Shown: one piece after another, positions 1-64,000 of the stretch | How the letters are laid out: every line of letters starts with the position of its first letter | How positions within the stretch are numbered: position 1 is the stretch's first letter | Origin: Bacteroidia bacterium | GTDB taxonomy: Bacteria; Bacteroidota; Bacteroidia; NS11-12g; UBA9320 | DNA length: 64,000 bases | Direction: 5' to 3' | NCBI GenBank assembly: GCA_965216465.1 | Contig: CBDCFW010000003.1 | Location: 256,001-320,000, forward strand | Notes under the pieces: generated by a model | What the model was told of the DNA's origin: nothing | Databases searched by the model: none | Seen by the model: the letters and a program-made list of their open reading frames with translations, nothing else | Program-made: the position numbers and the translations under genes

Positions 1-27
1 AAATAGCTTTGCCCCAATTTTAATCAT

Positions 28-1080
28 ATGTCAAAAGTACACAACTTTTCAGCCGGACCAGCAATTCTACCTCAGGAGGTAATTGATAACTGTGCTTCTG
101 CAGTTCAGAATTTTAATGGATCCAATCTATCTTTAATTGAAGTGTCTCACAGAGGCAAAGATTTTGTTGAAGTAATGGACGAAGCTCGAAGCTTGGTTAA
201 AAAAATCATGAAGCTTGGAGACGACTACGAAGTGCTTTATCTTCAAGGTGGAGCGAGCACCCAGTTTCTAATGGTAGCAATGAATCTTTTAGAAACGAAA
301 GCTGCATATACCAACACAGGTACTTGGGCAGGAAAGGCAATAAAAGAGGCGGACTACTGCGGTCAAGTAGATGTGCTCGCTAGCTCAAAAGATGCTAATT
401 TCAATTACATCCCGAAAGATTACAGCATTGCTGATGACTACGACTATTTTCACTGTACATCTAACAACACCATATTTGGTACGCAAATGAAGTCGTTCCC
501 TGAAACGAATGTGCCTTTAGTATGTGATATGAGTTCAGATATATTCAGTAGAGAATTAGACTTTTCTAAGTTCGATTTGATTTATGCTGGAGCTCAGAAA
601 AACATGGGACCTGCCGGAACGACATTAGTAGTGATTAAAAAAGACATTCTTGGAAAAGTAACACGAAGAATTCCAACTATGTTAAACTATCAAACACATA
701 TTGATAAAGATTCAATGTTTAATACTCCATCTGTTTTTGCAGTATATGGATGCATGCAAACATTAAGATGGATTGATAAACAAGGCCTTGCTGAAATTGA
801 AAGAATCAACGAAGCGAAAGGAGCTCTTCTTTATAATGAAATTGATAATAATGAGTTGTTTAAAGGTACAACTGCTATCGAAGATCGTTCGCTGATGAAT
901 GTCACTTTTGTTTTAAAGGATGATTCATTAAACGATAAATTCTTTAAGGCTGCTACTGAAGCAAATATCAGTGGAATTAAAGGACACCGTTCTGTTGGAG
1001 GTTTTAGAGCAAGCACGTATAACGCTCTAGGCCAAGACAGCATTGAAGCTCTTGTTAATGTAATGCAAACGTTTAATTAA
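28..1080 (+). CDS. serC: Phosphoserine aminotransferase
   Basis: HNFSAGPA start, YAGAQKNMGPAG PLP-lysine motif, GHRSVGGFRAS C-terminus. Confidence 0.96.
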   Translation: MSKVHNFSAGPAILPQEVIDNCASAVQNFNGSNLSLIEVSHRGKDFVEVMDEARSLVKKIMKLGDDYEVLYLQGGASTQFLMVAMNLLETKAAYTNTGTWAGKAIKEADYCGQVDVLASSKDANFNYIPKDYSIADDYDYFHCTSNNTIFGTQMKSFPETNVPLVCDMSSDIFSRELDFSKFDLIYAGAQKNMGPAGTTLVVIKKDILGKVTRRIPTMLNYQTHIDKDSMFNTPSVFAVYGCMQTLRWIDKQGLAEIERINEAKGALLYNEIDNNELFKGTTAIEDRSLMNVTFVLKDDSLNDKFFKAATEANISGIKGHRSVGGFRASTYNALGQDSIEALVNVMQTFN

Positions 1081-1088
1081 CTCGTAAC

Positions 1089-2042
1089 ATGAAAATATTA
1101 ATAAACGACGGTCTACATCAAGCTGGTCAAGACTTATTAGCTCAAGCCGGATTTGAATTGGATTTGAATACCATTCCACAAGACGAATTGGTAAATAAAT
1201 TGAATGACTACGACGCTATATTGGTTCGTAGTGCAACTAAAGTACGTCAAGAACATATAGACGCAGCCCCTAACTTAAAGTTGATTGGTAGAGGTGGAGT
1301 TGGACTTGATAATATTGATGTCGATTATGCCAAATCAAAAGGAGTGGCTGTACTAAATACTCCTGCTGCATCTTCACGATCAGTTGCTGAATTGGCAATG
1401 GCTCACTTGTTTTCAATCGTTCGATTTTTGCCAATGGTAAACAAGAAAATGGCCGTTGACGGAATTTCAGATTTCAAAACATTAAAGAAAACAGCTTCAA
1501 AGGGAATAGAGCTTAAAGGTAAGACACTTGGTTTAATCGGATTTGGAAGAATAGGAAAAGAAACAGCTTCTATCGCTCTTGGATGCGGAATGAAGATTAT
1601 GGCTTTTGATCCCTACCTGTCTAGCGGTGAAGTTAAGTTAAATCTTCATCCTGAGTACGACAATAATTACTCGATTCATATCGATACAGTTTCTAAAATA
1701 GATTTATTGAAACATGCAGACTTTATCAGCTTGCATATTCCAGGTGGCCAAGGCTACATCTTAGATACAGTAGATTTCAATATGATGAAAGAAGGAGTTG
1801 GTATTGTAAACTGTGCTCGCGGTGGGACTATTAATGAGAAGGCTTTAGTTGCTGCAATAGAATCTGGAAAGGTTAAATATGCTGCAACTGACGTTTTCGA
1901 ATCTGAACCTCCGGTAGACGAAGCAATTTTAAGAATTGACGAAGTTGGTTTAAGTCCACACATTGGTGCATCGACAAAAGAAGCTCAAGAAAGAGTGGGA
2001 GTTGAGCTAGCTGAGCAAATTATTGAGTACTTCGATAAGTAA
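1089..2042 (+). CDS. serA: D-3-phosphoglycerate / D-2-hydroxyacid dehydrogenase (short SerA type)
   Basis: GVGLDNID, GLIGFGRIG NAD motif, NCARGG, SPHIGAST; follows serC. Confidence 0.85.
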   Translation: MKILINDGLHQAGQDLLAQAGFELDLNTIPQDELVNKLNDYDAILVRSATKVRQEHIDAAPNLKLIGRGGVGLDNIDVDYAKSKGVAVLNTPAASSRSVAELAMAHLFSIVRFLPMVNKKMAVDGISDFKTLKKTASKGIELKGKTLGLIGFGRIGKETASIALGCGMKIMAFDPYLSSGEVKLNLHPEYDNNYSIHIDTVSKIDLLKHADFISLHIPGGQGYILDTVDFNMMKEGVGIVNCARGGTINEKALVAAIESGKVKYAATDVFESEPPVDEAILRIDEVGLSPHIGASTKEAQERVGVELAEQIIEYFDK

Positions 2043-3226
2043 TGCCAAAGGTATTTCCATTCAAGGCCTTGCGGCCAATGCCTGAGTATGCCAGTAAGGT
2101 TTCTGCACGATCTTCAGATTTCAGCAATCAAAACCTTTTGGCAGAGGAGATTCGGACTAATCCGTTCACCTTTCATCATGTGACTAAAAATCACTTGAAT
2201 TATAGCGGTGCATTTCAAGAACCCGAAAAGTTCTTGCCCTTTGCAGCTCGCTTTGTTCAAGAAATGAAGGAGAAAGAAATCTTAATTACTGACGAAAAAG
2301 ATAGCTTTTACCTATACGAACAAATTAATCCAAAGGGTAGACACATAAAAGGTGTTATAGGTCTTTGTAGTGTTGATGACCTAAGAAATGATGTTATTAA
2401 AAAGCACGAAGAGATACGACCGAGCAGATTAAAATTTCTAGTAGAGCTGTTTAAGACAACAAAGGTAATGGGAGAACCAACCTTACTAGCTCACGCGGAG
2501 CCACTTGTTTTTGATGATAGTAAAGCTGTGGTTGTAAGTTCGTTTACTTCAATTGATGGTAAACATCACGAAATTAAGAGGATTGACGATGATGAGGTTG
2601 TTGCAGATATTAAACGTCAATACGACGAAATGAACGCCTTTTATATTGCAGATGGTCATCACCGCTCTGCATCTATAGAAGAATTCAACAACCAATATCC
2701 GACCTTACATAATGACAAGAGTCTAAGTCTTATCTTGCAAGAAGACGAACTTGGAATAAAACCTTTTCACAGACTGATAAAGCCGGTACTTCCAGTTGAT
2801 CACGTAGAATTGCTAGATCAACTGTCTGCAAGGTTTGTTATAACAAAGCTCGATGATCACCTGTATGACCCGGAACAGAAACACGATTTTGGTTTGTACA
2901 TGGATAAACAGTGGTATAAGCTGGTTTCTAAAGAAAAATCAGATCGAATGGATATGGAGATTTTAGAGGATGATGTCGTACGTGAAATTTTCAAAATTGC
3001 CGATAGCCGTACAGATTCTCAAATTTCGTTTCATCCCTATGGTGCGGGATTAACGAGCCTAGTAAATCTAGTAGATTCAGGAACTTTCGATATTGCTTTC
3101 ACTAGTAAGGCTTGCAATTTTAGAGAAGTGCGAAAGGTTTCAGATGAACATCACACACTTCCTGCAAAGTCAACATACATAGAGCCTAAGCTCAGAGCGG
3201 GTATGATCATACAAGAATTCTATTAA
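2042..3226 (+). CDS. DUF1015 family protein
   Basis: YIADGHHRSA motif, KSTYIEPKL; usual serC-serA-DUF1015 operon. Confidence 0.85.
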   Translation: MPKVFPFKALRPMPEYASKVSARSSDFSNQNLLAEEIRTNPFTFHHVTKNHLNYSGAFQEPEKFLPFAARFVQEMKEKEILITDEKDSFYLYEQINPKGRHIKGVIGLCSVDDLRNDVIKKHEEIRPSRLKFLVELFKTTKVMGEPTLLAHAEPLVFDDSKAVVVSSFTSIDGKHHEIKRIDDDEVVADIKRQYDEMNAFYIADGHHRSASIEEFNNQYPTLHNDKSLSLILQEDELGIKPFHRLIKPVLPVDHVELLDQLSARFVITKLDDHLYDPEQKHDFGLYMDKQWYKLVSKEKSDRMDMEILEDDVVREIFKIADSRTDSQISFHPYGAGLTSLVNLVDSGTFDIAFTSKACNFREVRKVSDEHHTLPAKSTYIEPKLRAGMIIQEFY

Positions 3227-3227
3227 C

Positions 3228-3260
3228 AAAAAAAATCCCGCGAAGAGCGGGATTTTTTTT
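3228..3260. terminator. Bidirectional intrinsic terminator
   Basis: AAAAAAAATCCCGC-gaaga-GCGGGATTTTTTTT between convergent genes. Confidence 0.85.
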
Positions 3261-3276
3261 AATCTCATTTTTATGT

Positions 3277-3813
3277 TTAAGCCAAAGCGAACTTGCGTTG
3301 AGTAGCTAAGGTATATACGCCGTATATAGCAACACTGAATACAAGCTGACTTACTAAAGTTGCTCTAAAGAATGGAATACCAGCATCCATACAAGCGATT
3401 AAACCGCTAAAGGTTTTAGGATACATTTCAAGATACATCCATGCACCAAAGTTAGAAATCAAGAAGAATACAGCTGCAGCTCCAAGGCTTCCACCAATTA
3501 CGTTTAGAAGTGAAGGTTTCTTCGCTAAAAGCATTCCCAAACCTATAATCGCTGCAAATGCTAGATATACCATAAGAAATCCTGAAGAGAATAAGTAGCT
3601 GGCAGCGTCAGGGGAGGTAGAGGCTAATAATAAGTCACCAAAGAACAAAGCTCCTAAAGGAATTGCAAAAGCAATAGCTCTTCTTCCAAATAACAAGCCG
3701 CCCATCAGAGCAATAGCTCCAACAGGATTAAAATTCTCAATCGGAATTACCATTCTTAAAGTTACCAATGCTACAAACAGAAGGGTAAGGATAATTATTT
3801 CGCTTTTTTTCAT
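3277..3813 (-). CDS. DUF6580-like membrane transport protein
   Basis: Multi-TM; NFNPVGAIAL, FFLISNFG, GIPFFR motifs. Confidence 0.7.
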   Translation of the reverse strand: MKKSEIIILTLLFVALVTLRMVIPIENFNPVGAIALMGGLLFGRRAIAFAIPLGALFFGDLLLASTSPDAASYLFSSGFLMVYLAFAAIIGLGMLLAKKPSLLNVIGGSLGAAAVFFLISNFGAWMYLEMYPKTFSGLIACMDAGIPFFRATLVSQLVFSVAIYGVYTLATQRKFALA

Positions 3814-3990
3814 TGAATTCGTATTGTTTCAACAAAGGTAAAAATCTTTTCATCTGATGAAAGTACGACATACTGACAGGTTGTTAATAAATGTTAAAAC
3901 ATCAACATTTAAACGCTAGTAGTCAGGGCGTTATACCTTTAATCGAAACCTAATTAAAACTTAAAAAATATATTTCATCCCATCAATGTT

Positions 3991-4035
3991 TAACAAATGT
4001 TAATTTAACAAATGTTAACTCTTTTACATTTGTAA
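3991..4035. promoter_or_regulatory. Operator-like palindromic repeats upstream of HTH gene
   Basis: TAACAAATGTTA at 3991 and 4006, TTACATTTGTAA at 4024. Confidence 0.6.
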
Positions 4036-4044
4036 ACAATTGTA

Positions 4045-4392
4045 ATGAGTATCAATTCAAGGGTAGAGTCTCTAATTAAAAAGGTAGCTTCAACGAAGGC
4101 TAGCTTTTCTCAAGCTACGGGTATTAGCTCAGTAATTCTTTCGCACATAAGTTCAGGAAGAAATAAGGTGAGTTTGACTGCAGTTGAGCAAATTCTAAAA
4201 GCGTATCCAAGTGTAAACGCAGAATGGTTGATTTTAGGAAAAGGATCGATGTTTAAAGATGCCTTAAATCCAGACCTAATTAATGAGCTGCAGTCAACGA
4301 TAAAAGATCTTGAATCGGAATTAGACCAATCGGTTAAGTCTTTTAAAGGTAAAATTGATGCGCTGAGTGAGCAATTGAGGGAGCACCAATAG
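4045..4392 (+). CDS. XRE/Cro-type HTH regulator with C-terminal coiled coil
   Basis: SFSQATGISSVILSHISSGRNKVS helix-turn-helix, VNAEWLILGKGSM. Confidence 0.85.
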   Translation: MSINSRVESLIKKVASTKASFSQATGISSVILSHISSGRNKVSLTAVEQILKAYPSVNAEWLILGKGSMFKDALNPDLINELQSTIKDLESELDQSVKSFKGKIDALSEQLREHQ

Positions 4393-4418
4393 CACATCAG
4401 GCCCGAATCTGCTTCGAA

Positions 4419-7400
4419 TTGACTATATTGCGGCTGCTAAATATGAGAAGTATTACTACTGTAATTTTAAGCCTTTGCGTTCTTGCAGGCTTTTCAATTC
4501 AAAATCCCAACATAAAATTAATAAAAGACCACATTAAATTGCAGGTTAAGAATGTTGATTCTGAACTTACATTTGAAATCACATCAGAAGTGCCTGGATC
4601 TAATGGTGTAGTACACTACTACGGAAATCAAACATACAGCGGACTACATATTCACAAGGCTACTTTTAATGCCAGTATCAAGAATAGTCAGGTTGTTAAT
4701 TTTCATCAAGCCTTTGTTACAAACCCCGAGTCGAGGGTGAAATCTGAAACTTTCAACTTAAAGCCACTTCAAGCACTTCAACGACTTGTTGCTGATTATC
4801 AATTAGATGAGAAGCTTATGGTAGAAATGGCTTCAGATGAGTTTATGTATTGGGATGTCGACTTATCTGATGAAGTGGTTAAGATTTACAAGCGTTGGTA
4901 TTTAAAAGAAAACCAGTTAATTCCAGTTTATGAAATTTCATTATATGAAATTGATCATGAACATTGGTACAGCACGCGTTTAGATGCCTCTACAGGAGAA
5001 ATCTTAGACCGCAACGATTGGGTTGTACACTGCAACTTAGAAGGAAGTCACAGCGTTTTACGTAATGCATTACCTGAGGTGAACGAGACTAACCAAGTAA
5101 ATAAAGTGGATGGAACGGCTAGCTATCGAGTGTTTGCCATGCCTCTTGAAAGCCCACGCCATGGAAATAGAACTATTGAGGTCGATCCTGATGATGCCGA
5201 CGCATCTCCATACGGATGGCATGATACCGATGGGAGTGATGGTGCTGAGTTTACCATTACAAGAGGAAACAATGTTTTTGCACGAGATGACAAAGACGGA
5301 AACAATTCGGGCGGTTCTAGCCCAGATGGAGGAAGCACCTTAACATTTAATGATAGTTTTGATATAAATCAAAGTGCTGCACTATTTACAGATGCTGCAA
5401 TTACCAATTTATTCTATTGGAATAACATCATGCACGACGTTTGGTGGCATTATGGTTTTGATGAGGCCTCAGGAAACTTTCAGGCCAATAATTATGGTAA
5501 TGGAGGTCGACAAAATGATTTTGTTCGTGCAGATGCCCAAGATGGTTCTGGAACGAACAATGCAAACTTTGCTACTCCTCCAGATGGCTCAAACCCAAGA
5601 ATGCAGATGTACTTATGGGGAAGTTCTTCGTCTTCGGATTATTTCCAAGTAAACGCACCACAGTCTGCTGCGGGCAAGTATGGGGCTAAAAGAGCTGCTT
5701 TTGGACCAAACCTAAGTACAACACCAATCACAGAGGATTTAGTTTTGGTTGATGACGGAACGGGCGTTACTCAAGATGGATGCGAAACAATTACCAATAC
5801 CACAGAAATTAGCGGTAAAATAGCAATGGTACAGCGAGGGTCTTGTCCATTCGTTCAGAAAGTTAAAAATGCCCAAAATGCAGGTGCCATTGGTGTTGTG
5901 GTTTACAATAATCAAACCGCCACAGTAACGGCAATGGGTGGTTCTGATGCTACAATAACCATTCCTTCAGTCTTTATAGAAAAGAATAATGGAGATTATA
6001 TCAGCGGACTTCTAGGCTCTGAAACAGTGAACGTTTCGTTGTACGATTCTTCGTTTTCAGATCCAAGTATAAAGGATAGTGACTTTGATAATGGAGTTAT
6101 TGCTCATGAATACGGACACGGAATTTCAAATCGATTAACCGGAGGACCTTTGGCAGCCGGTTGCCTTACCAATCAAGAACAGATGGGTGAAGGTTGGAGT
6201 GACTTCTTTTCGCTTGTAATGACGCATGAACCAGGTGACCAAGGAGCTGACAAAAGAGGAATAGGAACTTACGTAAGAGGCCAAGGCGTAAATGGTAATG
6301 GTATTCGACCTCATCCATACTCTACAAGCTTAGCCATCAGTCCTTACAATTATGATGATGTGAAGACATTCTCAGTGCCTCACGGTGTTGGAAGTGTTTG
6401 GTGTTCAATGCTTTGGGATATGTATTGGGCCATGATTGACGAACATGGTTACGATTCAGACATATACAACGGTACTGGAGGAAACAATATGGCTATGCAA
6501 CTTGTAATCGACGGAATGAAATTGCAACCTTGTAATCCAGGCTTTGTGGATGGTAGAGACGCAATTATTCTAGCTGATAAGTTGAATAACAATGGACAAA
6601 ATGAGCGGTTAATTTGGGAAGTGTTTGCAAGACGCGGATTGGGTTATGATGCTGATCAAGGGTCTACGTACGATCGTGGTGACGGTACAGAAGATTACTC
6701 GATGCCACCTTATTTAACCGATGAGCTAATAATAACGAAAACAGCAGTACTTGAATCTAAGAACGATTCTGCTCTGACCTATACAATCAAAGCAATCAAT
6801 TCTACTTTAAATACAATTTATAATGTTGAGTTAATTGACACCTTAGACCAAGCGGTATTGCTTAACGAAGGTTCTATTGGCTGTAATTCAAGCTATGACG
6901 ATATTAGTTCAACACTTGTTTTCTATCTGGATTCGATTGTTGCAGGAGACACCTTTGTATGTTTATTTTCGGTAATACCACAGTTTGAGACCAGCACAAA
7001 AGTTCTTATGACTGAAGATTTTGAATCAGGTGATGGCGGATGGGCTTCTGAGTTTTTATCAGGACGCTCTTCTTGGGTAAGATCTCAGGCTAATCCCAAC
7101 AGTGGAGATTATAGCTGGTATGCCGAGGAAGGAACTAGTATTACCGATTTCGGTCTGGTGAACAAAATAATGATTACCGACAGTCACGGTATACTTGGAT
7201 TCAGTCATTGGTATGATACCGAGTCTGGATGGGATGGAGGTGTGATTGAAATTCGTACACCGACAACCGATTGGGAAGATGCAGGCCCTTATTTCTATAT
7301 GAATGGCTACAATGGGGTAATTGGCCAGAATCAATGGGCTCTACTATCAGGAAGACCAGCATTTACTGGAAACAGTGGTGGGTATATTAATTCTAAGCTA

Positions 7401-7862
7401 GATGTTAGTGATTTTGTTGGTGAAGAGCTTGAAGTTCGGTTCAGATTTTCTTGCGACTCAGGAACAGCAGGAAATGGCTGGTACATTGATGACATTATCT
7501 TAGAAACAGGCTTTTTAGTAGAGAATAAGCTAAATGCCTCTTACGACCCCAATAAAGAAGACGAGGTCGGAGTTGTTACCTACATCTTTGGTGATGCTTA
7601 CGTTCCAAATGTGTCAATTAAAACGTTTAAAGCACATCAATTGAACATCTATCCAAATCCGACATCCGATAAAATCACGATCGAATCGAGCATTGAGAAA
7701 TCATACAATGTTGAAATTCTTGATGCCAATGGTCGATTAGTCTTTGGCGATAAATTTGAAAACACGACAACTATTGACGTTGAATCGTGGGCTACAGGAG
7801 TTTATTTGATTAAACTAGAAAACGAGAACGAAATCGTTCAAGGGAAATTTATTAAGAAGTAA
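4419..7862 (+). CDS. T9SS-secreted M36 (fungalysin) metallopeptidase with PA domain
   Basis: AHEYGHGISNRL zinc motif, MGEGWSD, PA domain (RGSCPFVQKVKNAQNAGA), IYPNP T9SS CTD; start probably ATG 4443. Confidence 0.9.
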   Translation: MTILRLLNMRSITTVILSLCVLAGFSIQNPNIKLIKDHIKLQVKNVDSELTFEITSEVPGSNGVVHYYGNQTYSGLHIHKATFNASIKNSQVVNFHQAFVTNPESRVKSETFNLKPLQALQRLVADYQLDEKLMVEMASDEFMYWDVDLSDEVVKIYKRWYLKENQLIPVYEISLYEIDHEHWYSTRLDASTGEILDRNDWVVHCNLEGSHSVLRNALPEVNETNQVNKVDGTASYRVFAMPLESPRHGNRTIEVDPDDADASPYGWHDTDGSDGAEFTITRGNNVFARDDKDGNNSGGSSPDGGSTLTFNDSFDINQSAALFTDAAITNLFYWNNIMHDVWWHYGFDEASGNFQANNYGNGGRQNDFVRADAQDGSGTNNANFATPPDGSNPRMQMYLWGSSSSSDYFQVNAPQSAAGKYGAKRAAFGPNLSTTPITEDLVLVDDGTGVTQDGCETITNTTEISGKIAMVQRGSCPFVQKVKNAQNAGAIGVVVYNNQTATVTAMGGSDATITIPSVFIEKNNGDYISGLLGSETVNVSLYDSSFSDPSIKDSDFDNGVIAHEYGHGISNRLTGGPLAAGCLTNQEQMGEGWSDFFSLVMTHEPGDQGADKRGIGTYVRGQGVNGNGIRPHPYSTSLAISPYNYDDVKTFSVPHGVGSVWCSMLWDMYWAMIDEHGYDSDIYNGTGGNNMAMQLVIDGMKLQPCNPGFVDGRDAIILADKLNNNGQNERLIWEVFARRGLGYDADQGSTYDRGDGTEDYSMPPYLTDELIITKTAVLESKNDSALTYTIKAINSTLNTIYNVELIDTLDQAVLLNEGSIGCNSSYDDISSTLVFYLDSIVAGDTFVCLFSVIPQFETSTKVLMTEDFESGDGGWASEFLSGRSSWVRSQANPNSGDYSWYAEEGTSITDFGLVNKIMITDSHGILGFSHWYDTESGWDGGVIEIRTPTTDWEDAGPYFYMNGYNGVIGQNQWALLSGRPAFTGNSGGYINSKLDVSDFVGEELEVRFRFSCDSGTAGNGWYIDDIILETGFLVENKLNASYDPNKEDEVGVVTYIFGDAYVPNVSIKTFKAHQLNIYPNPTSDKITIESSIEKSYNVEILDANGRLVFGDKFENTTTIDVESWATGVYLIKLENENEIVQGKFIKK

Positions 7863-7902
7863 AAAGAATTTTGAACTACGAGAGGGTAATGCTGATTTAG
7901 CT

Positions 7903-8493
7903 TTATCCTCTCGAGTTAATTTCATCACGAATTAGAGCTGCACGATCGTAATCTTCGATTTGAATCGCTTTTTCCAATTCTTTATTAAGTTCATTTAATG
8001 AAAGTGACTGTAAGTCATTTTTAGAACTCTTAACTTTTGGTTCTTTGATGTGCTCTGGCTGATCGTGATCTTGAGTTTCTTTCTCGTAAATTATTCCAGC
8101 ATCATCAAGGATGTTCTTATAAGTATAAATCGGGCAGTTTGCACGTAAAGCCAAAGCAATAGCATCGGATGTTCTCGAATCAAGCTCGTTAACAATTCCG
8201 TTTTGCTCAGTTATAAGCTTAGCATAGAAAACACCTTCCTTTAGATTGTCGATAATAACCTCTTGAAGCAAAATCTCATACTTCGAGAATGCATCGTGCA
8301 TAAGGTCATGCGTAAGCGGTCGTTGAGGTTTAAGACCTTCAATAACCAATGCAATAGACTGAGCTTCGTATGATCCAATAACAACAGGTAGCTTTAGTTC
8401 GCCATCGACCTCTCCAAGAATTAGCGTATAACTGTTCTTTTGAGAATGACCGGTAGTCAACCCGATGATGTTTAATTGAATCTTTTCAGCCAT
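7903..8493 (-). CDS. Bifunctional nuclease (DUF151) with UvrB/UvrC motif
   Basis: RPLTHDL, DSRTSDAIALA, C-terminal EDYDRAALIRDE. Confidence 0.9.
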   Translation of the reverse strand: MAEKIQLNIIGLTTGHSQKNSYTLILGEVDGELKLPVVIGSYEAQSIALVIEGLKPQRPLTHDLMHDAFSKYEILLQEVIIDNLKEGVFYAKLITEQNGIVNELDSRTSDAIALALRANCPIYTYKNILDDAGIIYEKETQDHDQPEHIKEPKVKSSKNDLQSLSLNELNKELEKAIQIEDYDRAALIRDEINSRG

Positions 8494-9458
8494 TAAGCAA
8501 GTCCTTTAATCTCTTTCGCTCTTTTAATTAATCGAGGTACAACCTCAAATGCGTCACCAATAATTCCATAATCAGCTGCTTTAAAGAAAGGAGCTTCTGG
8601 ATCGGTATTAATCACACAAATAACCTTGCTGCTACCAACACCAGCTAGGTGTTGAATTGCTCCTGATATTCCTACGGCAATATACAGATTCGGCTTAATG
8701 GTGATACCGGTTTGTCCTACGTGTTCGTTATGTGGTCTCCAGTCCATATCACTAACAGGTTTAGAACAAGCGGTAGCTGCTCCAAGAATATCTGCTAATT
8801 CTTCTATCATTCCCCAGTTTTCAGGACCTTTCATCCCTCTACCTGCAGAAACAACCAGTTCAGCTTCCGTTAAAACAACTTTGCCAGTTACTTTATTTAC
8901 TGAATCGACCGTGGTATTAACATCACTATCAGAAACGCTAGTGCTGCCAGCAGATTGACCTGCATCAGCGCCACCTTCGTTGATTTGGTACGAGTTAGGA
9001 ACCAAAGTTAAGACTCTCTTATCGTGGTTTACATTAACAGTTGAATATGCTTTACTGGAGAAGCAAGTCTTTTTAAGCTTAAATCCTCCGTCAGTATCAA
9101 CCATATCAATAACTCCGGTCACCAAAGCTGCATTAGCCTTAACTGCTAACAAAGGAGCGGTTGACTTCCCAACGTAAGTTTGAGAAATTACAACTGTATC
9201 TGCACTTGAGCTCGCTGCAATTTCACTTAATGCTTTTGCATAGGCCTGAGGATTGAACGTTCCAAATACATCACCTGTTACGTTTACTTCTTCGTCAGCA
9301 CCATATTTACCCAAGTTTTCGCTTCCTTTTTCGCCAATAGTAACTGCAACACAGTTAGTTCCAAGCTTGGTTGCTAGATCTTTTCCATAGCTAACCGCTT
9401 CAAAACTTGATTTTTTATATACTCCGTTATCGCTTTCCGCGAATACCAATACTGCCAT
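8493..9458 (-). CDS. etfA: Electron transfer flavoprotein alpha subunit
   Basis: VGQTG, LYIAVGISGAIQHLAG, INTDPEAPFF. Confidence 0.95.
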   Translation of the reverse strand: MAVLVFAESDNGVYKKSSFEAVSYGKDLATKLGTNCVAVTIGEKGSENLGKYGADEEVNVTGDVFGTFNPQAYAKALSEIAASSSADTVVISQTYVGKSTAPLLAVKANAALVTGVIDMVDTDGGFKLKKTCFSSKAYSTVNVNHDKRVLTLVPNSYQINEGGADAGQSAGSTSVSDSDVNTTVDSVNKVTGKVVLTEAELVVSAGRGMKGPENWGMIEELADILGAATACSKPVSDMDWRPHNEHVGQTGITIKPNLYIAVGISGAIQHLAGVGSSKVICVINTDPEAPFFKAADYGIIGDAFEVVPRLIKRAKEIKGLA

Positions 9459-9464
9459 TTCTAA

Positions 9465-10202
9465 TTAAAATAATTTGTTTTCGTTGTGTAAGAGATCCAT
9501 TAATTCTTCCGCATTGTCAGCATCGATCATGCGAACTCCACTTTTAACTGGAGGAAGTTCATATTGAACATAAGAGGTGTAGTTGTACTGATCAAGAGCA
9601 GGAACTACATTTAATGGCTTTGAACGGGCCATCATAATTCCACGCATATTAGGAATGCGAGGCTCGCATAAATCCTTTTGAGCACTTACAACACATGGTA
9701 AGCCACTTGAAACAGTTTCTCTACCACCATCAATATCGCGGGTGGCTGTAACTTTATCGCCTTCTACATCAAGTTCCATGGCAACATTAATCAATGGACA
9801 TCCCATCATTTCTGCTACTAATCCTGCAACTTGACCACCATTATAATCAATAGACTCTCTTCCTGTTAGAACCAGGTCGTAGCCTCCAGCTTTAGCTTGT
9901 TCTGCAATTTGAGCTGCAACGAACATACCATCAGCAGGAGCGGCATCCACACGGATTGCATCTGCTGCACCAATAGCTAGAGCTTTTCTAATTACGGGTT
10001 CTGCATCAGCACCACCAACAGTAATTACGCTTACGCTACCGCCATTCTTTTCTGTGATTTCCAACGCTCGAGTTAGCGCTAATTCATCATAAGGATTTAT
10101 TATAAACTGAACACCAGCCGTGTTAAACTTAGTGTCGTTATCAGTAAATGTTATCTTAGTTGTGGTATCAGGAACCACACTTACACAAACTAATATCTTC
10201 AT
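9465..10202 (-). CDS. etfB: Electron transfer flavoprotein beta subunit
   Basis: INPYDELAL, GRESIDYNGGQV, EPRIPNMRGIM. Confidence 0.95.
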   Translation of the reverse strand: MKILVCVSVVPDTTTKITFTDNDTKFNTAGVQFIINPYDELALTRALEITEKNGGSVSVITVGGADAEPVIRKALAIGAADAIRVDAAPADGMFVAAQIAEQAKAGGYDLVLTGRESIDYNGGQVAGLVAEMMGCPLINVAMELDVEGDKVTATRDIDGGRETVSSGLPCVVSAQKDLCEPRIPNMRGIMMARSKPLNVVPALDQYNYTSYVQYELPPVKSGVRMIDADNAEELMDLLHNENKLF

Positions 10203-10257
10203 TCAAAAAAATTGTATTAAAATTGAGGTGCAAAAGTACAATTATTAGCTGAAGATT

Positions 10258-10578
10258 ATGGCAAGTTTGGAGAGAATCGAACAGATTAAAAACTTTTTAT
10301 CGCAAACACCCGACGATGCCTTTCTTAAATATGCTCTTGCCATAGAGTATGTTGGCCTGCAAGACGACGATTCTGCACTTTCTATTTTTAAAGAATTAAT
10401 CCACAGTACTCCTAATTATTTTGCAACTTACTATCACCTCGCCAAGCTTTATGAAAGGCAAGACCATGAAGAATTGGCTATATCAACATACGAGGAAGGC
10501 ATGAAAATAACACAGCAACTTGGAGAACGTCATGCATATGGTGAGTTGCGTAGTGCTCTTGAAGAATTGACTTTTTAA
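10258..10578 (+). CDS. Small TPR protein
   Basis: PDDAFLKYALA, YFATYYHLAKLYE TPR-like helices. Confidence 0.8.
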   Translation: MASLERIEQIKNFLSQTPDDAFLKYALAIEYVGLQDDDSALSIFKELIHSTPNYFATYYHLAKLYERQDHEELAISTYEEGMKITQQLGERHAYGELRSALEELTF

Positions 10579-10647
10579 ATATTTTTTTGTCGATTATAAC
10601 AATTTAAGGCAACCTATTTCTGTTTTAAGGGTCTAATAAATATAGAC

Positions 10648-12585
10648 GTGAAAAACTTGCGTTTTTTTATATTGACCTTATTGCTTTTCCTCCTTTATTC
10701 GGTTAGGGCAACTCACATTGTGGGAGGAGATATTGGTTATAAACATCTCGAGTCTGACAACTATCAAATTTATTTAGATCTCTATATCGATTGTGTAAAT
10801 GGTGCACAAGGAGCTATCGACCAAGACTTAAAAGCCATTTTTACTTTTTTTAATGCTACTGACGGCTCTTTTATTGAGACTATAGAAATTGACCGAACCG
10901 AAGTCGAAAGGGTAGAAGAATTGCATTACAAATGCCTAAGCAACGAACCAAACGCATGTGTTCAGCGATTTGGTTTTTCATTTACGAAAGAGTTAGATCC
11001 AGGTAGCGATGGAATAATTATTTCTTTTCAACGCTGCTGCCGTAATAAGACTATTAGCAACTTAGTCGATCCAGAAAGTACAGGTGCAACATTTTTTACG
11101 CATATTCCTCCTAGAAATATTGTAGAAGATAATTCAAGTGCACGCTTTAAACGATTGCCTCCTAATTTCTTATGTACGAACGCTCCTTTAATATTTGATC
11201 ATTCGGCAGTAGATGATGATGGAGATTCATTGGTCTATGAACTTTCAACCCCATTTGTTGGGGCTACATATTCGTCTCCGCGTCCTGCACGATCAAGCAA
11301 TCCTCCCTTTAATAAGGTAATGTACAAGTCGCCCTATCATTTGAACGATATGATGGGTGGAACAACATTGCTCCAAATGAATCGCGAAACCGGCGAGTTA
11401 AGAGTAACCCCAAGTCAGGTAGGCCAATTCGTTGTTGGAATGAAGGTTAGCGAGTACCGCAACGGTGTTAAAATTGGAGAAACTTACCGTGACTATCAAT
11501 TTAATGTTATTGATTGTGACCTTAACGTTGTGGCAAATTTTAATGCACCTGAACGTGTTTGTGAACGCAAAGTTGATTTTACAGACCGAAGCTCAGGCGA
11601 TCAACTCCGTTACCAATGGGATTTTGGAGAAGAGCAAATCAACAATGATATATCGTCAAACCAAAACACTTCGTGGGTGTATAGCAATCCAGGAACGTAT
11701 AAGGTACGATTAGTAGTTTCCAATGATGGTTGCAGAGACACGTTCTACAAGTTTGTAGAAATCGTAGGAAGAGACTCGATTTTTGCACGTTTTGAGGTGG
11801 GACCTAAGATTGGATGTGATAGCCTAACGGTTAACATCGTTAATTACAGTGATGATGCAGAATGGTTTCAGTGGAATATGGGCGATGGTAGTTTGCATGC
11901 TGTCGATCAAGATGTCACAATGTATACCTATAAAGAGCCTGGTGAATATCCGATTTCATTGCTTATTGAAGATTCGAGCTCTTGCAATATTCTTCATAAC
12001 GCATTTGATACAGTTAAAGTCGTAGAATCGGAACATCATGAAGCACGATTTGATATCAACTTTAAACAAGATTGCGAAGCTGATGGTAAGGTGAATATTA
12101 CGGGAATTACACCCAATGATAATTTTACGTGGGATTATGGAGATGGAAGTACTTCGACAAATGAAGTTGATAATCCGCACTATTATAGCGAAGAAGGAAA
12201 TTATACGATCAAGTATGTTACGCAAGAAGAAGGCCTGTGTGTTTTTAACGACAGCTTCGAAATATCCTTTTTTGTCAGCAATTCAAAGGCAATAGTTGAT
12301 GGAATAACCCTGTACAACTTTTTTTCTCCAAACGATGATGCATTTAACAACTGTTTTAAAGTTGATGTAGACCGTTTTGATTGTGTAGAGGTGACCTTCC
12401 AAATATTTAACCGTTGGGGTGAATTGGTATATGAATCTAACGATGTAAATGGATGCTGGGATGGCCGTCATTATAAAACAAAAGAAGAATTACCATCAAG
12501 TGAATACTTCGGGATTTATTTCTTTGACATCCACGGAAGATCAAACCGACTTGAGCTCAGTAATGTTATTTCTTTGGTGAGATAG
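10648..12585 (+). CDS. PKD-domain protein with T9SS type B (gliding-motility-associated) CTD
   Basis: ATHIVGGDI N-terminus, WDFG/WNMGDG PKD repeats, NFFSPNDD...IFNRWGELVY. Confidence 0.85.
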   Translation: MKNLRFFILTLLLFLLYSVRATHIVGGDIGYKHLESDNYQIYLDLYIDCVNGAQGAIDQDLKAIFTFFNATDGSFIETIEIDRTEVERVEELHYKCLSNEPNACVQRFGFSFTKELDPGSDGIIISFQRCCRNKTISNLVDPESTGATFFTHIPPRNIVEDNSSARFKRLPPNFLCTNAPLIFDHSAVDDDGDSLVYELSTPFVGATYSSPRPARSSNPPFNKVMYKSPYHLNDMMGGTTLLQMNRETGELRVTPSQVGQFVVGMKVSEYRNGVKIGETYRDYQFNVIDCDLNVVANFNAPERVCERKVDFTDRSSGDQLRYQWDFGEEQINNDISSNQNTSWVYSNPGTYKVRLVVSNDGCRDTFYKFVEIVGRDSIFARFEVGPKIGCDSLTVNIVNYSDDAEWFQWNMGDGSLHAVDQDVTMYTYKEPGEYPISLLIEDSSSCNILHNAFDTVKVVESEHHEARFDINFKQDCEADGKVNITGITPNDNFTWDYGDGSTSTNEVDNPHYYSEEGNYTIKYVTQEEGLCVFNDSFEISFFVSNSKAIVDGITLYNFFSPNDDAFNNCFKVDVDRFDCVEVTFQIFNRWGELVYESNDVNGCWDGRHYKTKEELPSSEYFGIYFFDIHGRSNRLELSNVISLVR

Positions 12586-12612
12586 ACAATTTTCAATTGT
12601 TTTGCACTCGCG

Positions 12613-13053
12613 ATGAGCAAGTTTGAGATAAAAAATCCCAATTTTAAGGAAACCATTAGGGAGAAACTGAAAGGCCAGCATTTTATGCACCACATTGGCT
12701 TTGACCTGACAGAAATTGAGGTAGGAAGAGTTGTTGGTGAAATGGAGCTTGATCAAATTCACATGCAACAATTTGGTTTTGTTCATGGAGGAGTGATAGC
12801 TACATTGATGGACATTACCATGGGTTTCTCAGCTTATTCGTTAATGCCTATTGATTGTGGTGTTGTAACGGCCAATCTGAGTGTTGATTACATGAATCCA
12901 GGAATTGGAGACCGCATCAAAGCAATTGGTGAAGTTGAAAAAGTAGGAGGGAAGATTGTGTTTTGCAACGCTAAGGTATACACCTATTCAAATGGCGTGG
13001 AAACTCAAATTGCTTCTGCTCGAAGCCTTATGGCTGTTGTTCAGAAGCGATAG
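12613..13053 (+). CDS. PaaI family thioesterase
   Basis: QQFGFVHGGVIATLMD hotdog motif. Confidence 0.9.
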   Translation: MSKFEIKNPNFKETIREKLKGQHFMHHIGFDLTEIEVGRVVGEMELDQIHMQQFGFVHGGVIATLMDITMGFSAYSLMPIDCGVVTANLSVDYMNPGIGDRIKAIGEVEKVGGKIVFCNAKVYTYSNGVETQIASARSLMAVVQKR

Positions 13054-14527
13054 CCGGTGAAAGAATTTCGTCGAACTTGTATTTCAAGTTGTTGTCAACT
13101 TCTTCATTCTTATGATGAATGATGTTCTTTGCGTAATCGACCACGTAGTCATCTTTCCAAGTATTAAATTCTCGAGCTAAGGTTTGAATTGCATCAACCA
13201 TATAGTGTGCTTCTTCGTTGGTGGTTGTAGGGTGGATAGACATTCTAATCCAACCAGGTTTTGTAGAGCAGTCACCATGATATATTAATCTAGCAATTTC
13301 ATGAGACACGCCTTCACTAAGTTTTAGCAAATAGTGGCCGTAAGTTCCAGCACATGAACAACCACCTCTAGTTTGAATTCCATATTTGTCGTTTAGCATC
13401 TTAACTCCAAGATTGTAATGTAAGTCATCTATATAGAATGATATTACACCTAAGCGATCTCGATGTTCGTCAGCCAATATGTGAAGATTAGGAATGTCGT
13501 TAAGACCTTCCCAAACAATGTCTAAAAGTTCTTCTTCTCGTTGATGAATCTTGTCAACTCCCATTTCGTCTTTTAGATTGATGCACATAGCAACCTTCAT
13601 AGTCTGCAGAAATGCGGGAGTTCCTCCATCTTCTCGAACTTCGATATCGTCGTTGTAGCGGTGCACACCCCAGGGATCAGTCCAAACCACAGTTCCTCCA
13701 CCAGGATTATCGGGAACAGCATTATCATACAGGCTGTCGTTAAAGATTAAAACCCCTGAAGTTCCAGGACCTCCTAAAAATTTATGGGGCGAAAAATAGA
13801 TTGCATCTAAGTGAGCTCCCTCTTTATCGGGATGCATGTCGATGTTTATATAAGGTGCAGAGCAAGCGAAATCAACAAAACATAATCCGTTTACCGCGTG
13901 AATTTCTTCAGCTATACCATGGTAGTCAGTCATGATACCAGTTACATTAGAACACGATGTTATAGCTGCAATTTTATGTTTACGATTGCTGTATTGAGGT
14001 AAGATCTTTTTGAGCTCATTTCGGCTTACAAGCCCTTTTTCATCAGGAGGAATAATAACCACATCGGCGATGGTTTCTAACCAACTGGTCTGATTTGAAT
14101 GATGCTCCATATGCGTTACAAACACAATAGGGCGTTCTTCTTCAGTAAGTTCGATAAGGTCTTTGTACTTCTCGTGAACACGAAACCCTAAAATGCGTTG
14201 GAACTTATTAATAACCCCAGTCATTCCACTATTTGCACATATTAAGACGTCATTGGCGTTGGCATTTACATGAGACTTTATAATTTCTCTTGCCATGTGG
14301 TATGCATGGGTCATAGCCATCCCCGTCGAGTTAGTTTCGGTGTGCGTGTTTGCAACGAAAGGCATAATCTCGTAGCACATCTTTTTTTCGATGGGCAGAT
14401 AGTTTCTCCCACTAGCTGTCCAATCCGCATAAATAATGCGTTTATCGGTGCCATAAGGGGTGTCGATGGTGTGATTTAACCCTATGATTTCATCTCGAAA
14501 TGATTTAAAGTAGTGTTCTAAGCTCAT
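13028..14527 (-). CDS. Class V PLP-dependent aminotransferase / cysteine desulfurase-like
   Basis: YADWTASGR, MEHHSNQTSW, FSPHKFLGGPG, RGGCSCAG. Confidence 0.9.
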   Translation of the reverse strand: MSLEHYFKSFRDEIIGLNHTIDTPYGTDKRIIYADWTASGRNYLPIEKKMCYEIMPFVANTHTETNSTGMAMTHAYHMAREIIKSHVNANANDVLICANSGMTGVINKFQRILGFRVHEKYKDLIELTEEERPIVFVTHMEHHSNQTSWLETIADVVIIPPDEKGLVSRNELKKILPQYSNRKHKIAAITSCSNVTGIMTDYHGIAEEIHAVNGLCFVDFACSAPYINIDMHPDKEGAHLDAIYFSPHKFLGGPGTSGVLIFNDSLYDNAVPDNPGGGTVVWTDPWGVHRYNDDIEVREDGGTPAFLQTMKVAMCINLKDEMGVDKIHQREEELLDIVWEGLNDIPNLHILADEHRDRLGVISFYIDDLHYNLGVKMLNDKYGIQTRGGCSCAGTYGHYLLKLSEGVSHEIARLIYHGDCSTKPGWIRMSIHPTTTNEEAHYMVDAIQTLAREFNTWKDDYVVDYAKNIIHHKNEEVDNNLKYKFDEILSPAIASEQQP

Positions 14528-14622
14528 TTTATATTACAAGTTTAATGCAAATCTCAGATTTAAATAGAATGAATATGAAAAATAAGGGTATTCATAATAA
14601 TTTTTGATTTTGCTCGGAAGTT

Positions 14623-15996
14623 GTGCTATTTATAACTATACATTTGCATCAGTTAATGAAGATAATAATTGCTGGTGCAGGTGAGGTTGGCTACCATTTG
14701 GCGAAGTTATTGAGCAAGGAGAGTCACTCCATTGTATTAATTGATACCAATGCCAAGGTGTTGCAAAGGGCCGACTCTGAAATGGACTTATTAACCATTC
14801 AAGGGAATGCTTATTCACTGAGTGTTTTGGATCAAGCAGGTATTGAAAATACAGACTTGGTTATTGCTGTTACCTCTAGTGAAACGAGTAATCTGACCAT
14901 TGCTACTCTTGGTAAACAGCTCGGTGCCAAGAAAACCATCTCTCGTGTAAACAACGAAGAATTTCTAAAACTAAAAGATCGACTTGATCTTCAACGCCTG
15001 GGAATTGATGTGTTAATTTCTCCTGAAGAACTCGCATCTAAAGAAATTATTCGCCTTTTGAGAAGATCTTCGTTCTCCGATGCGTTCGACTTTGAGTTTG
15101 GTATGCTAACCTTACTTGGGTCATACCTTAAAAAGAAAAGCAAACTGGTTGGCAAATCGATCGTTGATTTTATGAAGATCGATCAGGCTAAAGACTTTAT
15201 CACCATTGCTGTAGATAGAGGAGGAGAGACCTTAATTCCAGACGAGAACTTTGTTTTTGACGTGAACGACCACGTTTTCTTCTTATGTAAGCCAACAGGA
15301 ATAGATCAAATCAGAGACCTCTGTGCTGGTAAGCGTGTTGAAGTTAAGAACGTTATGTTGATGGGTGGAGGTAATGTAGGCTTCAATACGGCCAAACGTT
15401 TGAGCAGACGAAAGAATGTGAAGCTCATTGAATCTAATTCAGAGCGTTGCTCAGTTCTTGCCGATAAGCTTCCAGAGACGCTAATCATAAACGACGATGG
15501 CCATGATGTCAATTTGTTAGAAGATGAAAACATCTCACAAATGGATGCGTTTATTGCTGTTACCGGAAACTCTGAAACCAATATAATGAGTTGTTTAGTA
15601 GCTAAGAATCATGGCGTTGAAAAGACGATTGCTATGGTTGAGAATATTGACTATATCAACTTATCTCAAACCATTGGAATTGATACCTTAATAAACAAGA
15701 AGCTAATTGCAGCTAATAATATCTTTAGGTATGTTCGCCATGCTGATATTGTAAATATTGCAGGCTTACACGGTATCGATGCCGAGATATTTGAAATATA
15801 TGTTAAAGAAGGATCTAAGGTAACTGAGGGCCCAATTAAGCAGCTAAACCTTCCTAAAGATGCCATAATTGGTGGAATTATAAGAGACAACAAAGCCTTT
15901 ATCGCAGGCCCAAACTATCAAATTCAAGCCAAAGACAAAGTAGTGGTTTTCGCACTACCCGACGCACTTAAGAAAACACTAGATTACTTCAGTTAA
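14623..15996 (+). CDS. trkA: Trk potassium uptake regulatory subunit
   Basis: IIIAGAGEVG and second MGGGNVG Rossmann motif; start probably MKIII at 14656. Confidence 0.92.
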   Translation: MLFITIHLHQLMKIIIAGAGEVGYHLAKLLSKESHSIVLIDTNAKVLQRADSEMDLLTIQGNAYSLSVLDQAGIENTDLVIAVTSSETSNLTIATLGKQLGAKKTISRVNNEEFLKLKDRLDLQRLGIDVLISPEELASKEIIRLLRRSSFSDAFDFEFGMLTLLGSYLKKKSKLVGKSIVDFMKIDQAKDFITIAVDRGGETLIPDENFVFDVNDHVFFLCKPTGIDQIRDLCAGKRVEVKNVMLMGGGNVGFNTAKRLSRRKNVKLIESNSERCSVLADKLPETLIINDDGHDVNLLEDENISQMDAFIAVTGNSETNIMSCLVAKNHGVEKTIAMVENIDYINLSQTIGIDTLINKKLIAANNIFRYVRHADIVNIAGLHGIDAEIFEIYVKEGSKVTEGPIKQLNLPKDAIIGGIIRDNKAFIAGPNYQIQAKDKVVVFALPDALKKTLDYFS

Positions 15997-17447
15997 TGTT
16001 TCATTTTAAAGCCATACTAAATGTTTTAGGCATCTTAATGCTTCTAAATGGCTTTTTTATGTCGACCGTATTGCCCGTTAGCTATTACACGGGAGCGGAA
16101 GATTTTAATGCAATTCTCTTTTCTGCAGCTATATCGGCGAACTTAGGTTTAATCATTTGGTTTTTAACCCGAAAAGTTAGGAAGGAAGTAGGCAAGCGTG
16201 ACGGCTATTTAATTGTGACCTTTGGTTGGATAATCTTAGGTATATCGGGCTCTTTACCGTTTCTGCTTAGTCAAACAATAGACTCAATACCTTCTGCCAT
16301 ATTTGAAACCATATCAGGGTATACCACCACCGGAGCGTCGATATTAACCAATATAGAAGCGATGCCTGCTGGACTTTTACTCTGGCGGAGCATGACACAG
16401 TGGATAGGTGGTATGGGAATTATAGTATTAACGGTGGCGATTCTTCCTCTTTTTGGAGTAGGCGGGATGGAGCTTTTTATGGCCGAGTCACCGGGACCTT
16501 CTTCAAGCAAACTGCATCCTCGAATTACCGACACCGCAAAACGCCTTTGGATTATTTATGTATTACTTACACTTGTCGAAACAATTTGTTTAAGGATTGC
16601 AGGCATGTCGTGGTATGACGCTGTTAACCACTCATTTACCACCATGAGTACAGGTGGGTTTTCAACCAAAAATGCCAGTATTGCCGCTTATAATAGCCCA
16701 GCTATTGAATATATTATCTCCGCTTTTATGATGGTTGGAGGGATCAATTTCAGTATGCTCTACTTTTTAGCAAAAGGAAGAATTGGAAGAGCATTCAAGA
16801 ACGAAGAATTTAGAACTTATATTGGTGTCTTATTTGGCTTTGTAATTGTGATTACTTGGGTGCTTTACAACTCAACAAACTCTGACGTTGAAGGAAGCTT
16901 TAGAGAAAGCTTGTTTCAGGTAACATCAATAATTACGACTACTGGATTTTCTACGGCCAATTATGCCAAATGGGTACCTTTTGCGTATATGCTAATCTTG
17001 TTCTTAATGTTTACCGGCGGATCAGCTGGATCAACGGCAGGAGGAGTGAAAATTGTACGTCATCTGCTTATCCTAAAGAATGGCTATATGGAATTTAAAA
17101 GATTGCTTCATCCTAGAGCAATAGTTCCTGTGCGAATTAATGGAAAAGCGGTAGACCAACGGATTGTTTATAACGTACTGGCGTTCTTCTTTATCTATTT
17201 GCTAACCTTTATAATGGGTGCACTGATAATCAGCGGGTTTGGCTACGATATAATTACATCTGCAGGTGCCAGTATAGCTTGTTTAGGTAACATCGGACCG
17301 GGTATAGGAGATGTAGATCCCAGCCACAATTTCGCCTTCTTTTCAGAAGGAGCACAACTCTTTCTCTCTTTCTTAATGCTTTTAGGTAGGTTGGAGCTTT
17401 TCACTGTATTAATTCTATTTACGCCTTCTTTCTGGCAGAAAGTATAA
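15996..17447 (+). CDS. trkH: Trk potassium uptake membrane subunit
   Basis: SGYTTTGAS, STGGFS, TTTGF, LGNIGPG pore loops, GRLELF. Confidence 0.93.
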   Translation: MFHFKAILNVLGILMLLNGFFMSTVLPVSYYTGAEDFNAILFSAAISANLGLIIWFLTRKVRKEVGKRDGYLIVTFGWIILGISGSLPFLLSQTIDSIPSAIFETISGYTTTGASILTNIEAMPAGLLLWRSMTQWIGGMGIIVLTVAILPLFGVGGMELFMAESPGPSSSKLHPRITDTAKRLWIIYVLLTLVETICLRIAGMSWYDAVNHSFTTMSTGGFSTKNASIAAYNSPAIEYIISAFMMVGGINFSMLYFLAKGRIGRAFKNEEFRTYIGVLFGFVIVITWVLYNSTNSDVEGSFRESLFQVTSIITTTGFSTANYAKWVPFAYMLILFLMFTGGSAGSTAGGVKIVRHLLILKNGYMEFKRLLHPRAIVPVRINGKAVDQRIVYNVLAFFFIYLLTFIMGALIISGFGYDIITSAGASIACLGNIGPGIGDVDPSHNFAFFSEGAQLFLSFLMLLGRLELFTVLILFTPSFWQKV

Positions 17448-17538
17448 GGAATCGCTAAAAAAATATCTGTTTCAAACCAAACTTTGTCGAAGTTTTATAG
17501 TTTATCCGTTTATAGACTATAACATTGTTTGTTAATTC

Positions 17539-18024
17539 ATGAGGTTATTATACATCGCATTACTACTGAGCTTGGTTTCTTGCACAACAAAACCAGGAGA
17601 TAAACTTCCAGATTTTAATTTTAACACCTTAAATGGTGAAACGGTTAGCCGTTCAGCATTAGAAGGAAAAGCAACCGTAATTGCTGTTTGGGCTACATGG
17701 TGTGGTGATTGCATTCGCGAGATTCCAGAATTGAATGCATTGGCTGATAAGTACAAAGACAATGACAATGTAGAATTCTTGGCCTTTAGCGATGAAGATG
17801 AATCTACGGTACGCACTTCGCTTAATCGTTTTCCTTTTGCGTTTAAGCACGTGGTGAATACCAAATCTTATACAGATCAGATTAAATCTGGCGTAACCAA
17901 GCACTTTCCACAAGTTTTGGTCATAAATGACGATTTGGAGATTGTTTTCGAGGTTACTGAAAACAAAGAACCTATCTTTACGGTTCTAGATAATCATATA
18001 CAAACTATATTAGGAAAATTGTGA
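17539..18024 (+). CDS. TlpA-family thioredoxin-like lipoprotein
   Basis: Lipobox LVSC, WATWCGDC. Confidence 0.85.
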   Translation: MRLLYIALLLSLVSCTTKPGDKLPDFNFNTLNGETVSRSALEGKATVIAVWATWCGDCIREIPELNALADKYKDNDNVEFLAFSDEDESTVRTSLNRFPFAFKHVVNTKSYTDQIKSGVTKHFPQVLVINDDLEIVFEVTENKEPIFTVLDNHIQTILGKL

Positions 18025-19208
18025 TAACTCATTGTAAGACAACAGATTTAGGTATTGACACAACCATATTCTCTTCTGTTGATCAAATCAACCCACAAGA
18101 GTGGACTAGCGTAAATAATGGAAGAAATATTTATCTCACCATTCCATATTTGAAGGCCATTGAATACAGTCTTCCTTCTTTTGATTTTAGATACATTGTA
18201 TTTTATAATGAATTAAAACAACCGATAGGAATTGGTTACTGCCAAATCGTTAAGATTACCTCGAACGAAATAAATGTAGAAGCTCTCTCTACCCGAATGG
18301 GTGGGATACTTCCAAAGCATTTAATCAATTCGCTTGATCTGCGTGTTTTAATTTGCGGTAATGCTTTTGCAAGCGGCGAAAATGGCTACATGTTTTCCCC
18401 TAAGCTCGATCAACGTGTCGGGTTTGAGGTTTTAGCCAACACCATTGATGAAATCAACTTTTCTGAAAAAAGACACAATCGAAAAATAGCGATATCAATT
18501 ATCAAAGAATTTTGGCCAGAAACGTTTGAATCGTCAGATTACCTGAAGGCAGCTGGATGCTCTGAGGTAAGTATCGATGTAAATATGATACTTCACCTTC
18601 ATCCTGACTGGCAAAGTTTCGATGACTATTTGAATGCCATGAACTCCAAGTTCAGAACAAAGGTCAAGCACGTAGACAAAATATCGCATGATTTAGAAGT
18701 CGTTAATTTTACTATAGAAGAGATTGAAAATAGATTAGACGAGATAAATGCTTTATATAACTCGATAGTGGACAAGGCAAATTTTAGCTTTGGGAGACTA
18801 AATGCCAACACACTGCTGAACATTAAAAAAGCACTAGGAGATCAATTTTTCTTTAGAGGCTACTACTTGGAGGGTGAGTTTGTTGCATTTGGTACGGCAA
18901 CCTCATTCGATGAAGTTTTGGATGGAAACTTTATAGGATTGAATTACACCTACAATCAAGATCACGGGATTTATCAGCGTATACTGTACGATTTTGTTCG
19001 CCATGCCTTCAAAATTGGTGCACGAGAGATTCGAATTGGTCGAACAGCTGAAGAAATAAAAAGTGGAGTAGGAGCCACACCGACTGAAATGAAATTCTAT
19101 GCAAAGCACAGAAACAAGGTTACAAACGCCATTTTGAGACCATTCGTACAGAATTTAAAACCAAGTGATTTTGATTTACGTAGACCTTTTAAGGCGATTT
19201 ACTATTAA
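18021..19208 (+). CDS. GNAT-like / peptidoglycan-recognition family protein
   Basis: WQSFDDYL..M.SK.R and GRTAEEIKS.VGA motifs. Confidence 0.6.
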   Translation: MITHCKTTDLGIDTTIFSSVDQINPQEWTSVNNGRNIYLTIPYLKAIEYSLPSFDFRYIVFYNELKQPIGIGYCQIVKITSNEINVEALSTRMGGILPKHLINSLDLRVLICGNAFASGENGYMFSPKLDQRVGFEVLANTIDEINFSEKRHNRKIAISIIKEFWPETFESSDYLKAAGCSEVSIDVNMILHLHPDWQSFDDYLNAMNSKFRTKVKHVDKISHDLEVVNFTIEEIENRLDEINALYNSIVDKANFSFGRLNANTLLNIKKALGDQFFFRGYYLEGEFVAFGTATSFDEVLDGNFIGLNYTYNQDHGIYQRILYDFVRHAFKIGAREIRIGRTAEEIKSGVGATPTEMKFYAKHRNKVTNAILRPFVQNLKPSDFDLRRPFKAIYY

Positions 19209-20348
19209 ATGGATTCGTTAACCCAAATTGTTCTTGGAGCTGCCGTTGGTGAAGTTGTACTTGGCAGAAAAGTCGGAAATAAAGCTATGTTATGGGGTGC
19301 CATTGCAGGTACCATTCCAGATCTTGATGTGTATCAAGGTTTGATCTTCGATGGTTTACGAGCAAGCGAGCTGCATCGGGGAGTTTCACACTCCTTGTTA
19401 TTTAGTATTTTCATCGCACCTGTATTAGCGTGGCTGATAAAACACAAAGAAAAAGGCTTTCTTATTGCAATTTTGGGCATCATTTTAGGTTATCCTATTT
19501 TGAGTATGGATAATATCTCAGGTCGCTTAATAATTGGAGGGATCTATGCTGCATTAGCCTATGTGATCTATCGATCAAAGTTTAACAGTGAATCTGCTTC
19601 ACGAAAAGATTGGACGAAGCTGGCATTTTGGGCATTGGTTACCCATCCTTTATTAGACTGCCACACCACTTGGGGAACTCAGTTTTTATGGCCTTTGCCG
19701 CATCGCCTTGCATGGAATAACATTTTTGTTGCAGACCCAGCATACACCATACCTTTTTTGATTTTTGTTGCTTTGGCGATGTTCTATAGAAGAGAGTCGC
19801 GTACACGTAGAAGATTGAATGCGATTGGAATTGCTGTAAGTTCACTCTATATGGTTTGGACACTAGGAGTGAAGTGGCACGTTCATACTGTATTTACAAA
19901 AAGCTTAAATGAGCAACATCTCTTGTTTTCAAGACTTACAACGGTACCCACTCCGTTTAACAGTATACTATGGTCGGGAACAGCAGAGAGTGATAGCAGT
20001 TATCATGTAGGTCTTTATTCACTATTGGATAAAGATCAAGAAATTAAGTTTCACGAAGTGGAACATGACCACCATAAATTAGCTGATTTAGAGGATGAAG
20101 ATGTGGTAAAAAGAGTTAAGTTTTTAGCCAAAGAGTGGTACGTTGTGACCAAAGATAGCAACGATTTGGTTATGTATGATGCCCGTTATGGGCCAATGTT
20201 TACGAGTTTAGATGGTGAACCAAAGTATGCATTTGGATATCGACTCGTAAATAAAGAAGGAGAGTGGGTCGCCGAATCTGTAGAGCCCAAAGATCTTAAG
20301 ATGGATGGCATGTTTGATGCGTTAATTAAACGTATTCAGGGCGAATAA
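19209..20348 (+). CDS. Inner-membrane metal-dependent hydrolase (YdjM-like)
   Basis: MDSLTQ, IPDLD, HRGVSHS, THPLLD motifs. Confidence 0.85.
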   Translation: MDSLTQIVLGAAVGEVVLGRKVGNKAMLWGAIAGTIPDLDVYQGLIFDGLRASELHRGVSHSLLFSIFIAPVLAWLIKHKEKGFLIAILGIILGYPILSMDNISGRLIIGGIYAALAYVIYRSKFNSESASRKDWTKLAFWALVTHPLLDCHTTWGTQFLWPLPHRLAWNNIFVADPAYTIPFLIFVALAMFYRRESRTRRRLNAIGIAVSSLYMVWTLGVKWHVHTVFTKSLNEQHLLFSRLTTVPTPFNSILWSGTAESDSSYHVGLYSLLDKDQEIKFHEVEHDHHKLADLEDEDVVKRVKFLAKEWYVVTKDSNDLVMYDARYGPMFTSLDGEPKYAFGYRLVNKEGEWVAESVEPKDLKMDGMFDALIKRIQGE

Positions 20349-20373
20349 AAAAAGGAGACCGAAGCCTCCTTTT
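20347..20373. terminator. Intrinsic terminator between convergent genes
   Basis: AAAAGGAG-accgaagc-CTCCTTTT. Confidence 0.7.
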
Positions 20374-20394
20374 CGTTGATTTCTTTTAGCATTC

Positions 20395-20916
20395 TTATGG
20401 CCATGCACAGATTATTCCGCCCATTATGGTTATAGTAATAGTCCAATATCCGGCGTTTATCCAGATATATTTCCAGCCCTTTTGCTCAAATAAAGCATTG
20501 GTACCTAAAATTGGAAGAACTAAGAAAACTGACGTGATGAAACCATGAAAAGCCCCATGCTTGAATGTTCTAAAAGCGTCACCTTTTTCTCCCAGTACTT
20601 GTGCAAACAGGTCGTTTTCCCAGTCTTGAAAGAAAAGCGATTGTAATCCAAGCTGGTGAATCACTACTGACTGTAAAATAATGGCTAACATCAATGAAAA
20701 TAAAAAGCTAACTCCGAAAATTACGGCCATGTTTCCTTCTTTAGCCTTTTCTTCGGTCATGCCTGTAACTTTCATCCAAGCCCCTCCAACTACCTTTTTG
20801 TGGTAGTAAATAAAACCGATTACCATCGGTACTAAAGCTGCTACAATAAGAGCAGCCCAGTTAAATTCTATCATATTTAATATTTGTTGGTTCTTTACAA
20901 ATATATGTAAGTACAA
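20395..20916 (-). CDS. DUF1761 membrane protein
   Basis: FRTFKHGAFHG, LFEQKGWKYIWINAGYW; start probably MIEFNW. Confidence 0.8.
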   Translation of the reverse strand: MYLHIFVKNQQILNMIEFNWAALIVAALVPMVIGFIYYHKKVVGGAWMKVTGMTEEKAKEGNMAVIFGVSFLFSLMLAIILQSVVIHQLGLQSLFFQDWENDLFAQVLGEKGDAFRTFKHGAFHGFITSVFLVLPILGTNALFEQKGWKYIWINAGYWTITITIMGGIICAWP

Positions 20917-21540
20917 CTAAAGTCCTAAAGCTAACAGAATCAGCCGAATAGAAAACCCAAGTAGAATAAATCCAATTGTTTTGTACGCAATAAGTAACGT
21001 TTTTTCCTTTAAATAGGGCTTAATTTTATGGGCTAAGAACGACTTGAGTAAGTCAGTAGTAAAGATGCCAACTAAGATCGCGACGAGAAAGATATATAAG
21101 TTGGTTTCTTGGTAGTTATTTCTTCCAATGGTTATGAAGCCAATCCATACGACAAACACAAAGGGGTTTACTCCGTTAACCAATAATCCTTGTGTAAAAT
21201 AGCCGAGGTAATCGCGTTTTCGTATTTTCTCTTCACCGTTTGATTTAAACAACACAGGTCGAAGAATGTATTTGAGTCCAAGAGCAATCAGAATTGCCGC
21301 ACCAACCCATTTAACTATGGGTTCTGACTTAATGCTTTCGAGTAATGATGCTGTACTAAAGAAACAGATATATAGAACAATTATATCGCTAACTATGATT
21401 CCTAACGCGGTAGAAACTCCAGCTTTTTGTCCGAATTGAACGGCATTTTTGATCAGTGTAAAGAATACGGGCCCTAAGAATAATGCGGTTCCCAAGCCAA
21501 GAAGTAAACCTTTGATAAAGGGCATGCACAAAGAAAACAA
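20917..21540 (-). CDS. LysE family translocator
   Basis: LGPVFF, G...SD, GLLVNGVNPF; multi-TM. Confidence 0.8.
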   Translation of the reverse strand: MFSLCMPFIKGLLLGLGTALFLGPVFFTLIKNAVQFGQKAGVSTALGIIVSDIIVLYICFFSTASLLESIKSEPIVKWVGAAILIALGLKYILRPVLFKSNGEEKIRKRDYLGYFTQGLLVNGVNPFVFVVWIGFITIGRNNYQETNLYIFLVAILVGIFTTDLLKSFLAHKIKPYLKEKTLLIAYKTIGFILLGFSIRLILLALGL

Positions 21541-21590
21541 AAAAAGCCCACAAAGCGAACATTGTGGGCGACCAGAAAATGTGTGAAGTA

Positions 21591-21974
21591 TTACGCGTTT
21601 ACTTCATAGAAAAATTGCTCTTTAACAATTTTACCATCTTTAACTTCATAGAGGCAGATTTCGTCCATTTGGGCACGATTGCCATCTTTGAAAGTAATGT
21701 CGTTCCACATTCTGCAGGTGAAGTAGTTTCCTGCAATTATGGGTTCTGATACTTCGGCACCGTGCATTTCTTGCACCATGTCGTTCCACTGTTTTCCTTT
21801 AGCTGCGAATTCTTCCATGCCCTGAGCTACTTCCCATTGAGCACCTTTAGGTTCTTGACTAATAGCGTCTGGACTGAAGAGTTCGGCGTAACATTTTTCA
21901 AATTGCCCTGTGCGGCAATAGGTTACGAGTTTGTTTGCAATTTCTTGTGTCGTCATTGTTAATATAATTATCAA
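21591..21974 (-). CDS. SnoaL/NTF2-like protein
   Basis: MTTQEIANKLV..CR.G, EICLYEVKDGKIVKEQFFY. Confidence 0.85.
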   Translation of the reverse strand: MIIILTMTTQEIANKLVTYCRTGQFEKCYAELFSPDAISQEPKGAQWEVAQGMEEFAAKGKQWNDMVQEMHGAEVSEPIIAGNYFTCRMWNDITFKDGNRAQMDEICLYEVKDGKIVKEQFFYEVNA

Positions 21975-22088
21975 ATTGTATGATCATAATATAGTCATGA
22001 AAATTGAAGCACAAAGAGAAATTCCAAAATAGTTGAAATATTTTTTGGAAGCTGAGGAGTGCGTTAGGAGGGGTAAAGTATGAACTTT

Positions 22089-22376
22089 TTAGGCAGATGC
22101 TGGTTTGATGTACTTCTTATCGGCGTAAAACGTTCCAAAAGGAATAATTGCGCACAATAGCACGATTGCAAAGCTGCGGTTATCCCACTTCAATCGATCG
22201 CGAAGTACTATAGCAAGAAAGAGGTAAATGATGAATAAAACACCGTGGGGCATGCCTAGGGCTTTTACCCATGAGTCATTGTTAGCTAGATACTTAAGTG
22301 GACTTCCTACAAGAGCAAGAAGGATAAGCGAAATACCTTCTAAGTAGCTTATAATTCTGAAAAAATTGACAATCAT
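22089..22376 (-). CDS. DUF3817 membrane protein
   Basis: FRIISYLEGIS, GMPHGVLF, IIPFGTF. Confidence 0.85.
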   Translation of the reverse strand: MIVNFFRIISYLEGISLILLALVGSPLKYLANNDSWVKALGMPHGVLFIIYLFLAIVLRDRLKWDNRSFAIVLLCAIIPFGTFYADKKYIKPASA

Positions 22377-22816
22377 TTTAGTGTTGACAAAACTAGTAGA
22401 AATATTGGTACAAGGCAGCCTAATTTTGTACCGTTAACAAAGTTAAGTAGTAGAACGCTTTTGTGTTTTATTTTAAAATTTTGTTACTAATAATGGTTAG
22501 AGGGCCTGGGTGCAAACCCAGGCCTTTTTATTAGGATGTTTTTATGATTCTTACCCAATTTTGAGTGTTAACTTGATAATTAGGAATTAAAGGTTATATT
22601 TTTGCGTATGAGACTCATAACAAGAGGGTTAGTGTGGGTCTCAAAAATTGTTTAAAGCGTTTAACGATTTAAACTTTGTAGAGCTTGGCAGGGGGTTGGA
22701 AGTACGCTACTAGAAACATAATGTGGTTATTATGTTGTTGTAAGGTGACCAAGCTCTTACATACCTTCTTATGATGGCGATTAACGGCCGGACGTACCTG
22801 CATAACGTTTAGAATT

Positions 22817-23050
22817 ATGTTAAATCAAAAAACGCTCACCGGCAACGACAAACTCATGTACGATTTCATTAAGTCAAGTGATACCGTTTCAATCGACACG
22901 GGGTATATCACCTGGTTCTCAAAAACAAATTATTTCCGAGTGGTTTATGAGGGAGTTGACAACCTTACAGAGGATATATACTCCGAGATCGAAGCAGTAT
23001 TCGCAAGAATTTATCCTTTATATTTAGAGGATAAGATGTATCCTCATTAG
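22817..23050 (+). CDS. Hypothetical protein
   Basis: 77-aa ORF whose ATG lies inside a XerD-arm-like 11-mer; may be spurious. Confidence 0.35.
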   Translation: MLNQKTLTGNDKLMYDFIKSSDTVSIDTGYITWFSKTNYFRVVYEGVDNLTEDIYSEIEAVFARIYPLYLEDKMYPH

Positions 23051-23067
23051 TGAGTTTATAACTCTAA

Positions 23068-23799
23068 CTAGTAGATTACCAGCGTTCTGACGGAAATTTT
23101 ATCATCTTGACGAATGCGAACTGCATACAAGCCGGGTTTGAGTTTTCCAAAATCGAGCTTTAGCCTGTTGCTTCCTAAATCTTCAAAAATTTGGAAGCTG
23201 TGCGTTACTCCAAGACCATCAATGAGTTCAATATCCGATTCGGTTATTGGGTTATTAGATTGTATGAATATGATTCCATTTGAAGGGTTTGGGAAAATGT
23301 TGACTTCATATTTAGGAGTGTTAATTGAAGTCGAAACTTTGTGTACTAAAGGAATAAATGGCCTATTGTCTTTTAATCTGTCAACGTAAAGTTCTGCTCT
23401 CAAAGCACGTTTGTCTGTTTGTCTTCCATAGCATTGCGGACTAATACTAAATCCAAGCAAAGCATCGCTGCTGTTTTGATCACTATTAACGAAAAGAATG
23501 TCATTCAATATAAAGTGAGCTCCAGGAACAATGTATTGACCTATTGCTTTTCGAACTTCAGGATAGTCTTCTGGAATCAAATCAAACCAAGTTTGCCAGA
23601 TAATTGTGTCGTCTGGATACAAGGTGTCAGGACCTTGATTGGTGAATAGAAATGAAATTTTCAGATTTACAGGAGATTGAATGGTCTGAAATGGGCTTGG
23701 TTCAATAAACTCCACTTTGCCGTCAATATAACGGTCAATGTACTGAGCGCTTAAATATGGACTTAAGAGGAGCGTTAAAATCGGTATTATTTCTCTCAT
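23068..23799 (-). CDS. Secreted protein with T9SS type A CTD (paralog 1)
   Basis: Signal peptide, TNQGPDTLYPDDT, IFPNPSNG...GLYAVRI. Confidence 0.8.
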   Translation of the reverse strand: MREIIPILTLLLSPYLSAQYIDRYIDGKVEFIEPSPFQTIQSPVNLKISFLFTNQGPDTLYPDDTIIWQTWFDLIPEDYPEVRKAIGQYIVPGAHFILNDILFVNSDQNSSDALLGFSISPQCYGRQTDKRALRAELYVDRLKDNRPFIPLVHKVSTSINTPKYEVNIFPNPSNGIIFIQSNNPITESDIELIDGLGVTHSFQIFEDLGSNRLKLDFGKLKPGLYAVRIRQDDKISVRTLVIY

Positions 23800-23885
23800 G
23801 TAAGGATTTATTTTATCATCAGTGTTTTACAGATTAAAATTTCAGCATGACCATAGCCGTAGTTATTAATATTAATCTCATGGCT

Positions 23886-24635
23886 TTATTGAATAATAAT
23901 GGGTTTAGATTCAATGTACTTATCAAGCTTGATTCGAATAATGTATAGTCCTGGACTGATGTCGCCGAAATCCAGCTTATAAGTATTGTTCATTTGGGTT
24001 TCAATTGTCCGGCAGTTGTGCTTTACTCCAAGACCATCAATGAGTTCAATACTCCAGTCAACTATTGCTTTATTCGATTGTATGAAAATGACTCCGTTTG
24101 AAGGATTTGGGAAAACGTTGATTTTATTTTCTAAATTCAGAATGGATGCAGAGTTAGGTGCTTTATGAATAAGACGAATTGCTGGTGAATTATCCTTCAT
24201 GTAATCTTCATAAAACTCAGGGTGTAACGATCTCTTGTCTGTCTGTAAACCATATGCTCGTGGTTCAATTTGAAATGTGAACAGCATATTGTCGTTATTG
24301 AATTTACTGTTAATAAAAACTGTATCAAAATATACTAAGTGTTGGTCAGGTGCAACAAAGCTACCGATTGCAACTTTTCTAATTGGAGGTAAAGATTCTT
24401 CTCTCATTGAACTATAGTAATATTGCCAGACTAGTGTGTCATCAGGGTATAAAGTGTCAGGTCCTTGGTTGGTCATTAGGAAGGAGGAAGGTAAGTAAAT
24501 AGGAGACTGGATCTCGGTTAAAGGACTAGGTTCAATAAACTCAATTTTGAGATCAGCATACCGTGGGATGAATACTTGTCCATCAGAATTCAGAAACAGA
24601 AAAATCAAGATGAGGAATATTATATTTCTATGCAT
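23886..24635 (-). CDS. Secreted protein with T9SS type A CTD (paralog 2)
   Basis: Same motifs as 23068-23799 (EFIEPSP, TNQGPDTLYPDDT, QTDKR, FPNPSNG). Confidence 0.8.
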   Translation of the reverse strand: MHRNIIFLILIFLFLNSDGQVFIPRYADLKIEFIEPSPLTEIQSPIYLPSSFLMTNQGPDTLYPDDTLVWQYYYSSMREESLPPIRKVAIGSFVAPDQHLVYFDTVFINSKFNNDNMLFTFQIEPRAYGLQTDKRSLHPEFYEDYMKDNSPAIRLIHKAPNSASILNLENKINVFPNPSNGVIFIQSNKAIVDWSIELIDGLGVKHNCRTIETQMNNTYKLDFGDISPGLYIIRIKLDKYIESKPIIIQ

Positions 24636-24639
24636 GGTA

Positions 24640-25566
24640 TTATTTTTTTAGTTGGTTAAAATTTTCGTTTTTTTCGTCAATGTCTTTTTGAGTCGAGCAC
24701 TTGCAACATATTTCAATTGGTATTTCGATATGTAGGTCAGGGCATTCATCAGGTGATTTATTTATGCACGGAAGAATAGCTATATTTAATCTATAGCTCT
24801 TGCAACCTTTGGGCACTGAATTATCATCTACTTGTGATTGATCTTGATTATGATAAGTTTTGCAGTGTCTCTGTAAATGTGAAACATTTTCAGATCTACC
24901 CAATCTATATCTTTCCGAAAGTTTAGCCCAACCCAGGTCAACTTCATCTTTTGGAGTGCCTATAGTTATAGAAGTTGTACCACAAAACCCATCCAAATTC
25001 ACTATGGCATCCAACTTAAAGTCCTTGAACGTTCTGCATTTGCGTGTATCAATGGTGTAGATGTCTTCAGGTTTTATAATGTTTAAGGTTGTGGTTGTAC
25101 CTGTTTTCTTACCGAATTGATCTTCTTCAATGATGGTTGTTACCTCAATGCGATGCACATCATCCTCAAATTCGAACCAGTTGTTGTTGAACGAACCGTC
25201 TTCTTCGAGAATCATATCAATAATGTTTACCTTTTTGGGAATGTATTCCATCCGAAGAGAGTCATACCAATTAACTAATGCTGGACCTTTTTGGTGGTCT
25301 CCTAGATCGAGGCCTTCATAATTGTGAGAAATAGAATTTCCTGCAGCGTCGTATAGTTCAATATAGACATAATCGAGATTGTTGCTCGATAAAGCTTGCC
25401 TGAATCGGAAGGATGCATCAAGCACGTTGTAGGAATTTCCATCGAGCTCTATCGACTGGTAGCAGTTTTCGAGCCGAGAGTTTGCGAATCCATCGCGTTG
25501 TGCAAAAGAGTGTAGGGTTATGAAATAGAGGATTAAGCTTGAAGAAAGTTTAATGGCTGTTTTCAT
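24640..25566 (-). CDS. Secreted Cys-rich hypothetical protein
   Basis: Signal peptide ending SFA-Q; several C-terminal cysteines. Confidence 0.65.
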   Translation of the reverse strand: MKTAIKLSSSLILYFITLHSFAQRDGFANSRLENCYQSIELDGNSYNVLDASFRFRQALSSNNLDYVYIELYDAAGNSISHNYEGLDLGDHQKGPALVNWYDSLRMEYIPKKVNIIDMILEEDGSFNNNWFEFEDDVHRIEVTTIIEEDQFGKKTGTTTTLNIIKPEDIYTIDTRKCRTFKDFKLDAIVNLDGFCGTTSITIGTPKDEVDLGWAKLSERYRLGRSENVSHLQRHCKTYHNQDQSQVDDNSVPKGCKSYRLNIAILPCINKSPDECPDLHIEIPIEICCKCSTQKDIDEKNENFNQLKK

Positions 25567-26095
25567 ACTACAAGGCTAGGAGAGGGGCAAGCCTGATTTT
25601 GTAGTAAATCATTGAACTTGAGAAGCGGCCATTTTGACCAACAAACGAGCAATAACAAAAAAGCCGCTCCAGTAGGAACGGCCCGTTTTAAGGTTAGTTA
25701 GGTTAAATTTTCATATGGCTAGAGTTTTCTAGGGGTATGTCATTTCAAAGATAAGAAGAGGTTATAGGAGCAGATATATACATTTCTATATAAAAAAGTG
25801 TGTAAAAGGATATTTGCTGTAGACTGAGCAAATACCATTGATGATGGGCTTTTAGGTGGTAATGTGGGTATAACATGACAGTTTTATTTGAAACTTAGCA
25901 ACATAACAAATACTATTGCCGCAATCTTAACTAGGGGTTAGTTTAGGTTAGTACTAATATTATAGTTAAGGTTATAATTTATAGCCATCCTGTTTTAGGT
26001 TATCGGGATGGCTTTTTTGTGCCTGAAACACGCAAGTTTTGTCTGGCGAAGCCCTAAATGAATGATATAAGCTCCACAAATGCTACATTCGGAAA

Positions 26096-26395
26096 GTGTT
26101 AGTCAAAATCTTACAAGACAGAACAGATCGAAAGCCGCCGAATAACTTGTCGTGGTTGGAGTGGTGGAAGCAGCAAAAAAGTGTCAGTACAGCGAATGTC
26201 CGGTGTAGAGCGACAGGCTGTATAAACTACGCTAGTCAAGCTTCACAGGTTATAAGTTGTGATGCTCGCAGCACAGCACGAAGGTGGTATATTGTACCCT
26301 TATGTGCATCGCATATTAAGCAAGAAGACTGTTTTAATGTGCCGCATGGGCAGCTTGAGGGGTATAATGCGTGCACAAAACTAGTTAAGTTATGA
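26096..26395 (+). CDS. Small putative Zn-binding hypothetical protein
   Basis: SWLEWW, CRATGC, WYIVPLCASH. Confidence 0.55.
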   Translation: MLVKILQDRTDRKPPNNLSWLEWWKQQKSVSTANVRCRATGCINYASQASQVISCDARSTARRWYIVPLCASHIKQEDCFNVPHGQLEGYNACTKLVKL

Positions 26396-26547
26396 AATTT
26401 AGTTAACGAAGATGGGCATTACATTGGAATTTGGCGATTTGAGCAAGCTATATTTTGAATAGAATCAGATGTTAATGTATTAATGTTACATGAAATAATG
26501 TGCTTTTATATAACGTAGAGAACACCGCATTAAGATAGGTTTGTAAT

Positions 26548-27477
26548 ATGAGTAGTGAGAGTACAAATTGGGTAGAGTCATTTTACGATGCATTAAAGGA
26601 AAGAGTTAAAAGTCCATATACTGGGGCGTATATATTTTCATGGATAGGGTATAATTATGATTTGTTCATATTATTATTTTTCGTGGATGGAACAAAAAAG
26701 GGATTAGACAAGATTGAAGAAGCTAAAAGAATACTTGGAAATTCATTCATCGCTGATTTGGATAAAGATTTTGGATTTTGGGGAACGTTCTGGATTCCTG
26801 CAGTTGCCGCATTAACATTGATGTTGCTATTTCCAATTATTAATATGGCTGCATCTATGTATAGTAATTGGATGAAGAAGGTTACTCGATCCAAAATATT
26901 AAAGCAAGGGAAGAAGTTTACTGTTTCAGGCGAGGAATATTTTGATAAACTAATGGAAATTCAGAGGTTAAATGATGAAGCAATTGCAGAATCAAAAAGA
27001 GTCCAAGAATTATCAAATATTTGGAAGAAAGAAAAGAAGGAGAGTGAGAGAGTAAAAGATAAGTATATTATGTTGATTAGAGCAGAATCCGCGATTAAGG
27101 AACCCTATCAATTTGCGACAGATGGAATAATTCTAGATCATTATATACGTGGCAAAGAAATAGGTGAACATATGGAAGCACTTAGAACGTTTTATATTTT
27201 GTACGGGGCAATGAAGGGTTTTATAAATAGAGATGAGGAAGTACTGACGTCGATCATATATTCTAAATGGGCTACTAGATTCGAAACTGATGGAATATTT
27301 GTTTATGAAATAGAAACAAAATTAACAGGACGCACAGGATTGGCTAATGTAGTTAGAGTAAATGTATTAAGAGGAACTAGATTTAAGAAGACTGGTTTAG
27401 CTTTGCTAGTCAGAATGTTGATAAAAGAGGAATACCAAGAGATATATAAAAGGGCAAGTTTAAATGATTTGGGATGA
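26548..27477 (+). CDS. Membrane protein with coiled coil (accessory cargo)
   Basis: ERVKSPYTGAYIFSWIGYN then two TM segments and coiled coil; AT/purine-rich DNA. Confidence 0.7.
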   Translation: MSSESTNWVESFYDALKERVKSPYTGAYIFSWIGYNYDLFILLFFVDGTKKGLDKIEEAKRILGNSFIADLDKDFGFWGTFWIPAVAALTLMLLFPIINMAASMYSNWMKKVTRSKILKQGKKFTVSGEEYFDKLMEIQRLNDEAIAESKRVQELSNIWKKEKKESERVKDKYIMLIRAESAIKEPYQFATDGIILDHYIRGKEIGEHMEALRTFYILYGAMKGFINRDEEVLTSIIYSKWATRFETDGIFVYEIETKLTGRTGLANVVRVNVLRGTRFKKTGLALLVRMLIKEEYQEIYKRASLNDLG

Positions 27478-27489
27478 TAATTTTGCGAT

Positions 27490-27771
27490 ATGGATACAAT
27501 AAATAAAGAAGAATTTGCGGCCCTATTTGGAATGATAGGATGGATGTGTAATGAGCTTGCAATGATAAAGGGAATGAATCAAGTCCTGCTAAAAATGATT
27601 GCAACTGACAAGGGTTTTGAATTAGAAAATGTGAAAAAAGAGATAGAGTCTTTTTATGCATCTTACAATTTGATCAGTGCAGACAAGCTAGACCAAATAG
27701 TGAGATATGCAACAGATGAAGATTATAGGAATGAACAAGGTGCCGACTTCTATAAGAAGTTATTTAAGTGA
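27490..27771 (+). CDS. Hypothetical protein
   Basis: 93-aa ORF co-oriented 12 bp after previous gene. Confidence 0.6.
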   Translation: MDTINKEEFAALFGMIGWMCNELAMIKGMNQVLLKMIATDKGFELENVKKEIESFYASYNLISADKLDQIVRYATDEDYRNEQGADFYKKLFK

Positions 27772-27863
27772 TATCAAATACCCGACTTCCTAAAGATCTG
27801 CAGCTGAAAATACGATATCAATTTGTATTTCGGAAACCAGGAGCTTCAGGAGAAAATGACATC
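27770..27863. repeat. 44-bp-period GATATC array, copy 1
   Basis: GATATC at 27770 and 27814, GACATC at 27858; AGATCTGCAGCTGA at 27794. Confidence 0.85.
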
Positions 27864-27968
27864 ATTTAATCTTCTGAACCTCTCATAAATGATTAAGGAA
27901 GTTCTGGATCCACAAACTGTAGAATCAAGATAGGCCCTATAAACAGGGGCAATTTATATATTTGAGTT

Positions 27969-28871
27969 ATGATTATTTGGAAATTACTATTATGGTTGAT
28001 GGAGGCTAGCTCTGAGATTGTGGGAATACTAGGGCAAATGACAAGTGTTGTTTTTTCAACTCTGCTTACTCTTTTTATTGTTTGGTTAAGACAGTTCTAT
28101 GTAAAAAGATATGATGCTCAGAAAGTGGCAAAGGAATTGGAAGAGAAAAGAAGGTACTACTTAAAAATGGCTCGACTAGGTGCCGAAAGTTTAAAGAAAT
28201 ACTCAAAGATTCTTAAAGATAATAGAAACCTGTTCAAACGAATGGCTAGTGGTAAACTTGGAGTGTTTAATACTATGCAAATAAGTGCAATAATTGAATT
28301 AGAAAAAATGGATTTATTGAGATACAATAAGGCATTTAATGTTGTTAATGAAGGTCGAAAAGTTGAAGTTGAAGAGTGTCAAATAAACATTGCCAATCAT
28401 GCCAGATTTATTATTGCGATACATGAAAGATATTTAGAAGAGGTAAAAGAATTTATAAGTGCTTACAACGAACATAGAAAGGAACATGACGAAGAAATTA
28501 GAAGGATGATTGGTTTGGATGAGAATGTTAGAGTCAAAATACAAAAGATGTCACCGACGCGAGAAGAACAACGGTATTTTATGGAAGTTCACGGCATTAT
28601 AGATGAGTATATGAAGGTAGATGAGGAGGTTAGAATTTACAGCTCACAAGAATTATTAGTAAAACCATTATCAGAAGCTTGTATGAAGTATTATTCTTTG
28701 TCTTGGGCATCAGATATGCAAAAGGCAATTGGAAAAAGTAGAGATGCTGATGCCCAAATATTAACCGTGGTCAAAGCTGCTAGTACACAGTCTAAAATAT
28801 ATGCGGATAATGCTACAAATGCTGCTAAGAAGGTAGAAGAAAATATTAAGTTGCTTGAGAGTTTGTTGTAA
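27969..28871 (+). CDS. N-terminal TM helical protein (accessory cargo)
   Basis: Hydrophobic N-terminus then long helical region. Confidence 0.7.
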   Translation: MIIWKLLLWLMEASSEIVGILGQMTSVVFSTLLTLFIVWLRQFYVKRYDAQKVAKELEEKRRYYLKMARLGAESLKKYSKILKDNRNLFKRMASGKLGVFNTMQISAIIELEKMDLLRYNKAFNVVNEGRKVEVEECQINIANHARFIIAIHERYLEEVKEFISAYNEHRKEHDEEIRRMIGLDENVRVKIQKMSPTREEQRYFMEVHGIIDEYMKVDEEVRIYSSQELLVKPLSEACMKYYSLSWASDMQKAIGKSRDADAQILTVVKAASTQSKIYADNATNAAKKVEENIKLLESLL

Positions 28872-28922
28872 TTGGTTAATATTGGCCACATAACAGATCA
28901 AAGATTTAATATCAATAGAACT

Positions 28923-28950
28923 TGTGCCTATAATTTATAGTATGTTCCTA
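28923..28950 (+). other. dif-like hybrid site (attL of element A)
   Basis: TGTGCCTATAA-TTTATA-GTATGTTCCTA; 11-6-11 layout, degenerate XerD arm. Confidence 0.8.
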
Positions 28951-29008
28951 GTCTTTATAAACCTCTGAATATGAAAACTTTAGGTTAATTCTCGAAAGAG
29001 TAGGCCTG

Positions 29009-30202
29009 TTGATAAAAAAAGAAACTTTACTTGATCATACATACCTTGAAGAGAACACTTTAAAAGTCGCATCAATCGACAGTTTAAAGTTGAGAATCCC
29101 TTTCGAAGAGGTAAAGTTAATAAAAACTGACTTAGACGACAATTGGAAATATCTAAACGACTCCACCGGAGAGATTGACGAGAAGGAATATTTAAAACGA
29201 GCTTACTGGTCAAGAGCCAAAGGAATAGCCACTAAATATGCAGTAGAACACCAAACAATAGAAGGTGGCCACATCAGAAAATACTTGGTAATCCTGGTAA
29301 GTTCTAAAGTTCTCAAAGAACTTTATTTCTATGGCATCAGCAAGAAAACAATCTTCCATCTTTTAAAGGAGATCAATAATCAAAATGTTGTAAATCTTGA
29401 AATGTATCAGCTCCTTCAGGCTGAATGCGTAGATATTGATTTCAAAGTAGATTATGAAATGACAATCCATGAGTTTGAAGGATTAATTGAATTGTCTAAA
29501 CACATGACCATCCCAAAGCAACGCCTTAAAACAGGATATCAAGTTTTCTTGGGAAAAGGTAATAAAGGTATTGCTTGGGGAACACGTCAAACACAATCTC
29601 CAAAAACAAATCCATTCTGGAAACACTACCACAAAGGATTAGAGCTAAAAGAAAAATCCTATGAATTCACTGACGAATACCTAACAGACCAGGTATTTGA
29701 AAACAGATGCCGGACCGAGTTTACCATCAAAAACCGCCAACACTTAAACGCAGTATTCGGAAGTCCGCAAAGTGATTTAAACTATTTGATCAATCTTCCT
29801 CAAGATAAGCTGTTTGCAGCCTTAAATATGTGCATCGATGCACACTTATATCGTCCTGACGGATACAAACCTATTGAAGAACGGACCTATAAAAACCCTG
29901 CTGACACCATCATAAGCAATTTAATCCAGGTAGCAATCATGTCCAAGTTTTCTGAAACACACATCATAGAAATAGCCTTAAATGGAATAACGGACAAACA
30001 TCGAAGAACCAGGCAGAAGAAAAGAGTGCGATTCTTGATCAGGCAACTGGTACATCAGCATCCATCCACACAAAATCAATTGGCCAAGAATAAAGCGGGC
30101 CACGAGTTATATAAATGGCTAACAGACGAAGGTAAGGATAACAGAAGTGTCTCAACGGAGTTAACCCAACAATTACTTTTCTATAAAACGATGTATGACT
30201 AG
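29009..30202 (+). CDS. Rolling-circle replication initiator (Rep_trans / phage gene II-X-like)
   Basis: IDSLKL, DIDFKVD, HYHKGLE, CRTEFTIK resemble the D.D...D / Y.K..E / R.E pattern; homolog of 37350-38600; TTG start. Confidence 0.7.
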   Translation: MIKKETLLDHTYLEENTLKVASIDSLKLRIPFEEVKLIKTDLDDNWKYLNDSTGEIDEKEYLKRAYWSRAKGIATKYAVEHQTIEGGHIRKYLVILVSSKVLKELYFYGISKKTIFHLLKEINNQNVVNLEMYQLLQAECVDIDFKVDYEMTIHEFEGLIELSKHMTIPKQRLKTGYQVFLGKGNKGIAWGTRQTQSPKTNPFWKHYHKGLELKEKSYEFTDEYLTDQVFENRCRTEFTIKNRQHLNAVFGSPQSDLNYLINLPQDKLFAALNMCIDAHLYRPDGYKPIEERTYKNPADTIISNLIQVAIMSKFSETHIIEIALNGITDKHRRTRQKKRVRFLIRQLVHQHPSTQNQLAKNKAGHELYKWLTDEGKDNRSVSTELTQQLLFYKTMYD

Positions 30203-30359
30203 ACTTGAAAAACTAAAGGCCAAAAGAGCAACTCTCCAGGACTACATAAAAAAGACTGGAAGCACTCAATTTGCAGAAAGGTTATCCAACCTAAATAAGG
30301 CAATATTTTGTCTTGAATGGCTTGAAAACAACCAAAAAATAATTGATGAGCTGATTTAG
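30195..30359 (+). CDS. 54-aa helical protein (absent from ORF track)
   Basis: MTRLEKLKAKRATLQDY...LSNLNKAIFCLEWLE overlaps rep stop; resembles 39586-39783. Confidence 0.6.
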   Translation: MTRLEKLKAKRATLQDYIKKTGSTQFAERLSNLNKAIFCLEWLENNQKIIDELI

Positions 30360-30454
30360 GCTCCAGGGTCATTTCTAGATAATGACCCTAAGTTGCGTTG
30401 GACCGCAACCACGATGCAAAGCGAGTGGGCGTCCAACCACTTAGGGCTAAATCA
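30352..30454. other. Multi-hairpin non-coding region, candidate replication origin of element A
   Basis: Inverted repeats AGGGTCATT/AATGACCCT, CCCTAAGT/ACTTAGGG, GTTGGAC/GTCCAAC, TGATTTAG/CTAAATCA. Confidence 0.55.
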
Positions 30455-30585
30455 TCCTATACATCTATAATAAACTCAATACTAGTGTGTTACGCTGAAA
30501 TATTACTCAAACCTTCAAAAAAGCCTTGAAGTACATATATGTAATAGCAGATTACATAAGAATTTATTAATAACACATAGCAATT

Positions 30586-31317
30586 ATGGCCGAAATTTTA
30601 AATACCACGGGAGTGGTATCAGCAAAAGCAAAAATCGCAACTTCAGTTATAAAACTGGGTATGACGATTGAAGACCAAACTGCAGGTTTGGCAAAGGCAG
30701 ACTTGGAAAACATTCTAGTAAAAATCATTGATGCAGGAAATGGTTCAAATCCTGTAATCCACAGCGTGGATTTATGGACCTTACTGGAAGAAAGTGCTGA
30801 GACTGTAGGAGTGTTCATGTTGGCAGCTAACAAATTGACTGGAAGTGTTGACCTTGTAGTGGATGAAATGCCATTTAACGCAAGAGAAATTAACTTCCTT
30901 GAAGTTCAATTATCAGGATTGGTTGCAACGCAAACCGTAAAACTTTATGCTATCGATGGATGGGGTAATGATGGAGCATTAAGAAACTTACAGCTCAAAT
31001 CAATTGTAGGAAGTGCAATGAATGACATTAGTTTAATGGGAGTTAAACGCATGATTATTCCAATTTCTAAGATTGACTCTGTAACACTTGATTATCCAGC
31101 TTTAGGCAATCTAAAAGCAAAATCAGTAACCTACACAGAAGAGGAGCTTGAAATCTTACAGCTTGAAGACCCTGGTATTGTTTACCTAAAAGGTAAATCA
31201 GCAACACCACAGTATCTGGTAGAAAACAATTGGATTCTAGCCTGTAACAATGCAGTTAGAGCCAAAGTACAACCTAAAGCTGCTGCGGGAGACTTCAACA
31301 TCCTACTGGACAAGTAA
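30586..31317 (+). CDS. Putative major capsid protein (beta-rich, jelly-roll candidate)
   Basis: 243 aa, first gene of structural operon; similar to 40432-41169 (VDLWTLLE/IDLYTLFE, GSVDL/GMVDL, IDSVTLDY/VDYVEITY). Confidence 0.55.
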   Translation: MAEILNTTGVVSAKAKIATSVIKLGMTIEDQTAGLAKADLENILVKIIDAGNGSNPVIHSVDLWTLLEESAETVGVFMLAANKLTGSVDLVVDEMPFNAREINFLEVQLSGLVATQTVKLYAIDGWGNDGALRNLQLKSIVGSAMNDISLMGVKRMIIPISKIDSVTLDYPALGNLKAKSVTYTEEELEILQLEDPGIVYLKGKSATPQYLVENNWILACNNAVRAKVQPKAAAGDFNILLDK

Positions 31318-31412
31318 TGGCACTCAAATTCATTTACAAAACCAAAGCACAGCGGCGTAAGATTTTACGCAACATTGCTTTAAGCAAGAAGAAAGGAAAT
31401 GGGAAAGGGTAG
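31317..31412 (+). CDS. 31-aa highly basic peptide (absent from ORF track)
   Basis: MALKFIYKTKAQRRKILRNIALSKKKGNGKG; TAATG coupling to capsid-candidate stop. Confidence 0.5.
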   Translation: MALKFIYKTKAQRRKILRNIALSKKKGNGKG

Positions 31413-31803
31413 ATTAAAAAAATGGTTCAAGGAAAAAGGAGCTAAGAAGATTTTAGGTGGCCTGGAGAAATTCGGGACACTTATTCCTGGAGTGGGTGGA
31501 ATTGTTTCTACTGGAGCTGCTCAATTAAAAGAGCGCTTAGGCGACAAGGAAGCACAAAAAGCAATGGCAGCAACGTACGCAGGTGCGGTTGCTGAATCAG
31601 TGGACAACGCTCAAGGAATAGTATCTAGACAAGGCTCATTTGAAGAACAAGTTGAGATGGAAGCAAAAAAGCAGAGAATCAAAAGAATTTTAGGACAAGT
31701 AGGTATGGTGTTAGCGGGGCTAACTGTCGTACTTATTCCAATTATTCTAATTGTTAGATCACGCAAACGAAAAGGTTTTGCACGTAAAAAAAGAAGAAGA
31801 TAA
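31399..31803 (+). CDS. Basic protein with C-terminal TM and poly-basic tail
   Basis: Same architecture and slot as 41259-41666. Confidence 0.75.
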   Translation: MGKGRLKKWFKEKGAKKILGGLEKFGTLIPGVGGIVSTGAAQLKERLGDKEAQKAMAATYAGAVAESVDNAQGIVSRQGSFEEQVEMEAKKQRIKRILGQVGMVLAGLTVVLIPIILIVRSRKRKGFARKKRRR

Positions 31804-31805
31804 TC

Positions 31806-32066
31806 ATGTTGAAATTAGACGGAAAAAACAACGGAACACTGTGGCTTGAAGAGAAAGACCGCAAGGTGTTCAAAGGAGACAGAAAAGGAGAAACTTACCA
31901 GTGCTTTGAAGGCACAATCGACACTGGAGGCGGTAAAATGATTACAATAAAAATGTATTCAAACACCGATCCAGTAGATAAAGACGGTAAGACATTACTG
32001 CCTTTAAAGGTTTCCAAGTGGAAAGGTAATCCAAGCCGCAGAAAGACTACTAGAAAAAGCTGGTAA
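31806..32066 (+). CDS. Small beta-rich basic protein (possible ssDNA-binding)
   Basis: Operon-coupled; slot equivalent to 41669-42043. Confidence 0.6.
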   Translation: MLKLDGKNNGTLWLEEKDRKVFKGDRKGETYQCFEGTIDTGGGKMITIKMYSNTDPVDKDGKTLLPLKVSKWKGNPSRRKTTRKSW

Positions 32067-32257
32067 TGTTAAAGTGGCTAAAGACAGGATTTGGTTGGCT
32101 GAAAACAGCCAACCAATTCTACCGAAAGGTTAAGACCTCATTCAAAATGATTGAATGGGTTGGAGACGTTTTGGAATTTGCACAGAAAAGGTATGCTGAA
32201 ATCTTTGAAATAGAAGACGACAGCGAAGTAGAACAGGAAAATCAGACCAATGAGTAA
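32066..32257 (+). CDS. Amphipathic helical protein with acidic tail
   Basis: Similar to 42052-42276 (KW...EW.GDV..FA vs KW...DW.NGV..YA). Confidence 0.7.
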   Translation: MLKWLKTGFGWLKTANQFYRKVKTSFKMIEWVGDVLEFAQKRYAEIFEIEDDSEVEQENQTNE

Positions 32258-32906
32258 TGAAAGCGAAAAATATAGCCATCATTGTAGTGTCAATTGTCCT
32301 CATTGTGGGGGGCTTCTTACTATACAAACGGCGCAAAAAAAAACGTTAGACGACCATCGTGAAAGTAGGCTAAAGTTAGCAGGTAAGGTGATTCTAAAAT
32401 GGGAGGGGGGATATGTCAATGACCCCGACGATAGAGGAGGAGCAACCAACAAAGGTGTAACTTATGCTACTTATCAAAATCTAGCACATAGTGTTTTAAA
32501 GGTATATCCAACGAAAAAGCATTTTGAAAGTCTTTCAGACAATGAAGTGCTGAAGATTATCGCCTGGTACTATGATAAGGTAAAAGGTGATCACTTAAAA
32601 AGTGGAGCTGTTGCAGTAGGAATAACAGATTATTATTGGGGAAGTGGATTGTATGCCATCAAACGCATCCAATCAGCTTTAAATATCCATTACTCAAGAA
32701 ACTTATCAGTTGATGGCGTAGTGGGAGCAAAAACTGTCCAGGCTATCAATTCGGTTCCTGCTAAACATATGCTATCAATCTTAAAGGAAGTACGAGCACA
32801 ACACTATGCAGCGATTGTAAGACACGATGCAAGTCAAGGTAAATTCATAAACGGTTGGAACAATCGCAATTATGATGTCTTTAACTCTTTAATTGAATAT
32901 GTATGA
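32250..32906 (+). CDS. Endolysin, glycoside hydrolase family 108 with peptidoglycan-binding domain
   Basis: EGGYVNDPDDRGGATNKGVT, VDGVVGAKT, KFINGWNNR. Confidence 0.9.
   Translation: MSNESEKYSHHCSVNCPHCGGLLTIQTAQKKTLDDHRESRLKLAGKVILKWEGGYVNDPDDRGGATNKGVTYATYQNLAHSVLKVYPTKKHFESLSDNEVLKIIAWYYDKVKGDHLKSGAVAVGITDYYWGSGLYAIKRIQSALNIHYSRNLSVDGVVGAKTVQAINSVPAKHMLSILKEVRAQHYAAIVRHDASQGKFINGWNNRNYDVFNSLIEYV
32257..32349 (+). CDS. 30-aa single-TM peptide overlapping lysin gene (absent from ORF track)
   Basis: MKAKNIAIIVVSIVLIVGGFLLYKRRKKKR; TAATG-coupled; counterpart of 42269-42457. Confidence 0.65.
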   Translation: MKAKNIAIIVVSIVLIVGGFLLYKRRKKKR

Positions 32907-33307
32907 TCAATGAAATAGATATCGAAAAAGAAGTAATCCAAACGACTACTTTTAGGCAAAAACTAAATCCAATGTATTGGTTCAGACGCTTTGTACAACC
33001 TGCCTTCAGGCAAATTTCTTTCTATTCAGGAATTAACCTGGTATGGAAGATTACAGACGTGTTTATCAAAGTGCCAAAATTGATAAACGAAGAGGATGCA
33101 GATATGGTAAGCAGTAAAACAAGAAAACAACAATTGTTGAGTATTGTCTTACACATCTTATTTATAGCACTACCTCTTTTACTGATACTTAAAAAGAAAT
33201 GGTATGTCTTACCAGTCGTACCAATTCTTATGGCGTTTAATATCCTGGTACACTTACGAGGAATATACCTAGCAATCATGGTATATCGAAGTCATGCACG
33301 GAATTAA
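32903..33307 (+). CDS. Membrane protein
   Basis: Two C-terminal hydrophobic segments; ATGA overlap with lysin. Confidence 0.65.
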   Translation: MINEIDIEKEVIQTTTFRQKLNPMYWFRRFVQPAFRQISFYSGINLVWKITDVFIKVPKLINEEDADMVSSKTRKQQLLSIVLHILFIALPLLLILKKKWYVLPVVPILMAFNILVHLRGIYLAIMVYRSHARN

Positions 33308-33539
33308 ACCTACACTCATAGGGTTTGCTTCACTTGCAGGGGTTAATGTTGCTGAATTAACAGCAGAGAACCTAGAAAGCATTGAAGCAATCCTTATGAG
33401 CTTAGTTAAATGGATAATAGCAGGATTAACCATTTACACCCAAATCAAATCAATCAGAAATGAAAAAGCTAATAACCGGGTTGCTAATGATAGTAACCGT
33501 GCTAGTGGCTCCAGGAGCACTAGCAGAACAAACAAGTGA
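33294..33539 (+). CDS. Small membrane protein (holin-like)
   Basis: Two hydrophobic segments, basic tail; resembles 42834-43031. Confidence 0.6.
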   Translation: MHGIKPTLIGFASLAGVNVAELTAENLESIEAILMSLVKWIIAGLTIYTQIKSIRNEKANNRVANDSNRASGSRSTSRTNK

Positions 33540-33930
33540 CAACCTAAATTTTAACCTAAAAACAGAAATACAAATGTGTAACGAACATGTAAACTACGAG
33601 TTTGAATTAAGCGATACCAGACAACCATTGTTCTGCGATTCAAAACATCTTCTAGTAGGTGTTATAAATCACTTTTCAGATTTCACCAACTATAAGATCA
33701 ATACTGACATTGATCCTGGAACTGGTGCACCATGGGTAATAGACAGTGGCTTAAATGATGCAGAGATACTAATTAACTCGCTAAAATCAGGCGGCACTAA
33801 AATACCAATAGAACTGATAAAGAATATTCCTTTAGATCAGTGGCATGAAAGAGGAACAAGGGATATCAATGCGCCTATTGCCACTGGTAACACCCGTAGG
33901 TATGTTGTAATCAAGTGTAGACAGGCTTAG
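33460..33930 (+). CDS. Putative minor virion protein (penton/spike candidate)
   Basis: From MCNEH (33574) aligns with 43012-43380: LNDAEILIN/LNEHEIFIN, GTRDI/GTRDV. Confidence 0.6.
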   Translation: MKKLITGLLMIVTVLVAPGALAEQTSDNLNFNLKTEIQMCNEHVNYEFELSDTRQPLFCDSKHLLVGVINHFSDFTNYKINTDIDPGTGAPWVIDSGLNDAEILINSLKSGGTKIPIELIKNIPLDQWHERGTRDINAPIATGNTRRYVVIKCRQA

Positions 33931-33932
33931 TC

Positions 33933-34118
33933 ATGGGATTAAGTAAAGAAAAATCCAAGCACTTCAACAAGAAAGTCAAAGAATTTTCTAAAACAGCTTG
34001 GGAAACATTCAACACCACTCACTTTGATTCACTAGCTGAATATCAAAATGAGAAGTTCTTAGTTGAGCAATCAATTAGAGAATTTCAACGCTCAGAACTT
34101 GATAAAGTAAAGGAGTAA
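33933..34118 (+). CDS. Small helical protein
   Basis: AWETF..THFDSLAE...VEQSI resembles AWAEF..TDFDTVQE...VEQQI of 38735-38965. Confidence 0.65.
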   Translation: MGLSKEKSKHFNKKVKEFSKTAWETFNTTHFDSLAEYQNEKFLVEQSIREFQRSELDKVKE

Positions 34119-34146
34119 ACATTGTAGCAGATCTGCTCAACATGCT

Positions 34147-34174
34147 AAAAGCCACCTTTTGCAGGTGGCTTTTT
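34147..34174 (+). terminator. Terminator of element A structural operon
   Basis: AAAAGCCACCT-tttgc-AGGTGGCTTTTT. Confidence 0.85.
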
Positions 34175-34354
34175 AGTGATAATATACTGAAATTATATGT
34201 GAATTGGGTTATGTAAATAGATACAAATTGATATCTATTTATATGCAGTTTAATTTAAGGGATGGACGTAATATTGTTCACTGAATTGTAAAATGTTTTG
34301 GATATCCAAAACTTTGGAATGGATTTTGTACCTTTGTAACCGTTAAATAATACT

Positions 34355-34642
34355 ATGTCTAATAAAATAAGAGTAACTAATCATAAGGTCCTTGTGCTTT
34401 ATAGTTTTGATGAAGTAAATAAACTTTATACTCTTTCAACACTTGAAAGAGGAGGACCTCTTGTTGTGGATTCGGATTTCGAAACAGCTAAGAAAAAAAT
34501 GGCTGAGCAACTAATTGTTGTAAGCTCTCTTGGTAAATTAATGTTCTATGATAAATATAGGACTAATGAAGATAGGAAGACATCGTTGGCTAATAGTTTA
34601 GGGAAGGTTATAGAGGAGACGTATTTGGAACTTGTAGCATAG
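34355..34642 (+). CDS. Cargo protein, HicB-N-terminus-like
   Basis: beta-beta-helix pattern LVVDSDFETAKKKMAEQL; weak resemblance. Confidence 0.4.
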   Translation: MSNKIRVTNHKVLVLYSFDEVNKLYTLSTLERGGPLVVDSDFETAKKKMAEQLIVVSSLGKLMFYDKYRTNEDRKTSLANSLGKVIEETYLELVA

Positions 34643-35152
34643 ATGTTAATTACCTATCGAGCACTAAGAGAACTTTTATATCAGAAATATGCAGAGAAGT
34701 CTCTGCAAGGAGTTATAGACGACTTTTCAGAATATTTTGATGAATCCCTCGCAACTGCAGAGCAGATTGAGGATTATGAGTATCTGTCAACATTCATTGA
34801 GAATAGAAAGGATATAGAAGAGAAATATCGTTTTTTCTGGAACTACAAGCAATGTTCGGTGCCAACGATGGTGGAGAAGCATGACTATTACACGGTTGAT
34901 GCATTATCAGTAATTGCTTATGATCATCCCGATATCGACGTAAGACATTTTGAACAGCTCATTGAAGAGATTGCAACAAGAGACAAGCACGATTTGGAGC
35001 AGTGGTTAGGTAGATTTAGAAGTTTGTACAAGGCTAGAGTAAATATTGGTAACGCGATACGAAGCTACAAATTAGGGTACATCGGAAGAAATGATCTTTG
35101 CTACTGCGGGAGTGGTAAGAAATACAAAAAGTGCCACGGGTTCAATAATTAA
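34643..35152 (+). CDS. SEC-C motif protein (cargo)
   Basis: C-terminal GRNDLCYCGSGKKYKKCHG. Confidence 0.85.
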   Translation: MLITYRALRELLYQKYAEKSLQGVIDDFSEYFDESLATAEQIEDYEYLSTFIENRKDIEEKYRFFWNYKQCSVPTMVEKHDYYTVDALSVIAYDHPDIDVRHFEQLIEEIATRDKHDLEQWLGRFRSLYKARVNIGNAIRSYKLGYIGRNDLCYCGSGKKYKKCHGFNN

Positions 35153-35155
35153 AAC

Positions 35156-35296
35156 GATATCAAATCACTTTGTCCTGGAGCTGCTCGAGCTGAACAAATG
35201 ATATCAAATCCGTTTCCGGCGTCCAGGATCTCAGGGTAAATATGATATCAAATAACTTATCTGCAGCAGATCTGCAGCTGACCAAATGATATCAAA
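35156..35296. repeat. 44-bp-period GATATC array, copy 2
   Basis: GATATCAAA at 35156, 35200, 35244, 35288. Confidence 0.9.
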
Positions 35297-35384
35297 AGAA
35301 ATAACTATAGGTTTTGCTCCAATGTCTATATTTGAATGACATATTAAATTTGTTACGTAACATTAGGGATTGATGTGATCAAAT

Positions 35385-35412
35385 AAAAAGCCACCTGTAA
35401 AAGGTGGCTTTT
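35385..35412 (-). terminator. Terminator, inverted near-copy of 34147-34174
   Basis: AAAAAGCCACCTGTAAAAGGTGGCTTTT; reverse complement differs by one base from the 34147 hairpin. Confidence 0.75.
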
Positions 35413-35725
35413 CTGTTTTTAGATTAACTAAATCCATGCGAACATGGACAAAACCTTTAATGATCAAAAATAAAAGCCGTCTCCTCTGGAAACGGCAATT
35501 AATAAGGTTAGTTAGGTACTATTGCTAAATATAAACACGAAGATAACCTAAATGGTAACAAAACCTCCTGAATAATAGAAATGTATAGGAACTACTGAAT
35601 TAATTAGGTATACTTGATAGTCCTTAACTTATTTTACTACTGGTTATCTATTAATCAAAGTTGAGGTATTAACCCTAGGCCATCCCGAGTGGGGTTTTGG
35701 GATGGCCTTTTTTGTTAATTAGAAA

Positions 35726-35965
35726 TCACTCAATCTTCTCAAGCTCCTTTAAATGATAAAAGAAGTTCTTAGTCTTGTCCTTGACATCTCTAAGTTGAAT
35801 TTCAAGTGATGAATTCTCATCGGTCAAAGACTTAATCCTATCACACATGGGAATGTAGGAGCGAAGCAATAATGCAAAAATTTCTGAATTGGTTTTAATG
35901 TAGGTCTTAGCTTTAATAGCCTCTAACTGTTTAGTCTGTTGATCTGTTAATCTTGATACTAGCAT
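35726..35965 (-). CDS. Ribbon-helix-helix-like DNA-binding protein with coiled coil
   Basis: MLVSRLTDQQ...IKTNSEIFALLLRSY; clear homolog of 39132-39368; start moved to ATG 35965 on that basis. Confidence 0.7.
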   Translation of the reverse strand: MLVSRLTDQQTKQLEAIKAKTYIKTNSEIFALLLRSYIPMCDRIKSLTDENSSLEIQLRDVKDKTKNFFYHLKELEKIE

Positions 35966-36168
35966 AAATAAAATTTTAACATGGTTAAACATTTTCGAGT
36001 AGACTCTCGATCTCTCGAAATCATAGGCATCCAAAGGCGTAAGTGAAAAGCAGTTGTCAATATAAATGAAGGGCAGTAGGGTATAGGCCAGTGTTTAAGC
36101 ATTGACAACAATGTTCACGGGCCAATTTTGCACTCTGATTATGAGAAAAGAATAGGTATCTTTGGAGT

Positions 36169-36423
36169 GTGAGCAATAAAGAAAAGTTATCAGGTAAAGA
36201 GTTGACTATGTATAAGCAGATAGAAACAAACTATGAATATAATGGTAAAACCTTCAAAAATGATTATGTACACCAGATGAGCATTATAGGATATAAACGA
36301 ATAGAAATACCTGGTGTAGAGTTTATTGGTGTTGGTGGTCAGAATTATTTAGAAATCGAGAGGACATACAGAGATATGTTAGTCATGTTCTGCCAAGACC
36401 GAGGAATAACTGAGCTTGATTAA
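36169..36423 (+). CDS. Hypothetical protein
   Basis: 84-aa ORF, GTG start. Confidence 0.5.
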   Translation: MSNKEKLSGKELTMYKQIETNYEYNGKTFKNDYVHQMSIIGYKRIEIPGVEFIGVGGQNYLEIERTYRDMLVMFCQDRGITELD

Positions 36424-36800
36424 TAAGGCAATTTAACACGTTTCAATTTCTTTGGCTTATCACCAATAGGGTTTGGCACAAACAATTGCTTAACATTCTC
36501 AAACACCTCAAAATGATGCAATAATTGCTCTTCTAAAGTTTCTATTTGCTTCTGAAGTGACATAATAGTGTCGAAATCTTCCATCGATCTACGCTGTAAT
36601 TTCATGTGCCGAATCAACATTCTTTCAACAATGTCATGTAATCCATTTGCATCATGATGGAAATATTTGAACTCTTTATAAGCTGCCTTAGCCTCATCAG
36701 AAAGCAGCGTAAATATTAGGGGTTTACCACATTCTTCACATTTCATAGACAGCAAAAAACTAATCAGGATTTTGAATATTTTGTATATAAAAAGATGCAA
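36420..36800 (-). CDS. Coiled-coil protein with N-terminal CxxC
   Basis: MKCEECG (likely start 36746), then helices; slot equivalent to 43810-44172. Confidence 0.55.
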   Translation of the reverse strand: MHLFIYKIFKILISFLLSMKCEECGKPLIFTLLSDEAKAAYKEFKYFHHDANGLHDIVERMLIRHMKLQRRSMEDFDTIMSLQKQIETLEEQLLHHFEVFENVKQLFVPNPIGDKPKKLKRVKLPY

Positions 36801-36871
36801 GCTGTTGAAAACGTGTGAATTATCGACGAATGATAAAACTAATATTTGAGTTCGAAATCAAATTAGTTATC

Positions 36872-37021
36872 ATGGTATTAATACTTAATCAACGAGAAGC
36901 TCGTATGCTTAAACGTCTCATACAAGGATATGAAAGACGAACTCCTGCAAAACGTCAGAAGCGTAAAATCACTGAAGGATTAAAATTAAAACTTAATGAT
37001 AAAAAGAAAGCCGCTGCATAA
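36872..37021 (+). CDS. Small basic protein next to attR of element A
   Basis: MVLILNQREARMLKRLIQGY...; followed by terminator; slot equivalent to 44253-44444. Confidence 0.55.
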   Translation: MVLILNQREARMLKRLIQGYERRTPAKRQKRKITEGLKLKLNDKKKAAA

Positions 37022-37041
37022 AACTATGCGAGCGGCTTTTT
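37007..37041. terminator. Bidirectional terminator
   Basis: AAAGCCGCTGCATA-aaac-TATGCgAGCGGCTTTTT. Confidence 0.8.
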
Positions 37042-37214
37042 AATTTCTTAAGCGGTACTTAATCAAATTTAGGTTCGAAATCAAATTTTATCATGTTGAC
37101 CGCTTAGATGTATAACTTCTAAAGTTATTCACTTTCAAATATAAAAGCTAAACAAATGTACGTGAATGGATTAGCCACGAATGTTAAAACGTTGTTAACA
37201 AAAGAGTTATTATT

Positions 37215-37242
37215 TGTGCCTATAATTTATATTCCGCTAACC
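37215..37242 (+). other. dif-like hybrid site (junction of A and B)
   Basis: TGTGCCTATAA-TTTATA-TTCCGCTAACC; left arm and spacer identical to the 28923 site. Confidence 0.8.
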
Positions 37243-37349
37243 GCTTTAGCACCAAAAAGACAGCGTTATCAACGAATTGTGGACTATTCGATTCCAAATG
37301 TTGAAAGTGCAAAACATTGTTAACAATTAAGCACAAAGTATGTGTTTAA

Positions 37350-38600
37350 TTGAAAAATCAAAATAAAGGAGATTGGCAGCGTAAAATACTGCATTCAATA
37401 GAAGTAGACAGTTTGAAGCTCTCGTTTGAGCTTAACCACTACGAACCGTTAAATCAAATCAAAATTCTTGATACTCGTCTAGGTACTGAATACCGAAAAA
37501 TTACTATTGATGGTGAAGAGATGGACGAGAAGCTCTACAAGGAGAATGCTCGACAATATGGAGCAGACAAAGCACCAATTTATATGAGTTTGGTTGCACG
37601 TCAAGACTTAGCAACGAAAGAAGTCAAAACGTATCTAGTAATATTAATCAATTCTAAGCATTTAGGAGCGCATTATTTCAAAGGTATAAAACGTCATAAT
37701 GTTGGTAACATATACGATGCCATAATAGCGACAAAAGCCGTAAGAATGGATTACAGCATCTTTATGCAGGGCAAGGTTACAGACTGTGATTTTAAGATGG
37801 ATTACCAAATGGAGTTTCACGAATGGATTAAACTAAATGAATTTGCAAGAAAGAGGACTAAGTTGCACACTCGCAGCGATTCGGGATATACGAGGTTTCC
37901 AAAAAAGGATAACGGAATTGACCGTGAAAATTACAAAATGTATGGTACTCAATGGAGCTTTAGAACAACAACGAGTTTTGCAACTGCACCATATATTAAA
38001 ATGTATCACAAAGGGCTAGAAGCAGAACATAGAAGTTCAGAGTTTTTTTCTTCTTATGAATTTGAGGGTTACGGTAATACGGTGATAGATTATAGCGATA
38101 TAGTAAGAACTGAGTATACTATCAAAAACAAAAAGCATTTTAAACAAGCTGGGATGGTCAAAGATGACCAAGACAACACGCTTGAAAATATTCTAAACTT
38201 TAACTATGAAACAAAGCTAAGTGCTTTAATAGATGGCTTTGCTGCTCATTGGAAAAAAGAGAAAGCAAGAATTACACAAGTAACAGGCTTAAAAGGCGTT
38301 CAGTTGATGCTTGCCGCTTTAATAGATGACCAAGTTAAACAAGGCGGAAAGAGTAAGTCAGAATTAAGAGATACGGCTCTTTCACTTCTTCCAAAAAAGA
38401 ATCAAGAACGCTACAAGAAGCTGTTTGAAGAGGTGTGGAGATATCTAGCAATTGAAGAGGATTTTAGAGTTGAAGCAGAAAATAATGAAGCTGCATACAA
38501 TTGGTTTAAAATCTTGGTTGAGGGTTCAAAGAATACCAAACTAAGAGGAATGTTTACAGACGAAGCAACATATACGGAAAGATGGCACGAAGCAAGTTAA
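37350..38600 (+). CDS. Rolling-circle replication initiator (Rep_trans / phage gene II-X-like)
   Basis: VDSLKL, DCDFKMD, MYHKGLE, VRTEYTIKNKKH; homolog of 29009-30202; TTG start. Confidence 0.7.
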   Translation: MKNQNKGDWQRKILHSIEVDSLKLSFELNHYEPLNQIKILDTRLGTEYRKITIDGEEMDEKLYKENARQYGADKAPIYMSLVARQDLATKEVKTYLVILINSKHLGAHYFKGIKRHNVGNIYDAIIATKAVRMDYSIFMQGKVTDCDFKMDYQMEFHEWIKLNEFARKRTKLHTRSDSGYTRFPKKDNGIDRENYKMYGTQWSFRTTTSFATAPYIKMYHKGLEAEHRSSEFFSSYEFEGYGNTVIDYSDIVRTEYTIKNKKHFKQAGMVKDDQDNTLENILNFNYETKLSALIDGFAAHWKKEKARITQVTGLKGVQLMLAALIDDQVKQGGKSKSELRDTALSLLPKKNQERYKKLFEEVWRYLAIEEDFRVEAENNEAAYNWFKILVEGSKNTKLRGMFTDEATYTERWHEAS

Positions 38601-38734
38601 GTAATTATTTCATTGGCAAAGATGGAAGGTTATATTTAAAGAAGTATGGGAGTGAATATAGTGTCAGAGGGTTTGCCAATTTAGGAGAACGGTTATTTGT
38701 GATAACAGATGGAAAAAATTAAATATTTAATAAA

Positions 38735-38965
38735 ATGTCAAAAGAAGATTTCAAAACAAAAACAAAGACAATGATTGAGAATTTCAATACTGCGTCAAAC
38801 GATGCTTGGGCGGAGTTTGAAGCTCGTACAGACTTCGATACGGTTCAAGAAAGAGAAGATGCAAGGCTACAAGTTGAGCAACAAATTAAAATCGACCATA
38901 AAAAGCTAAAAGAGGATATCAAAGCTGAAAAGGAGCTTTACAAGGCTGAAGCAAAGGCAGAATAA
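38735..38965 (+). CDS. Small helical protein
   Basis: Similar to 33933-34118. Confidence 0.65.
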   Translation: MSKEDFKTKTKTMIENFNTASNDAWAEFEARTDFDTVQEREDARLQVEQQIKIDHKKLKEDIKAEKELYKAEAKAE

Positions 38966-38999
38966 GAGACTTATTTGTAATTCATGTTTGTTTAAAAGT

Positions 39000-39029
39000 A
39001 AAAGGCAGTCCGTAAATGGGCTGCCTTTT
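39000..39029. terminator. Intrinsic terminator
   Basis: AAAAGGCAGTCC-gtaaat-GGGCTGCCTTTT. Confidence 0.85.
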
Positions 39030-39039
39030 CTGTTTAAAC

Positions 39040-39136
39040 GATATCAAAAAGTGAGTTCAGATCCTGGAAAAAACACTTGAAATGATATCAAATACTTTCT
39101 CCAGGAAAGATCTGCAGCTGATTAAATGATATCAAA
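39040..39136. repeat. 44-bp-period GATATC array, copy 3
   Basis: GATATCAAA at 39040, 39084, 39128; AGATCTGCAGCTGA at 39108. Confidence 0.9.
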
Positions 39137-39368
39137 TATCCATCATCTTCTTTAAATGGTAGGTAAAATCCTTTACGTTGTTTTTAATGGAATTGTTCTG
39201 TATTGATAAAGATGAATTTTCTTCTACCAAGTCTTTAATTCTAGATTGACTAGGTAAATAAGCACGTAAGCAAAGGGCAATAACATCTGAGTTGGTTTTA
39301 ATACCTGTATGCTCCTTAATGAGTTCAATTTGTTGTTTCTGTTCGTCTGTTAATCTTGATATAAGCAT
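39132..39368 (-). CDS. Ribbon-helix-helix-like DNA-binding protein with coiled coil
   Basis: MLISRLTDEQ...IKTNSDVIALCLRAY; homolog of 35726-35965. Confidence 0.7.
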   Translation of the reverse strand: MLISRLTDEQKQQIELIKEHTGIKTNSDVIALCLRAYLPSQSRIKDLVEENSSLSIQNNSIKNNVKDFTYHLKKMMDI

Positions 39369-39375
39369 GATATTA

Positions 39376-39579
39376 TTAATTATTAGGTGGTGTTATATAT
39401 CCAATACCGTTTTGAAAAAAGTGTTTTGCTGTACAAACAACATAGGGCTTTTTGTTAGGGTGCTTCTCGCTGTATCGGTTGCGAATAGTGCGTGTAAAAA
39501 TGAAGAGTTTTGGCTTTTGTGGTTGTGATGCTAAGAAAGTAGCAGCCTCGCTGTACGTTTCAAATTCAAATTGTGTCAT
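39376..39579 (-). CDS. Small hypothetical protein
   Basis: Tightly packed in minus-strand three-gene cluster. Confidence 0.55.
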   Translation of the reverse strand: MTQFEFETYSEAATFLASQPQKPKLFIFTRTIRNRYSEKHPNKKPYVVCTAKHFFQNGIGYITPPNN

Positions 39580-39585
39580 AATGAT

Positions 39586-39783
39586 TTATTTAATTTTTGC
39601 GGCTGTGAAAGATTTGAGGTATTCTAGGTTGTCAATAGCTTGGTTTAAGCTTGCTACTGAAAGGTTAAGGTAAATGGAAGAGGTGTATTCACGTCTTAAC
39701 GGTGCTTGTTCGGCATACTCGCGAATCAAGTCTCTTTTCATTTTAAGTGTGATTAGTGTGTCGTTGATTAAGTCGATTGTCAT
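39586..39783 (-). CDS. Small helical protein
   Basis: LKMKRDLIREY...LNQAIDNLEYLK resembles 30195-30359. Confidence 0.6.
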   Translation of the reverse strand: MTIDLINDTLITLKMKRDLIREYAEQAPLRREYTSSIYLNLSVASLNQAIDNLEYLKSFTAAKIK

Positions 39784-39924
39784 GTTTCAATTATTTAAAA
39801 AGTTATACTTCAGGCGTAAGCAATTGCAGACCTGCTTCGCTCCGCCAATATTTTTTTTCGGAAAAACCGAAATATGAAACAAACACAAGCAAAAAGGCTT
39901 TCATAGAACTATAAAAGAGGGGGA

Positions 39925-40301
39925 CAAAAGTTTATTCCGTCAGGATCAAACTTTTGGCAAGAGGGTAGTGGCTAGTGTTTATGCGTTCGACTGAAATCCG
40001 ACTTGCTTAAACTCGTTGAAATAATTCTTTTTCTCTGAAAAAATTATCCAATTATTACTACTGTAAAAATGTCGTTTGTGATACCCAATTAGGGTGTCAC
40101 AAATCTGCCCGAAATAGGGCTTAAAAATCCCAATTTTTCAAAATCGAAAAATCCCACCTTATGATGGTGGGGAATTTGCCTCAAATTTGAGGTTTTTGCT
40201 TTGTCCAAAAAACGGACGAAATCTGAGTCCTTTTTTTGGTGTTTTTGCAGACCAATATCGACCCGATTTTAAGGCTTGATTTGCTACTCAAGTAGCGAAA
40301 T
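39925..40301. other. Hairpin-rich non-coding region, candidate origin of element B
   Basis: TTTGTGAtACCC/GGGTgTCACAAA, CCCACC/GGTGGG, CCTCAAATTTGAGG, GCTACT/AGTAGC upstream of capsid candidate. Confidence 0.5.
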
Positions 40302-40431
40302 AATCTCGGTCAATTTTTCATCATGATAATCAGCAACTTACCGGTTTTTGGGTTTTTTAAATTTTCATAACCCGATTTGCTGCCCTCTCTTTGTATTCAC
40401 AAAACGAAGTAAAAGAGTTAAAATTTAGAAT

Positions 40432-41169
40432 ATGGAAGTATTTAGCGGACAAATCCCTGCAACGGGAAAATTCGGAGAAAAACAACTAGAAACAAGACTT
40501 GGAGAGTTAATTTTCCAAATGTCGGGCGTGGGGTTATGTACACCTGCGAACTTGCGACTTGCAAAAATTCAGTTGACAAAGGTTGATAGAAAGACAGGGC
40601 AAAAGGAGTTTTTGCCAAAAATTGATTTGTATACGCTGTTTGAATTAACAGCACATCACGAGGGGCACTTTCAACAGTCTAATGATGCGGCTTTTGGAAT
40701 GGTAGATTTAACACCTTTTGGCTCTTTAGAGTTAAATAGTAGTGAATACCTGTCTTTAAGTGGAGAGGGTTTTCAGGACACTCTTCAGCTTGATATCTTC
40801 ACTCAAGAAGAACCGCACAAGGCTGAAAAGGCTCTAAAGTATGAAACAAATCATGTACCTGTTGGTACTGCTCCAAAAGATGTAAACTTGGGTTCAGTTG
40901 TGGCAATAGCTATGCCAACTGGCGAGGTTGATTATGTAGAAATTACCTATGCTAACGGTAAAACGATTAGAAAGGGTCAAGCAGAATTAACAGCAGAGCA
41001 GCTGAAACGAGACAATGTGATTGCGACAAGCAGCCTTACAGGCGGCACAATTACTATGAACTATATTGACTACTTCTACATAGAAGTAAGTGACGCTGTA
41101 AGTATGCGTTACAAGCCCGAGGGTTCAAACGCTCATGAAATTTACCTTGTTCGTGAGGTAACGGCATAA
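40432..41169 (+). CDS. Putative major capsid protein (beta-rich, jelly-roll candidate)
   Basis: 245 aa; similar to 30586-31317; followed by GC-rich hairpin GCGGGCAG/CTGCCCGC. Confidence 0.55.
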   Translation: MEVFSGQIPATGKFGEKQLETRLGELIFQMSGVGLCTPANLRLAKIQLTKVDRKTGQKEFLPKIDLYTLFELTAHHEGHFQQSNDAAFGMVDLTPFGSLELNSSEYLSLSGEGFQDTLQLDIFTQEEPHKAEKALKYETNHVPVGTAPKDVNLGSVVAIAMPTGEVDYVEITYANGKTIRKGQAELTAEQLKRDNVIATSSLTGGTITMNYIDYFYIEVSDAVSMRYKPEGSNAHEIYLVREVTA

Positions 41170-41258
41170 GAAATTCATTTATTTATTGGTTTAGGGTTCA
41201 GGAAGCGGGCAGTATACGGAGATAGTTAGCTGCCCGCAATTCCGAAAATAAAAAGCAG

Positions 41259-41666
41259 ATGGTGAGAGAAAAAAAGAGAAAAGGACTGTTTAACGGTCGA
41301 ATAAAAAAAGCATTGGGAAGCCAATTCAAAAGAAAGGTTGGCGGTACTAAGCTAGGTAATGCGGTAAGGGGTTTTGTACGAAACAAAACAGGCGGTTTGC
41401 TTGGCAACGGCTTATTGATGCTAAAAGAGAATGAAACAAAAGCAGAGACAGATGCAAAAGCAAGAGAAGTTCTTACCGATACTGCGGCGGCTGCGACTGA
41501 GAAATTTGAGAGTTCTCAGAGAAAAGCTCTTGAAGATGTTGAAAGAAAGGCAACGATGGAAAGACTCAAAAAAATAGGCTTTACGGTTGTACTTCCTTTA
41601 TTAGTCGTGGCGGGTGTAGTGGTTTACATATTCAAAAACAAAAAAAAGTCTAAAAGACGTAGATAA
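41259..41666 (+). CDS. Basic protein with C-terminal TM and poly-basic tail
   Basis: Counterpart of 31399-31803. Confidence 0.75.
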   Translation: MVREKKRKGLFNGRIKKALGSQFKRKVGGTKLGNAVRGFVRNKTGGLLGNGLLMLKENETKAETDAKAREVLTDTAAAATEKFESSQRKALEDVERKATMERLKKIGFTVVLPLLVVAGVVVYIFKNKKKSKRRR

Positions 41667-41668
41667 TT

Positions 41669-42043
41669 ATGGCAGGAAATAGCAAGAAATCAAATAACAA
41701 GCACAGCAAAAAAAGCGGGTGCAAAGTCATAACGCCGTACGATGGTGGAGATGGAAGTCTTTTCATTAACGGTTGGAAAGTTGAGAAAGGTGTACTATGG
41801 AGTATCACTGTAAATCAAGCAAAGAAAGATGGCAAGTATATGCCTGTTTCAGAAAGTAATTCGGGTAAAATGTGGATGAATGTGATGGTTGTTGCAAAAG
41901 CACCGTTACAAGAGAACAGATATGTTTACGGCTTGTGTAACTTAGAAAACAATAAGGTGTATATCAAAGAGTGGAATTGGATAATGAATCCAAAAGGTGG
42001 TAAAGGTGGTTACTGCGGAAAACACATTTCTAACGATTATTAA
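41669..42043 (+). CDS. Beta-rich basic protein (possible ssDNA-binding)
   Basis: Operon-coupled; aromatic/basic. Confidence 0.6.
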   Translation: MAGNSKKSNNKHSKKSGCKVITPYDGGDGSLFINGWKVEKGVLWSITVNQAKKDGKYMPVSESNSGKMWMNVMVVAKAPLQENRYVYGLCNLENNKVYIKEWNWIMNPKGGKGGYCGKHISNDY

Positions 42044-42051
42044 AAACGGCT

Positions 42052-42276
42052 ATGAAATGGGTTAAATCAGTATCAGACTTTTTCGATAAGGTAGTCAAGT
42101 ATGGAAAAAAGCTAAATACGATTGTAAAGGTTTTTGACTGGTTGAATGGCGTTATTCAGTACGCTAAAACTACGTGGGATGAAAAGTTTAATGAATCTAT
42201 CCGAGAAGTGATTGAGGATATAAAAGAAGATATCGCAGAAGAGGTAACAGAAAAAACAGAAACAGCAAATGGTTAA
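42052..42276 (+). CDS. Amphipathic helical protein with acidic tail
   Basis: Similar to 32066-32257. Confidence 0.7.
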   Translation: MKWVKSVSDFFDKVVKYGKKLNTIVKVFDWLNGVIQYAKTTWDEKFNESIREVIEDIKEDIAEEVTEKTETANG

Positions 42277-42457
42277 TAGAAGAAATACAAGAGGGAAATC
42301 AAACGGTAAAAAGTGGGTTTTATGGGTAATAGTTGGAGTTGTCCTCATTGTAGCACCGTTTTTCATCTTCAAGAAGTTGAGAACGAAAGCAAAAGAGGCA
42401 ATCAAGAAAGTAGCAGCGAAGTTTTCAAAAAAAAAGGCAACAGAAGCAGTAGCCTAA
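42269..42457 (+). CDS. Single-TM basic peptide overlapping lysin gene
   Basis: WVLWVIVGVVLIVAPFFIF TM; ends after A9 run. Confidence 0.7.
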   Translation: MVNRRNTRGKSNGKKWVLWVIVGVVLIVAPFFIFKKLRTKAKEAIKKVAAKFSKKKATEAVA

Positions 42458-42837
42458 CAAAGAATTTCACGCTTAAAGAATTTGCTTGCAAATGTGGTGC
42501 GGCTGTTCCTGACAAGTATTACAACAACGTCAAAACACTAGCAGAAAATTTACAAGTCCTTAGAGACCATTTTAACGGTGCTAGACGAATAAAAGTAAAC
42601 TCAGGATATAGAACACCTGACTATAACAAAAGGGTAGGGGGTTCTCCAAAATCACAACATTTACTTGCAAAAGCTGCGGATATCGAAATTGACGGTTACA
42701 CGACAAAAGAAGTAGCAGAGATTATTGAAATGCTAATACAAGAGGGCAAAATGAAGCAGGGCGGTATTGGTATTTATAACACTTTTGTTCACTACGATAT
42801 CAGAGGTAAGCGGGCTAGATGGGATTTGAGAAAATGA
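42313..42837 (+). CDS. Endolysin, peptidase M15 family
   Basis: NFTLKEFACKCG, SGYR, SQHLLAKAADI, FVHYDIRG. Confidence 0.9.
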   Translation: MGFMGNSWSCPHCSTVFHLQEVENESKRGNQESSSEVFKKKGNRSSSLTKNFTLKEFACKCGAAVPDKYYNNVKTLAENLQVLRDHFNGARRIKVNSGYRTPDYNKRVGGSPKSQHLLAKAADIEIDGYTTKEVAEIIEMLIQEGKMKQGGIGIYNTFVHYDIRGKRARWDLRK

Positions 42838-43031
42838 GTTATACAAGAGATATGATAGTCGGAAGTGTTGGAGCGGGTTCCATTGAATTGGTAGACCAAA
42901 TCGCGGCACATCCGACTACTTTTAGCATGATACTCCAAGCAATTATTGCTCTTGGTACTATTGCTAAAATAGGTAACAATTGGTTGAAAGAACGTAAAAA
43001 GAAAAAAGAAGATGTGCGGCGAAGTAAGTAA
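42834..43031 (+). CDS. Small membrane protein (holin-like)
   Basis: ATGA overlap with lysin stop; resembles 33294-33539. Confidence 0.6.
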   Translation: MSYTRDMIVGSVGAGSIELVDQIAAHPTTFSMILQAIIALGTIAKIGNNWLKERKKKKEDVRRSK

Positions 43032-43380
43032 CGGTAATTTTGAGATATACGACTCAATTGCTAACGTGTTGGAAATTCCATTTAATCACATTATCTGTGC
43101 AGGATTGTCTAACGGTCAACAAATTGGTGGTTTGCAAAACATCGATTCTGACCCTGAAGTAATATCAAGCGTTGGCGGTCTAAATGAACATGAGATATTC
43201 ATTAATAAAATGGTGGGTTATCCTCAAAGTGGAGATACACCCGACTTCTCAGGTTTATTAAGCAAAATGCCATTGCACGCTTATCAGCCAAAAGGCACTA
43301 GAGACGTTACAAATATTAACTTAATGAATTCGGCTTGGAATGGTAAATTCTTGGTATGGGTTTGTAAAAATGATAACTAA
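43012..43380 (+). CDS. Putative minor virion protein (penton/spike candidate)
   Basis: Similar to 33574-33930. Confidence 0.6.
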   Translation: MCGEVSNGNFEIYDSIANVLEIPFNHIICAGLSNGQQIGGLQNIDSDPEVISSVGGLNEHEIFINKMVGYPQSGDTPDFSGLLSKMPLHAYQPKGTRDVTNINLMNSAWNGKFLVWVCKNDN

Positions 43381-43389
43381 AAAATTACT

Positions 43390-43815
43390 ATGGTTGGAAA
43401 AATAAAACAAGGTGTACAGATGGTAAGTAAGGTTAATCCAATGTATTTAATTGGCGGTTTATTACTATTTGTGTTTGTCTTCTTAGGCAAAAGAATAAGA
43501 GAAAGATTCAATACAGCAAGAACCGTTAACGAGTGGTTTGGGACAAAGAATTTGAAAGAGGGTAGCGACGGCGAAAATATCTCGCTAAGTGCTATTGCAT
43601 ACGAAATTTATGATGCGTTTTACAATAACGATTATTTAGGATTGACAGAGGATGAAGCTGCGGCAATAGCAGCCGTTCAAAAGGTGCATCCAAGAGATAT
43701 GAAGCAGCTCGCAAAGGAGTATGCTAAAATAGGGGGTCGAAATAAAGTGTTAATGCACGATTTGAATAAATACTTGTCTTCTGCTCAAAAATCAGCCATT
43801 AAAGATTGGTTATAA
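43390..43815 (+). CDS. TM protein with annexin-like repeat
   Basis: TM, then IAYEIYDAF...LGLTEDEAAAIAAV...QLAKEY...LMHDLNKYLS. Confidence 0.5.
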   Translation: MVGKIKQGVQMVSKVNPMYLIGGLLLFVFVFLGKRIRERFNTARTVNEWFGTKNLKEGSDGENISLSAIAYEIYDAFYNNDYLGLTEDEAAAIAAVQKVHPRDMKQLAKEYAKIGGRNKVLMHDLNKYLSSAQKSAIKDWL

Positions 43816-44172
43816 TGTTCTTTGACGTTGTGAGTTTGGCTCTTGATTTAACACTTGGCGAGTTAGTGCATCAGGTTCTAACAGGTTGAGCAACAACTTA
43901 ACAAGTCGTTGTTTAAATTGGTGTTCAAAATTGGAAGTTTCAGAAAGTTGTCTTTGCAATTCTTCGATATGAGACTCCAATTTATCAACATCCTTATAGT
44001 GGTTCATGTTTTTATTTTGAACTTCAATATAGCGGTCAATTAGGTGTCTAAATGCGAGTGTTGTATCATAGCCGTGCAAGTAGCGAAATTGCTCAACTAC
44101 ACGATTTTGATGAGGTTCAAGTCCATGTATTTCAAATTTTTTAGATAGTGTGTATTTCCTTTTCTTAGTCAT
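43810..44172 (-). CDS. Putative DNA-binding coiled-coil protein
   Basis: Basic N-terminus, helix TTLAFRHLIDRY, coiled coil. Confidence 0.6.
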   Translation of the reverse strand: MTKKRKYTLSKKFEIHGLEPHQNRVVEQFRYLHGYDTTLAFRHLIDRYIEVQNKNMNHYKDVDKLESHIEELQRQLSETSNFEHQFKQRLVKLLLNLLEPDALTRQVLNQEPNSQRQRTL

Positions 44173-44252
44173 TTATTGTGGATAAGTAGTCACGGCAAAG
44201 AAATGAAAAACTTATAAGATTTGAAGTAGCAAAACAATTAAAATTTAAGTGA

Positions 44253-44444
44253 ATGACTATATCGAAAAATAATGTCTCGCTGTGCATTTCATATCAAGCA
44301 GCTAAGGAATTAAGAAGAGATTTACAATTTGCCAAATCAAGGCGAAAGTTTCCAAGTCGTTATGCTGATAGCAATTTGGAGAAAGTTAATAAGAGTATTA
44401 ACCGAGCTGAAAATAAAAAGGCTGCTCTAAAGAGAACAGCCTAA
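44253..44444 (+). CDS. Small basic protein next to attR of element B
   Basis: 63 aa, basic; slot equivalent to 36872-37021. Confidence 0.55.
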   Translation: MTISKNNVSLCISYQAAKELRRDLQFAKSRRKFPSRYADSNLEKVNKSINRAENKKAALKRTA

Positions 44445-44584
44445 ATATTTTATTGGAGCATTAAGCAAATGTTAGCAAAACAATTTAATAGCTCCAAAAG
44501 ACAAAGTTAGCGTTTAACCGCTTAATTGTTTAACAAATGTATTTCGGTGTATCATATAAGCAAAATGTTGATTACTAACAAATG

Positions 44585-44612
44585 TTAGCCTATAATTTAT
44601 ATTATGTTAACC
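44585..44612 (+). other. dif: Chromosomal dif site (attR of element B)
   Basis: TTAGCCTATAA-TTTATA-TTATGTTAACC versus E. coli GGTGCGCATAA-TGTATA-TTATGTTAAAT. Confidence 0.85.
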
Positions 44613-44806
44613 ATTGCAGAACAAGGCATACCAATGGATCATATTATGCACCCCTATCATTGTTCTCTATAGGTATCAATGATTAACCTCCATTAATTAA
44701 GGATTGAGATGTTCTCAACTCCGTTAGATGTAGTTTGAGTTGGAGAGTGAGTTTTGAGTAAATGATTCAGAATCCTAACCAATATCAAATTCGCGTATAA
44801 TAGAAA

Positions 44807-44937
44807 AGGAGGCTCTTTGAAAAACCTCCCCTTCGATTAGTTATGGTTAATAACTGTCTTTATGTTAACCAAAATGATATGGACAGGAGGCTCTTTGAAA
44901 CACCCCCCATCCAATTTTGGTTAATAATTATCTTGAT
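44807..44937 (-). repeat. Tandem 78-bp duplicated hairpin unit downstream of TPR gene
   Basis: AGGAGGCTCTTTGAAA at 44807 and 44885, each followed by a C-run and TGGTTAATAA. Confidence 0.7.
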
Positions 44938-44940
44938 GTC

Positions 44941-46239
44941 TTATTCATTGTCGCTAATATATGCTTTTATTTCATTGTAGTCGTCCATGCGGCCTAATTG
45001 TGCATATATTTTCTTCATTGTTTTGGCTAAATCTAATCTTTCTTCATCGCCCATATCGTTGTTGTTATTGAAAACATTCTCGAATTGAACAATTGCTTCA
45101 CCATACATGGTGTTGATTTTACCTTCGTAAACCGCAATCTCACTTGGTTTGTAGATGTTCTTTTCGTTCATCTCATCTACCAAATCACCAATTTTAGTTA
45201 GGTACATAACTCCTTTATTATAAGCAGCATCGTAGTACTCAGGATCTATTTCTAAAATCTTGTCGTAGTCTGCTCCTGCTTTTTCGAGGTCACCCAATCC
45301 TTCATAGCTAATCGCTCGTGCGAAGTAGTAAATGGTGTTTCCTGGATCGTCTTCGATTGCGATATTTAACTTGTTAATCAACTCTTCACTTCTACCTTGC
45401 TTCAGATAAATATCAAGCTCCTGATTGATTAATGTTTTATCGGTTTCATTTAACTCTTTACCGTTAGAAATAACCTCTAAAGCCTTAGCTGTATCTCCTT
45501 CTTGTAAGTGAATTAATGCCAAGTTACTAAATAGCGCAGGATCTGAAGAACCTTTCTCAATCAGTGAGTTTAACGATTTTTTAGCACCAGCCTTATCTCC
45601 CATTTCAATCGCAGTGAAAGCCATCATTTGTTCAATAAGTTCAGCGGTTAAGTTGTTTCGCTTCAATAATCCCTCAGTATCATATTCCATTAAAGGAAGT
45701 GTTTTCGCGAAATAATCATTCGCCACTTTAAAGTCCCTCGCTTGGTAAGCTGTAAACGCCTTATTGTATAAACCAATTGCAACGTTCAATAAATGACCTT
45801 TTGCTTCTTCAGTATATTTATTCTTTGCATCTGTTTTAATTGCATTCTGAAATGATTCTAGAGCAATGTCTATCGCATTTGGGGTTGCTTGAGTTAACTC
45901 GCTGTTAACACCCGCAATCTTTAAATACAACAATCCTTTGTAGAACCACATCTTCGGAGAATTTGAAGTTTTTGGATGCGTAGATGCCTCAGTAATAAGC
46001 TCTAGACACTTCTGCAAATCCTTGTCGGTATCATCAACGGTGTGATCAACCAAAATCATTTTGGCCGTCTCCACATTGAAGTTTTGAGCATAACTCATTA
46101 CTCCTACCAATAGCATTCCTGCTAACACTGCAACTTTCTTCATACTAAATTTCATTTTAATCATTGTTTTCTGTTTCATTATTATCATCAGCAGATTCCG
46201 TGCCATTATTTGCGTCCGCACCCTCTCCTGCTGTTTCAT
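44941..46239 (-). CDS. Secreted TPR protein downstream of gyrA
   Basis: Signal peptide [12 protein letters not shown] (real start ~46143-46155), multiple TPRs. Confidence 0.85.
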
Positions 46240-48736
46240 CAGTTACAACATTTCCTTCAGCATCAAGAATTTCTTCATCCTCTTCTTCTACTTTAGGAAC
46301 TTTTGCTACTGATGCTATGTCGTCTTTGTCACGAACTTTAATCAATCGAACTCCTTGTGTTGCTCTTCCCATAACTCGAACATCTTCCATCTTCATTCTT
46401 ATGGTGATTCCAAGCTTGGTGATAATCATCAAGTCGTTTTCATCTGTTACATCTTTTATAGAGATTAAAGCACCTGTTTTGTCGGTGATACTCAAGGTTT
46501 TAACACCTTTTCCTCCCCTACCCGTAATTCGGTAATCGTCGATGTCTGTACGTTTGCCATATCCTTTTTCAGACACCACCATAATGCTTGTATCTTCAGC
46601 ACTTTCAGGCACGCAAACCATTCCGATTACTTCATCATTTTCATCTTCAAGCCTCACTCCTCTTACTCCGGCTGCTGTTCTTCCCATTGGTCGAACTGTG
46701 TTCTCGTTAAAACGAATTGCTTTACCCGATTTCTTAGCCATTAAGATCTCTGCCGTACCGTCAGTCAGTTTAGCTTCTAACAAGGTGTCACCATCTTTAA
46801 CGGTGATTGCATTAATACCATTAGTTCTTGGTCGAGAGTATGCCTCCAAAGAAGTCTTCTTAATTGTACCCTTTTTAGTACACATTACGATGTAATTGCT
46901 GTTCACATACTCTTCGTCTTTCAAGTTACCAGTTGCCACAAACGCACGTACCGAGTCATCTGAAGGTATGTTAATCAAGTTTTGGATTGCTCTTCCTTTA
47001 GATACTTTCCCGCCTTCTGGTATTTCGTATACCTTCATCCAGAAACATCTACCTTGGTCAGTAAAGAACAACATGTAGTTGTGCGTCATGGTCACAAACA
47101 AGTGCTCAACAAAGTCTTCGTCTCTGTGCTTCACTCCTCTGTTACCGACTCCTCCTCTACTTTGTGTTTTGTATTCAGACAGCGGAGTACGTTTCACGTA
47201 ACCCATGTGCGAAATGGTCACTACCATTTCTTCATTGGCAATTAAATCTTCAATATTGATTTCGCCAGCGTCGAGCTCAATTTGAGTTCTTCTTTCGTCG
47301 CCGTACTTATCTCTAATTTCTAACAACTCATCTTTAATGATGGTCATTCTTCTATTCTTGTCAGCTAAGATGTCTTTCAAATCAGCAATGGTTTCCATTA
47401 ATTGTCTATGCTCTTCTCTAACCTTGTCTCTTTCAAGTCCAGTTAACTTTTGAAGTCGCATATCCAAAATGGCTTTAGCTTGAATCTCAGACAGGCTAAA
47501 CGTGCTTATTAAGCCATTTCTAGCTTCTTCTACAGTCTGACTGCCTCTAATCAGCTTAATTACCTCATCAAGGTTGTCAATAGCAATTAACAAGCCTTCT
47601 AAGATGTGTGCTCGTTTCTCAGCTTCTTTCAGTAAGTACTCTGTTCTGCGAACAACAACTTCGTGACGGTGATCTACATAGTGACTGATCATCGACTTAA
47701 GATTCAACATCTCTGGTCTACCATTCACCAAAGCAATGTTATTTACACTGAAACTGGTTTGTAGCGGTGTGTACTTGTAAAGCTTATTCAGAACGATGTT
47801 TGGAATTGCATCACGTTTTAAATCGAAAACAATTCTTAATCCCTGGCGACCACTCTCATCCCTAACTTCAGAAATACCTTCAATCACCTTGTCGTTAACC
47901 AAGTCAACGGCTTTAACGATGATTTGTGAAGGACTTACTTGGTAAGGAACTTCAGTAATGATTATCTGCTCTCTTCCCGTTTTGGTCACATCGAATTCGG
48001 CTTTACCCCGCATTACGATTCGACCTCTACCCGTTTCAAAAGCTTGCTTCACTCCTTCTGTACCATAGATGATACCTCCGGTTGGAAAATCAGGAGCCTT
48101 CACATAATTGATTAACTCAGACACTTCAATCTCTGGATTATCGATGTAGGCAACTGTACCATCAATTACTTCTGTAAGGTTGTGTGGAGCCATGTTTGTA
48201 GCCATACCTACCGCAATACCCGCTGCACCGTTTACCAATAAACTTGGAATTCGAGCAGGGAGTACAGTCGGCTCAGACAAACTATCATCAAAGTTTGGTC
48301 TGAAGTCTACAGTATCTTTATCAATGTCGGCTAGCATTTCTTCCGCTAGCTTACGCATTCTTGCCTCTGTATAACGCATTGCTGCAGGAGGATCGCCATC
48401 GATAGAACCAAAGTTACCTTGGCCATCTACCATGGGATATCGCAGACTCCAATCTTGAGCCATACGTACCATAGTATCGTAGACCGATGTGTCACCGTGA
48501 GGGTGATACTTACCAAGCACCTCTCCCACGATTCTTGCAGATTTTTTATACGGTCTGTTGCTGGCTAAACCCAGTTCGGTCATACCATACAACACCCTTC
48601 TATGTACAGGTTTTAAACCATCTCTTACATCAGGTAATGCTCTCGAAACAATTACTGACATCGAATAATCGATGTAGGCTGTTTTCATTTCATCCTCGAT
48701 GTTAATAGGAATTATTTTTTCGTTTTCCGAATTCAT
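46157..48736 (-). CDS. gyrA: DNA gyrase subunit A
   Basis: [29 protein letters not shown], GyrA-box QSRGGVG. Confidence 0.98.
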
Positions 48737-48974
48737 TCAATAAATGATTAATTAAGGGCTGCAATCTATACGCAAAACCTATACATTAACTACATTACAA
48801 CGGCAAAATACCCACAATTAACCTACAATTTTGGGGATAAATTGACCTGTGTCAGTTCTGAATTCACAAGTTGTTGGTTTTAACAGACTAACGCAAACCA
48901 AAACCACATAAAAGAAGCTCGTTTGCACTTTGATAATTAAGCACATACGAGCTTTAAAGTTTTATGTTCAAGAG

Positions 48975-49832
48975 CTAGTAGGTTGCGACGAAACTTCCAC
49001 CAGTAATGGAAACGGTATTTCCATCTTTCTCGGCCTCAAAACTAAAGGTTCCTTTTATCACTCCAGAAATGTCGTCGAACTCGGTAATATTGATGGTTCC
49101 ATCCGTGGGAGTATAGAATTCGGTTGATGATGCATTGTACTGAGCACGATAATCTCCGAAGAATGAAATTTCATGTTCGCCTACGGTTGCATTATCTGGT
49201 ACCACAATGCCAATAGCCGTGTTGTTAGGGCCATTTCCAACTGTGTTGATCATACCTAAACCTTTAACAGCAGTAACATTAGTCGCAGACCATGCTGAAC
49301 CATCGACCGTTGCCGTCATGGTTTTCCCAGGAGTTGGAGGCAATTCTGTGCTGAATGGAAGGTCAACAAATTCGATACTAACACTAACGATTTTATCGTC
49401 CAATATACGTCTGGCCTCAGTAACGATTGAACCACTACATTTTTTAGAAGTTTTATCAAACTTGGTGAACGACATTTCTCCCGGGAACGGCGTAGATCCG
49501 TCAAACTGATTGGTGGTGTAAGCACTCTCACCATTAGGCACATACGCTAATGCATCAGTTTCGTCTTCATAGTAAAATTGGTAAGGAAGTCCTACCTCAT
49601 ATCCATCAAAAAGAAGCATGCGAACAGTGATAATATCACCACTATTTGTTTCCATAGCCATTACAAAAGTTTCGTTATTGTAATAGCCAGCGCTTTTGGT
49701 TTTTACTGATAGTGTTGCACCATCAATTTTAGCAGTAAACGAAGCTCCTGGAGCAGCGTCTTCGCTTTTGCATCCCGACATGGCAAAAAGGGAAGCAATC
49801 GTAATCATTGTAAGGATTTTAATTGTTTTCAT
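48975..49832 (-). CDS. Lipoprotein, DUF6252-like repeats
   Basis: Lipobox MSGC; FTAKIDG / MTATVDG repeats; IKGTFSFEA. Confidence 0.7.
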   Translation of the reverse strand: MKTIKILTMITIASLFAMSGCKSEDAAPGASFTAKIDGATLSVKTKSAGYYNNETFVMAMETNSGDIITVRMLLFDGYEVGLPYQFYYEDETDALAYVPNGESAYTTNQFDGSTPFPGEMSFTKFDKTSKKCSGSIVTEARRILDDKIVSVSIEFVDLPFSTELPPTPGKTMTATVDGSAWSATNVTAVKGLGMINTVGNGPNNTAIGIVVPDNATVGEHEISFFGDYRAQYNASSTEFYTPTDGTINITEFDDISGVIKGTFSFEAEKDGNTVSITGGSFVATY

Positions 49833-49867
49833 ATCTGAATTTTAGAGTTAGAGCGAATATAAGAAAA

Positions 49868-50737
49868 TCAGCGATAAACTGAAATGTATCCGTTATCATA
49901 AAATTGGGTGTCTAGATTGGTTAGTATGGCACAATTGATCTCAGCTTTGAAGAAACCTGAACCCCAATTTCTTTCTATGATCCTCAATTCTCCATCCACT
50001 CCAGGAGATGTACCTGTTCCAAACACATTTCTAAGCTGAACATCACCAAACTCTGAAATTTTGTAACTGCCAGTGTCAAGATGCTCTGGAAAGCTGAGAA
50101 TTTTTCGGCTAGTTCTGTTCGAGGCAGGAATAAATTTTGTACCCTCTAAATAGACTACGCCCTTATGTTCACTCCAAGTATGTGCGTCTGCCTCCCAAAC
50201 AATGTTGAACCATCGATTGTGTAGTTCAAATTCCGTTTCGCGGTTAGGATTAATAACCCGCGGTTCAAACAAAAGGGCTTCAAAGTTCACCTCGATATTT
50301 ATTGAACCTGAACTGTTCAGAGCTAATAACTTGGCCTCAACAGAACCGTTGTGAAATTCAGATTTGTTAAGAGATTGAACTTCTATGCTCCCTCCAAATG
50401 GAGGTTCTTGAAGGCTTAGATGGTTCGTCGAGAATGTCTCACCATCTTTGTAGTACGATACCTTGTTTTTCCAATCGCCAAAGAAAAACCGCGACTGCAA
50501 TCGACCTATGGAGTCTTTCTCAAGGGTACTTCGTATGATAAGTATACTTCCATCCGAAAATTCAACACGAAACACCGCTATGTGCTCGTCATACATCAAT
50601 GTAGATTGAGATGTTATTGTTTGCAAAGAATCATCAATTTTTACTTCAAGAGAACTTACTGCTGAGGGTGTTTCAGTTTTGCAACTTGCACATGCAACGA
50701 CAACGAGAAACGTTATCACTTGGGTAAATGTTTTCAT
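49868..50737 (-). CDS. Lipoprotein, possibly related to neighbour
   Basis: Lipobox CASC; similar size and layout. Confidence 0.6.
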   Translation of the reverse strand: MKTFTQVITFLVVVACASCKTETPSAVSSLEVKIDDSLQTITSQSTLMYDEHIAVFRVEFSDGSILIIRSTLEKDSIGRLQSRFFFGDWKNKVSYYKDGETFSTNHLSLQEPPFGGSIEVQSLNKSEFHNGSVEAKLLALNSSGSINIEVNFEALLFEPRVINPNRETEFELHNRWFNIVWEADAHTWSEHKGVVYLEGTKFIPASNRTSRKILSFPEHLDTGSYKISEFGDVQLRNVFGTGTSPGVDGELRIIERNWGSGFFKAEINCAILTNLDTQFYDNGYISVYR

Positions 50738-50757
50738 ATTAGGTCTTCTGTCTATCC

Positions 50758-51375
50758 TTACGAACGGCTGTTGTCTACATTTATTGCTCCTCCTCCAATG
50801 AAATGAAACAGCATGTAAGCCGCCAGATCAAACACCACTTTCAATGCCATGAAAAGTAGGAAAGCTCCCCCTCCCATTCCCGTATTTACAGGTGAGAATA
50901 TGATAAATAGATGTATTGGAATGATTCGCGTGTAAGCAGCTATAACTGAAGGCTTTGGGTAGCTCTGTGTCGTTGGAATAACCTCTCGTCCAAATACGAA
51001 AGCCAAGTTCATTACCAAGGTTCCTAAGGTTATGCGAATAAAGCTGTAGAGCGAAAGATAGTGTTCTATCTCGCCTTTCAGGCTCATGCCGGTTAGAAAT
51101 ACAAAATATACCAGATGGAAGAGCCCGAAATGCAGGATAAAAAAGAAGGTAAAGGCAAACTTCTTAAGCGGAAAAATTGAACGATCACGCTTGGTCTTTT
51201 GGATGAAAGACAAGCCCACATATTCTATTCCAATAAAAACAGACTGTAAGTAATATCCCCAGATTATGAAACGAGCATCATAATTGTTGGTTAAGTACAA
51301 TCCTATCAAGACTGCATTAAAAACAATAATGAACCAGAATTCGGGATCACGGAATATGGAAGATTTACCTTTCAA
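50758..51375 (-). CDS. DUF6498-like membrane protein
   Basis: YYLQSVFIG, FFILHFGLFHLVY, YTRIIPIH. Confidence 0.7.
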   Translation of the reverse strand: MKGKSSIFRDPEFWFIIVFNAVLIGLYLTNNYDARFIIWGYYLQSVFIGIEYVGLSFIQKTKRDRSIFPLKKFAFTFFFILHFGLFHLVYFVFLTGMSLKGEIEHYLSLYSFIRITLGTLVMNLAFVFGREVIPTTQSYPKPSVIAAYTRIIPIHLFIIFSPVNTGMGGGAFLLFMALKVVFDLAAYMLFHFIGGGAINVDNSRS

Positions 51376-52190
51376 TTGGGTGTCAGTTTTAGCATGCGGG
51401 TTTTTCCATTGATGTCTTGCCTAAACTCATAAGCAATTGATTCCTGGTTTAACCAAGCCTCAAGCTCATCGTTGTAAAACTCGCTGGTTTCAAAATAACA
51501 TATAGATTTTTGAATTTTTGCAATTTGAGCAATTTGCTTGTAAAACAATAGAACATCATCATCGTCTACAAACAAGGCTAGATGTGGCTCATATTCAAGT
51601 ACATGGCTTGCCATGCTTTTCATTTCGTTGCGTGAAATGTAGGGTGGATTGCTGATTAAAACATCGTAGTCTTTAATATCGTCATTCAAAATGTCGCAGC
51701 GAAAAAAGCGTACATCTAAGTTCAAATTTTTAGCATTTTCTTTGGCTACTATCAAAGCTTCCTTGCTTACATCACATCCTTCAACATTAGCTTCTCCTAA
51801 ATTCTTTTTTAACGCAAGAGCGATACACCCGCTGCCTGTACCAATATCCAGTATTGACTTCCTTCCCATTGCAACTTCATCTTCTAAAACCCAATTAACC
51901 AGCTCTTCTGTTTCCGGCCTTGGGATTAGAACCGAAGAATTAACCTTGACGTTCATGCCATAAAATTCGGCTATACCAAGCACATACTGAATTGGTTTTC
52001 CCTGACTCAAATGCTTAATAATTGAGTTATGTTTACTTTCAGCTTCTGTGTCTTCATCCATTAAGATATGGTGGTACGATTTTTCTTCAACGTGTTGCAA
52101 AACCAAGTGAAAAATAGCCGTAATCTCGTCGGTGGCGTACAAGTTACCTAACTTGCTTATATAGAGCTGCTTGAGTGTTGAAAGTTTCAA
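51372..52190 (-). CDS. prmC: Release factor glutamine methyltransferase
   Basis: PIQYVLG, VLIPRPETEELV, LDIGTGSGCIA, SNPPYI. Confidence 0.95.
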   Translation of the reverse strand: MKLSTLKQLYISKLGNLYATDEITAIFHLVLQHVEEKSYHHILMDEDTEAESKHNSIIKHLSQGKPIQYVLGIAEFYGMNVKVNSSVLIPRPETEELVNWVLEDEVAMGRKSILDIGTGSGCIALALKKNLGEANVEGCDVSKEALIVAKENAKNLNLDVRFFRCDILNDDIKDYDVLISNPPYISRNEMKSMASHVLEYEPHLALFVDDDDVLLFYKQIAQIAKIQKSICYFETSEFYNDELEAWLNQESIAYEFRQDINGKTRMLKLTPN

Positions 52191-52245
52191 AATAAATCGA
52201 GGGTTTCAAACTTAAATATTTATATCATTAAATCTATATGTAATT

Positions 52246-53277
52246 TTGGCGGCGATGACAGACGAGCAAGCAATGGCCTTTTGTTTGGAACTAGCAAATC
52301 TTGGCAATGGCAAGGTTGCTCCTAATCCGATGGTGGGTTGTGTGATTCTAAAAAACAAGAAGATTGTGGCCAGTGGCTATCATCGTCAATATGGAGGTCC
52401 TCATGCAGAAGTAAATGCATTCAATGCTCTCCCGAAAGAAATAGACCCTGCAGATTGCGAAGTATATGTGAGTTTAGAGCCTTGCTCTCACTTTGGAAAA
52501 ACTCCTCCATGTGCTGATTTAATAATCAAGAAAAGACCCAAGCGATTGGTGGTGGGCATGTTAGATCCAAATCCACTAGTTGCGGGCAAAGGATTAGGAC
52601 GAATTAAAAATGCTGGCATCCAAGTTAAAATGGGTGTGTTGGAAGATAAATGCAAGCTTCTAAATAAGCGATTTGTTGTAGCTCACACAAAGAATCGACC
52701 ATTTGTACTGTTAAAATGGGCTGAAACGGCCAGCGGGCACATCGGGCGACTACCTGGGAGTGCAGCATCGAAAAAGATAAGCGACCCAAGAAATGATGGG
52801 TTTGTGCACCAACAACGTGCTTCAAACATGGCCATTCTTATTGGAGCTGAAACCGCCAACCAAGACAATCCAAAGCTAGATGCAAGACACTGGAACGATA
52901 ATCATCCAATAAAGATAATTCTTTCTAAATCAGGAAGCGTAAATCCAAGTTTAGACCTATTTAAAACTGGACGAACTCTTGTGCTAACCGAATCTGAAAT
53001 AGAAGGTGATTTTGAAGTGCTTACTCCCCCCTCTTTTGACATTGAATCTATTCTTGAAACCTTGTACAAGGCCGGGATACAAAGTGTGCTCGTTGAAGGA
53101 GGTAGCAAAGTTTTACAACAGTTTATAAATGCGAACCTGTGGGATGAAATTTTACGGCTTAAGTCCACTAAAATTTGGGAGGATGGAATTACTGCTCCTC
53201 AAATAAACCGGGAACCGGATCATGATGTGAAGCAATACGATGATCAAATTCAAATGTATATTAACTCGTGGCAGTAA
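52246..53277 (+). CDS. ribD: Riboflavin biosynthesis deaminase/reductase
   Basis: PNPMVG, HAEV, LEPCSHFGKTPPC, VLVEGG. Confidence 0.95.
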   Translation: MAAMTDEQAMAFCLELANLGNGKVAPNPMVGCVILKNKKIVASGYHRQYGGPHAEVNAFNALPKEIDPADCEVYVSLEPCSHFGKTPPCADLIIKKRPKRLVVGMLDPNPLVAGKGLGRIKNAGIQVKMGVLEDKCKLLNKRFVVAHTKNRPFVLLKWAETASGHIGRLPGSAASKKISDPRNDGFVHQQRASNMAILIGAETANQDNPKLDARHWNDNHPIKIILSKSGSVNPSLDLFKTGRTLVLTESEIEGDFEVLTPPSFDIESILETLYKAGIQSVLVEGGSKVLQQFINANLWDEILRLKSTKIWEDGITAPQINREPDHDVKQYDDQIQMYINSWQ

Positions 53278-54131
53278 CTTTCTTACTTCTTAGCATCGCT
53301 TTAAATACTGCTGTTAACCTGATATTCAGATGGTTTAAGGTTTTTGAGATAAATAAGTTACATGCCATAGTTGTTAACTATTTAATCTGCTTTCTGGTAG
53401 GTTTGAGCATTTCAAATGAGCGAGATATTCTTGGCTACATCGATCAACATTGGTTCTTGTATAGCCTCTTGCTTGGGGTACTCTTTATTAGCATATTCTA
53501 TTTAATGGCATTAACCACTGAAAAATTAGGAGTAAGTGTAAATGCCGTTAGCAATAAAATGTCAGTGGTCATACCTGTTTCTTTTGCTTTAATTGTTGCT
53601 AAAGAAAGCTTCAGTTTACTTTTTTTAGTTGGTATAATTATCTCATTAGCAAGCATATATCTAATCTCAGGTAAAAAGAACATGAGAATAGAACGGAAAT
53701 ATTATGCACTTCCCGTTGGGGTATTTTTGGGAGGAGGATTTATCGATACTTCCTTAAAACTATTGGAGACAAATTTTGCATCGGAAGTAGAATTGAGCAC
53801 AATTACTTATACTATATTTCTGGGAGCATTTATAACAGGTTTATTCATTGTTCTACTAAGCGGACTAAATCGAAATAAGCTTAGTGCAAAGAACGGTTTG
53901 GCGGGTATTGTACTGGGTGTACCCAACTTTTTTTCGGTGTTCTTTCTACTAAAGGCAATTGAAGCGTTCTCATTAAAGAGTGCATTTGTATTTGGCATTA
54001 ACAACGTTTCTATTGTATTGGTCAGCACGGTGTTATCTATTGTAATTTTTAAAGAACAGCTTTCTCGATTCAACAGAATTGGTTTAATTTTGGCCATTGT
54101 ATCGATCATTATAATTGCTTATGCCAGCTGA
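53268..54131 (+). CDS. DMT/EamA family transporter
   Basis: About 10 TM; follows ribD. Confidence 0.8.
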   Translation: MAVTFLLLSIALNTAVNLIFRWFKVFEINKLHAIVVNYLICFLVGLSISNERDILGYIDQHWFLYSLLLGVLFISIFYLMALTTEKLGVSVNAVSNKMSVVIPVSFALIVAKESFSLLFLVGIIISLASIYLISGKKNMRIERKYYALPVGVFLGGGFIDTSLKLLETNFASEVELSTITYTIFLGAFITGLFIVLLSGLNRNKLSAKNGLAGIVLGVPNFFSVFFLLKAIEAFSLKSAFVFGINNVSIVLVSTVLSIVIFKEQLSRFNRIGLILAIVSIIIIAYAS

Positions 54132-54705
54132 TACTTATCTAGGAATTGAGAGGGAGTTTAAGAGTTACCACAAGTTAGGTGGCAGCAAATTCTATGGTTT
54201 CCTCTTTCCTGTTAGGCATTTAGAGCATTTTGAGCAGCAGATTAAAGAATTTAAACAGCAATTTGAAGATGCCACTCACGTGTGTTCTGCCTGTGTAATT
54301 GGTATTAACAGAGAAACGCAGCGTTTTAGCGACGATGGAGAACCTAGCAACAGTTCAGGACGCCCCATGTTAAACGCATTACTGTCTAAAAATTTAACTT
54401 ACGTAGGCACTGCAGTGGTACGTTATTATGGAGGCAAAAAGCTGGGAATTCCTGGTTTGATAGAGGCCTATGGTGGTGCCACCCAGCTATGTATCAATCA
54501 AGCTGAAATTTTAGAGCTAGTTCTGAAAGATAATATCGTTTGCTCGATTGATGAAGACAAGGCCTATTTGTTATATAACTTCCTTGGAAAGCGTTCAGAC
54601 CTCTCCTACCAAGTCGCCGATGGTCAATTTAATATTAGCTGTGCTCAAAGTATGACTGAAGGCTTACGGAAAGAGTTATCAGAAATCGATACCTTAGCGT
54701 TTTGA
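54115..54705 (+). CDS. YigZ/IMPACT family protein
   Basis: SKF, SDDGEPS..SGRPM, VVRYYGGKKLG..GLIEAY. Confidence 0.9.
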   Translation: MLMPADTYLGIEREFKSYHKLGGSKFYGFLFPVRHLEHFEQQIKEFKQQFEDATHVCSACVIGINRETQRFSDDGEPSNSSGRPMLNALLSKNLTYVGTAVVRYYGGKKLGIPGLIEAYGGATQLCINQAEILELVLKDNIVCSIDEDKAYLLYNFLGKRSDLSYQVADGQFNISCAQSMTEGLRKELSEIDTLAF

Positions 54706-54706
54706 A

Positions 54707-56392
54707 ATGAGGTTCAGGCTGTTACATATTGCACTATTTGCACTTATTCCGTTTGTAGGTATTGCTCAAACTAATAATATCAATGCCCCTAATTACCAAC
54801 TTATTCTTCTTGAAGAGCTTCCTCAAAAAGGTGCAGACATTCATCACGAAACACGGTTATTAAATTACTTCAATCTTGGAGATGATTTCAGCTTCAAAAA
54901 GTCTTATGATATCAGCAGCCCATATGCGCAGCACTTAACTTACAAACAATACTACAAAGACAAGCAGATCTTGTTTACATCCGTAAAAATGCATATTAAA
55001 CTTGATGGATCGGTGATTCTACAAGCTAATGTATATGCGAATGAAGTAGCAGATTATCGTCCAGATATGGAATACCTTTTACCTACATCCAAAGGATTAG
55101 TTTCGGTGAACGAAGTTGAAGTACCTCATGACGTTTATCCCAGAACGACATATATAGACGGTAATAACAATACGCTGTTTGAAAAATTCAAATACAAGTA
55201 CTATAAAGATACAACAGCTAAGGCACAGGTCTATATGGTGAATCCGATTAATACGGCCAATACATCGTATGGAGGAAACTACATAGACAATGGAGATCAA
55301 AGCAATAGTTCACTTGATTCACAGCGGGTTTGGGTTGATTTAAATCTGAATTATGAGGATGATAGTTTTAGACTTGAATCGAAGTTCATGTTCTTAAAAG
55401 AAATAAGTTTTCCTTTTGAAGCACCATTTAATCAGATCTCAGACACATTCTCTTTTAATCGAGGTGAACAAGGTTTTGAAGCTGTAAATACTTACTACCA
55501 TATTAATGAGTACGCGAAGTATATTGAGTCTCTAGGTTATTCGTCTATAGTTGATACCCTAGGTGTTGACGTGCACGCCTTTGGAGGTGCTGATAATTCA
55601 GCTTATGATCCTGACAATCATACCTTACAGTTTGGAGAAGGTGGCGTTGATGATGCGGAGGATGGCGAAGTTATTATACACGAATTTGTTCATTCCTTAA
55701 GCGAATTGGCATCGCCAGACAATACGATCGGAAAAGAAAGAGGTGCTATGGAAGAAGGGCACTGCGACTACATGGCCAAAGCCTATAGCAGAACCTACAA
55801 CGACAATACTCCTAACCAGGTGTTTAGTTGGGATGGATTTAATCCATTTTTTGATGGCATTGATATCAACACAGGGAAAGATTATCCTGAAGATCTTACC
55901 GGCGTACAAAATGTCGATCGTGATGTGTGGTCGAGTGCATTGATGTGCGTTCATGATTATATAGGTCAACGAGCTACCGATAGTTTAGTCCTTGAACACT
56001 TCTTTTATCAAGCCGAGAGTACTTCTATGGCCCAAATGGCTAAGATTCTATTGACTATTGACAGTGCAGATTTTAACAGAAGATATTACTCGCCGCTTAA
56101 GCAATGCTTAGTCGATGCGGGATTTGTAGATCGAGGTGCCGTAGCAAAACCTCCACAACATAAGTTGCTGACTATACTTAATTCAGCAGGTTTTTCAACG
56201 GGTGAAGCTCCAGCGATCATAGTGCTTAATTCTCCTGGCCAATGGCAATTGTACAACGTGGCAGGCCAATTGGTTGATGCTGGAAAAGCAGAAAGAAGAA
56301 TTGAATTGCAGCCATCTGATTATGCAAAAGGAGTCTATATTCTTCATTTAAAGGTGGATAATCAAGATTATTCTTTTAAACTTGTCCGATAG
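54707..56392 (+). CDS. T9SS-secreted zinc metallopeptidase (M36/M4-like)
   Basis: DAEDGEVIIHEFVH, MEEGHCDY, C-terminal GVYILHL CTD. Confidence 0.8.
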   Translation: MRFRLLHIALFALIPFVGIAQTNNINAPNYQLILLEELPQKGADIHHETRLLNYFNLGDDFSFKKSYDISSPYAQHLTYKQYYKDKQILFTSVKMHIKLDGSVILQANVYANEVADYRPDMEYLLPTSKGLVSVNEVEVPHDVYPRTTYIDGNNNTLFEKFKYKYYKDTTAKAQVYMVNPINTANTSYGGNYIDNGDQSNSSLDSQRVWVDLNLNYEDDSFRLESKFMFLKEISFPFEAPFNQISDTFSFNRGEQGFEAVNTYYHINEYAKYIESLGYSSIVDTLGVDVHAFGGADNSAYDPDNHTLQFGEGGVDDAEDGEVIIHEFVHSLSELASPDNTIGKERGAMEEGHCDYMAKAYSRTYNDNTPNQVFSWDGFNPFFDGIDINTGKDYPEDLTGVQNVDRDVWSSALMCVHDYIGQRATDSLVLEHFFYQAESTSMAQMAKILLTIDSADFNRRYYSPLKQCLVDAGFVDRGAVAKPPQHKLLTILNSAGFSTGEAPAIIVLNSPGQWQLYNVAGQLVDAGKAERRIELQPSDYAKGVYILHLKVDNQDYSFKLVR

Positions 56393-57701
56393 TAATTTCC
56401 TATTGTCGAACATCGTAAAAATCCATACTGATCAAAAATCTCCACGTAGCAATTATGTGTTTGATTTGATATTTAAAGAGCTCTTAGGCGTTGATTATGA
56501 ATACGTTGCGTCAGATGAAGCCGATTTAAATTACAGTACAACACAGTCAGAAGGATTGCATTGTGTACCTCATGGATTACTCACGGAGACCACATTACGT
56601 GAGACTATAAAAGATGAGATACATTTTGGAGCATGGCTAAACTCCAACTGCTTCTTTCGTACAGGAGGAGAACTCCCGTATGATATATTCTCAGCTGCCT
56701 TTTACTTAACCTCGAGATATGAAGAGTACTTAGACTTTCAGGCTGATGCTCACAATCGATTTCCAGCTGAGGAATCAGTTTTACATAAGGCTAAGTTGCT
56801 AGAAGAACCGCTGGTGAATCAATGGGCTTTGATCTTAAAAGAAGCCCTCATTAAAGTAAACCCATCGTTACAATTCTATCCAAGAAGTTTTGAGTTTATT
56901 TCGACACTCGATATTGATCAAGCTTGGAAGTTCAAAAACAAAGGGTTTAGACGAAACTTAGGGGGATTACTGCGAGATGTAGTAAAATTAGATTTTAAAC
57001 AAGTTAAAGAACGCATGGCTGTAATGTTCAATTTGAAGGAAGATCCCTTCTTCAATTTCGACTGGCAGGAGCAAGTTCATAGTGCAAATGGTATTGAGTC
57101 GAGGTACTTTATTTTGCTTGGAAGCCATAGCGAATTTGACAAGAATATTAGCCCTGATAACATAGAATTTCAAAGCTTAATTAGACACATTAATTCGTAT
57201 TCCAATTCTCGAATTGGCATCCATCCATCCTATCAAAGCAATTATAACTCAGACCTAATCCAAAAAGAAATTAAGCGTTTAAGTGACATTTGTGAAGCCG
57301 AAATTGATACAAGTCGGCAACATTTTCTAATGCATGAAATGCCAAATACTTATGAGCATTTGGAGCATATTGGAATTGTAGAAGAGCACACCATGGGATA
57401 TTCTACACACTTCGGATTTAGAGCCGGAATAGCGGCACCATTTTATTTTTACAATCTAGAATTTGAACTGAAGACTTCCATGAAACTCTACCCTTTTTGT
57501 GCCATGGATATTACACCGCTGCACTATCGTGGAGAGAGCCCTGAGCAAGCCAAAATCGTTTTAGATGAATTAATGGATAAGGTTAAAGCTGTAGGCGGAT
57601 TATTTATTCCGTTATGGCATAACGAAAGTCTCAGTGAATCTGGCCGTTGGAAAAATTGGCGTATGGTGTATCAGCATATTATTGAGCAAAGCAATGCGTA
57701 A
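56382..57701 (+). CDS. Polysaccharide deacetylase family protein
   Basis: STLDID, IGIHPSY, RQHFL, GFRAG, LWHNE. Confidence 0.85.
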   Translation: MSDSNFLLSNIVKIHTDQKSPRSNYVFDLIFKELLGVDYEYVASDEADLNYSTTQSEGLHCVPHGLLTETTLRETIKDEIHFGAWLNSNCFFRTGGELPYDIFSAAFYLTSRYEEYLDFQADAHNRFPAEESVLHKAKLLEEPLVNQWALILKEALIKVNPSLQFYPRSFEFISTLDIDQAWKFKNKGFRRNLGGLLRDVVKLDFKQVKERMAVMFNLKEDPFFNFDWQEQVHSANGIESRYFILLGSHSEFDKNISPDNIEFQSLIRHINSYSNSRIGIHPSYQSNYNSDLIQKEIKRLSDICEAEIDTSRQHFLMHEMPNTYEHLEHIGIVEEHTMGYSTHFGFRAGIAAPFYFYNLEFELKTSMKLYPFCAMDITPLHYRGESPEQAKIVLDELMDKVKAVGGLFIPLWHNESLSESGRWKNWRMVYQHIIEQSNA

Positions 57702-57718
57702 GTGCTATCTTCGTAGCA

Positions 57719-58510
57719 ATGTGTTACGACATTAAAACCTCCTTAGAGAAGCAGCTTCGAAGGGCTATTCTAGATGGTAATCAAGCCCAAATTGATGAAA
57801 TCAATGAAAAGTTGAGCATCTTCTCTCCTACTGAAATTGAATTGAACCATGCATCCGGCTTTACTCACCCTAAAATCATCATATACACCAACGAAGCACC
57901 CATGAAACCTGTGTTGTCTCAATGGGGCTTGGTTCCGCCATGGGTGAAGGATGATGCACAAAAGAATACGCTATGGAATCGTACCCTTAATGCTCGAGGA
58001 GAAACAATGTTTGAAAAACCCAGTTTTAGATCGTCTGCAAAGAATAAGCGATGTTTAATTTTTCTGGAGGGATTTTATGAGCATCAATACGTCAAAGGCA
58101 AAACGTATCCCTACTATATAAGTCACAAAGAGAAGGATTTAATTGCTGTTGCTGGATTGTACAGCGAGTGGAAGCATCCAAGTCTTGATGAACCGCTCAA
58201 TACGTTTGCAATAGTAACAACCAAAGCAAATAGCTTAATGGCCGAAATACATAACAATCCAAAACTCGCTGAACCGCGTATGCCATTGATATTGCCTGAA
58301 GAACTACAAGAGCAATGGTTGCTAAACATAGATGAACCAACAGATAAAGAATTGGTCGAAGAGCTAATTAAGCCCTACCCTGATGATGAACTGGAAGCAC
58401 ACACCGTTGCCCGGTTAAAAGGCAAGAATGCTATAGGTAATGTTAAAGAAGCTTCTAAAGAAGTGGTTTATGCTGAATTAAGCGGCGATCAAAACCTAAA
58501 ATTATTCTAG
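57719..58510 (+). CDS. SOS response-associated peptidase (SRAP/HMCES)
   Basis: N-terminal MC, WGLVP, NARGET, GFYE, HN...RMP. Confidence 0.92.
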   Translation: MCYDIKTSLEKQLRRAILDGNQAQIDEINEKLSIFSPTEIELNHASGFTHPKIIIYTNEAPMKPVLSQWGLVPPWVKDDAQKNTLWNRTLNARGETMFEKPSFRSSAKNKRCLIFLEGFYEHQYVKGKTYPYYISHKEKDLIAVAGLYSEWKHPSLDEPLNTFAIVTTKANSLMAEIHNNPKLAEPRMPLILPEELQEQWLLNIDEPTDKELVEELIKPYPDDELEAHTVARLKGKNAIGNVKEASKEVVYAELSGDQNLKLF

Positions 58511-58580
58511 TGCTAAATCATAGGTAAATCTGATGAAGATGCATTGGAGAATTACTGTTCAATAAACTACATTCGCAGCA

Positions 58581-60020
58581 ATGAATGTAAGAGACTTAGA
58601 ACCTAAAGTTGTTTGGAATCATTTCGCCGATTTAAACGAAGTTCCAAGACCAAGTAAGAAAGAAGAGCGCGTTATCGCTTTTATGCAAGAATTTGGAAAT
58701 AAACTTAGCCTAGATACCTATACCGATGCTATTGGTAACGTAATCATAAAAAAGCCAGCTACCGCAGGCATGGAAGACCGTAAAACAGTTATCATTCAAA
58801 GCCATTTAGATATGGTTCATCAAAAGAATGCAGATACTGATTTTGATTTCAGTACCCAAGGAATTGAAATGTATATCGATGATGATTGGGTTCGTGCTCG
58901 AGGAACTACGTTAGGAGCTGATAACGGTATGGGAGTAGCTGCTATCATGGCATTGTTGAGTTCTACAGATATTCCACATCCTGCAATTGAAGCCTTGTTT
59001 ACCATAGATGAAGAAACAGGTATGACAGGTGCAATGAACTTAGAGCAAGGAATACTTGATGGACAAATTCTTCTGAATCTAGATACGGAAGATGACGATG
59101 AGTTCTCAATTGGTTGTGCTGGTGGAATTGACACCAACACCAAGTTTAGCTACCAAAACGTAGCTGTGATTGATGGATCAAATACCTATAAAATTACTGT
59201 AAATGGTCTTAAAGGTGGTCATTCAGGAGTTGATATTGACTTAGAAAGAGGGAATGCCAACAAGATAATGAACCGATTGATGTATCAATGTGAGCAGTAC
59301 AACTTGCAAATCGTTGAAATAAATGGCGGTAGTTTACGCAACGCAATTCCGCGTGAAAGCTTTGCCACAGTTACAGCTAGTGCTGAATATGTAAATGAAG
59401 TGAATCAAAGAGCTGCTGCAATTAAGGTTGAGTTTGAAGATGAAGATCCAGGTCTAAATATCGTTATTGAGCAAGTTGATGCCGTTAACGAAGCGATGTC
59501 AATTGCAGATACAAATACAGTTACGAAAACGCTTTATGCGTGCCACAATGGTGTCTTTAGGATGAGTAGAGCAATTGCCGGCTTGGTAGAAACATCTTCT
59601 TCTTTAGCTCGAGTAATTGTTAAAGATGGTGAGTTTGTCACTCAAAGCTTGCAGCGTTCGTCGTCTGAAAGCAGTAAGATGGATGTTGCCTATACAGTTG
59701 CAGCACCTTTCCATTTAATGGGTTGTAGTGTTGAGCACGCGGGGTCTTATCCAGGATGGGCTCCAAACCCTAAATCAGAAATTATGGACGTATTGATTCA
59801 TAAGTATGAAGAAATGTTTAACGACAAACCGAAGGTTATGGCTATTCACGCAGGACTAGAATGTGGACTGCTTGGAGAGCGTTATCCCGGTCTAGACATG
59901 ATTAGCTTTGGCCCTACCATTAAAGGAGCACATAGTCCTGATGAGCGTTGTGGAATTAAATCTACCCAAAAGTTCTGGGCATTTTTGCTAGAAATATTAG
60001 CAAATACTCCGGCTAAATAA
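58581..60020 (+). CDS. pepD: Aminoacyl-histidine dipeptidase
   Basis: QSHLDMV, LGADNG, DEETGM, IHAGLECG, HSPDE. Confidence 0.93.
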   Translation: MNVRDLEPKVVWNHFADLNEVPRPSKKEERVIAFMQEFGNKLSLDTYTDAIGNVIIKKPATAGMEDRKTVIIQSHLDMVHQKNADTDFDFSTQGIEMYIDDDWVRARGTTLGADNGMGVAAIMALLSSTDIPHPAIEALFTIDEETGMTGAMNLEQGILDGQILLNLDTEDDDEFSIGCAGGIDTNTKFSYQNVAVIDGSNTYKITVNGLKGGHSGVDIDLERGNANKIMNRLMYQCEQYNLQIVEINGGSLRNAIPRESFATVTASAEYVNEVNQRAAAIKVEFEDEDPGLNIVIEQVDAVNEAMSIADTNTVTKTLYACHNGVFRMSRAIAGLVETSSSLARVIVKDGEFVTQSLQRSSSESSKMDVAYTVAAPFHLMGCSVEHAGSYPGWAPNPKSEIMDVLIHKYEEMFNDKPKVMAIHAGLECGLLGERYPGLDMISFGPTIKGAHSPDERCGIKSTQKFWAFLLEILANTPAK

Positions 60021-60970
60021 TGATTTCAAAGAATCAACATATAAAAAGGCTAGCACAGTTTTCTGTTGCTAGCCTTTTGTTTTTCTGCTCGTGTTCTGCT
60101 CAGGATTATGAGTTTGAAAGAGATGTGCATACTAAAGCGCTCGATTCTTTAGCAAAGCTTGATGTAGATATGGTTAAGGTTCAAGCTGAAATGGTTGCTT
60201 GGTTTGAAGAACAGGACATGATAAATGGCAACGACCCCAAATGGTTGCAAAATCTTATCAATAAGATAGCTAAGCATGAAGTAGCTTTTCAAGAAGAACC
60301 AATTCTTGAGGGAAACATTAACTACTACGAACAATACCAGAGGATAATAATACATTATATCAATGAATCACGTGCCGGCCCAGATAGCCTTAAGGCCGCA
60401 AATTCCCATTTAACTCAAACATTTACTGCGGTCGCAGATACGCTTTATAAAGCAGGTGATATAAATCCAGATTCGATGATGTTGCATTATCTTAGAATTG
60501 CGAATGAAGCTTCTTTCAAAGAAGATTTCTACCAAACGTTTTTAACTGGTAGTGTACTTTGGTCTTCTGACGCATCAACAGGGTTTGAGGTTAAACTCCC
60601 TCCTGTTGATACAATTCCACCAAAGGATGTACATGTAAATCAGCGATTCGTGCTCAAGATTTTAGTTACCTCAACCGATGAATTACTTATTGAGGGCGTA
60701 CCACAAGAGATGGAAGTGTTGAAACAAATGGTGAATGATCACATTGTAAAGTATGAGGATAAAGCTATTGTTTCATTGCAGAATGCACGCGGTACTTCAT
60801 ATCAAAAGTATCTCGACGTTTATAATGAGATCACCGCTGCGTATAACGACGTTCGTGACAATTACGCGTATGCAAAGTTTGGAAAGAAGTACGGTGAGCT
60901 ATCCCATGAAGAAGCTAAGGTAGTCAAGCAAAAGTACCCTAAGAAGCTCTTAGAAGCCGAGCCGTACTAA
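60020..60970 (+). CDS. Protein with C-terminal ExbD-like domain
   Basis: KLPP, VSLQNARGTSYQKYLDVYNEI..AY..VR, YP..L.EAEP. Confidence 0.65.
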   Translation: MISKNQHIKRLAQFSVASLLFFCSCSAQDYEFERDVHTKALDSLAKLDVDMVKVQAEMVAWFEEQDMINGNDPKWLQNLINKIAKHEVAFQEEPILEGNINYYEQYQRIIIHYINESRAGPDSLKAANSHLTQTFTAVADTLYKAGDINPDSMMLHYLRIANEASFKEDFYQTFLTGSVLWSSDASTGFEVKLPPVDTIPPKDVHVNQRFVLKILVTSTDELLIEGVPQEMEVLKQMVNDHIVKYEDKAIVSLQNARGTSYQKYLDVYNEITAAYNDVRDNYAYAKFGKKYGELSHEEAKVVKQKYPKKLLEAEPY

Positions 60971-61034
60971 CGCTGGTCAAGTAAAATGCAGCGTTGGTGG
61001 AATGCATTGCGAAGCTTGATACTTTGTCACACCA

Positions 61035-62225
61035 ATGTCACGTTACGGTTTTATGAACCGAAAACACTATATCATCCTTGCCGTGGTAGTGTTGTTCTCA
61101 GCGACAATTTTCTACCTTTCTTTATCGAGCTATAGCTCTTCCCACCATTCAAGTTCGATTGACTCACAAACCTCTTCTTTTGTTAAATCAAGGACGGTCG
61201 CTCAAGGCCAACAAATTGAAAATGATAGTATACCTGGATTTGAAATTGGACAATCGCTCATTTATAAGAATCTTGAGATCATTACCATACTTGGAACATT
61301 TGAAAACGACAGGCAATATGTGAGCTTAGAAGCTGCCATGGAAAAAGATTTGGTTAAGTTGATTGAAACAAGCAATGTTTCGGAATTGAATATAACCAAC
61401 CAATCTGACCAATATATTTACTTGCAATCAGGAGATATTGTAAAAGGCGGCAAACAAGACCGTACTCTTCAAATGGACGTAGTTCTTGCTCCTCAAATGA
61501 AAAATGTTCCTATAGCCAGTTTCTGTGTAGAAAGTGGAAGATGGCAGCAGCGTCAGGATGAAGATGTAACCGAATTTGCTGCTTCCGAAAAATCGCTTTC
61601 GTCTAAAGATCTTAAACTATCTGCTCGAAAATCAGCTAATCAACAAGAAGTATGGCGTGACGTTTCCGTTCAAAAAGAAAAATTAAACCAGAATCTTTCC
61701 TACAGTTTTGGAACTGCTGTAGATGTAAATGATGATGCTTCTCCATCCAGTTTGCAATTAACCTTAGAGAATAAGCAAGTAAATGAAATGATTGAACAAT
61801 ATAAAGAGGCCTTCGCAAGCTTACCCTCAGATCAAGTTGTAGGTTTTGCTTATGCGGTAAATGGTAAGATTTACGGAGCAGAAATCTACAACAACGCAGT
61901 GTTTAACGATTTAAAAGAAAAAACGCTCAATTCATTTATTACTGAAGCTATTGCGGAAGCTGATACTGGAAATATCACATTTGAAAAGATGGCCGTTGAA
62001 GCTTGGATATCATTTATAGCTCCAATAATTGAAACCAATAAGTCTTACTACCAAAAAGTGAACGACGTAACCGGATTTTTAGCCGAAGAATCAGACAGTA
62101 TTGCTCGATTTACAAGCTACGATATCGGAATCCAAAAATGGATTCACATTAGCATTCTTGAAGATTCAGGTGCTGAAACTAAAGATGTTCCAGCACCTCC
62201 TCCCCCTCCGATATACACCCGATAG
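61035..62225 (+). CDS. ARPP-1 (DUF6569)-like protein
   Basis: GDIVKGGKQDR, FCVESGRW, QQEVW. Confidence 0.75.
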   Translation: MSRYGFMNRKHYIILAVVVLFSATIFYLSLSSYSSSHHSSSIDSQTSSFVKSRTVAQGQQIENDSIPGFEIGQSLIYKNLEIITILGTFENDRQYVSLEAAMEKDLVKLIETSNVSELNITNQSDQYIYLQSGDIVKGGKQDRTLQMDVVLAPQMKNVPIASFCVESGRWQQRQDEDVTEFAASEKSLSSKDLKLSARKSANQQEVWRDVSVQKEKLNQNLSYSFGTAVDVNDDASPSSLQLTLENKQVNEMIEQYKEAFASLPSDQVVGFAYAVNGKIYGAEIYNNAVFNDLKEKTLNSFITEAIAEADTGNITFEKMAVEAWISFIAPIIETNKSYYQKVNDVTGFLAEESDSIARFTSYDIGIQKWIHISILEDSGAETKDVPAPPPPPIYTR

Positions 62226-62289
62226 GTGTTTAATGATTGTGTATTTTGTTTGCAGTTTTTTTATGAAACTTGCGACTTAATATCACATC

Positions 62290-63096
62290 ATGGATTTATT
62301 CACACTCTCCAACCTTTGGACTCTCTTAATGCTTGTGCTTTTACAGGCTGTGCTTGGTTTTGACAACCTATTATACATTTCACTCGAATCGAAACGTGCA
62401 CCTGAAGAAAAGCAGAGCTATGTACGTAAAATGGGTATTGCCATCGCAATCATCCTGAGAATAGTATTGCTCTTTGGGCTGATGCATCTTATAGCTTACG
62501 TACAAGACAGCCTCTTTTCTATTCATTGGGAAGGAAAAGTCGAGGGTGATTTCAACCTTCATAGCATTATAGTTTTGGTTGGTGGGGCTTTTATTCTGTA
62601 CACTGCTGTTAAAGAAATTTGGCACATGATGACTCCAATTCACGATGAAATTGAAGGAGAAAGAAAAACAAAATCAACACGATCGGTAATCATCTGGATT
62701 GTTCTAATGAATTTGGTCTTCTCGTTTGATTCTATTCTAAGTGCAATGGCGTTGGCAAGCGATATAGAAGCCCCTAATGGGATGATAGTGATGGCTACGG
62801 CCATTATTATTGGAGGGATTCTGATGATTTGGCTCGCAGATAAAGTATCAACATTTTTACAGAAAAATAGAATGTATGAGGTACTCGGACTGTTCATTTT
62901 GTTTATCGTTGGAATAATGCTTATCACAGAAGGTGGAGAGTTAGCACACCTGCATTTGGCAGGAAACCCAATTGAGAAAATGAGTAAAACAACCTTCTAT
63001 TTTGTAATTGGTGTACTTATTGTAACTGATATAGTACAAACACGCTATCAAAAGAAGCTTATTGCTCAAGAGGCGCAGCTTCATAAGAAGTCATGA
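62290..63096 (+). CDS. TerC family membrane protein
   Basis: LQAVLGFDNLLYI, NLVFSFDSILSA. Confidence 0.9.
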   Translation: MDLFTLSNLWTLLMLVLLQAVLGFDNLLYISLESKRAPEEKQSYVRKMGIAIAIILRIVLLFGLMHLIAYVQDSLFSIHWEGKVEGDFNLHSIIVLVGGAFILYTAVKEIWHMMTPIHDEIEGERKTKSTRSVIIWIVLMNLVFSFDSILSAMALASDIEAPNGMIVMATAIIIGGILMIWLADKVSTFLQKNRMYEVLGLFILFIVGIMLITEGGELAHLHLAGNPIEKMSKTTFYFVIGVLIVTDIVQTRYQKKLIAQEAQLHKKS

Positions 63097-63788
63097 TATT
63101 AAGAACTTACATACCAATTCTGGCACTTTGCATAATAGCAATTGGGTGTAAATCTTCAAAACTGGCTCAAAACAACAACAATTCATTTGTAGGAAAAATA
63201 GTCTACGATATCATCGTTGAAGGGGATTCCCAAAATATAGAGGATATTCAAAGAGCAAAAGAGCTTTATGGTAATACTTTAGAACTCAGCATATTTGAAA
63301 ACGGCGATATTTTGATGAACTACAACGGCAGTCCAAAAGGCTACGATTTGAGCTACATCGACGTTAACGAGAATGAACTCACCGAGAAATTCAATTCGTC
63401 AGATACGCTCTACGTACGCCCTGCGTCAAAACAAAATGTTAAAAAGCTCACCGATATTCGTCAGAACGATAAAACTATTGATGTCCTGAACCACGAATGT
63501 AAGGCGGTATCACTTTCTGCAGAAGATCAAGAAAGCAAGCAATATCTAACCATAAAATACTGGTATAGTAATGACTACAAGGTGGATGCCACTCGGTATA
63601 GTTCTATAAATGAAGACCTTATGGGCTACCTCTTTCAAAAAAGCAACGGTGGTATCTTTCTTCGCAAAGAGATCAGCTACTCAGGCTACAGCATAACCTT
63701 CGTTGCTAAAGAAATTAAAAGAATAACAGCCGAAGACCTCGGAGATCAACACAAATACAAAACGTCTACAGTTATTTTGGAAGAGTAA
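63093..63788 (+). CDS. Lipoprotein, DUF4412/GLPGLI-like
   Basis: Lipobox AIGC, FVGKIVY, VLNHECK, YWY. Confidence 0.6.
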   Translation: MILRTYIPILALCIIAIGCKSSKLAQNNNNSFVGKIVYDIIVEGDSQNIEDIQRAKELYGNTLELSIFENGDILMNYNGSPKGYDLSYIDVNENELTEKFNSSDTLYVRPASKQNVKKLTDIRQNDKTIDVLNHECKAVSLSAEDQESKQYLTIKYWYSNDYKVDATRYSSINEDLMGYLFQKSNGGIFLRKEISYSGYSITFVAKEIKRITAEDLGDQHKYKTSTVILEE

Positions 63789-64000
63789 CTATAGAACTGC
63801 AGCGTAGCTAACACCATCTGTTATTTCACAGCCCGATTGAATCATATCGAAAAGTTCTGACTCACGTTCTTTTTTGTAAGATTTAGAGGCAACTTGTTTC
63901 ACCATTTTATCTCCGTTTCTAATAATTCGGATGAGGTGAATTTCTGTCTCATCACATTTGAAATAGTAAGCAATGCCTTCTTCTTTCTTTTCTAAATATT

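Follow-up and report, generated by a model that had tools for sequence, protein, structure and literature searches.

Three arrays of GATATC cores repeated every 44 bp lie in a 64,000-nucleotide stretch of a Bacteroidia genome (the window), and we propose with moderate confidence that they are rows of binding sites for a small protein encoded at 39132-39368 and for its paralogue at 35726-35965, with a ruler-like geometry and a regulatory role. From the observed co-occurrence, co-variation and exact spacing, together with a predicted oligomer, we infer binding, the ruler geometry, the function of the spacers and the regulatory outcome as the best explanation of the data. No published description of a cassette consisting of a 44-bp array and a protein gene was found in the literature searched, in agreement with the initial annotation, which did not recognize the arrays as a described feature.

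The arrays and their distribution

The arrays are real and all lie on the plus strand. Array 1 (27770-27863) has GATATC cores at 27770 and 27814 and, at 27858, a degenerate third one (GACATC); its left end falls within the stop codon of a 93-amino-acid gene (27490-27771), and no ribbon-helix-helix (RHH)-coiled-coil gene adjoins it. Array 2 (35156-35293) has four cores, at 35156, 35200, 35244 and 35288, with a period of exactly 44 bp, and begins 3 bp past the stop codon of a SEC-C-motif gene (34643-35152). Array 3 (39040-39133) has three cores with the same exact period, at 39040, 39084 and 39128, the last of which shares bases with the stop codon of the gene 39132-39368 on the minus strand. 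The pattern GATATC-N38-GATATC occurs six times in the window, always within the three arrays and on one strand only, whereas none of 100 shuffles contained such a pair (mean of 0.00, maximum of 0). The 14-mer previously noticed in all three arrays is indeed present as exact copies at 27794, 35268 and 39108.

The arrays are not scattered over the host chromosome, as the same six pairs are the only ones in the whole genome of 3,231,698 bases. This confinement to the small elements described below sets the arrays apart from host sequence and is a point in favor of the proposed binding sites. The 65 other genomes of the family that were searched had no additional arrays and contained two single GATATC-N38-GATATC pairs, both in apparent coding sequences. 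The exact 22-base pattern around the shared 14-mer had 0 matches in viral contigs. The arrays do not have the repeats of at least 23 nt, the unrelated spacers and the cas genes of a CRISPR locus; the conserved core of the units is about 14 bp, the spacers have motifs in common and are homologous between arrays, and no cas family was detected among the neighboring window open reading frames (ORFs) scanned.

The small protein beside the arrays

The gene at 39132-39368 (minus strand) encodes a putative array-binding protein of 78 amino acids with a predicted strand and two helices. The paralogue at 35726-35965 (minus strand) has 79 amino acids when read from an internal Met of the ORF 35726-36034, is 55% identical and sits about 430 bp to the right of array 2, past three terminator-like hairpins (35386-35412, plus strand; 35476-35496, minus strand; 35677-35708, plus strand). 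The window genes for the small protein are either directed into the arrays or located apart from them. No further protein of the window type was found in 400 sampled genomes of the class.

An AlphaFold2 monomer model of the 78-amino-acid protein (pLDDT 83) has helices at residues 8 to 21 and 29 to 77 and is non-helical at residues 1 to 7, and the protein is predicted to have a short N-terminal strand, an RHH-like head and a coiled-coil tail (helix 29-77). Database support for the RHH assignment was below significance: the best RHH match in Pfam, VapB_antitoxin, had an E value of 0.068, below its cut-off, a PDB profile search with the window protein gave coiled-coil noise and nothing significant, and a PDB fold search also gave nothing significant, with RHH antitoxins (ParD) appearing only at E values of about 4 to 6. 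A NikA-like cluster in the Atlas, matched at 0.80, is a lead only. A four-copy model (ESMFold2) scored 0.74, compared to 0.36 for the best of three controls, on a scale whose mark was calibrated with two copies and not four (20 of 30 same-chain-pair structures and 1 of 23 single-chain structures reached it). Separate runs agreed in at least 76% of the contacts, and the partner pLDDT was at least 84. One copy is paired in register with a second over residues 1 to 65, residues 1 to 7 included, and touches the other two copies via residues 60 to 76 only, and the predicted assembly is that of two parallel dimers joined at their tips.

Related cassettes in filamentous phages

Both window proteins align colinearly, at about 20% identity, with small proteins of the phage contigs L009, L016 and L020. 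Among PHROGs, phrog_8031 ranks first or joint first for both, at non-significant E values of 0.026 and 0.045 but in colinear matches covering residues 1 to 55 and 1 to 59. The same family matches the phage relatives on L020, L146, L009 and L145 at E values from 7.5e-5 (L020) to 7.9e-38, and the L016 protein had no phrog_8031 match at an E value of ≤0.1. The profile that retrieved the window proteins had those same proteins in its build.

Evidence for a connection between protein and array comes from these phages. A pair of palindromic hexamers 43 to 45 bp apart is found upstream of the family gene in 18 of 18 distinct regions, compared to 8 of 124 control tiles of the same phage loci, although the loci are related and perhaps represent eight independent lineages with one clear switch of palindrome type. 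The distance between successive cores in the phage loci is exactly 44 bp in 34 of 66 cases. The palindrome also changes with the protein: GATATC accompanies an Arg in the N-terminal strand in three very different subfamilies, the one in the window included, while GGTACC accompanies a Lys two residues earlier in four subfamilies. No loci were found for a third palindrome type, that of the MVIQLRD subfamily. Both comparisons back one of the readings in the initial annotation, that of phased sites for the nearby RHH/coiled-coil protein.

The placement of the arrays has common features as well. Arrays 1 and 2 of the window and those of L016, L020 and L146 start at most 5 bp from the stop codon of the preceding rightward gene, and the last core lies 7 to 23 bp 5' of the ATG in 16 of 18 phage loci. 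In the filamentous phages the array is directly upstream of the gene, in an operator-like position; in the window it is on the 3' side of the gene or apart from it. The "DNA-binding protein" of Pseudomonas phage Pf 17897 (OR621025.1) belongs to phrog_8031, and this family resembles the window proteins in length, predicted layout and the type of array beside the gene. It differs in that the window genes face the array from the opposite side, in the Bacteroidota host and in that the match is weak. No mention of an array was found in the available part of the Pf 17897 paper (PMC10675462).

Relatives are also present as free 7-kb circles, in three records filed as Pseudomonas aeruginosa plasmids; the family was not found on ordinary plasmids. 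In metagenome contigs, a two-core pattern gave 119 loci, of which two (L264 and L277) have a family member, the majority being different 11- or 22-bp TGATATCA iterons; about 10 metagenome contigs have look-alike arrays with GC-rich spacers and no family member detectable even at an E value of 1. A three-core pattern in genome contigs gave at least 119 matches, mainly 11- and 22-bp tandem repeats, and no array of the window kind was among the matches listed. Examples of such tandem repeats came from Prevotella pallens and a Bacteroidaceae metagenome-assembled genome. Nucleotide searches of phages with L020 and L016 returned a single weak inovirus match.

Composition of the spacers

The spacers had been described as resembling natural polylinkers; within the window, this impression stems largely from a single common motif. 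The window spacers (266 bases) contain 11 palindromic hexamers compared to 3.45 expected, a number reached by 6 of 5,000 random sets, but 9 of the 11 lie within the 14-mer common to three homologous units, and three of the seven spacers have no palindromic hexamer. A wider set of 26 spacers (7 from the window and 19 from filamentous phages) has longer local palindromes than shuffled sequences do (mean half-length of 3.35 versus 2.48; 0 of 2,000 shuffles), and dyad symmetry over the whole spacer is absent (149 matches versus 148.4 expected). The spacers are rich in CAG/CTG (67 versus 24.5 expected; z of 10) and CCWGG (27 versus 1.9 expected), figures that overstate independence because the array units are related by descent. 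The polylinker look is largely a product of this richness. CCWGG is present in 27 of the 29 array units listed, and its offset from the core start varies between 16 and 31, which is at odds with a fixed protein contact. Both CCWGG and CTGCAGCT are common to phage and window units, at like offsets and in the same orientation.

That the spacers collect recognition sites of restriction-modification systems, as a decoy or self-mark, was another reading in the initial annotation, and the many classic 4- to 6-bp palindromes and the near-universal CCWGG would fit it. However, the palindrome-rich look is all that speaks for it and is mostly due to CAG/CTG richness, a single compositional bias that explains the sites and is common to hosts of different phyla, which are unlikely to have restriction systems in common. 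A decoy would also explain neither why the spacing is strictly 44 bp nor why the arrays co-vary with the protein, and no methylase gene was seen among the neighbors scanned. We find this reading very improbable.

It is also improbable, if slightly less so, that the palindromes act in single strands, as a packaging signal, a complementary-strand origin or a structured RNA. In Ff phages the packaging hairpin directly follows the assembly genes, the position that the arrays have in filamentous phages, and the phage arrays fold better than shuffles (z of -2.5 to -5.0). But any palindrome-rich sequence outdoes its shuffles, and perfect 6-bp palindromes are incapable of forming hairpins. For the window the case is weak: the arrays fold no better than shuffles in four of six strand tests (z of -0.19, -0.47, -0.74 and -1.26; the other two gave -2.08 and -2.73), and the four matches to Rfam 15 in the region 25000-45000 are weak, all below the gathering score, and none lies over an array. 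Xanthomonas phages have a protein that binds the packaging signal (10.1101/2024.03.19.585677), but this signal is reported to be a single hairpin of 20 to 26 nt, and the WAGFXF motif of the binding protein is absent here.

Relation to Rep-like genes and to recombination sites

The window holds two Rep-like genes of small phage-like elements, one at 29009-30202 (plus strand), which has no Pfam or PHROG match, and one at 37350-38600 (plus strand), which is 30% identical to the first. The elements are small, lysin-carrying, integrated and arranged in tandem. A scan of viral contigs with the alignment of the two Rep-like proteins found no relative. The closest related element is in a genome of the same genus (G025) and has a Rep 62% identical but no array.

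The arrays had been expected to go with this Rep, but from the sequence comparisons they are not linked to the Rep gene. The non-coding parts of the G025 element have no GATATC pairs and no other 8-mer repeat with a period of 30 to 60 bp, while phage L009, whose proteins have no BLASTP match to those of the window, carries units of near-identical design, and the two window elements have the array in different positions with respect to Rep. The same three observations speak against the Rep-like protein binding the arrays as iterons of a rolling-circle origin. Direct repeats are a frequent feature of origins, and arrays and Rep-like genes do occur in the same elements, but we consider this the least probable of the explanations weighed here.

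The initial annotation assigned one array to each element or remnant. This is one possible parsing; the gene order in G025 points to arrays 2 and 3 being internal to elements rather than at junctions. The point bears on whether the arrays could be att junctions of tandem elements, or accessory DNA that influences Xer recombination at a dif-like site nearby. In L009/L277 and Pf 17897, the array is 5 to 15 bp from sequences that we take to be dif-like, judged by eye against the E. coli dif sequence. Pf 17897 has two of these in inverted order, and CTX-type attP sites consist of two dif-like sites in inverted order. Tandem prophages, with two copies about 7.2 kb apart, are found on three IMG/VR contigs (L152/L153, L157/L159 and L158/L160), and the window elements are likewise in tandem. 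In L016, L020 and L146, however, nothing resembling a dif site separates the array from the stop codon of the assembly gene that it abuts, and we saw none next to the window arrays either; besides the internal position of arrays 2 and 3, the direct repeat 25658-25703/35472-35517, which is distinct from the arrays, is a better att candidate. A recombination function is unlikely, though somewhat less so than the restriction decoy. Contigs from three runs of one source sample span the arrays without joints, which is uninformative on excision.

A proposed ruler-like complex

According to the explanation that we favor, the sites would act as double-stranded DNA, and the RHH-like N termini of a dimer would recognize the 6-bp palindrome together with its A/T flanks. 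The long C-terminal helices may pair into a parallel coiled coil, and the tips of two dimers may join to give a rod-shaped tetramer with a DNA-reading head at either end. Such a rod could reach from one palindrome to another 44 bp away, acting as a molecular ruler that dictates the exact period, and in rows of three or four sites, neighboring tetramers would coat the entire array, with the CAG/CTG- and CCWGG-rich spacers as the bendable DNA spanned by each rod. The tetramer length estimated by arithmetic from the contact list of the model is about 120 to 130 Å, too short for the approximately 150 Å of 44 bp of straight DNA.

The gene and its array would constitute a portable cassette, accessory to small rolling-circle phages and found in filamentous phages of Pseudomonas and of metagenome hosts and in the Bacteroidota elements of the window. 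Its job is most likely regulatory. In the filamentous phages the complex would cover the translation start of its own protein, which suggests autorepression. In the window, autoregulation through an upstream operator is impossible, since the genes are directed into the arrays or located apart from them and array 1 has no such gene beside it. In all contexts the complex would sit at the end of a rightward late operon, where it may be a protein roadblock that parts the late operon from regulatory genes.

In a bolder version of this explanation, the cassette would be a nucleoprotein device complete in itself and independent of the host, and it would have passed from one phylum to another. The rod tetramer would measure 44 bp and wrap or stiffen the CAG/CTG-rich DNA into a regular filament, which beyond repression might tether or partition the replicative form without an NTPase or, alternatively, hand over the rolling-circle template, in the manner of TraM, to the export or assembly machinery encoded next to it. 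We hold this to be speculative and rather doubtful.

About equally doubtful is that the complex of protein and array mainly keeps or clusters the double-stranded replicative form in carrier cells, as a segregation or stability site without an NTPase of its own and with autoregulation as a by-product, as in many partition loci. Known centromeres may lie upstream or downstream of the gene, which would accommodate both the filamentous phages and the window, and the period of F sopC is 43 bp. The free 7-kb circles filed as plasmids would also fit. For phage PMBT54, the authors of the corresponding report (PMC10534721) speculated that an omega-like RHH protein encoded at the same place in the genome contributes to episome maintenance. 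As in partition loci, iterated sites lie beside the gene of the putative binding protein, but the gene for a partner NTPase was not found, with no ParA, ParM or TubZ-like gene among 20 neighboring window ORFs (Pfam and PHROGs) and 10 ORFs of L009 (Pfam only). The elements are also small, and the replicative forms of such small elements are multicopy; moreover, the window copies are integrated, and the family is absent from the ordinary plasmids searched.

Comparison with known systems

The Mnt repressor of phage P22 has about 80 residues, with an N-terminal RHH and a C-terminal helix that makes a dimer-of-dimers tetramer, and binds palindromic half-sites, two of them adjacent within one operator of about 20 bp. 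The window protein is likewise a small phage protein with a predicted RHH-type head and predicted tetramerization through its C-terminal helix. In contrast to those of Mnt, the sites of a pair are separated here by 44 bp and come in rows of two to four, or more in some phages; the CAG/CTG-rich spacers are conserved, and no sequence similarity to Mnt was detected. TraM of F-like plasmids binds cooperatively to several sites beside its own gene, on DNA processed by rolling-circle-type nicking; its motifs at oriT are closely spaced, and it bridges to the coupling protein. Its RHH head and helical tetramerization domain (PMC3159463) recall the predicted layout here, but the spacing is another one, and no relaxase, coupling protein or homology was detected.

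RHH centromere binders with iterated sites include ParR/parC, ParG/parH and omega of pSM19035. These systems and F sopC have rows of short repeats, small dimeric proteins and often a neighbor-gene operator in common with the cassette, and the period of sopC is almost equal, but all of them have the partner NTPase gene that was not found here. The units of sopC are nearly identical and are the target of a ParB-type protein, unlike the units described here, in which the core and some spacer motifs alone are conserved.

Significance

Our findings provide a testable functional hypothesis for the unannotated phage family phrog_8031 and its Bacteroidota relatives and account for a conspicuous non-coding feature of small rolling-circle phages, prophages of P. 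aeruginosa included. The pairing of palindrome and N-terminal strand is a simple candidate recognition code. If the coiled-coil ruler is true, it would be a natural case of site spacing measured by a protein and a compact, orthogonal part for synthetic regulation, and if the bolder reading of the cassette as a device is true, single-stranded DNA phages would have a new type of segregation system or of assembly targeting. The occurrence of the cassette in Bacteroidota and Pseudomonadota phages of unlike architecture points to an exchange of regulatory modules across distant groups of viruses.

Results

The three arrays with a 44-bp period that the initial annotation had described were confirmed from the sequence at the positions claimed, with rows of GATATC cores on the plus strand at 27770 to 27863 (array 1), 35156 to 35293 (array 2), and 39040 to 39133 (array 3). 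The window contains six copies of the pair GATATC-N38-GATATC, all of them within these arrays and on a single strand, and 100 shuffles gave none; the third site of array 1 reads GACATC. Conservation extends past the hexamer to a core of about 14 bp with A/T-rich flanks, and a 14-mer common to the arrays has exact copies at 27794, 35268, and 39108. A whole-genome pattern search found no pair elsewhere in the 3.23-Mb genome, so the dispersal over the host chromosome that had been named as evidence against a specific feature was not seen, and the 65 other genomes of the family held only two single pairs, both chance-like in appearance.

Repeats of similar appearance were encountered in other sequences. 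TGATATCA is a common iteron core, carried at 11- or 22-bp periods by dozens of metagenome contigs (loci L170 to L288). About 10 low-GC metagenome contigs (e.g., L177, L187, L199, L205, L246, and L282) carry cores paired at 44 bp, separated by spacers that are palindromic and GC-rich, but have no detectable relative of the small protein described below; in L282, the pair comes after the end of a tyrosine-recombinase-like gene. The matches listed also included many dispersed short arrays of 22-bp repeats starting with GATATC in two Bacteroidales genomes (Prevotella pallens, loci L027 to L097, and JAFUSD01 contigs), which are unrelated to the 44-bp arrays.

Small phage-like elements occupy the window from about 25.7 to 44.2 kb and carry two Rep-like genes (29009 to 30202 and 37350 to 38600, 30% identical), matching sets of virion-protein genes (phrog_20547 and phrog_20088), a gene for a GH108 lysin, and one for a protein with a SEC-C motif. 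The two Rep-like proteins are members of a large family, with 914 representative clusters at an E value of ≤0.001 and 448 at 1e-30. This family had no match among the Pfam and PHROG models, and it has conserved motifs (D-x-D-x-K-x-D, Y-x-K-x-x-E, and R-x-E-x-T-I-K) that we take to be reminiscent of Rep_trans/gene II-type rolling-circle initiators.

Two genes for a small protein with an RHH-like head lie on the minus strand, one encoding 78 amino acids (39132 to 39368) and the other a 55% identical paralogue of 79 amino acids when read from an internal Met (35726 to 35965). Both products combine a short strand-like segment at the N terminus with two helices and a long heptad-rich tail. Array 3 runs into the stop codon of the 39132-39368 gene; about 430 bp, with three terminator-like hairpins, separate array 2 from the end of the paralogue; and array 1 has no adjoining small-protein gene. 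The last gene before array 2 (34643 to 35152) encodes a 169-amino-acid protein whose C terminus carries a SEC-C zinc motif (E = 8.6e-10). Two places in the window, and no others, show a hairpin with the same 15-mer after it: 25658 to 25703, at the left edge of the island, and 35472 to 35517, in the stretch from array 2 to the small-protein gene. The two could be att repeats on either side of a 9.8-kb insertion. Immediately to the left of the island, at 23068 to 24635, lie two paralogous genes in tandem whose products have C-terminal sorting domains for type IX secretion and which have 80%-identical DNA stretches in common.

The proposal that the arrays are tied to the Rep was not borne out. 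The nearest relative of the first Rep-like protein (62% identical) is encoded in a same-genus genome, G025, by a sister element (L144, G025:C8:166000-185900) in which the structural and lysis genes follow the same order and no array is present: it contained no GATATC pair, no other 8-mer repeat at 30 to 60 bp in its non-coding parts, and no homologue of the small protein. Compared to G025, the window element has additional DNA, flanked by the homologues of 33460-33930 and 36420-36800; this block contains array 2, the genes for the SEC-C protein and the small protein, and two further small genes, all missing from the sister element. Since this block is extra, the array and small gene appear to be an accessory insertion inside an element, which argues against the arrays being junctions between elements. 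The right-flank gene of the window (44941 to 46239) has an orthologue about 15 kb away from the sister element, in the opposite relative orientation.

The same design was found in filamentous phages. Pattern scans of IMG/VR returned four small contigs, L009 (7.7 kb), L016 and L018 (6.4 kb), and L020 (8.7 kb). By gene content, L009, L016, and L020 are filamentous phages, with Zot-type assembly ATPases, a G2P-type Rep fragment, and a secretin-like gene; L018 has its array region and small-protein gene in common with L016. L016, L018, and L020 have four GATATC cores at exactly 44 bp, in arrays that start 2 to 3 bp past the point where the last assembly gene stops (stop codon verified for L016 and L020); 22 bp separate their ends from the start of a gene for 86 to 87 amino acids. 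Phage and window units in the same orientation have features in common, among them a CCWGG at about offset 16 and CTGCAGCT at about offset 28, and the phage small proteins are colinear with the window paralogues at about 20% identity. Phage family phrog_8031 matched the phage proteins at E values from 7.5e-5 (L020) to 7.9e-38, except that of L016, which gave no match at E ≤ 0.1, and it was the best or joint-best match of the window proteins at values that were not significant (0.026 and 0.045). A profile search gathered 26 family proteins of 78 to 131 amino acids, including the window pair, most of them from Pseudomonas genomes or contigs of 6 to 10 kb; the sources give them no name or the label "hypothetical," with the exception of P0178, for which the JGI name is predicted RNA-binding Zn ribbon-like protein.

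Family loci were taken from two IMG/VR scans (19 and 3 loci) and from the annotated phage records Pf 17897 and blackswan219-6, and after setting aside two loci without upstream sequence and four duplicates, 18 distinct upstream regions were left. All 18 contained a palindromic hexamer with a partner at 43 to 45 bp, compared to 8 of the 124 tiles that served as controls in these loci, and the distance between successive cores was exactly 44 bp in 34 of 66 cases. One palindrome per locus, and no more, passed the pair test. GATATC is paired with N-termini that have an Arg in the strand (MLISR and MLVSR [window], MPSLLLR, and MHLIVR), and GGTACC is paired with those that have a Lys two positions earlier (MLIKL, MLIKI, MLVKL, and MLLKI). 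Residues two apart point to the same side of the two-stranded RHH ribbon, and the Arg/Lys change therefore sits where a base-reading residue is expected. We regard this co-variation as the main evidence that the small protein would read the cores; the loci behind it fall into about eight lineages with one clear switch, inside the Pseudomonas-type subfamily, and a search for a third core type found none.

An AlphaFold2 monomer (26-row alignment) had a pLDDT of 83, with helices at residues 8 to 21 and 29 to 77. A four-copy ESMFold2 model scored 0.74 against 0.36 for the best control, where the score mark is one reached by 20 of 30 same-chain-pair proteins and 1 of 23 single-chain proteins in a calibration with two copies, not four. 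Three runs agreed in at least 76% of contacts, with a partner pLDDT of at least 84. One copy forms an in-register pair with a second over residues 1 to about 65, and its contacts to the other two copies are confined to residues 60 to 76. We read the model as two parallel RHH-coiled-coil dimers placed tip to tip, and it supports, but does not show, self-association of the protein. Solved structures searched by sequence and by fold contained nothing similar. The predicted head-to-head distance is about 120 to 150 Å depending on protein length, by arithmetic from an inferred geometry at 1.5 Å per helical residue, and 44 bp of B-DNA spans about 150 Å.

In the window spacers, 9 of the 11 palindromic hexamers stem from a single shared 14-mer, and in 26 spacers from the window and phages, no whole-spacer dyad symmetry was found and local palindromes were longer than in shuffles. 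CAG/CTG was the most enriched trinucleotide in an unbiased k-mer count (22 versus 6.0 in window units and 45 versus 18.8 in phage units), CCAGG/CCTGG occurred 27 times versus 1.9 expected, and the inner spacer has 50 to 56% G+C in a window of 38%. Alternating CAG and CTG give rise to CTGCAG, CAGCTG, AGCT, and CCWGG. Of the 29 units listed, 27 have a CCWGG, at variable offsets, and we therefore favor a physical role of the spacers over either a contact at a fixed place or an accumulation of restriction sites.

Discussion

It is likely that the small protein binds the arrays. One reading offered in the initial annotation was that they are phased protein sites, and the partner protein in that reading is supported by co-occurrence and co-variation, while its connection with the Rep is not. 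The 44-bp spacing is probably measured by the protein. CAG/CTG tracts are unusually flexible, and the spacer may serve as deformable DNA beneath the protein rod, which is the least secure part of our account. Readings of the arrays as a single-strand structure, an RNA, a decoy for restriction or methylation, or Rep iterons are weaker.

In the phages, the last core lies 7 to 23 bp ahead of the ATG in 16 of 18 loci, and the array takes up the entire gap from the stop codon of the previous gene, so that the promoter or ribosome site of the small gene would lie under the complex. This suggests autorepression in filamentous phages, but it is not the whole story, because the window genes face their arrays from the other side. 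Common to all contexts is the position of the array at the end of a rightward late operon, and arrays 1 and 2 of the window and those of L016, L020, and L146 start no more than 5 bp from the last stop codon of the operon. We prefer a reading in which the protein-array complex would act as a roadblock or boundary and would also set the level of its own protein, and on balance we lean towards a bridging oligomer with a regulatory role. The main rival is a centromere-like or tethering role, which would fit both the free orientation of the gene relative to the array and the existence of relatives as 7-kb episomes, but no NTPase partner was found among the scanned neighbours. A role in Xer recombination is suggested by sequences abutting the array in two Pseudomonas-type lineages, which we take by eye to be dif-like (Pf 17897, OR621025.1, positions 1 to 120; L009, positions 5580 to 5625; and L277); in Pf 17897 two of these stand in inverted order around a hairpin, as in a CTX-type attP. 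The Xer role does not hold for the other phages or the window.

A full-text literature search found no description of the small-protein family together with its arrays. Among 12 of the 23 matching passages of the Pf 17897 deposition paper (PMC10675462), none mentions the array, and the GenBank record annotates the family gene as "DNA-binding protein." For PMBT54 (PMC10534721), an omega-like RHH gene is reported at a similar position and the authors speculate on episome maintenance; this gene was not matched in tblastn searches with the family. The Xanthomonas packaging signal and its PSB15 protein are a different system. The known systems closest in architecture are Mnt, TraM, and RHH centromere-binding proteins, and F sopC is the closest in period.

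The cassette is of a kind already known, namely iterated sites for a small RHH-type oligomer, and it has three unusual features: an exact 44-bp spacing that is probably set by the protein, spacers that are conserved and CAG/CTG-rich, and a spread over phages of two phyla.

Follow-up and report, generated by a model that had tools for sequence, protein, structure and literature searches.

The closest described relatives of the elements considered here are small single-stranded DNA (ssDNA) phages of Bacteroidota. The genome of the Flavobacterium phage phiCjT23 (ON067806, 7642 nt) and its capsid structure (7ZZZ) have been described together with phiCjT23-like prophages of 6021-8407 bp, in which a Rep gene is followed by the capsid gene and 28-nt dif motifs flank the element (Kejzar et al. 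2022, PMC9719478). The Obscuriviridae, ratified by the ICTV in 2025, comprise the Cellulophaga phages phi12:2, phi12a:1, phi18:4, phi48:1 and Omtje (PMC12451628); these isolates have circular ssDNA genomes of 6.5 kb. FLiP (Finnlakeviridae) is likewise a membrane-containing ssDNA phage of Bacteroidota with a double jelly-roll capsid; it is described as having a genome of 9.2 kb and a penton formed by a separate protein. In Vibrio, tandem dif arrays of double jelly-roll "dif-type" prophages have been published (PMC12715192).

The locus reported here lies in a 64-kb stretch of the genome of a Bacteroidia bacterium, referred to as the window, and comprises two adjacent units, A (28923-37214, 8292 bp) and B (37215-44584, 7370 bp), with a common gene order (Table 1). 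The reading that we prefer, with a probability of roughly 85%, is that A and B are different, distantly related temperate phages of the phiCjT23/Obscuriviridae group, small, tailless, probably membrane-containing and presumably with ssDNA genomes, which exploit XerCD and are stacked at dif. Each would encode a Rep_trans-type initiator, a double jelly-roll major capsid protein (MCP) of ~240 aa, small basic and membrane virion proteins, a lysin and a reverse-strand regulator. Neither unit carries a recombinase or packaging ATPase of its own.

Table 1. Features of the dif-associated insertion (positions in the window)
Feature	Position	Strand	Basis or remark
Extra block preceding site A, non-syntenic	22377-28922		outside both prophages
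Three T9SS-tail or related proteins	23068-25566	-	T9SS sorting domains
Orphan ORFs of extra block	26096-28871	+	ORF list
Site A	28923-28950	+	TGTGCCTATAA-TTTATA-GTATGTTCCTA; hybrid left junction of unit A: dif-type XerC arm, TTTATA centre, phage-type degenerate XerD arm GTATGTTCCTA
RepA, 397 aa	29009-30202	+	divergent Rep_trans-type rolling-circle initiator (predicted); putative catalytic Tyr in KHYHKGLE
Major capsid protein A (capA), 243 aa	30586-31317	+	double jelly-roll model
Unit A small virion-type proteins	31399-32257	+	positional equivalents of unit B proteins
Basic protein, C-terminal TM helix (A)	31399-31803	+	unit B positional equivalent
Basic beta-rich protein (A)	31806-32066	+	unit B positional equivalent
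Amphipathic acidic protein (A)	32066-32257	+	unit B positional equivalent
Lysin A, GH108 + PG_binding_3	32250-32906	+	Pfam 1.5e-17, 3.3e-10; phrog_315 endolysin 6e-33
Unit A membrane and minor proteins	32903-34118	+	hydropathy scan, A/B BLAST
2-TM protein (A)	32903-33307	+	hydropathy
1-TM protein (A)	33294-33539	+	hydropathy
Minor protein A (minA), 156 aa, N-terminal hydrophobic segment	33460-33930	+	31% identical to minB
61-aa protein (A)	within 32903-34118	+	weak A/B match to 76-aa protein
Unit A accessory/regulatory end	34355-37214		95-aa ORF; 169-aa ORF (SEC-C motif, Pfam 8.6e-10)
Two GATATCAA-bounded 55-nt elements (A)	35154-35296		repeats
Candidate regulator (A)	35726-36034	-	55% identical to unit B counterpart
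126-aa protein (A)	36420-36800	-	ORF
Site B	37215-37242	+	TGTGCCTATAA-TTTATA-TTCCGCTAACC; A/B junction: XerC arm assigned to phage A, TTTATA, degenerate XerD arm TTCCGCTAACC assigned to phage B
RepB, 416 aa	37350-38600	+	same clade as RepA, same invariant motifs
Unit B early/regulatory block	38735-39783		76-aa ORF (+), three reverse-strand ORFs
Two GATATCAA-bounded elements (B)	39038-39136		repeats
Candidate regulator (B), one of the three reverse-strand ORFs	39132-39368	-	55% identical to unit A counterpart
Major capsid protein B (capB), 245 aa	40432-41169	+	homologous to capA; phrog_20547
Unit B small virion-type proteins	41259-42457	+	phrog_20088 5e-7; hydropathy
TM-basic protein (tmB)	41259-41666	+	matches phi18:4 gp5
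Beta-rich protein (betaB)	41669-42043	+	matches phiCjT23 gp07
Amphipathic protein (B)	42052-42276	+	hydropathy
Basic TM peptide (B)	42269-42457	+	hydropathy
Lysin B, Peptidase_M15_3	42313-42837	+	Pfam 2.5e-20; phrog_894 endolysin 7e-38
Unit B late and end genes	42819-44444		70-aa ORF first
Minor protein B (minB)	43012-43380		31% identical to minA
TM protein (B)	43390-43815		hydropathy
120-aa ORF (B)	43810-44172	-	ORF
Basic 63-aa ORF (B)	44253-44444		ORF
Site C	44585-44612	+	TTAGCCTATAA-TTTATA-TTATGTTAACC; functional host dif: consensus XerD arm TTATGTTAACC; XerC arm assigned to phage B

Insertion sites and the chromosomal dif

Three direct, dif-like 28-bp repeats spaced by 8292 and 7370 bp delimit the units, with the coordinates and sequences of the original prediction, and a consensus XerD arm is indeed present at the third site only, those of sites A and B being degenerate. 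All three contain the 14-mer GCCTATAATTTATA, of which the window holds three copies, all on the + strand, and each of 100 shuffled windows none; the whole genome (3,231,698 bp) also has three, every one at the array locus. A genome-wide scan for 28-mers with up to six mismatches to site A, B or C found none elsewhere. Site C is the host dif, as it is single-copy, conserved across the genus and adjacent to TPR-gyrA: the 23-nt dif core occurs exactly once per matching genome (16/24 same-genus genomes, 4/16 of the neighbouring family) and adjoins TPR-gyrA in 9 of the 10 loci fetched.

The XerD-side arm of site A recurs in other phages, which points to its phage-borne origin. An A-related prophage placed directly at the dif of genome G014, with Rep 62% and MCP 61% identical to those of unit A, has the left-junction arm ATATGTACCTA, identical to the site A arm at 9/11 positions, and phiCjT23 and phi18:4, as free genomes, contain one dif-like site each, reading CTATAA-TTTATA-GTATG, the GTATG being shared with the site A arm.

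The dif of same-genus relatives has the homologue of 22089-22376 immediately on one side and TPR/gyrA on the other, and this site is empty, as had been anticipated, in six of the seven same-genus loci fetched (tblastx rows for L013, L014, L017, L018 and L019; L016 by its flank), the seventh, that of G014, having an array of its own. Relatives thus break synteny at the array as proposed, but the left break falls at ~22.4 kb and not at 28.9 kb, so that a further 6.5 kb of inserted DNA precedes site A and the inserted block spans 22.4-44.6 kb (22.2 kb), not 28.9-44.6 kb (15.7 kb). No viral genes were found in this additional DNA, and its orphan ORFs had no Pfam or PADLOC match; it contains one GATATCAA-bounded element (27768-27822) and a weak dif-like half-site at 25970, and is probably older dif-integrated material. 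The predicted turn of the cumulative GC skew near 44.6 kb was seen as a peak at 44-45 kb within the window; on the contig the turn is soft, the curve rising to ~300 kb and then merely flattening.

Capsid protein, Rep and gene content of the units

The AlphaFold2 model of capA (pLDDT 94.4, pTM 0.89) is a double jelly-roll, the double beta-sandwich that had been expected for this gene. Its best Foldseek match in the PDB was the phiCjT23 MCP (7zzz_A, E 7e-14, TM 0.82/0.84, rmsd 2.8), with the FLiP MCP as the second-best structure (5oac_A, E 1.8e-7, TM 0.60/0.49) and the PRD1/PR772, STIV, PM2 and PBCV-1 capsid proteins among the next matches. CapA and capB are 25% identical (E 1e-11). In a small local database, capB matched phi18:4 gp4 (26% identity, E 2e-6) and phiCjT23 gp05 (23.6% over 229 aa, E 4e-4), and it also matched phrog_20547, "virion structural protein" (1.8e-5). 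CapA had no match in PHROGs and is connected with cultured phages solely by its fold, by the family profile and via capB. The MCP family has 94 representatives; phrog_20547 was matched by 29 of 92 members, and one member, P0061, matches the mass spectrometry-verified structural protein gp4 in 11 Cellulophaga ssDNA phage records. On sequence criteria, the capsid proteins of both units are assigned to the same family as phiCjT23 gp5 and Obscuriviridae gp4. A quick MCP tree, with deep nodes unresolved, places the cultured phages apart from units A and B. Of five other genomic loci that encode this MCP, four lie between dif-like direct repeats spaced by 6.5-8.1 kb, and the fifth runs off its contig end.

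The capsid also matches PM2 P2 (2vvf_A, E 7.6e-6, TM 0.57), sequence cannot reveal the genome type, and PM2-like double-stranded DNA (dsDNA) prophages of Vibrio are described as using XerCD and forming tandem arrays at dif (PMC12715192). A dsDNA identity of the units, as small double jelly-roll phages of the PM2/Corticoviridae or Vibrio "dif-type DJR" kind, nevertheless appears very unlikely. By far the best structural match is that to the ssDNA phage phiCjT23 (TM 0.82 vs 0.57 for PM2), and the units have the gene order and belong to the sequence family of phiCjT23 and phi18:4, for which ssDNA is experimentally established. Furthermore, none of the six frames of 28923-44612 contains a Walker A motif, and no ATPase family was detected in the units (Pfam, PHROGs). 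Among dsDNA phages with a capsid of this fold, a packaging ATPase gene is the norm, and its absence argues against a dsDNA type. The unit lengths of 7.4-8.3 kb also fall within the 6.0-8.4 kb range given for phiCjT23-like prophages (PMC9719478).

Each of the first two sites is followed by a rep gene, as originally noted, the two products being 30% identical over 282 aa (E 1e-30). Rep had no match in Pfam, PF02486 being missed even at E 10, nor in the PDB by sequence, and hhalign of the Rep profile with phi18:4 Rep gave E 0.053 and a probability of 1%. The AlphaFold2 model of RepA, built from an alignment of six sequences only, reached pLDDT 76.4; its top three Foldseek matches were Rep_trans structures (RepDE/RepSTK1, probability 1.00), with low TM-scores of 0.28-0.41. 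With VIA, Z was 8.3, 8.0 and 7.9 for alignments of 200, 187 and 180 residues; TBP followed at 5.1. An alignment with the Rep_trans proteins of phiCjT23, phi18:4 and G051 matches the motifs D.D..D, G.q.g.R.T, K.YhKglE and R.E.tIKN. Fold model and motifs together indicate a Rep_trans-like protein.

Rep_trans proteins are typical of plasmids, and dif in this genus also holds non-viral cargo, such as a dif-bounded 7.1-kb element with an IetA/IetS defence pair in G014 and the 22.4-28.9 kb block described above. The units could accordingly be imagined as Xer-exploiting islands of non-viral nature, or as rolling-circle plasmids that have integrated, which just happen to encode a beta-sandwich protein. 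This is the least probable of the readings considered here: the MCP matches a solved virion protein specifically and over its full length, its family includes virion proteins verified by mass spectrometry, tmB and betaB have matches to other virion or phage proteins, and a lysin and small membrane proteins stand in phage order in both units.

The proposed common gene order is borne out by homology between the Rep, capsid and minor proteins of A and B (minor proteins, E 4e-8), with weaker BLAST matches for the TM-basic, amphipathic and 61/76-aa proteins. The succession Rep, small ORF, MCP, TM-basic, more small proteins, lysin is also that of phi18:4 and phiCjT23. The G014 prophage encodes homologues of every small virion-type protein of unit A, and the unit B equivalents of these proteins match phrog_20088, phi18:4 gp5 and phiCjT23 gp07 (tmB vs gp5 and betaB vs gp07, E 2e-4 in a small local database). 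The two lysins belong to different enzyme classes. As originally noted, integrase, terminase, tail, Zot/pI and microvirus F families were absent from the 31 ORFs scanned with Pfam and PHROGs.

Integration, activity and relation to known phages

The genome contains four PF00589 matches, all on other contigs. The host has XerD (342.9 bits, above the cut-off) and an XerC-like protein. According to the mechanism we propose, a double-stranded replicative circle with a single dif-like attP, namely TGTGCCTATAA-TTTATA-GTATGTTCCTA for A and TTAGCCTATAA-TTTATA-TTCCGCTAACC for B, would be recombined with the chromosomal dif by host XerC/XerD. The left junction would then be a hybrid whose XerD arm is degenerate, and a working dif would be regenerated on the right. 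The next element would enter at the regenerated dif, from which the order of entry would be the 22.4-28.9 kb material, then A, then B. With their degenerate XerD arms, sites A and B might shield the prophages from FtsK-driven XerCD deletion, and the identical central regions would still permit Xer-mediated excision.

Sites A, B and C are spanned in their integrated order by contigs of three runs from a single sample, and neither circle (back-joining) nor excision (skipping) joints were seen at the sites in these contigs, which have a depth of 2-3. Together with the degenerate XerD arms, the older, clearly decayed neighbour material at 22.4-28.9 kb and the statement in PMC9719478 that particle assembly from such prophages is yet to be verified, this would suit units of the phiCjT23/Obscuriviridae type that are defective or domesticated remnants, mere cargo at dif. 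We consider such decay rather unlikely, though the most credible of the alternatives. The core genes are all open and of full family length (Rep 397/416 aa vs 364-396 aa in relatives; MCP 243/245 aa vs ~240 aa), coding density is 79-82%, and Rep, MCP, lysin, membrane proteins and regulator are kept in both units, which may still be active; a degenerate XerD arm is expected of a hybrid junction and is no sign of decay.

With the integrative mobile elements exploiting Xer (IMEX: CTX, VGJ and TLC of Vibrio and the Vibrio dif-type DJR prophages) the units share the lack of an own recombinase and the position at dif, and probably also regeneration of a functional dif on one side and successive entry leading to heterologous tandem arrays. 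TLC-like attP sites have a degenerate XerD arm, as do those deduced for the units. The attP deduced for each unit is one canonical duplex site whose central region matches that of dif exactly, whereas that of CTX is a folded ssDNA hairpin. The units and the IMEX have unrelated virion types and host phyla, and no RstR/XafT-type terminal gene pair was identified in the units.

The likeness to phiCjT23 comprises size class, the order Rep, small ORF and ~240-aa double jelly-roll MCP, small basic and membrane proteins (betaB ~26% identical to gp07), the lack of an integrase and the CTATAA-TTTATA-GTATG attP, and phiCjT23-like prophages have 28-nt dif-like sites at both ends as do A and B. However, MCP identity to the units is only 16-24%, PF02486 detects phiCjT23-type Reps but not those of the units, and BLAST found no homologue of the spike P13. 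The units reside in another Bacteroidota genus and are two heterologous elements stacked; the word "tandem" is absent from the main text of PMC9719478. Obscuriviridae share the MCP family (phrog_20547), the gp5 protein (phrog_20088) and the gene order with the lysin inside the structural block, but their isolates are described as lytic, their Rep is recognisably Rep_trans and their lysin is a glucosaminidase. The FLiP MCP is longer (310 aa), and no sequence similarity to the units was detected.

As to orientation, attP and genes point in the same direction in units A and B but in opposite directions in the G099 prophage, phiCjT23 and phi18:4, a difference that counts as a point against the main explanation.

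Taken together, the capsid and Rep folds, the empty sites and the recurrence of the arm uphold the original view of integrase-free, rolling-circle prophages at dif with double jelly-roll capsids of the broad FLiP/phiCjT23 type. Its "new family" is not supported in the sense of a new kind, since phiCjT23-like dif-flanked prophages were published in 2022 (PMC9719478) and the MCPs of the units belong to the sequence family of phiCjT23 gp5 and Obscuriviridae gp4. The units are most probably divergent members of the phiCjT23/Cellulophaga ssDNA phage type already described, and a new taxon of genus or family rank is possible. What is new are two deep, uncultured capsid lineages, a Rep clade that Pfam does not recognise, and the stacking of heterologous units in a Bacteroidota host outside Flavobacterium.

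Capsid family, gene content and classification

The major capsid proteins (MCPs) of the two units, capA and capB, belong to the phiCjT23/Obscuriviridae capsid family. The original prediction had expected a double beta-sandwich for both, and for capA AlphaFold2 and Foldseek recovered such a fold in the form of a double jelly-roll. Briefly, the capA model is all-beta (pLDDT 94.4, pTM 0.89) and its best match in the PDB is the phiCjT23 capsid (7zzz_A, 239 aa; E 7e-14, TM 0.82/0.84, rmsd 2.8 Å, 16% identity), followed by the FLiP MCP (E 1.8e-7, TM 0.60/0.49) and then by PR772/PRD1 P3, the STIV MCP, PM2 P2, and PBCV-1 Vp54. Matches in BFVD were likewise double jelly-roll capsid proteins.

A word-indexed search with capA returned just two relatives. 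An exhaustive profile search built on capA, capB, and the two capA relatives yielded 94 cluster representatives with an E of 1e-3 or better, 32 of which reach <= 1e-10; almost all are 230-270 aa long and matched over their full length. The capsid alignment (n=92) comprised capA, capB, P0002, and 89 of the 94, leaving out P0022, P0057, P0088, P0090, and P0097 as fragments or proteins of odd length. Among these 92 members, 29 match phrog_20547, annotated as a virion structural protein (best E 5e-23); capB does so at 1.8e-5, and capA itself has no match to it. The family representative P0061 is 28-31% identical (E 2e-15 to 2e-12) to gp4, a structural protein verified by MS, in 11 Cellulophaga phage records (phi18:4, phi48:1, phi12:2, phi12a:1, and Omtje_1-5). 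Against a small local database, capB aligned with phi18:4 gp4 (26%, E 2e-6) and phiCjT23 gp05 (23.6% over 229 aa, E 4e-4), the beta-rich protein of unit B with phiCjT23 gp07, and its TM-basic protein with phi18:4 gp5; phiCjT23 gp05 and phi18:4 gp4 are 36% identical to each other. In tblastn against 50,697 phage records, capB, RepB, and the TM-basic protein gave zero matches, even at E 10 for the last of these. In that comparison it was the family profile alone, with P0061 as its intermediate member, that connected the units to cultured phages. The capsid profile found nothing meaningful in the PDB by sequence (best E 1). Among IMG/VR viral contigs, queried with A1, capB, P0009, and P0036 by a pattern method that reaches close relatives only, no relative and no free circular genome was confirmed. 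The vertex spike/penton protein of phiCjT23 (gp13, P13) was unmatched by any protein of unit A or B in BLAST at E 1.

Both units have one gene order in common, namely Rep, a small ORF, the MCP, small basic or membrane virion proteins, and a lysin, which in a genome of 6-9 kb is the arrangement characteristic of the phiCjT23/Obscuriviridae type. Their proteins have diverged widely: identity is 30% for RepA and RepB (E 1e-30), 25% for capA and capB (E 1e-11), and 31% for the two minor proteins (E 4e-8), with weak matches between the TM-basic, amphipathic, and 61/76-aa proteins. Unit A has a GH108 plus PG_binding_3 lysin, and unit B has one of another class, Peptidase_M15_3. Several small proteins carry one or two predicted TM helices, and coding density is 79% in unit A and 82% in unit B. 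Units A and B are related but very different phages.

Other families of small phages were weighed against this gene content. None of the 31 ORFs matched an integrase, terminase, tail, Zot, or microvirus capsid family in Pfam or PHROGs, as anticipated from the sequence, and no Walker A motif occurs in any of the six frames of the two units; the sole PADLOC match in them is the C-terminal zinc motif of a 169-aa SEC-C protein. Assignment to the Microviridae is contradicted both by the lack of any microvirus family in Pfam or PHROG and by the capsid, which is a double jelly-roll and not the F-type single jelly-roll. A filamentous phage of the Inoviridae/CTX type would be at odds with the absence of Zot/pI ATPase and coat families and of Walker A. 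A dsDNA phage of the Corticoviridae/PM2 kind has in its favor that PM2 P2 matches the capsid model, more weakly than phiCjT23 does; neither an FtsK/HerA-type packaging ATPase (PM2 P9) nor a Walker A motif was detected in six frames. Judged from gene content, the lack of a packaging ATPase and the several small TM proteins would point to circular virion ssDNA and an internal lipid membrane. For the phiCjT23-type phages favored here, we infer an ssDNA genome, Xer dependence, and present activity.

The type of phage originally proposed, a dif-stacked relative of phiCjT23 and FLiP, proved right in capsid family, gene order, and dif sites. The suggestion of a new kind of phage did not hold, as the units are divergent new members of the known XerCD exploiters of phiCjT23/Obscuriviridae type. 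According to its published description, phiCjT23 is temperate and contains lipid; its circular ssDNA genome measures 7642 nt and encodes a Rep of the Rep_trans type (ORF3) and, as MCP, gp5. The same report counts 57 putative prophages in genomes of Flavobacterium, 6021-8407 bp long, in which Rep precedes the MCP and a 28-nt dif motif stands at each end, and it proposes integration mediated by XerC/XerD (PMC9719478). The word 'tandem' is absent from the main text of that paper, and its supplements might include tandem cases or hosts other than Flavobacterium. Obscuriviridae (Omtje, phi12:2, phi12a:1) were ratified by the ICTV in 2025 with no realm assigned (PMC12451628), and phi18:4, which was chloroform-tested for a membrane, has been placed in this family (PMC11946311). 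Xer-exploiting inoviruses and dsDNA double jelly-roll prophages have been reported to form heterologous tandem arrays at the Vibrio dif (PMC12715192). A 2026 paper on FLiP-2 considers such sequences possibly prevalent as prophages in Bacteroidota (PMC13269007); the words 'dif' and 'tandem' are both absent from it.

The Rep proteins

By sequence, the evidence on the Reps is weak. Pfam, searched at E 10 with PF02486 included, gave no family for any of the four Reps of the RepA/RepB clade, and the best sequence match of the Rep profile in the PDB was an unrelated hypothetical protein (E 0.046). Only six homologues exist in an index of 5.8 billion proteins, two of them being those of the window itself. 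A model built from these six sequences (pLDDT 76.4, pTM 0.76) returned three Foldseek matches at E <= 1e-3, all of them rolling-circle initiators of the Rep_trans family: RepDE (4cwe, 4cwc) and the Geobacillus protein 4cij. Foldseek probability was 0.99-1.00, with a low global TM of 0.28-0.41; VIA-align gave Z scores of 8.3, 8.0, and 7.9 over 200, 187, and 180 residues, the next entry being TBP at 5.1. Five motifs align with the recognized Rep_trans proteins of phiCjT23, phi18:4, and the prophage in genome G051: IDSLKL with IDYLII, D.DFK.D with RLD.A.D, K.YHKgLE with R.YNKtLe, R.E.TIKN with WRFEYQLN, and G.q.g.R.T in common. The Y.K motif, which reads KHYHK in RepA and KMYHK in RepB, is presumably the location of the Rep_trans catalytic tyrosine. 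Profile alignment by hhalign with the phi18:4 Rep was poor (E 0.053, probability 1%). On the strength of the model and the motifs, RepA and RepB are predicted to be divergent initiators of the Rep_trans fold, with no sequence-level membership of PF02486.

The host dif, a proposed order of entry and the inserted DNA

Sequence read-out bore out the three dif-like sites and their spacings as first described. The 14-mer GCCTATAATTTATA common to them occurs three times in the window, always on the + strand (0 in 100 shuffles), and three times in the whole 3.23-Mb genome, all at the dif array locus; no other 28-mer of that genome lies within 6 mismatches of site A, B, or C. Site C is the functional dif of the host. 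Its 23-nt core, searched with up to 2 mismatches, is present exactly once in each genome that has it, which is the case for 21 of the 41 genomes searched (the host included), comprising 16/24 other genomes of the genus, where misses are mostly incomplete assemblies, and 4/16 of the neighboring family; a reversed control pattern gave one match in the 41. The dif-like site adjoins a TPR protein and gyrA in nine of ten fetched neighborhoods, and gyrA lies just right of site C in the window. A turn of GC skew near 44.6 kb, also predicted, is visible as a cumulative peak at 44-45 kb in the window; across the contig the curve rises to ~300 kb and then flattens with no fall, a pattern compatible with a terminus, though not a sharp one.

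Features of the window and of related loci
Feature	Position	Strand	Size or spacing	Details
Left block	22377-28922		6.5 kb	missing from empty-site relatives
T9SS-tail paralogues	23068-23799; 23886-24635	-		left block
Site A	28923	+		TGTGCCTATAA-TTTATA-GTATGTTCCTA
Unit A	28923-37214		8292 bp	candidate prophage
RepA	29009-30202			unit A
capA	30586-31317			unit A, MCP
Site B	37215	+		TGTGCCTATAA-TTTATA-TTCCGCTAACC
Unit B	37215-44584		7370 bp	candidate prophage
RepB	37350-38600			unit B
capB	40432-41169			unit B, MCP
Site C	44585	+		TTAGCCTATAA-TTTATA-TTATGTTAACC
GATATCAA-bounded element	27768-27822			left block
GATATCAA-bounded element	35154-35208; 35242-35296			unit A
GATATCAA-bounded element	39038-39092; 39082-39136			unit B
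Candidate regulator	35726-36034	-	102 aa	unit A
Candidate regulator	39132-39368	-	78 aa	unit B
G374 prophage	Rep at L031 (G374:C1) 10424-11464		8057 bp	dif-like direct repeats; adjoins TPR-gyrA; Rep PF23343 (HUH, REP_ORF2-G2P)
G099 prophage			7837 bp	dif-like direct repeats; Rep 84%, MCP 81% identical to phiCjT23; Rep PF02486
G051 prophage			7661 bp	dif-like direct repeats; Rep PF02486
G014 prophage			6544 bp	dif-like direct repeats; unit A relative, in two-element array
G014 second element	L015 (G014:C8) 9508-16599		7091 bp	dif-bounded, beyond the prophage
G072 locus	Rep at L032 (G072:C51) 10560-11609			runs off contig; Rep PF23343 (HUH, REP_ORF2-G2P)

Between dif and the TPR gene, at 44807-44916, lies a pair of 32-nt direct repeats that are 78 nt apart and share 84% identity, with an inverted repeat at 44865-44924 nearby. 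A 55-aa ORF at 37156-37323 (+) spans site B and is most likely a chance frame and no gene.

The host encodes a XerD at C6:765509-766411 (NCBIfam equivalog, 342.9 bits against a cut-off of 329.6) and, at C4:129247-130143, a second recombinase that best matches XerC (274 bits, below the cut-off of 335) and is referred to as XerC-like. All four tyrosine recombinase (PF00589) matches of the genome are on contigs other than that of the array. Integration targeted to a tRNA gene was considered as well and is excluded, as no tRNA or Rfam family is found within 20000-47000. The array displays the features of IMEX elements: no element-encoded recombinase, direct dif-like bounds, host XerC/XerD genes, and an empty dif in relatives.

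In the standard IMEX model, older elements lie to the left and the newest adjoins dif. At each entry, the left junction would combine the host-side XerC arm with the XerD arm of the phage, and dif would be regenerated on the right. Site A would then consist of the resident XerC arm and the XerD arm of unit A, site B of the XerC arm of unit A and the XerD arm of unit B, and site C of the XerC arm of unit B and the host XerD arm. By analogy with this model, unit A would have entered before unit B, the newest element next to dif. The attP sequences of the original prediction follow from the same assignment, with TGTGCCTATAA-TTTATA-GTATGTTCCTA predicted for unit A and TTAGCCTATAA-TTTATA-TTCCGCTAACC for unit B. 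Independent support comes from two sides. In G014, a genome of the same genus, the prophage related to unit A has GCCCATAA-TTTATA-ATATGTACCTA as its left junction, with a XerD-side arm 9/11 identical to that of site A (GTATGTTCCTA) and unlike the TTATGTTAAC of either host; and the free genomes of phiCjT23 and phi18:4 have one CTATAA-TTTATA-GTATG site each. The orientation of attP differs: attP and the genes point the same way in units A and B and the G051 prophage, and opposite ways in phiCjT23, phi18:4, and the G099 prophage. In phi18:4 (locus L023), a dif-like TTGTACTATAA-TTTATA-GTATGTAAATT lies on the - strand at ~5170-5195, between gp10 and gp11; given this site, phi18:4, studied as a lytic isolate, may lysogenize by Xer recombination.

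Comparison with relatives changes the extent of the insertion. An empty dif was expected in them, and six of seven same-genus loci are indeed empty at this chromosomal position, the seventh (G014) carrying an array of its own. In same-genus relatives, the distance between dif and the start of a small membrane-protein gene, the homologue of 22089-22376 of the window, is 70-140 bp (by tblastx for L013, L014, L017, L018, and L019, and by flank inspection for L016). The inserted DNA therefore amounts to ~22.2 kb (22377-44584) and not the 15.7 kb first given. The added left block holds, on the - strand, three related secreted or T9SS-tail proteins, including the two paralogues listed in the table (DNA 80% identical over 131 nt) and a 308-aa secreted-looking protein, and on the + strand four orphan ORFs with TM or coiled-coil character. 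The host, a Bacteroidota, encodes T9SS-sorted proteins. Its orphan ORFs have no Pfam or PADLOC family, and the block has no protein similarity to unit A, unit B, phiCjT23, or phi18:4. What ties it to the array is the sequence just left of site A (TATCAA...), which is similar to how elements integrated at dif in G014 end on their right side, together with the shared GATATCAA-bounded element described below. We infer that it is older Xer-integrated material, possibly decayed dif-integrated cargo. A candidate fourth site, GGTTATAATTTATA at 25970, is a half-site with 2 mismatches that overlaps a terminator-like hairpin and is not convincing; a junction candidate near 22420, AGCCTAATTTTGTACCGTTAAC, is too degenerate to call.

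Three sequencing runs, all of one sample, contain the locus in contigs at depth 2-3. Site A is bridged by contigs X2 (26600-30521) and X1 (28652-28969), and sites B and C by X1 (33340-46500), which confirms the integrated tandem arrangement in the likely source of the assembly. Among these contigs, sites A, B, and C showed neither a circle joint nor an excision joint, which at that depth says nothing either way. One joint is listed, from 44611 to 45194 (side 27); its short side is the dif sequence itself, and it probably derives from another organism.

Related prophages, shared elements and significance

Across 401 genomes sampled class-wide, the capsid profile matches six (the host counted) in 4 of 200 genera. 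Dif-like direct repeats bound four of the five other MCP loci, and the fifth runs off its contig. Because two of these loci encode PF23343 Reps, the Rep type is not uniform across the MCP family, and the occurrence of both PF02486 and PF23343 shows that members of one capsid family can exchange their replication module. The G014 prophage, located directly at dif, has a Rep 62% and an MCP 61% identical to those of unit A. The second element beyond it encodes IetA (AAA ATPase, PADLOC 2.5e-124), IetS (subtilase, 1.5e-281), and a 555-aa orphan, and is a defense island integrated at dif next to the prophage; with this two-element array, stacking at dif recurs in the genus. A quick maximum-likelihood tree covers 98 capsid proteins (SH-aLRT support only, deep nodes unresolved). 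On a long stem, it joins capA to its two close relatives (support 100); capB groups with P0008. A small group of its own (support 93) unites phiCjT23, its two prophage relatives, and phi18:4. Formal membership of Obscuriviridae would call for clustering with Omtjevirus/Cebaduodecimvirus by core-protein and genome-wide similarity, and this quick tree sets the cultured phages apart from both units. Some 77 of the 98 rows fall on the side of units A and B, none of them cultured; most of the family is uncultured, with several members, among them P0008, P0009, P0010, P0013, and P0061, on contigs of 5.6-8.4 kb.

The left block and both units share a 52-55-nt element with GATATCAA at both ends, often with a GATCTGCAGCTGA core, whose ends are able to form a stem of 8 bp. 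The rest of the 3.2-Mb genome has no copy, nor do related loci, phiCjT23, or phi18:4, and the element may serve as origin, operator, or packaging signal. The copies sit close to conserved reverse-strand candidate regulator genes, which are 55% identical in protein between the units (DNA 71% identical over 92 nt) as against 25-30% for the structural and Rep genes. This suggests a regulatory, perhaps immunity, module recently shared or swapped between two otherwise distant co-resident phages.

Taken together, the units may be the first members of the large uncultured part of the phiCjT23/Obscuriviridae capsid family to be resolved in their genomic context, with a Pfam-invisible Rep_trans branch of their own. 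They may stand for one or two new lineages, at family rank, of temperate ssDNA phages of marine or aquatic Bacteroidota, in a genus whose dif would then be a stacking site for heterologous ssDNA phages, defense islands (IetAS in G014), and a Rep-less remnant. This joint reading is tentative, with a probability of roughly one in three. The remnant, sharing the GATATCAA-bounded hairpin element of the phages, could be a satellite. What is new is modest, namely a clade of Reps that Pfam does not recognize, a new host genus for a heterologous stack, and the adjacency of that stack to other dif cargo; the advance is incremental and overturns nothing. The exact predicted attP junctions are now available for PCR or read mining, and the capsid profile (alignment A3) detects such prophages where Pfam and PHROGs fail.

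Only a handful of ssDNA double jelly-roll phages are in culture (FLiP, phiCjT23, and the Cellulophaga phages), and they bear on ideas of kinship between ssDNA and dsDNA viruses with that capsid. The locus carries the phiCjT23-type design of Rep, minimal double jelly-roll MCP, and dif into another Bacteroidota genus. Replication modules seen with this capsid family comprise Rep_trans, the HUH G2P-type Rep, and the divergent Rep_trans clade, and heterologous stacking at dif in Bacteroidota parallels the Xer-exploiting elements of Vibrio.

Follow-up and report, generated by a model that had tools for sequence, protein, structure and literature searches.

An exact nine-adenine run between an out-of-frame membrane-anchor ORF and the lysin of two tandem phiCjT23-like prophages: a candidate site of programmed slippage

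The window analysed here, a stretch of 64,000 nucleotides from a Bacteroidia bacterium, contains two tandem phiCjT23-like prophages, elements A and B, bounded by dif-like sites. Such prophages belong to temperate, lipid-containing ssDNA phages with an internal membrane. Three copies of a dif-like site beginning GCCTATAATTTATA were found, with no strand assigned, at the left end of element A (28926..28946), between the two elements (37218..37242, copy at 37218) and at the right end of element B (44588..44612, copy at 44588), and their starts (28926, 37218 and 44588) delimit elements of 8.3 kb (A) and 7.4 kb (B). Both the sizes and the dif-like flanks agree with a report on phiCjT23-like prophages, which describes dif sites on both sides of elements of 6–8.4 kb (PMC9719478). 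All the genes and runs described below are on the + strand. The major capsid protein of element A (243 aa, 30586..31317) was modelled with AlphaFold (pLDDT 84), and the best match in a fold search with this model was the phiCjT23 capsid (7zzz_A; E 8e-15, TM 0.80/0.82), followed by FLiP (5oac), PRD1 P3 and PM2 P2. Element A thus encodes a small double jelly-roll capsid like phiCjT23 gp5, as found in phiCjT23-like (Finnlakeviridae-related) prophages. The capsid protein of element B (245 aa, 40432..41169) is 28% identical to that of element A and matches phrog_20547, a 'virion structural protein'. Upstream of the capsid genes, at the position of a replication initiator, are ORFs of 397 and 416 aa, which yielded no Pfam or PHROG match and only a non-significant BLASTP match to phiCjT23 gp03 (E 2.1). 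Contigs from individual sequencing runs point to a variant without element B and to a circular or tandem junction of element A, and the elements therefore appear to be mobile.

In element A, a small gene (63 aa, 32066..32257) ends with a TAA stop codon that overlaps the ATG (TAATG) of a transmembrane (TM) ORF of 30 aa (32257..32349), taken as frame 0. The predicted peptide consists of a short basic N-terminus, one hydrophobic helix (Kyte-Doolittle peak of 2.57 in a 19-residue window) and the sequence YKRRKKKR, and resembles phiCjT23 gp11 (BLASTP E 2e-4 over 21 aa). Its 3' end contains exactly nine A residues (32335-32343) with a C on both sides, the candidate slip site, read as AAA AAA AAA CGT TAG in the TM frame, with the stop codon one codon past the run. 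The lysin frame (32250-32906) is -1 relative to the TM ORF, and encodes from the run onwards 187 aa (32343..32906) with no TM segment, comprising Glyco_hydro_108 (E 1.5e-17, 64.3 bits vs a Pfam gathering cut-off of 21.2) and PG_binding_3 domains. The sole upstream ATG in this frame (32250..32252) would give a 31-residue alternative-frame leader, and the single start candidate 3' of the run is a GTG at +53, which is CTT in the related element G025. A slip at the run is predicted to produce a fusion of 29 + 187 = 216 aa.

The same layout is present in element B, in which the end of a small upstream gene (74 aa, 42052..42276) overlaps the start (ATGGTTAA) of a TM ORF of 62 aa (42269..42457) encoding a basic N-terminus, a TM helix, a basic amphipathic stretch, KKK and six further residues. 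The candidate slip site, again exactly nine A residues (42427..42435), has the phase TC[A AAA AAA AA]G, with A_AAA_AAG in frame. The lysin frame (42313-42837) is also -1 relative to the TM ORF, and carries a Peptidase_M15_3 domain (42436..42837, 133 aa; E 2.5e-20, 73.1 bits vs a gathering cut-off of 23.2) with no TM segment. There is no ATG, GTG or TTG between the run and this domain, and the free-standing M15 homologues begin with MKLTKNF..., whereas element B reads SSLTKNF, without their methionine. The fusion predicted for element B is of 56 + 133 = 189 aa. A preliminary description of the window had listed the A9 runs, the TM ORFs and the -1 lysin frames of both elements, together with the in-frame A_AAA_AAG of element B, and all were found again at the same positions, as was the identical 13-mer TTGTCCTCATTGT in both elements (32294-32306 and 42339-42351). 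That the two lysins are unrelated enzymes, as also stated there, is borne out by their Pfam assignments (GH108 plus PG_binding_3 vs Peptidase_M15_3).

Long A/T runs are rare in the host genome (G000, 3.23 Mb), with 38 A9/T9, 3 A10/T10 and 1 A11/T11 runs, and sites A and B are the sole A/T runs of at least nine nucleotides between positions 25001 and 45000 of the window. In the 1914 host ORFs of at least 200 codons, the tripeptide KKK was encoded by AAA AAA AAA in 2 of 265 cases (0.8%, vs 27% expected from codon use) and by AAA AAA AAG in 4 of 265, and the sense-strand A runs of at least nine in these ORFs (four A9 and one A10) were all in frame. Such runs are avoided by the host, and the presence of A9 at both sites exceeds chance.

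A capsid-profile search over 191 genomes, comprising all of the window's order, identified elements in G000 (two), G025, G083 (two identical tandem copies), G101 and G052, the last of which was excluded because its capsid match was on a 2.4-kb contig that does not include the lysin region. The comparison with relatives upheld the described arrangement: a TM ORF in frame 0, an exact A9 run and an enzyme in the -1 frame were present in 5/5 elements, from four assemblies. Four different enzyme domains are found behind the run, namely GH108 (A and G025), M15_3 (B), a phrog_873 'endolysin' type (G101) and the G083 type, which is possibly glucosaminidase-like, according to a language-model lead and a weak BLASTP motif match (E 0.16); a PDB sequence search with the G083 enzyme returned no match, and its single-sequence fold was uninformative (pLDDT 38). 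The run is read as AAA AAA AAA in A and G025, and as xxA AAA AAA AAG in B, G083 and G101. Judged from these sequences, the conserved trait is the length of the run and not its codon phase, and the maintenance of A9 in two phases exceeds the needs of a 7-nt ribosomal site. From 1.84 billion proteins, a profile of the TM ORF recovered nothing but the G083 and G101 ORFs, and hence no homologue carrying this anchor as an in-frame fusion. The capsid profile gave only known members and one 945-bp contig from 5.8 billion proteins. Profile scans of contigs matched none of the viral contigs, none of the metagenome contigs (searched for the capsid pair) and only G025 among the genome contigs; single-protein capsid scans of viral contigs and tblastn against phage genomes also gave no matches. 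A metagenome scan for the gp12-like protein yielded 10 loci, none (0/10) with the TM ORF-A9-lysin arrangement.

The peptidoglycan hydrolase of phiCjT23-like phages is normally membrane-anchored. Among 33 elements (the five A9 cases, phiCjT23, G201, G249, G519 and 24 further prophages), an in-frame C-terminal TM segment was found on 26 lysins, and the seven without an in-frame anchor are the five A9 cases and those of L054 and L056, all of which adjoin a TM ORF in the -1 frame. In L054 and L056, which come from another genus, the lysin is joined to a gp11-like TM ORF in the -1 frame by an A10 run. The distribution of anchors is complementary: the TM segment is either in frame with the lysin or in a TM ORF, with the lysin in the -1 frame across A9/A10. 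Element A is related to G025, and B, G083 and G101 have TM ORFs that can be aligned, so that, by the kinship of the elements, the A9/A10 cases perhaps correspond to four or five independent lineages and not to seven. The lysin slot is occupied by at least five hydrolase families (Pfam or PHROGs) and by an SLT-like type (phrog_4928/196). Sense-strand T9 or T10 runs lie inside 19 of the 26 in-frame anchors, and none of the 120 FF dipeptides in other ORFs of at least 50 aa from the same 27 loci falls within such a run. The phages phiCjT23 and FLiP belong to the same virus group as the elements by capsid fold and synteny; gp10 of phiCjT23 shares homology with the lysins of G101 and G201, and gp11 resembles the TM ORF, but the anchor of gp10 is in frame at its C-terminus, with a T9 run inside it. 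Term searches of the main text of PMC9719478 found no mention of the gp10 gene, its anchor or any homopolymer. In FLiP, the lytic enzyme P14 carries a virion structural protein annotation (PMC7654751). Outside these elements, the closest GH108 homologues (P0123, P0166/P0171 and P0206) terminate in a TM helix followed by a basic tail, and the M15 homologue P0040 has an N-terminal TM segment in frame. The TM helix is basic on both flanks, so that charge does not fix which face of the membrane the lysin would occupy.

The sequence layout, the rarity of such runs in the host, their conservation and the complementary anchors, all of which are directly observed, suggest that programmed slippage at the A9 run, more likely transcriptional than ribosomal, probably yields both a free TM peptide and a membrane-anchored lysin. 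In the window's lineage, the anchor would be supplied by a separate small ORF located just 5' of an enzyme domain that lacks an anchor and, in A, B and G025, also a usable start, and a programmed -1 event at the exact A9 would join the two. This could occur through the addition of one A by RNA polymerase (A10 mRNA), the route that we modestly favour, or through a -1 slip of the ribosome on A_AAA_AAA/G. Normal decoding would give a free TM peptide resembling phiCjT23 gp11, and the slipped fraction would consist of the TM anchor, a basic linker and the lysin, the A9 run fixing the ratio of free peptide to anchored enzyme. We infer the slippage itself, its frequency and the roles of both products, which may be those of a virion-membrane entry enzyme and/or a tethered endolysin. 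The two products had been proposed in the preliminary description, and this part of the proposal is consistent with the retention of the run and the frame relation in the relatives.

For a transcriptional slip, the nine A residues lie in a coding region, the enzyme domain is in the frame reached by the addition of one base, and this frame is open from the run; according to PMC5009743, bacterial RNA polymerase slips with high efficiency on stretches of nine A or T, as in Thermus dnaX. For a ribosomal slip, the heptamers are A_AAA_AAG (B, G083 and G101) and A_AAA_AAA (A and G025), and the same source describes A_AAA_AAG as shift-prone where both codons are read by one tRNA-Lys. The host has two tRNA-Lys genes with a UUU anticodon and none with CUU, among 51 tRNAs (Aragorn). 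However, the classical, stimulated type of -1 frameshifting is unsupported, since no significant or conserved RNA structure was found on either side of the run: five downstream 80-nt folds gave z = +1.35, -1.12, +0.64, +0.94 and -0.77, with no common structure, and the upstream folds gave z = -0.51, +0.28, -1.06, -2.15 and -1.11, neither significant nor conserved. An Rfam scan gave no match, and promoter and terminator scans gave nothing useful.

Homopolymer recoding is known from dnaX, IS elements and tssM. In Escherichia coli dnaX, -1 frameshifting on A_AAA_AAG makes use of a stem-loop 3' of the site and an SD-like stimulator 5' of it. The in-frame A_AAA_AAG of B, G083 and G101, and the single type of tRNA-Lys (UUU) in the host, resemble that system, but the runs described here have no significant RNA structure, and those of A and G025 read AAA AAA AAA C/G. 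Thermus thermophilus dnaX also has an exact 9-nt homopolymer in its coding region, and extra A residues in its mRNA shift a set fraction of the product to another frame (tau/gamma; PMC5009743). In that case, a replication protein is truncated, whereas a 30-67-aa phage membrane peptide is here predicted to be extended by a whole enzyme. A poly-A tract also governs tssM1 of Citrobacter rodentium, for which PMC4256274 describes an A11 run in one interrupted gene, giving a short product anchored in the membrane as well as the full-length one, both of which are required, in a functionally important ratio. Unlike the phage lysin, which is known from sequence, tssM1 encodes a type VI secretion component, has a run of A11 and has been proven experimentally. 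Among the titles and listings retrieved for slippage or frameshifting together with endolysins, no relevant report was found, and we found no earlier report of homopolymer recoding in a phage lysin gene or for the attachment of a membrane anchor. SAR endolysins have the TM segment in the same ORF, and it is weakly hydrophobic. They share with the predicted fusions an N-terminal TM helix ahead of the muralytic domain (in frame in P0040), but the elements do not fit the SAR type, as their TM segment is in another frame, strongly hydrophobic (KD 2.6-3.1) and basic on both flanks.

A third product, a soluble lysin with a CxxC leader, had also been envisaged, but this part of the proposal is unsupported, the CPHC sequence being explained by the codons of the TM helix. 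The NTN codons of the helix read xNT in the -1 frame, which is thus automatically stop-free across the helix, and a TGT (Cys) results in this frame each time a codon ending in T is followed by a Val GTN codon, so that CPHC is simply how I-V-L-I-V reads at -1. We considered CPHC as a zinc or redox motif and rejected this, because it is a frame by-product of Ile/Val codons. In G083 and G101, the -1 frame is interrupted by a stop codon (24 and 15 nt ahead of the run, respectively) and opens at the run, making a CxxC leader impossible in these two elements. In A, G025 and B, there are lysin-frame ATGs near the start of the TM ORF (at -85, -112 and -105 nt, respectively, relative to the run), from which an alternative-frame leader may be translated. 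In G083, the enzyme could plausibly start by itself at a GTG 5 nt past the stop of the TM ORF, and in G101 it could do so in an ATGA overlap at this stop, so that ordinary coupled translation would suffice in those two. The substitutions between A and G025 in the 66 nt ahead of the run (9, 8 and 11 by codon position) are too few to tell apart the frame under selection.

These starts and ATGs, the separate proteins of the public gene calls (P0001, P0121, P0122, P0246 and P0247) and the presence of A8-A9 runs in spacers before gp11-like ORFs would all be compatible with plain neighbouring or overlapping genes and no recoding, the TM ORF being a gp11-like small membrane protein, the lysin being translated separately from its own start (G083 and G101) or an upstream ATG, and A9 being merely a coding choice for KKK or an A-rich expression signal. 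We consider this unlikely, because it leaves unexplained the exact A9 in 5/5 elements and in two phases, when the host encodes KKK as AAA AAA AAA in 2/265 cases, the fact that precisely the seven anchor-less lysins abut a -1 TM ORF across A9/A10, and the opening of the -1 frame near the run in G083 and G101. Moreover, the alternative-frame leaders are by-products of the TM codons, and the element B lysin lacks the methionine seen at the domain start in its free-standing homologues.

The remaining explanations place the event in the DNA or in its assembly. An error in the assembly of the homopolymer, with a true A10 and a plain, in-frame, N-terminally anchored lysin gene, appears very unlikely: A9 was found in four separate assemblies (6, about 20, about 80 and about 50 contigs), G000 has no other genes broken at long runs, and contigs from single sequencing runs read a gapless A9 at site A (X1) and at site B (X2). 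Nevertheless, the same correction of one A would apply to all seven out-of-frame cases, matching the typical under-calling of homopolymers, G000, with only six contigs, may be a long-read assembly, and the contigs of X2 (site A) and X3 (site B) break within the A-run, making its length uncertain in those data. These contigs come from four low-depth, DNA-like sequencing runs of one study. Breaks at the runs in two of the four, the mutability of 9-10-nt runs and the A10 run with the anchor in frame in a relative (L058) could alternatively reflect phase variation, with slipped-strand mispairing toggling A9 (off) and A10 (on) in the population, but we regard this as highly improbable, given that 0/5 window-type elements were assembled in the 'on' state, that both products would not arise within one infected cell and that stochastic switching has no obvious benefit for a prophage lysis or entry function. 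It is scarcely plausible that these are decaying prophages in which a frameshift at a mutable run has disrupted an anchored-lysin gene. Inactivating indels do occur most often at homopolymers, and both elements are integrated, but the identical break is kept between elements with capsid identities of only 62% and 20-25%, the flanking ORFs are all intact and the run contigs suggest mobile elements.

If programmed slippage does operate at these runs, current prophage annotations, with an orphan mini-ORF and a lysin with a nonsense leader, would be systematically wrong. The arrangement would illustrate gene economy in ssDNA phages of 7-8 kb, and would provide a handle on how membrane-containing phages put a wall-degrading enzyme on the internal membrane. 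More tentatively, and with some doubt on our part, homopolymers of 9-10 nt where lysin and anchor meet might act as an isoform switch throughout this family of internal-membrane ssDNA phages: in the window's lineage, A9 would turn the otherwise free anchor peptide into an anchored lysin, T9 in the phiCjT23-type anchors would strip the anchor from some molecules, and A10 would add a gp11-like anchor in the two other prophages. In that case, the anchor and slip site would form a portable cassette that had acquired at least six unrelated cell-wall hydrolases, and the ratio of tethered (virion or membrane) to free enzyme would be set without a regulator. Separately, A8-A9 runs were observed in the non-coding spacer ahead of the gp11-like ORFs of L037, L019, L049 and L050, and the A-runs of this family may therefore also act as expression signals.

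In both tandem prophage elements of the window, A and B, a small one-helix basic ORF (the TM ORF) overlaps a peptidoglycan hydrolase (lysin) ORF, and the preliminary description of these overlaps matched the window exactly at both sites. In element A, a 63-aa gene (32066-32257) ends with a TAA stop codon overlapping the ATG of a 30-aa TM ORF (32257-32349), in which a single strongly hydrophobic helix separates a short basic N-terminus from YKRRKKKR. Its last Lys codons, AAA AAA AAA, constitute an A9 run (32335-32343) and are followed by CGT TAG; the lysin frame (32250-32906; Glyco_hydro_108 and PG_binding_3) lies one base back from the TM ORF. In element B, a 62-aa TM ORF (42269-42457) begins inside a 74-aa gene (42052-42276), the A9 run (42427-42435) reads TC[A AAA AAA AA]G, and the lysin frame (-1; 42313-42837) encodes a Peptidase_M15_3 domain. 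A -1 shift, or one A added in the mRNA, would yield a TM anchor joined through KKK to the enzyme, with lengths predicted from the coordinates of 216 aa (A) and 189 aa (B).

Capsid-profile matches revealed elements in 5 of 191 genomes of the window's order, the window's own genome (G000) included; G052 was excluded from the comparison, its match lying on a 2.4-kb contig from which the lysin region is missing. Elements in G025, G083 (two identical copies) and G101, whose capsid proteins share 62%, 24% and 21% identity with the one in A, each carry a TM ORF, an exact A9 and an enzyme domain in the -1 frame, so both the A-run and the frame relation are kept in homologous elements. The run has the phase AAA AAA AAA in A and G025 (both GH108) and xxA AAA AAA AAG in B (M15_3), G083 (perhaps a glucosaminidase-like enzyme domain) and G101 (phrog_873 'endolysin' type), and its length of nine is constant across both phases. 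The -1 frame is closed 24 nt (G083) and 15 nt (G101) ahead of the run; in B, G083 and G101 it encodes a linker rich in G, S, T and N immediately 3' of the run.

Such runs are rare in the host: there are only 38 A9/T9 runs in the 3.23 Mb of G000, and the two junction runs are the sole A/T runs of at least 9 nt between 25001 and 45000 of the window. In 1914 long ORFs of G000, KKK is coded AAA AAA AAA in 2 of 265 cases, versus 27% expected by codon use, and AAA AAA AAG in 4 of 265. Long A-runs are avoided in host genes, as they are reported to be in E. coli (PMC5009743; PMC4363877). An A10 (C5:364103-364112) and an A9 (C5:636893-636901) in G000 lie just before long ORFs, with a short other-frame ORF upstream; these are probably A-rich leaders.

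In phage phiCjT23 and in the more distant relatives in G201, G249 and G519, the lysin starts at an ATG of its own, with neither a preceding TM ORF nor an A-run, and each ends in an in-frame C-terminal TM helix; the five post-A9 domains have no TM helix. We sampled 24 extra prophages (22 new matches in 351 genomes of genus g39, plus G745 and G835), giving 33 elements, the counts for which exaggerate independence, as the lineages are related. An in-frame C-terminal TM was present in 26 of the 33 lysins, and the other seven were all joined through A9 or A10 to a -1-frame TM ORF, located upstream in five and downstream in two (L054 and L056), where it resembles gp11, the small TM protein of phiCjT23. 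In three g39 prophages, A10 falls exactly between the lysin domain and the TM segment (L054 2654-2663, L056 2584-2593, L058 2988-2997); this TM is in frame in L058 and in the -1 frame in the other two. The lysin slot is occupied by GH108, M15_3, Phage_lysozyme, Glucosaminidase, the type of gp10 (the phiCjT23 lytic enzyme) and an SLT-like type with a Pfam SLT match under the cut-off and strong phrog_4928/196 matches. The closest GH108 homologues outside the elements (P0123, P0166/P0171, P0206) have a C-terminal TM helix and a basic tail.

The in-frame anchors also contain homopolymers: 19 of 26 include a sense-strand T9 or T10 over an L-F-F-Y-like stretch (phiCjT23, L032 4768-4776, and 18 other loci), always in the phase xTT TTT TTT Tnn and in four enzyme families. 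Of 120 FF dipeptides encoded by the remaining ORFs (50 aa or longer) of the same 27 loci, none falls within a T-run of at least 9, against 19 of 26 for the lysin ORFs (TTT:TTC, 1612:418). After a slip here, a short hydrophilic tail would take the place of the anchor's second half. In total, a homopolymer run of 9 nt or longer lies at, or within, the lysin anchor in 27 of the 33 elements. The SLT-like virion 'putative lytic enzyme' of FLiP (L061 6780-7445) has a moderately hydrophobic C-terminal stretch (WFALVALAIAGGFYVV), under the TM threshold used, and homopolymers of 9 nt or longer are absent from the FLiP genome.

Bacterial RNA polymerase is described as slipping efficiently on 9-nt A or T runs, with productive use in Thermus dnaX (PMC5009743), and C. 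rodentium tssM1 as making two required length variants at an A11 run (PMC4256274). Transcriptional slippage is favored by the fact that nine bases, not just seven, are conserved, the independence of the run from codon phase, the use of both T-runs and A-runs, and the finding of no stimulatory RNA structure at the runs. An in-frame A_AAA_AAG in three elements and the single tRNA-Lys(UUU) of the host argue for a ribosomal shift, and ribosome sliding on poly-A (PMC4363877) offers a third route. We lean towards transcription, with translation a serious contender; both routes would give an identical protein.

Several features argue against recoding: in G083 and G101 an ordinary lysin start lies at the TM-ORF stop, an upstream ATG is present in the lysin frame of A, G025 and B, and A8-A9 runs also occur in spacers ahead of gp11-like ORFs. 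Contigs from two sequencing runs are broken within A-runs, which also counts against recoding. The core of the earlier interpretation, a putative TM-lysin fusion produced by a slip at the A-run, is supported by the comparative evidence. Such a slip would bring an already known form of recoding into a new gene context, perhaps across the whole family. The CxxC leader ('CPHC') proposed for the lysin frame was rejected. Read in the TM frame, the 13-mer common to A and B gives (I/V)-V-L-I-V; in the -1 frame NTN codons become xNT and never a stop, and a codon ending in T ahead of GTN produces TGT, so the leader is a by-product of the TM codons.

The AlphaFold model (pLDDT 84) of a 243-aa protein of element A (30586-31317) gave the phiCjT23 capsid as top fold match (7zzz_A, E 8e-15, TM 0.80), followed by FLiP, PRD1 P3 and PM2 P2. 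Three dif-like sites (GCCTATAATTTATA...; 28926-28946, 37218-37242 and 44588-44612), the right-hand arm of which we take to resemble the XerD arm of E. coli dif, bound the two prophages (8.3 and 7.4 kb). PhiCjT23-like prophages are reported to be dif-flanked and 6-8.4 kb long (PMC9719478), and the capsid fold, sites and size therefore identify A and B as temperate ssDNA phages that carry an internal lipid membrane. A contig from sequencing run X1 continues from 37233 into sequence right of the 44588 site, indicating a variant without B, and one from run X3 passes from 37231 into A at its left end, indicating that A also occurs as a circle or in tandem; from these junctions, the elements look mobile.

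Four copies of a 55-nt repeat, which has GATATCAAA-type ends around a GATCTGCAGCTGA core, lie in and beside the elements (27768-27822, 35154-35208, 35242-35296 and 39082-39136); the repeat may be an origin or recombination signal. Element A also encodes a 169-aa ORF (34643-35152) with a C-terminal SEC-C zinc motif (Pfam E 8.6e-10). Two ORFs to the left of the dif-like site at 28926 (26548-28871; 309 aa, matching phrog_4780, and 300 aa), along with a copy of the repeat, suggest a third, partial mobile element. The 7.9-kb G083 element (L012; G083:C10:13000-32000) occurs twice in tandem, the two copies being identical and spaced by 7908 bp; either a tandem integration or an assembled concatemer could explain this.
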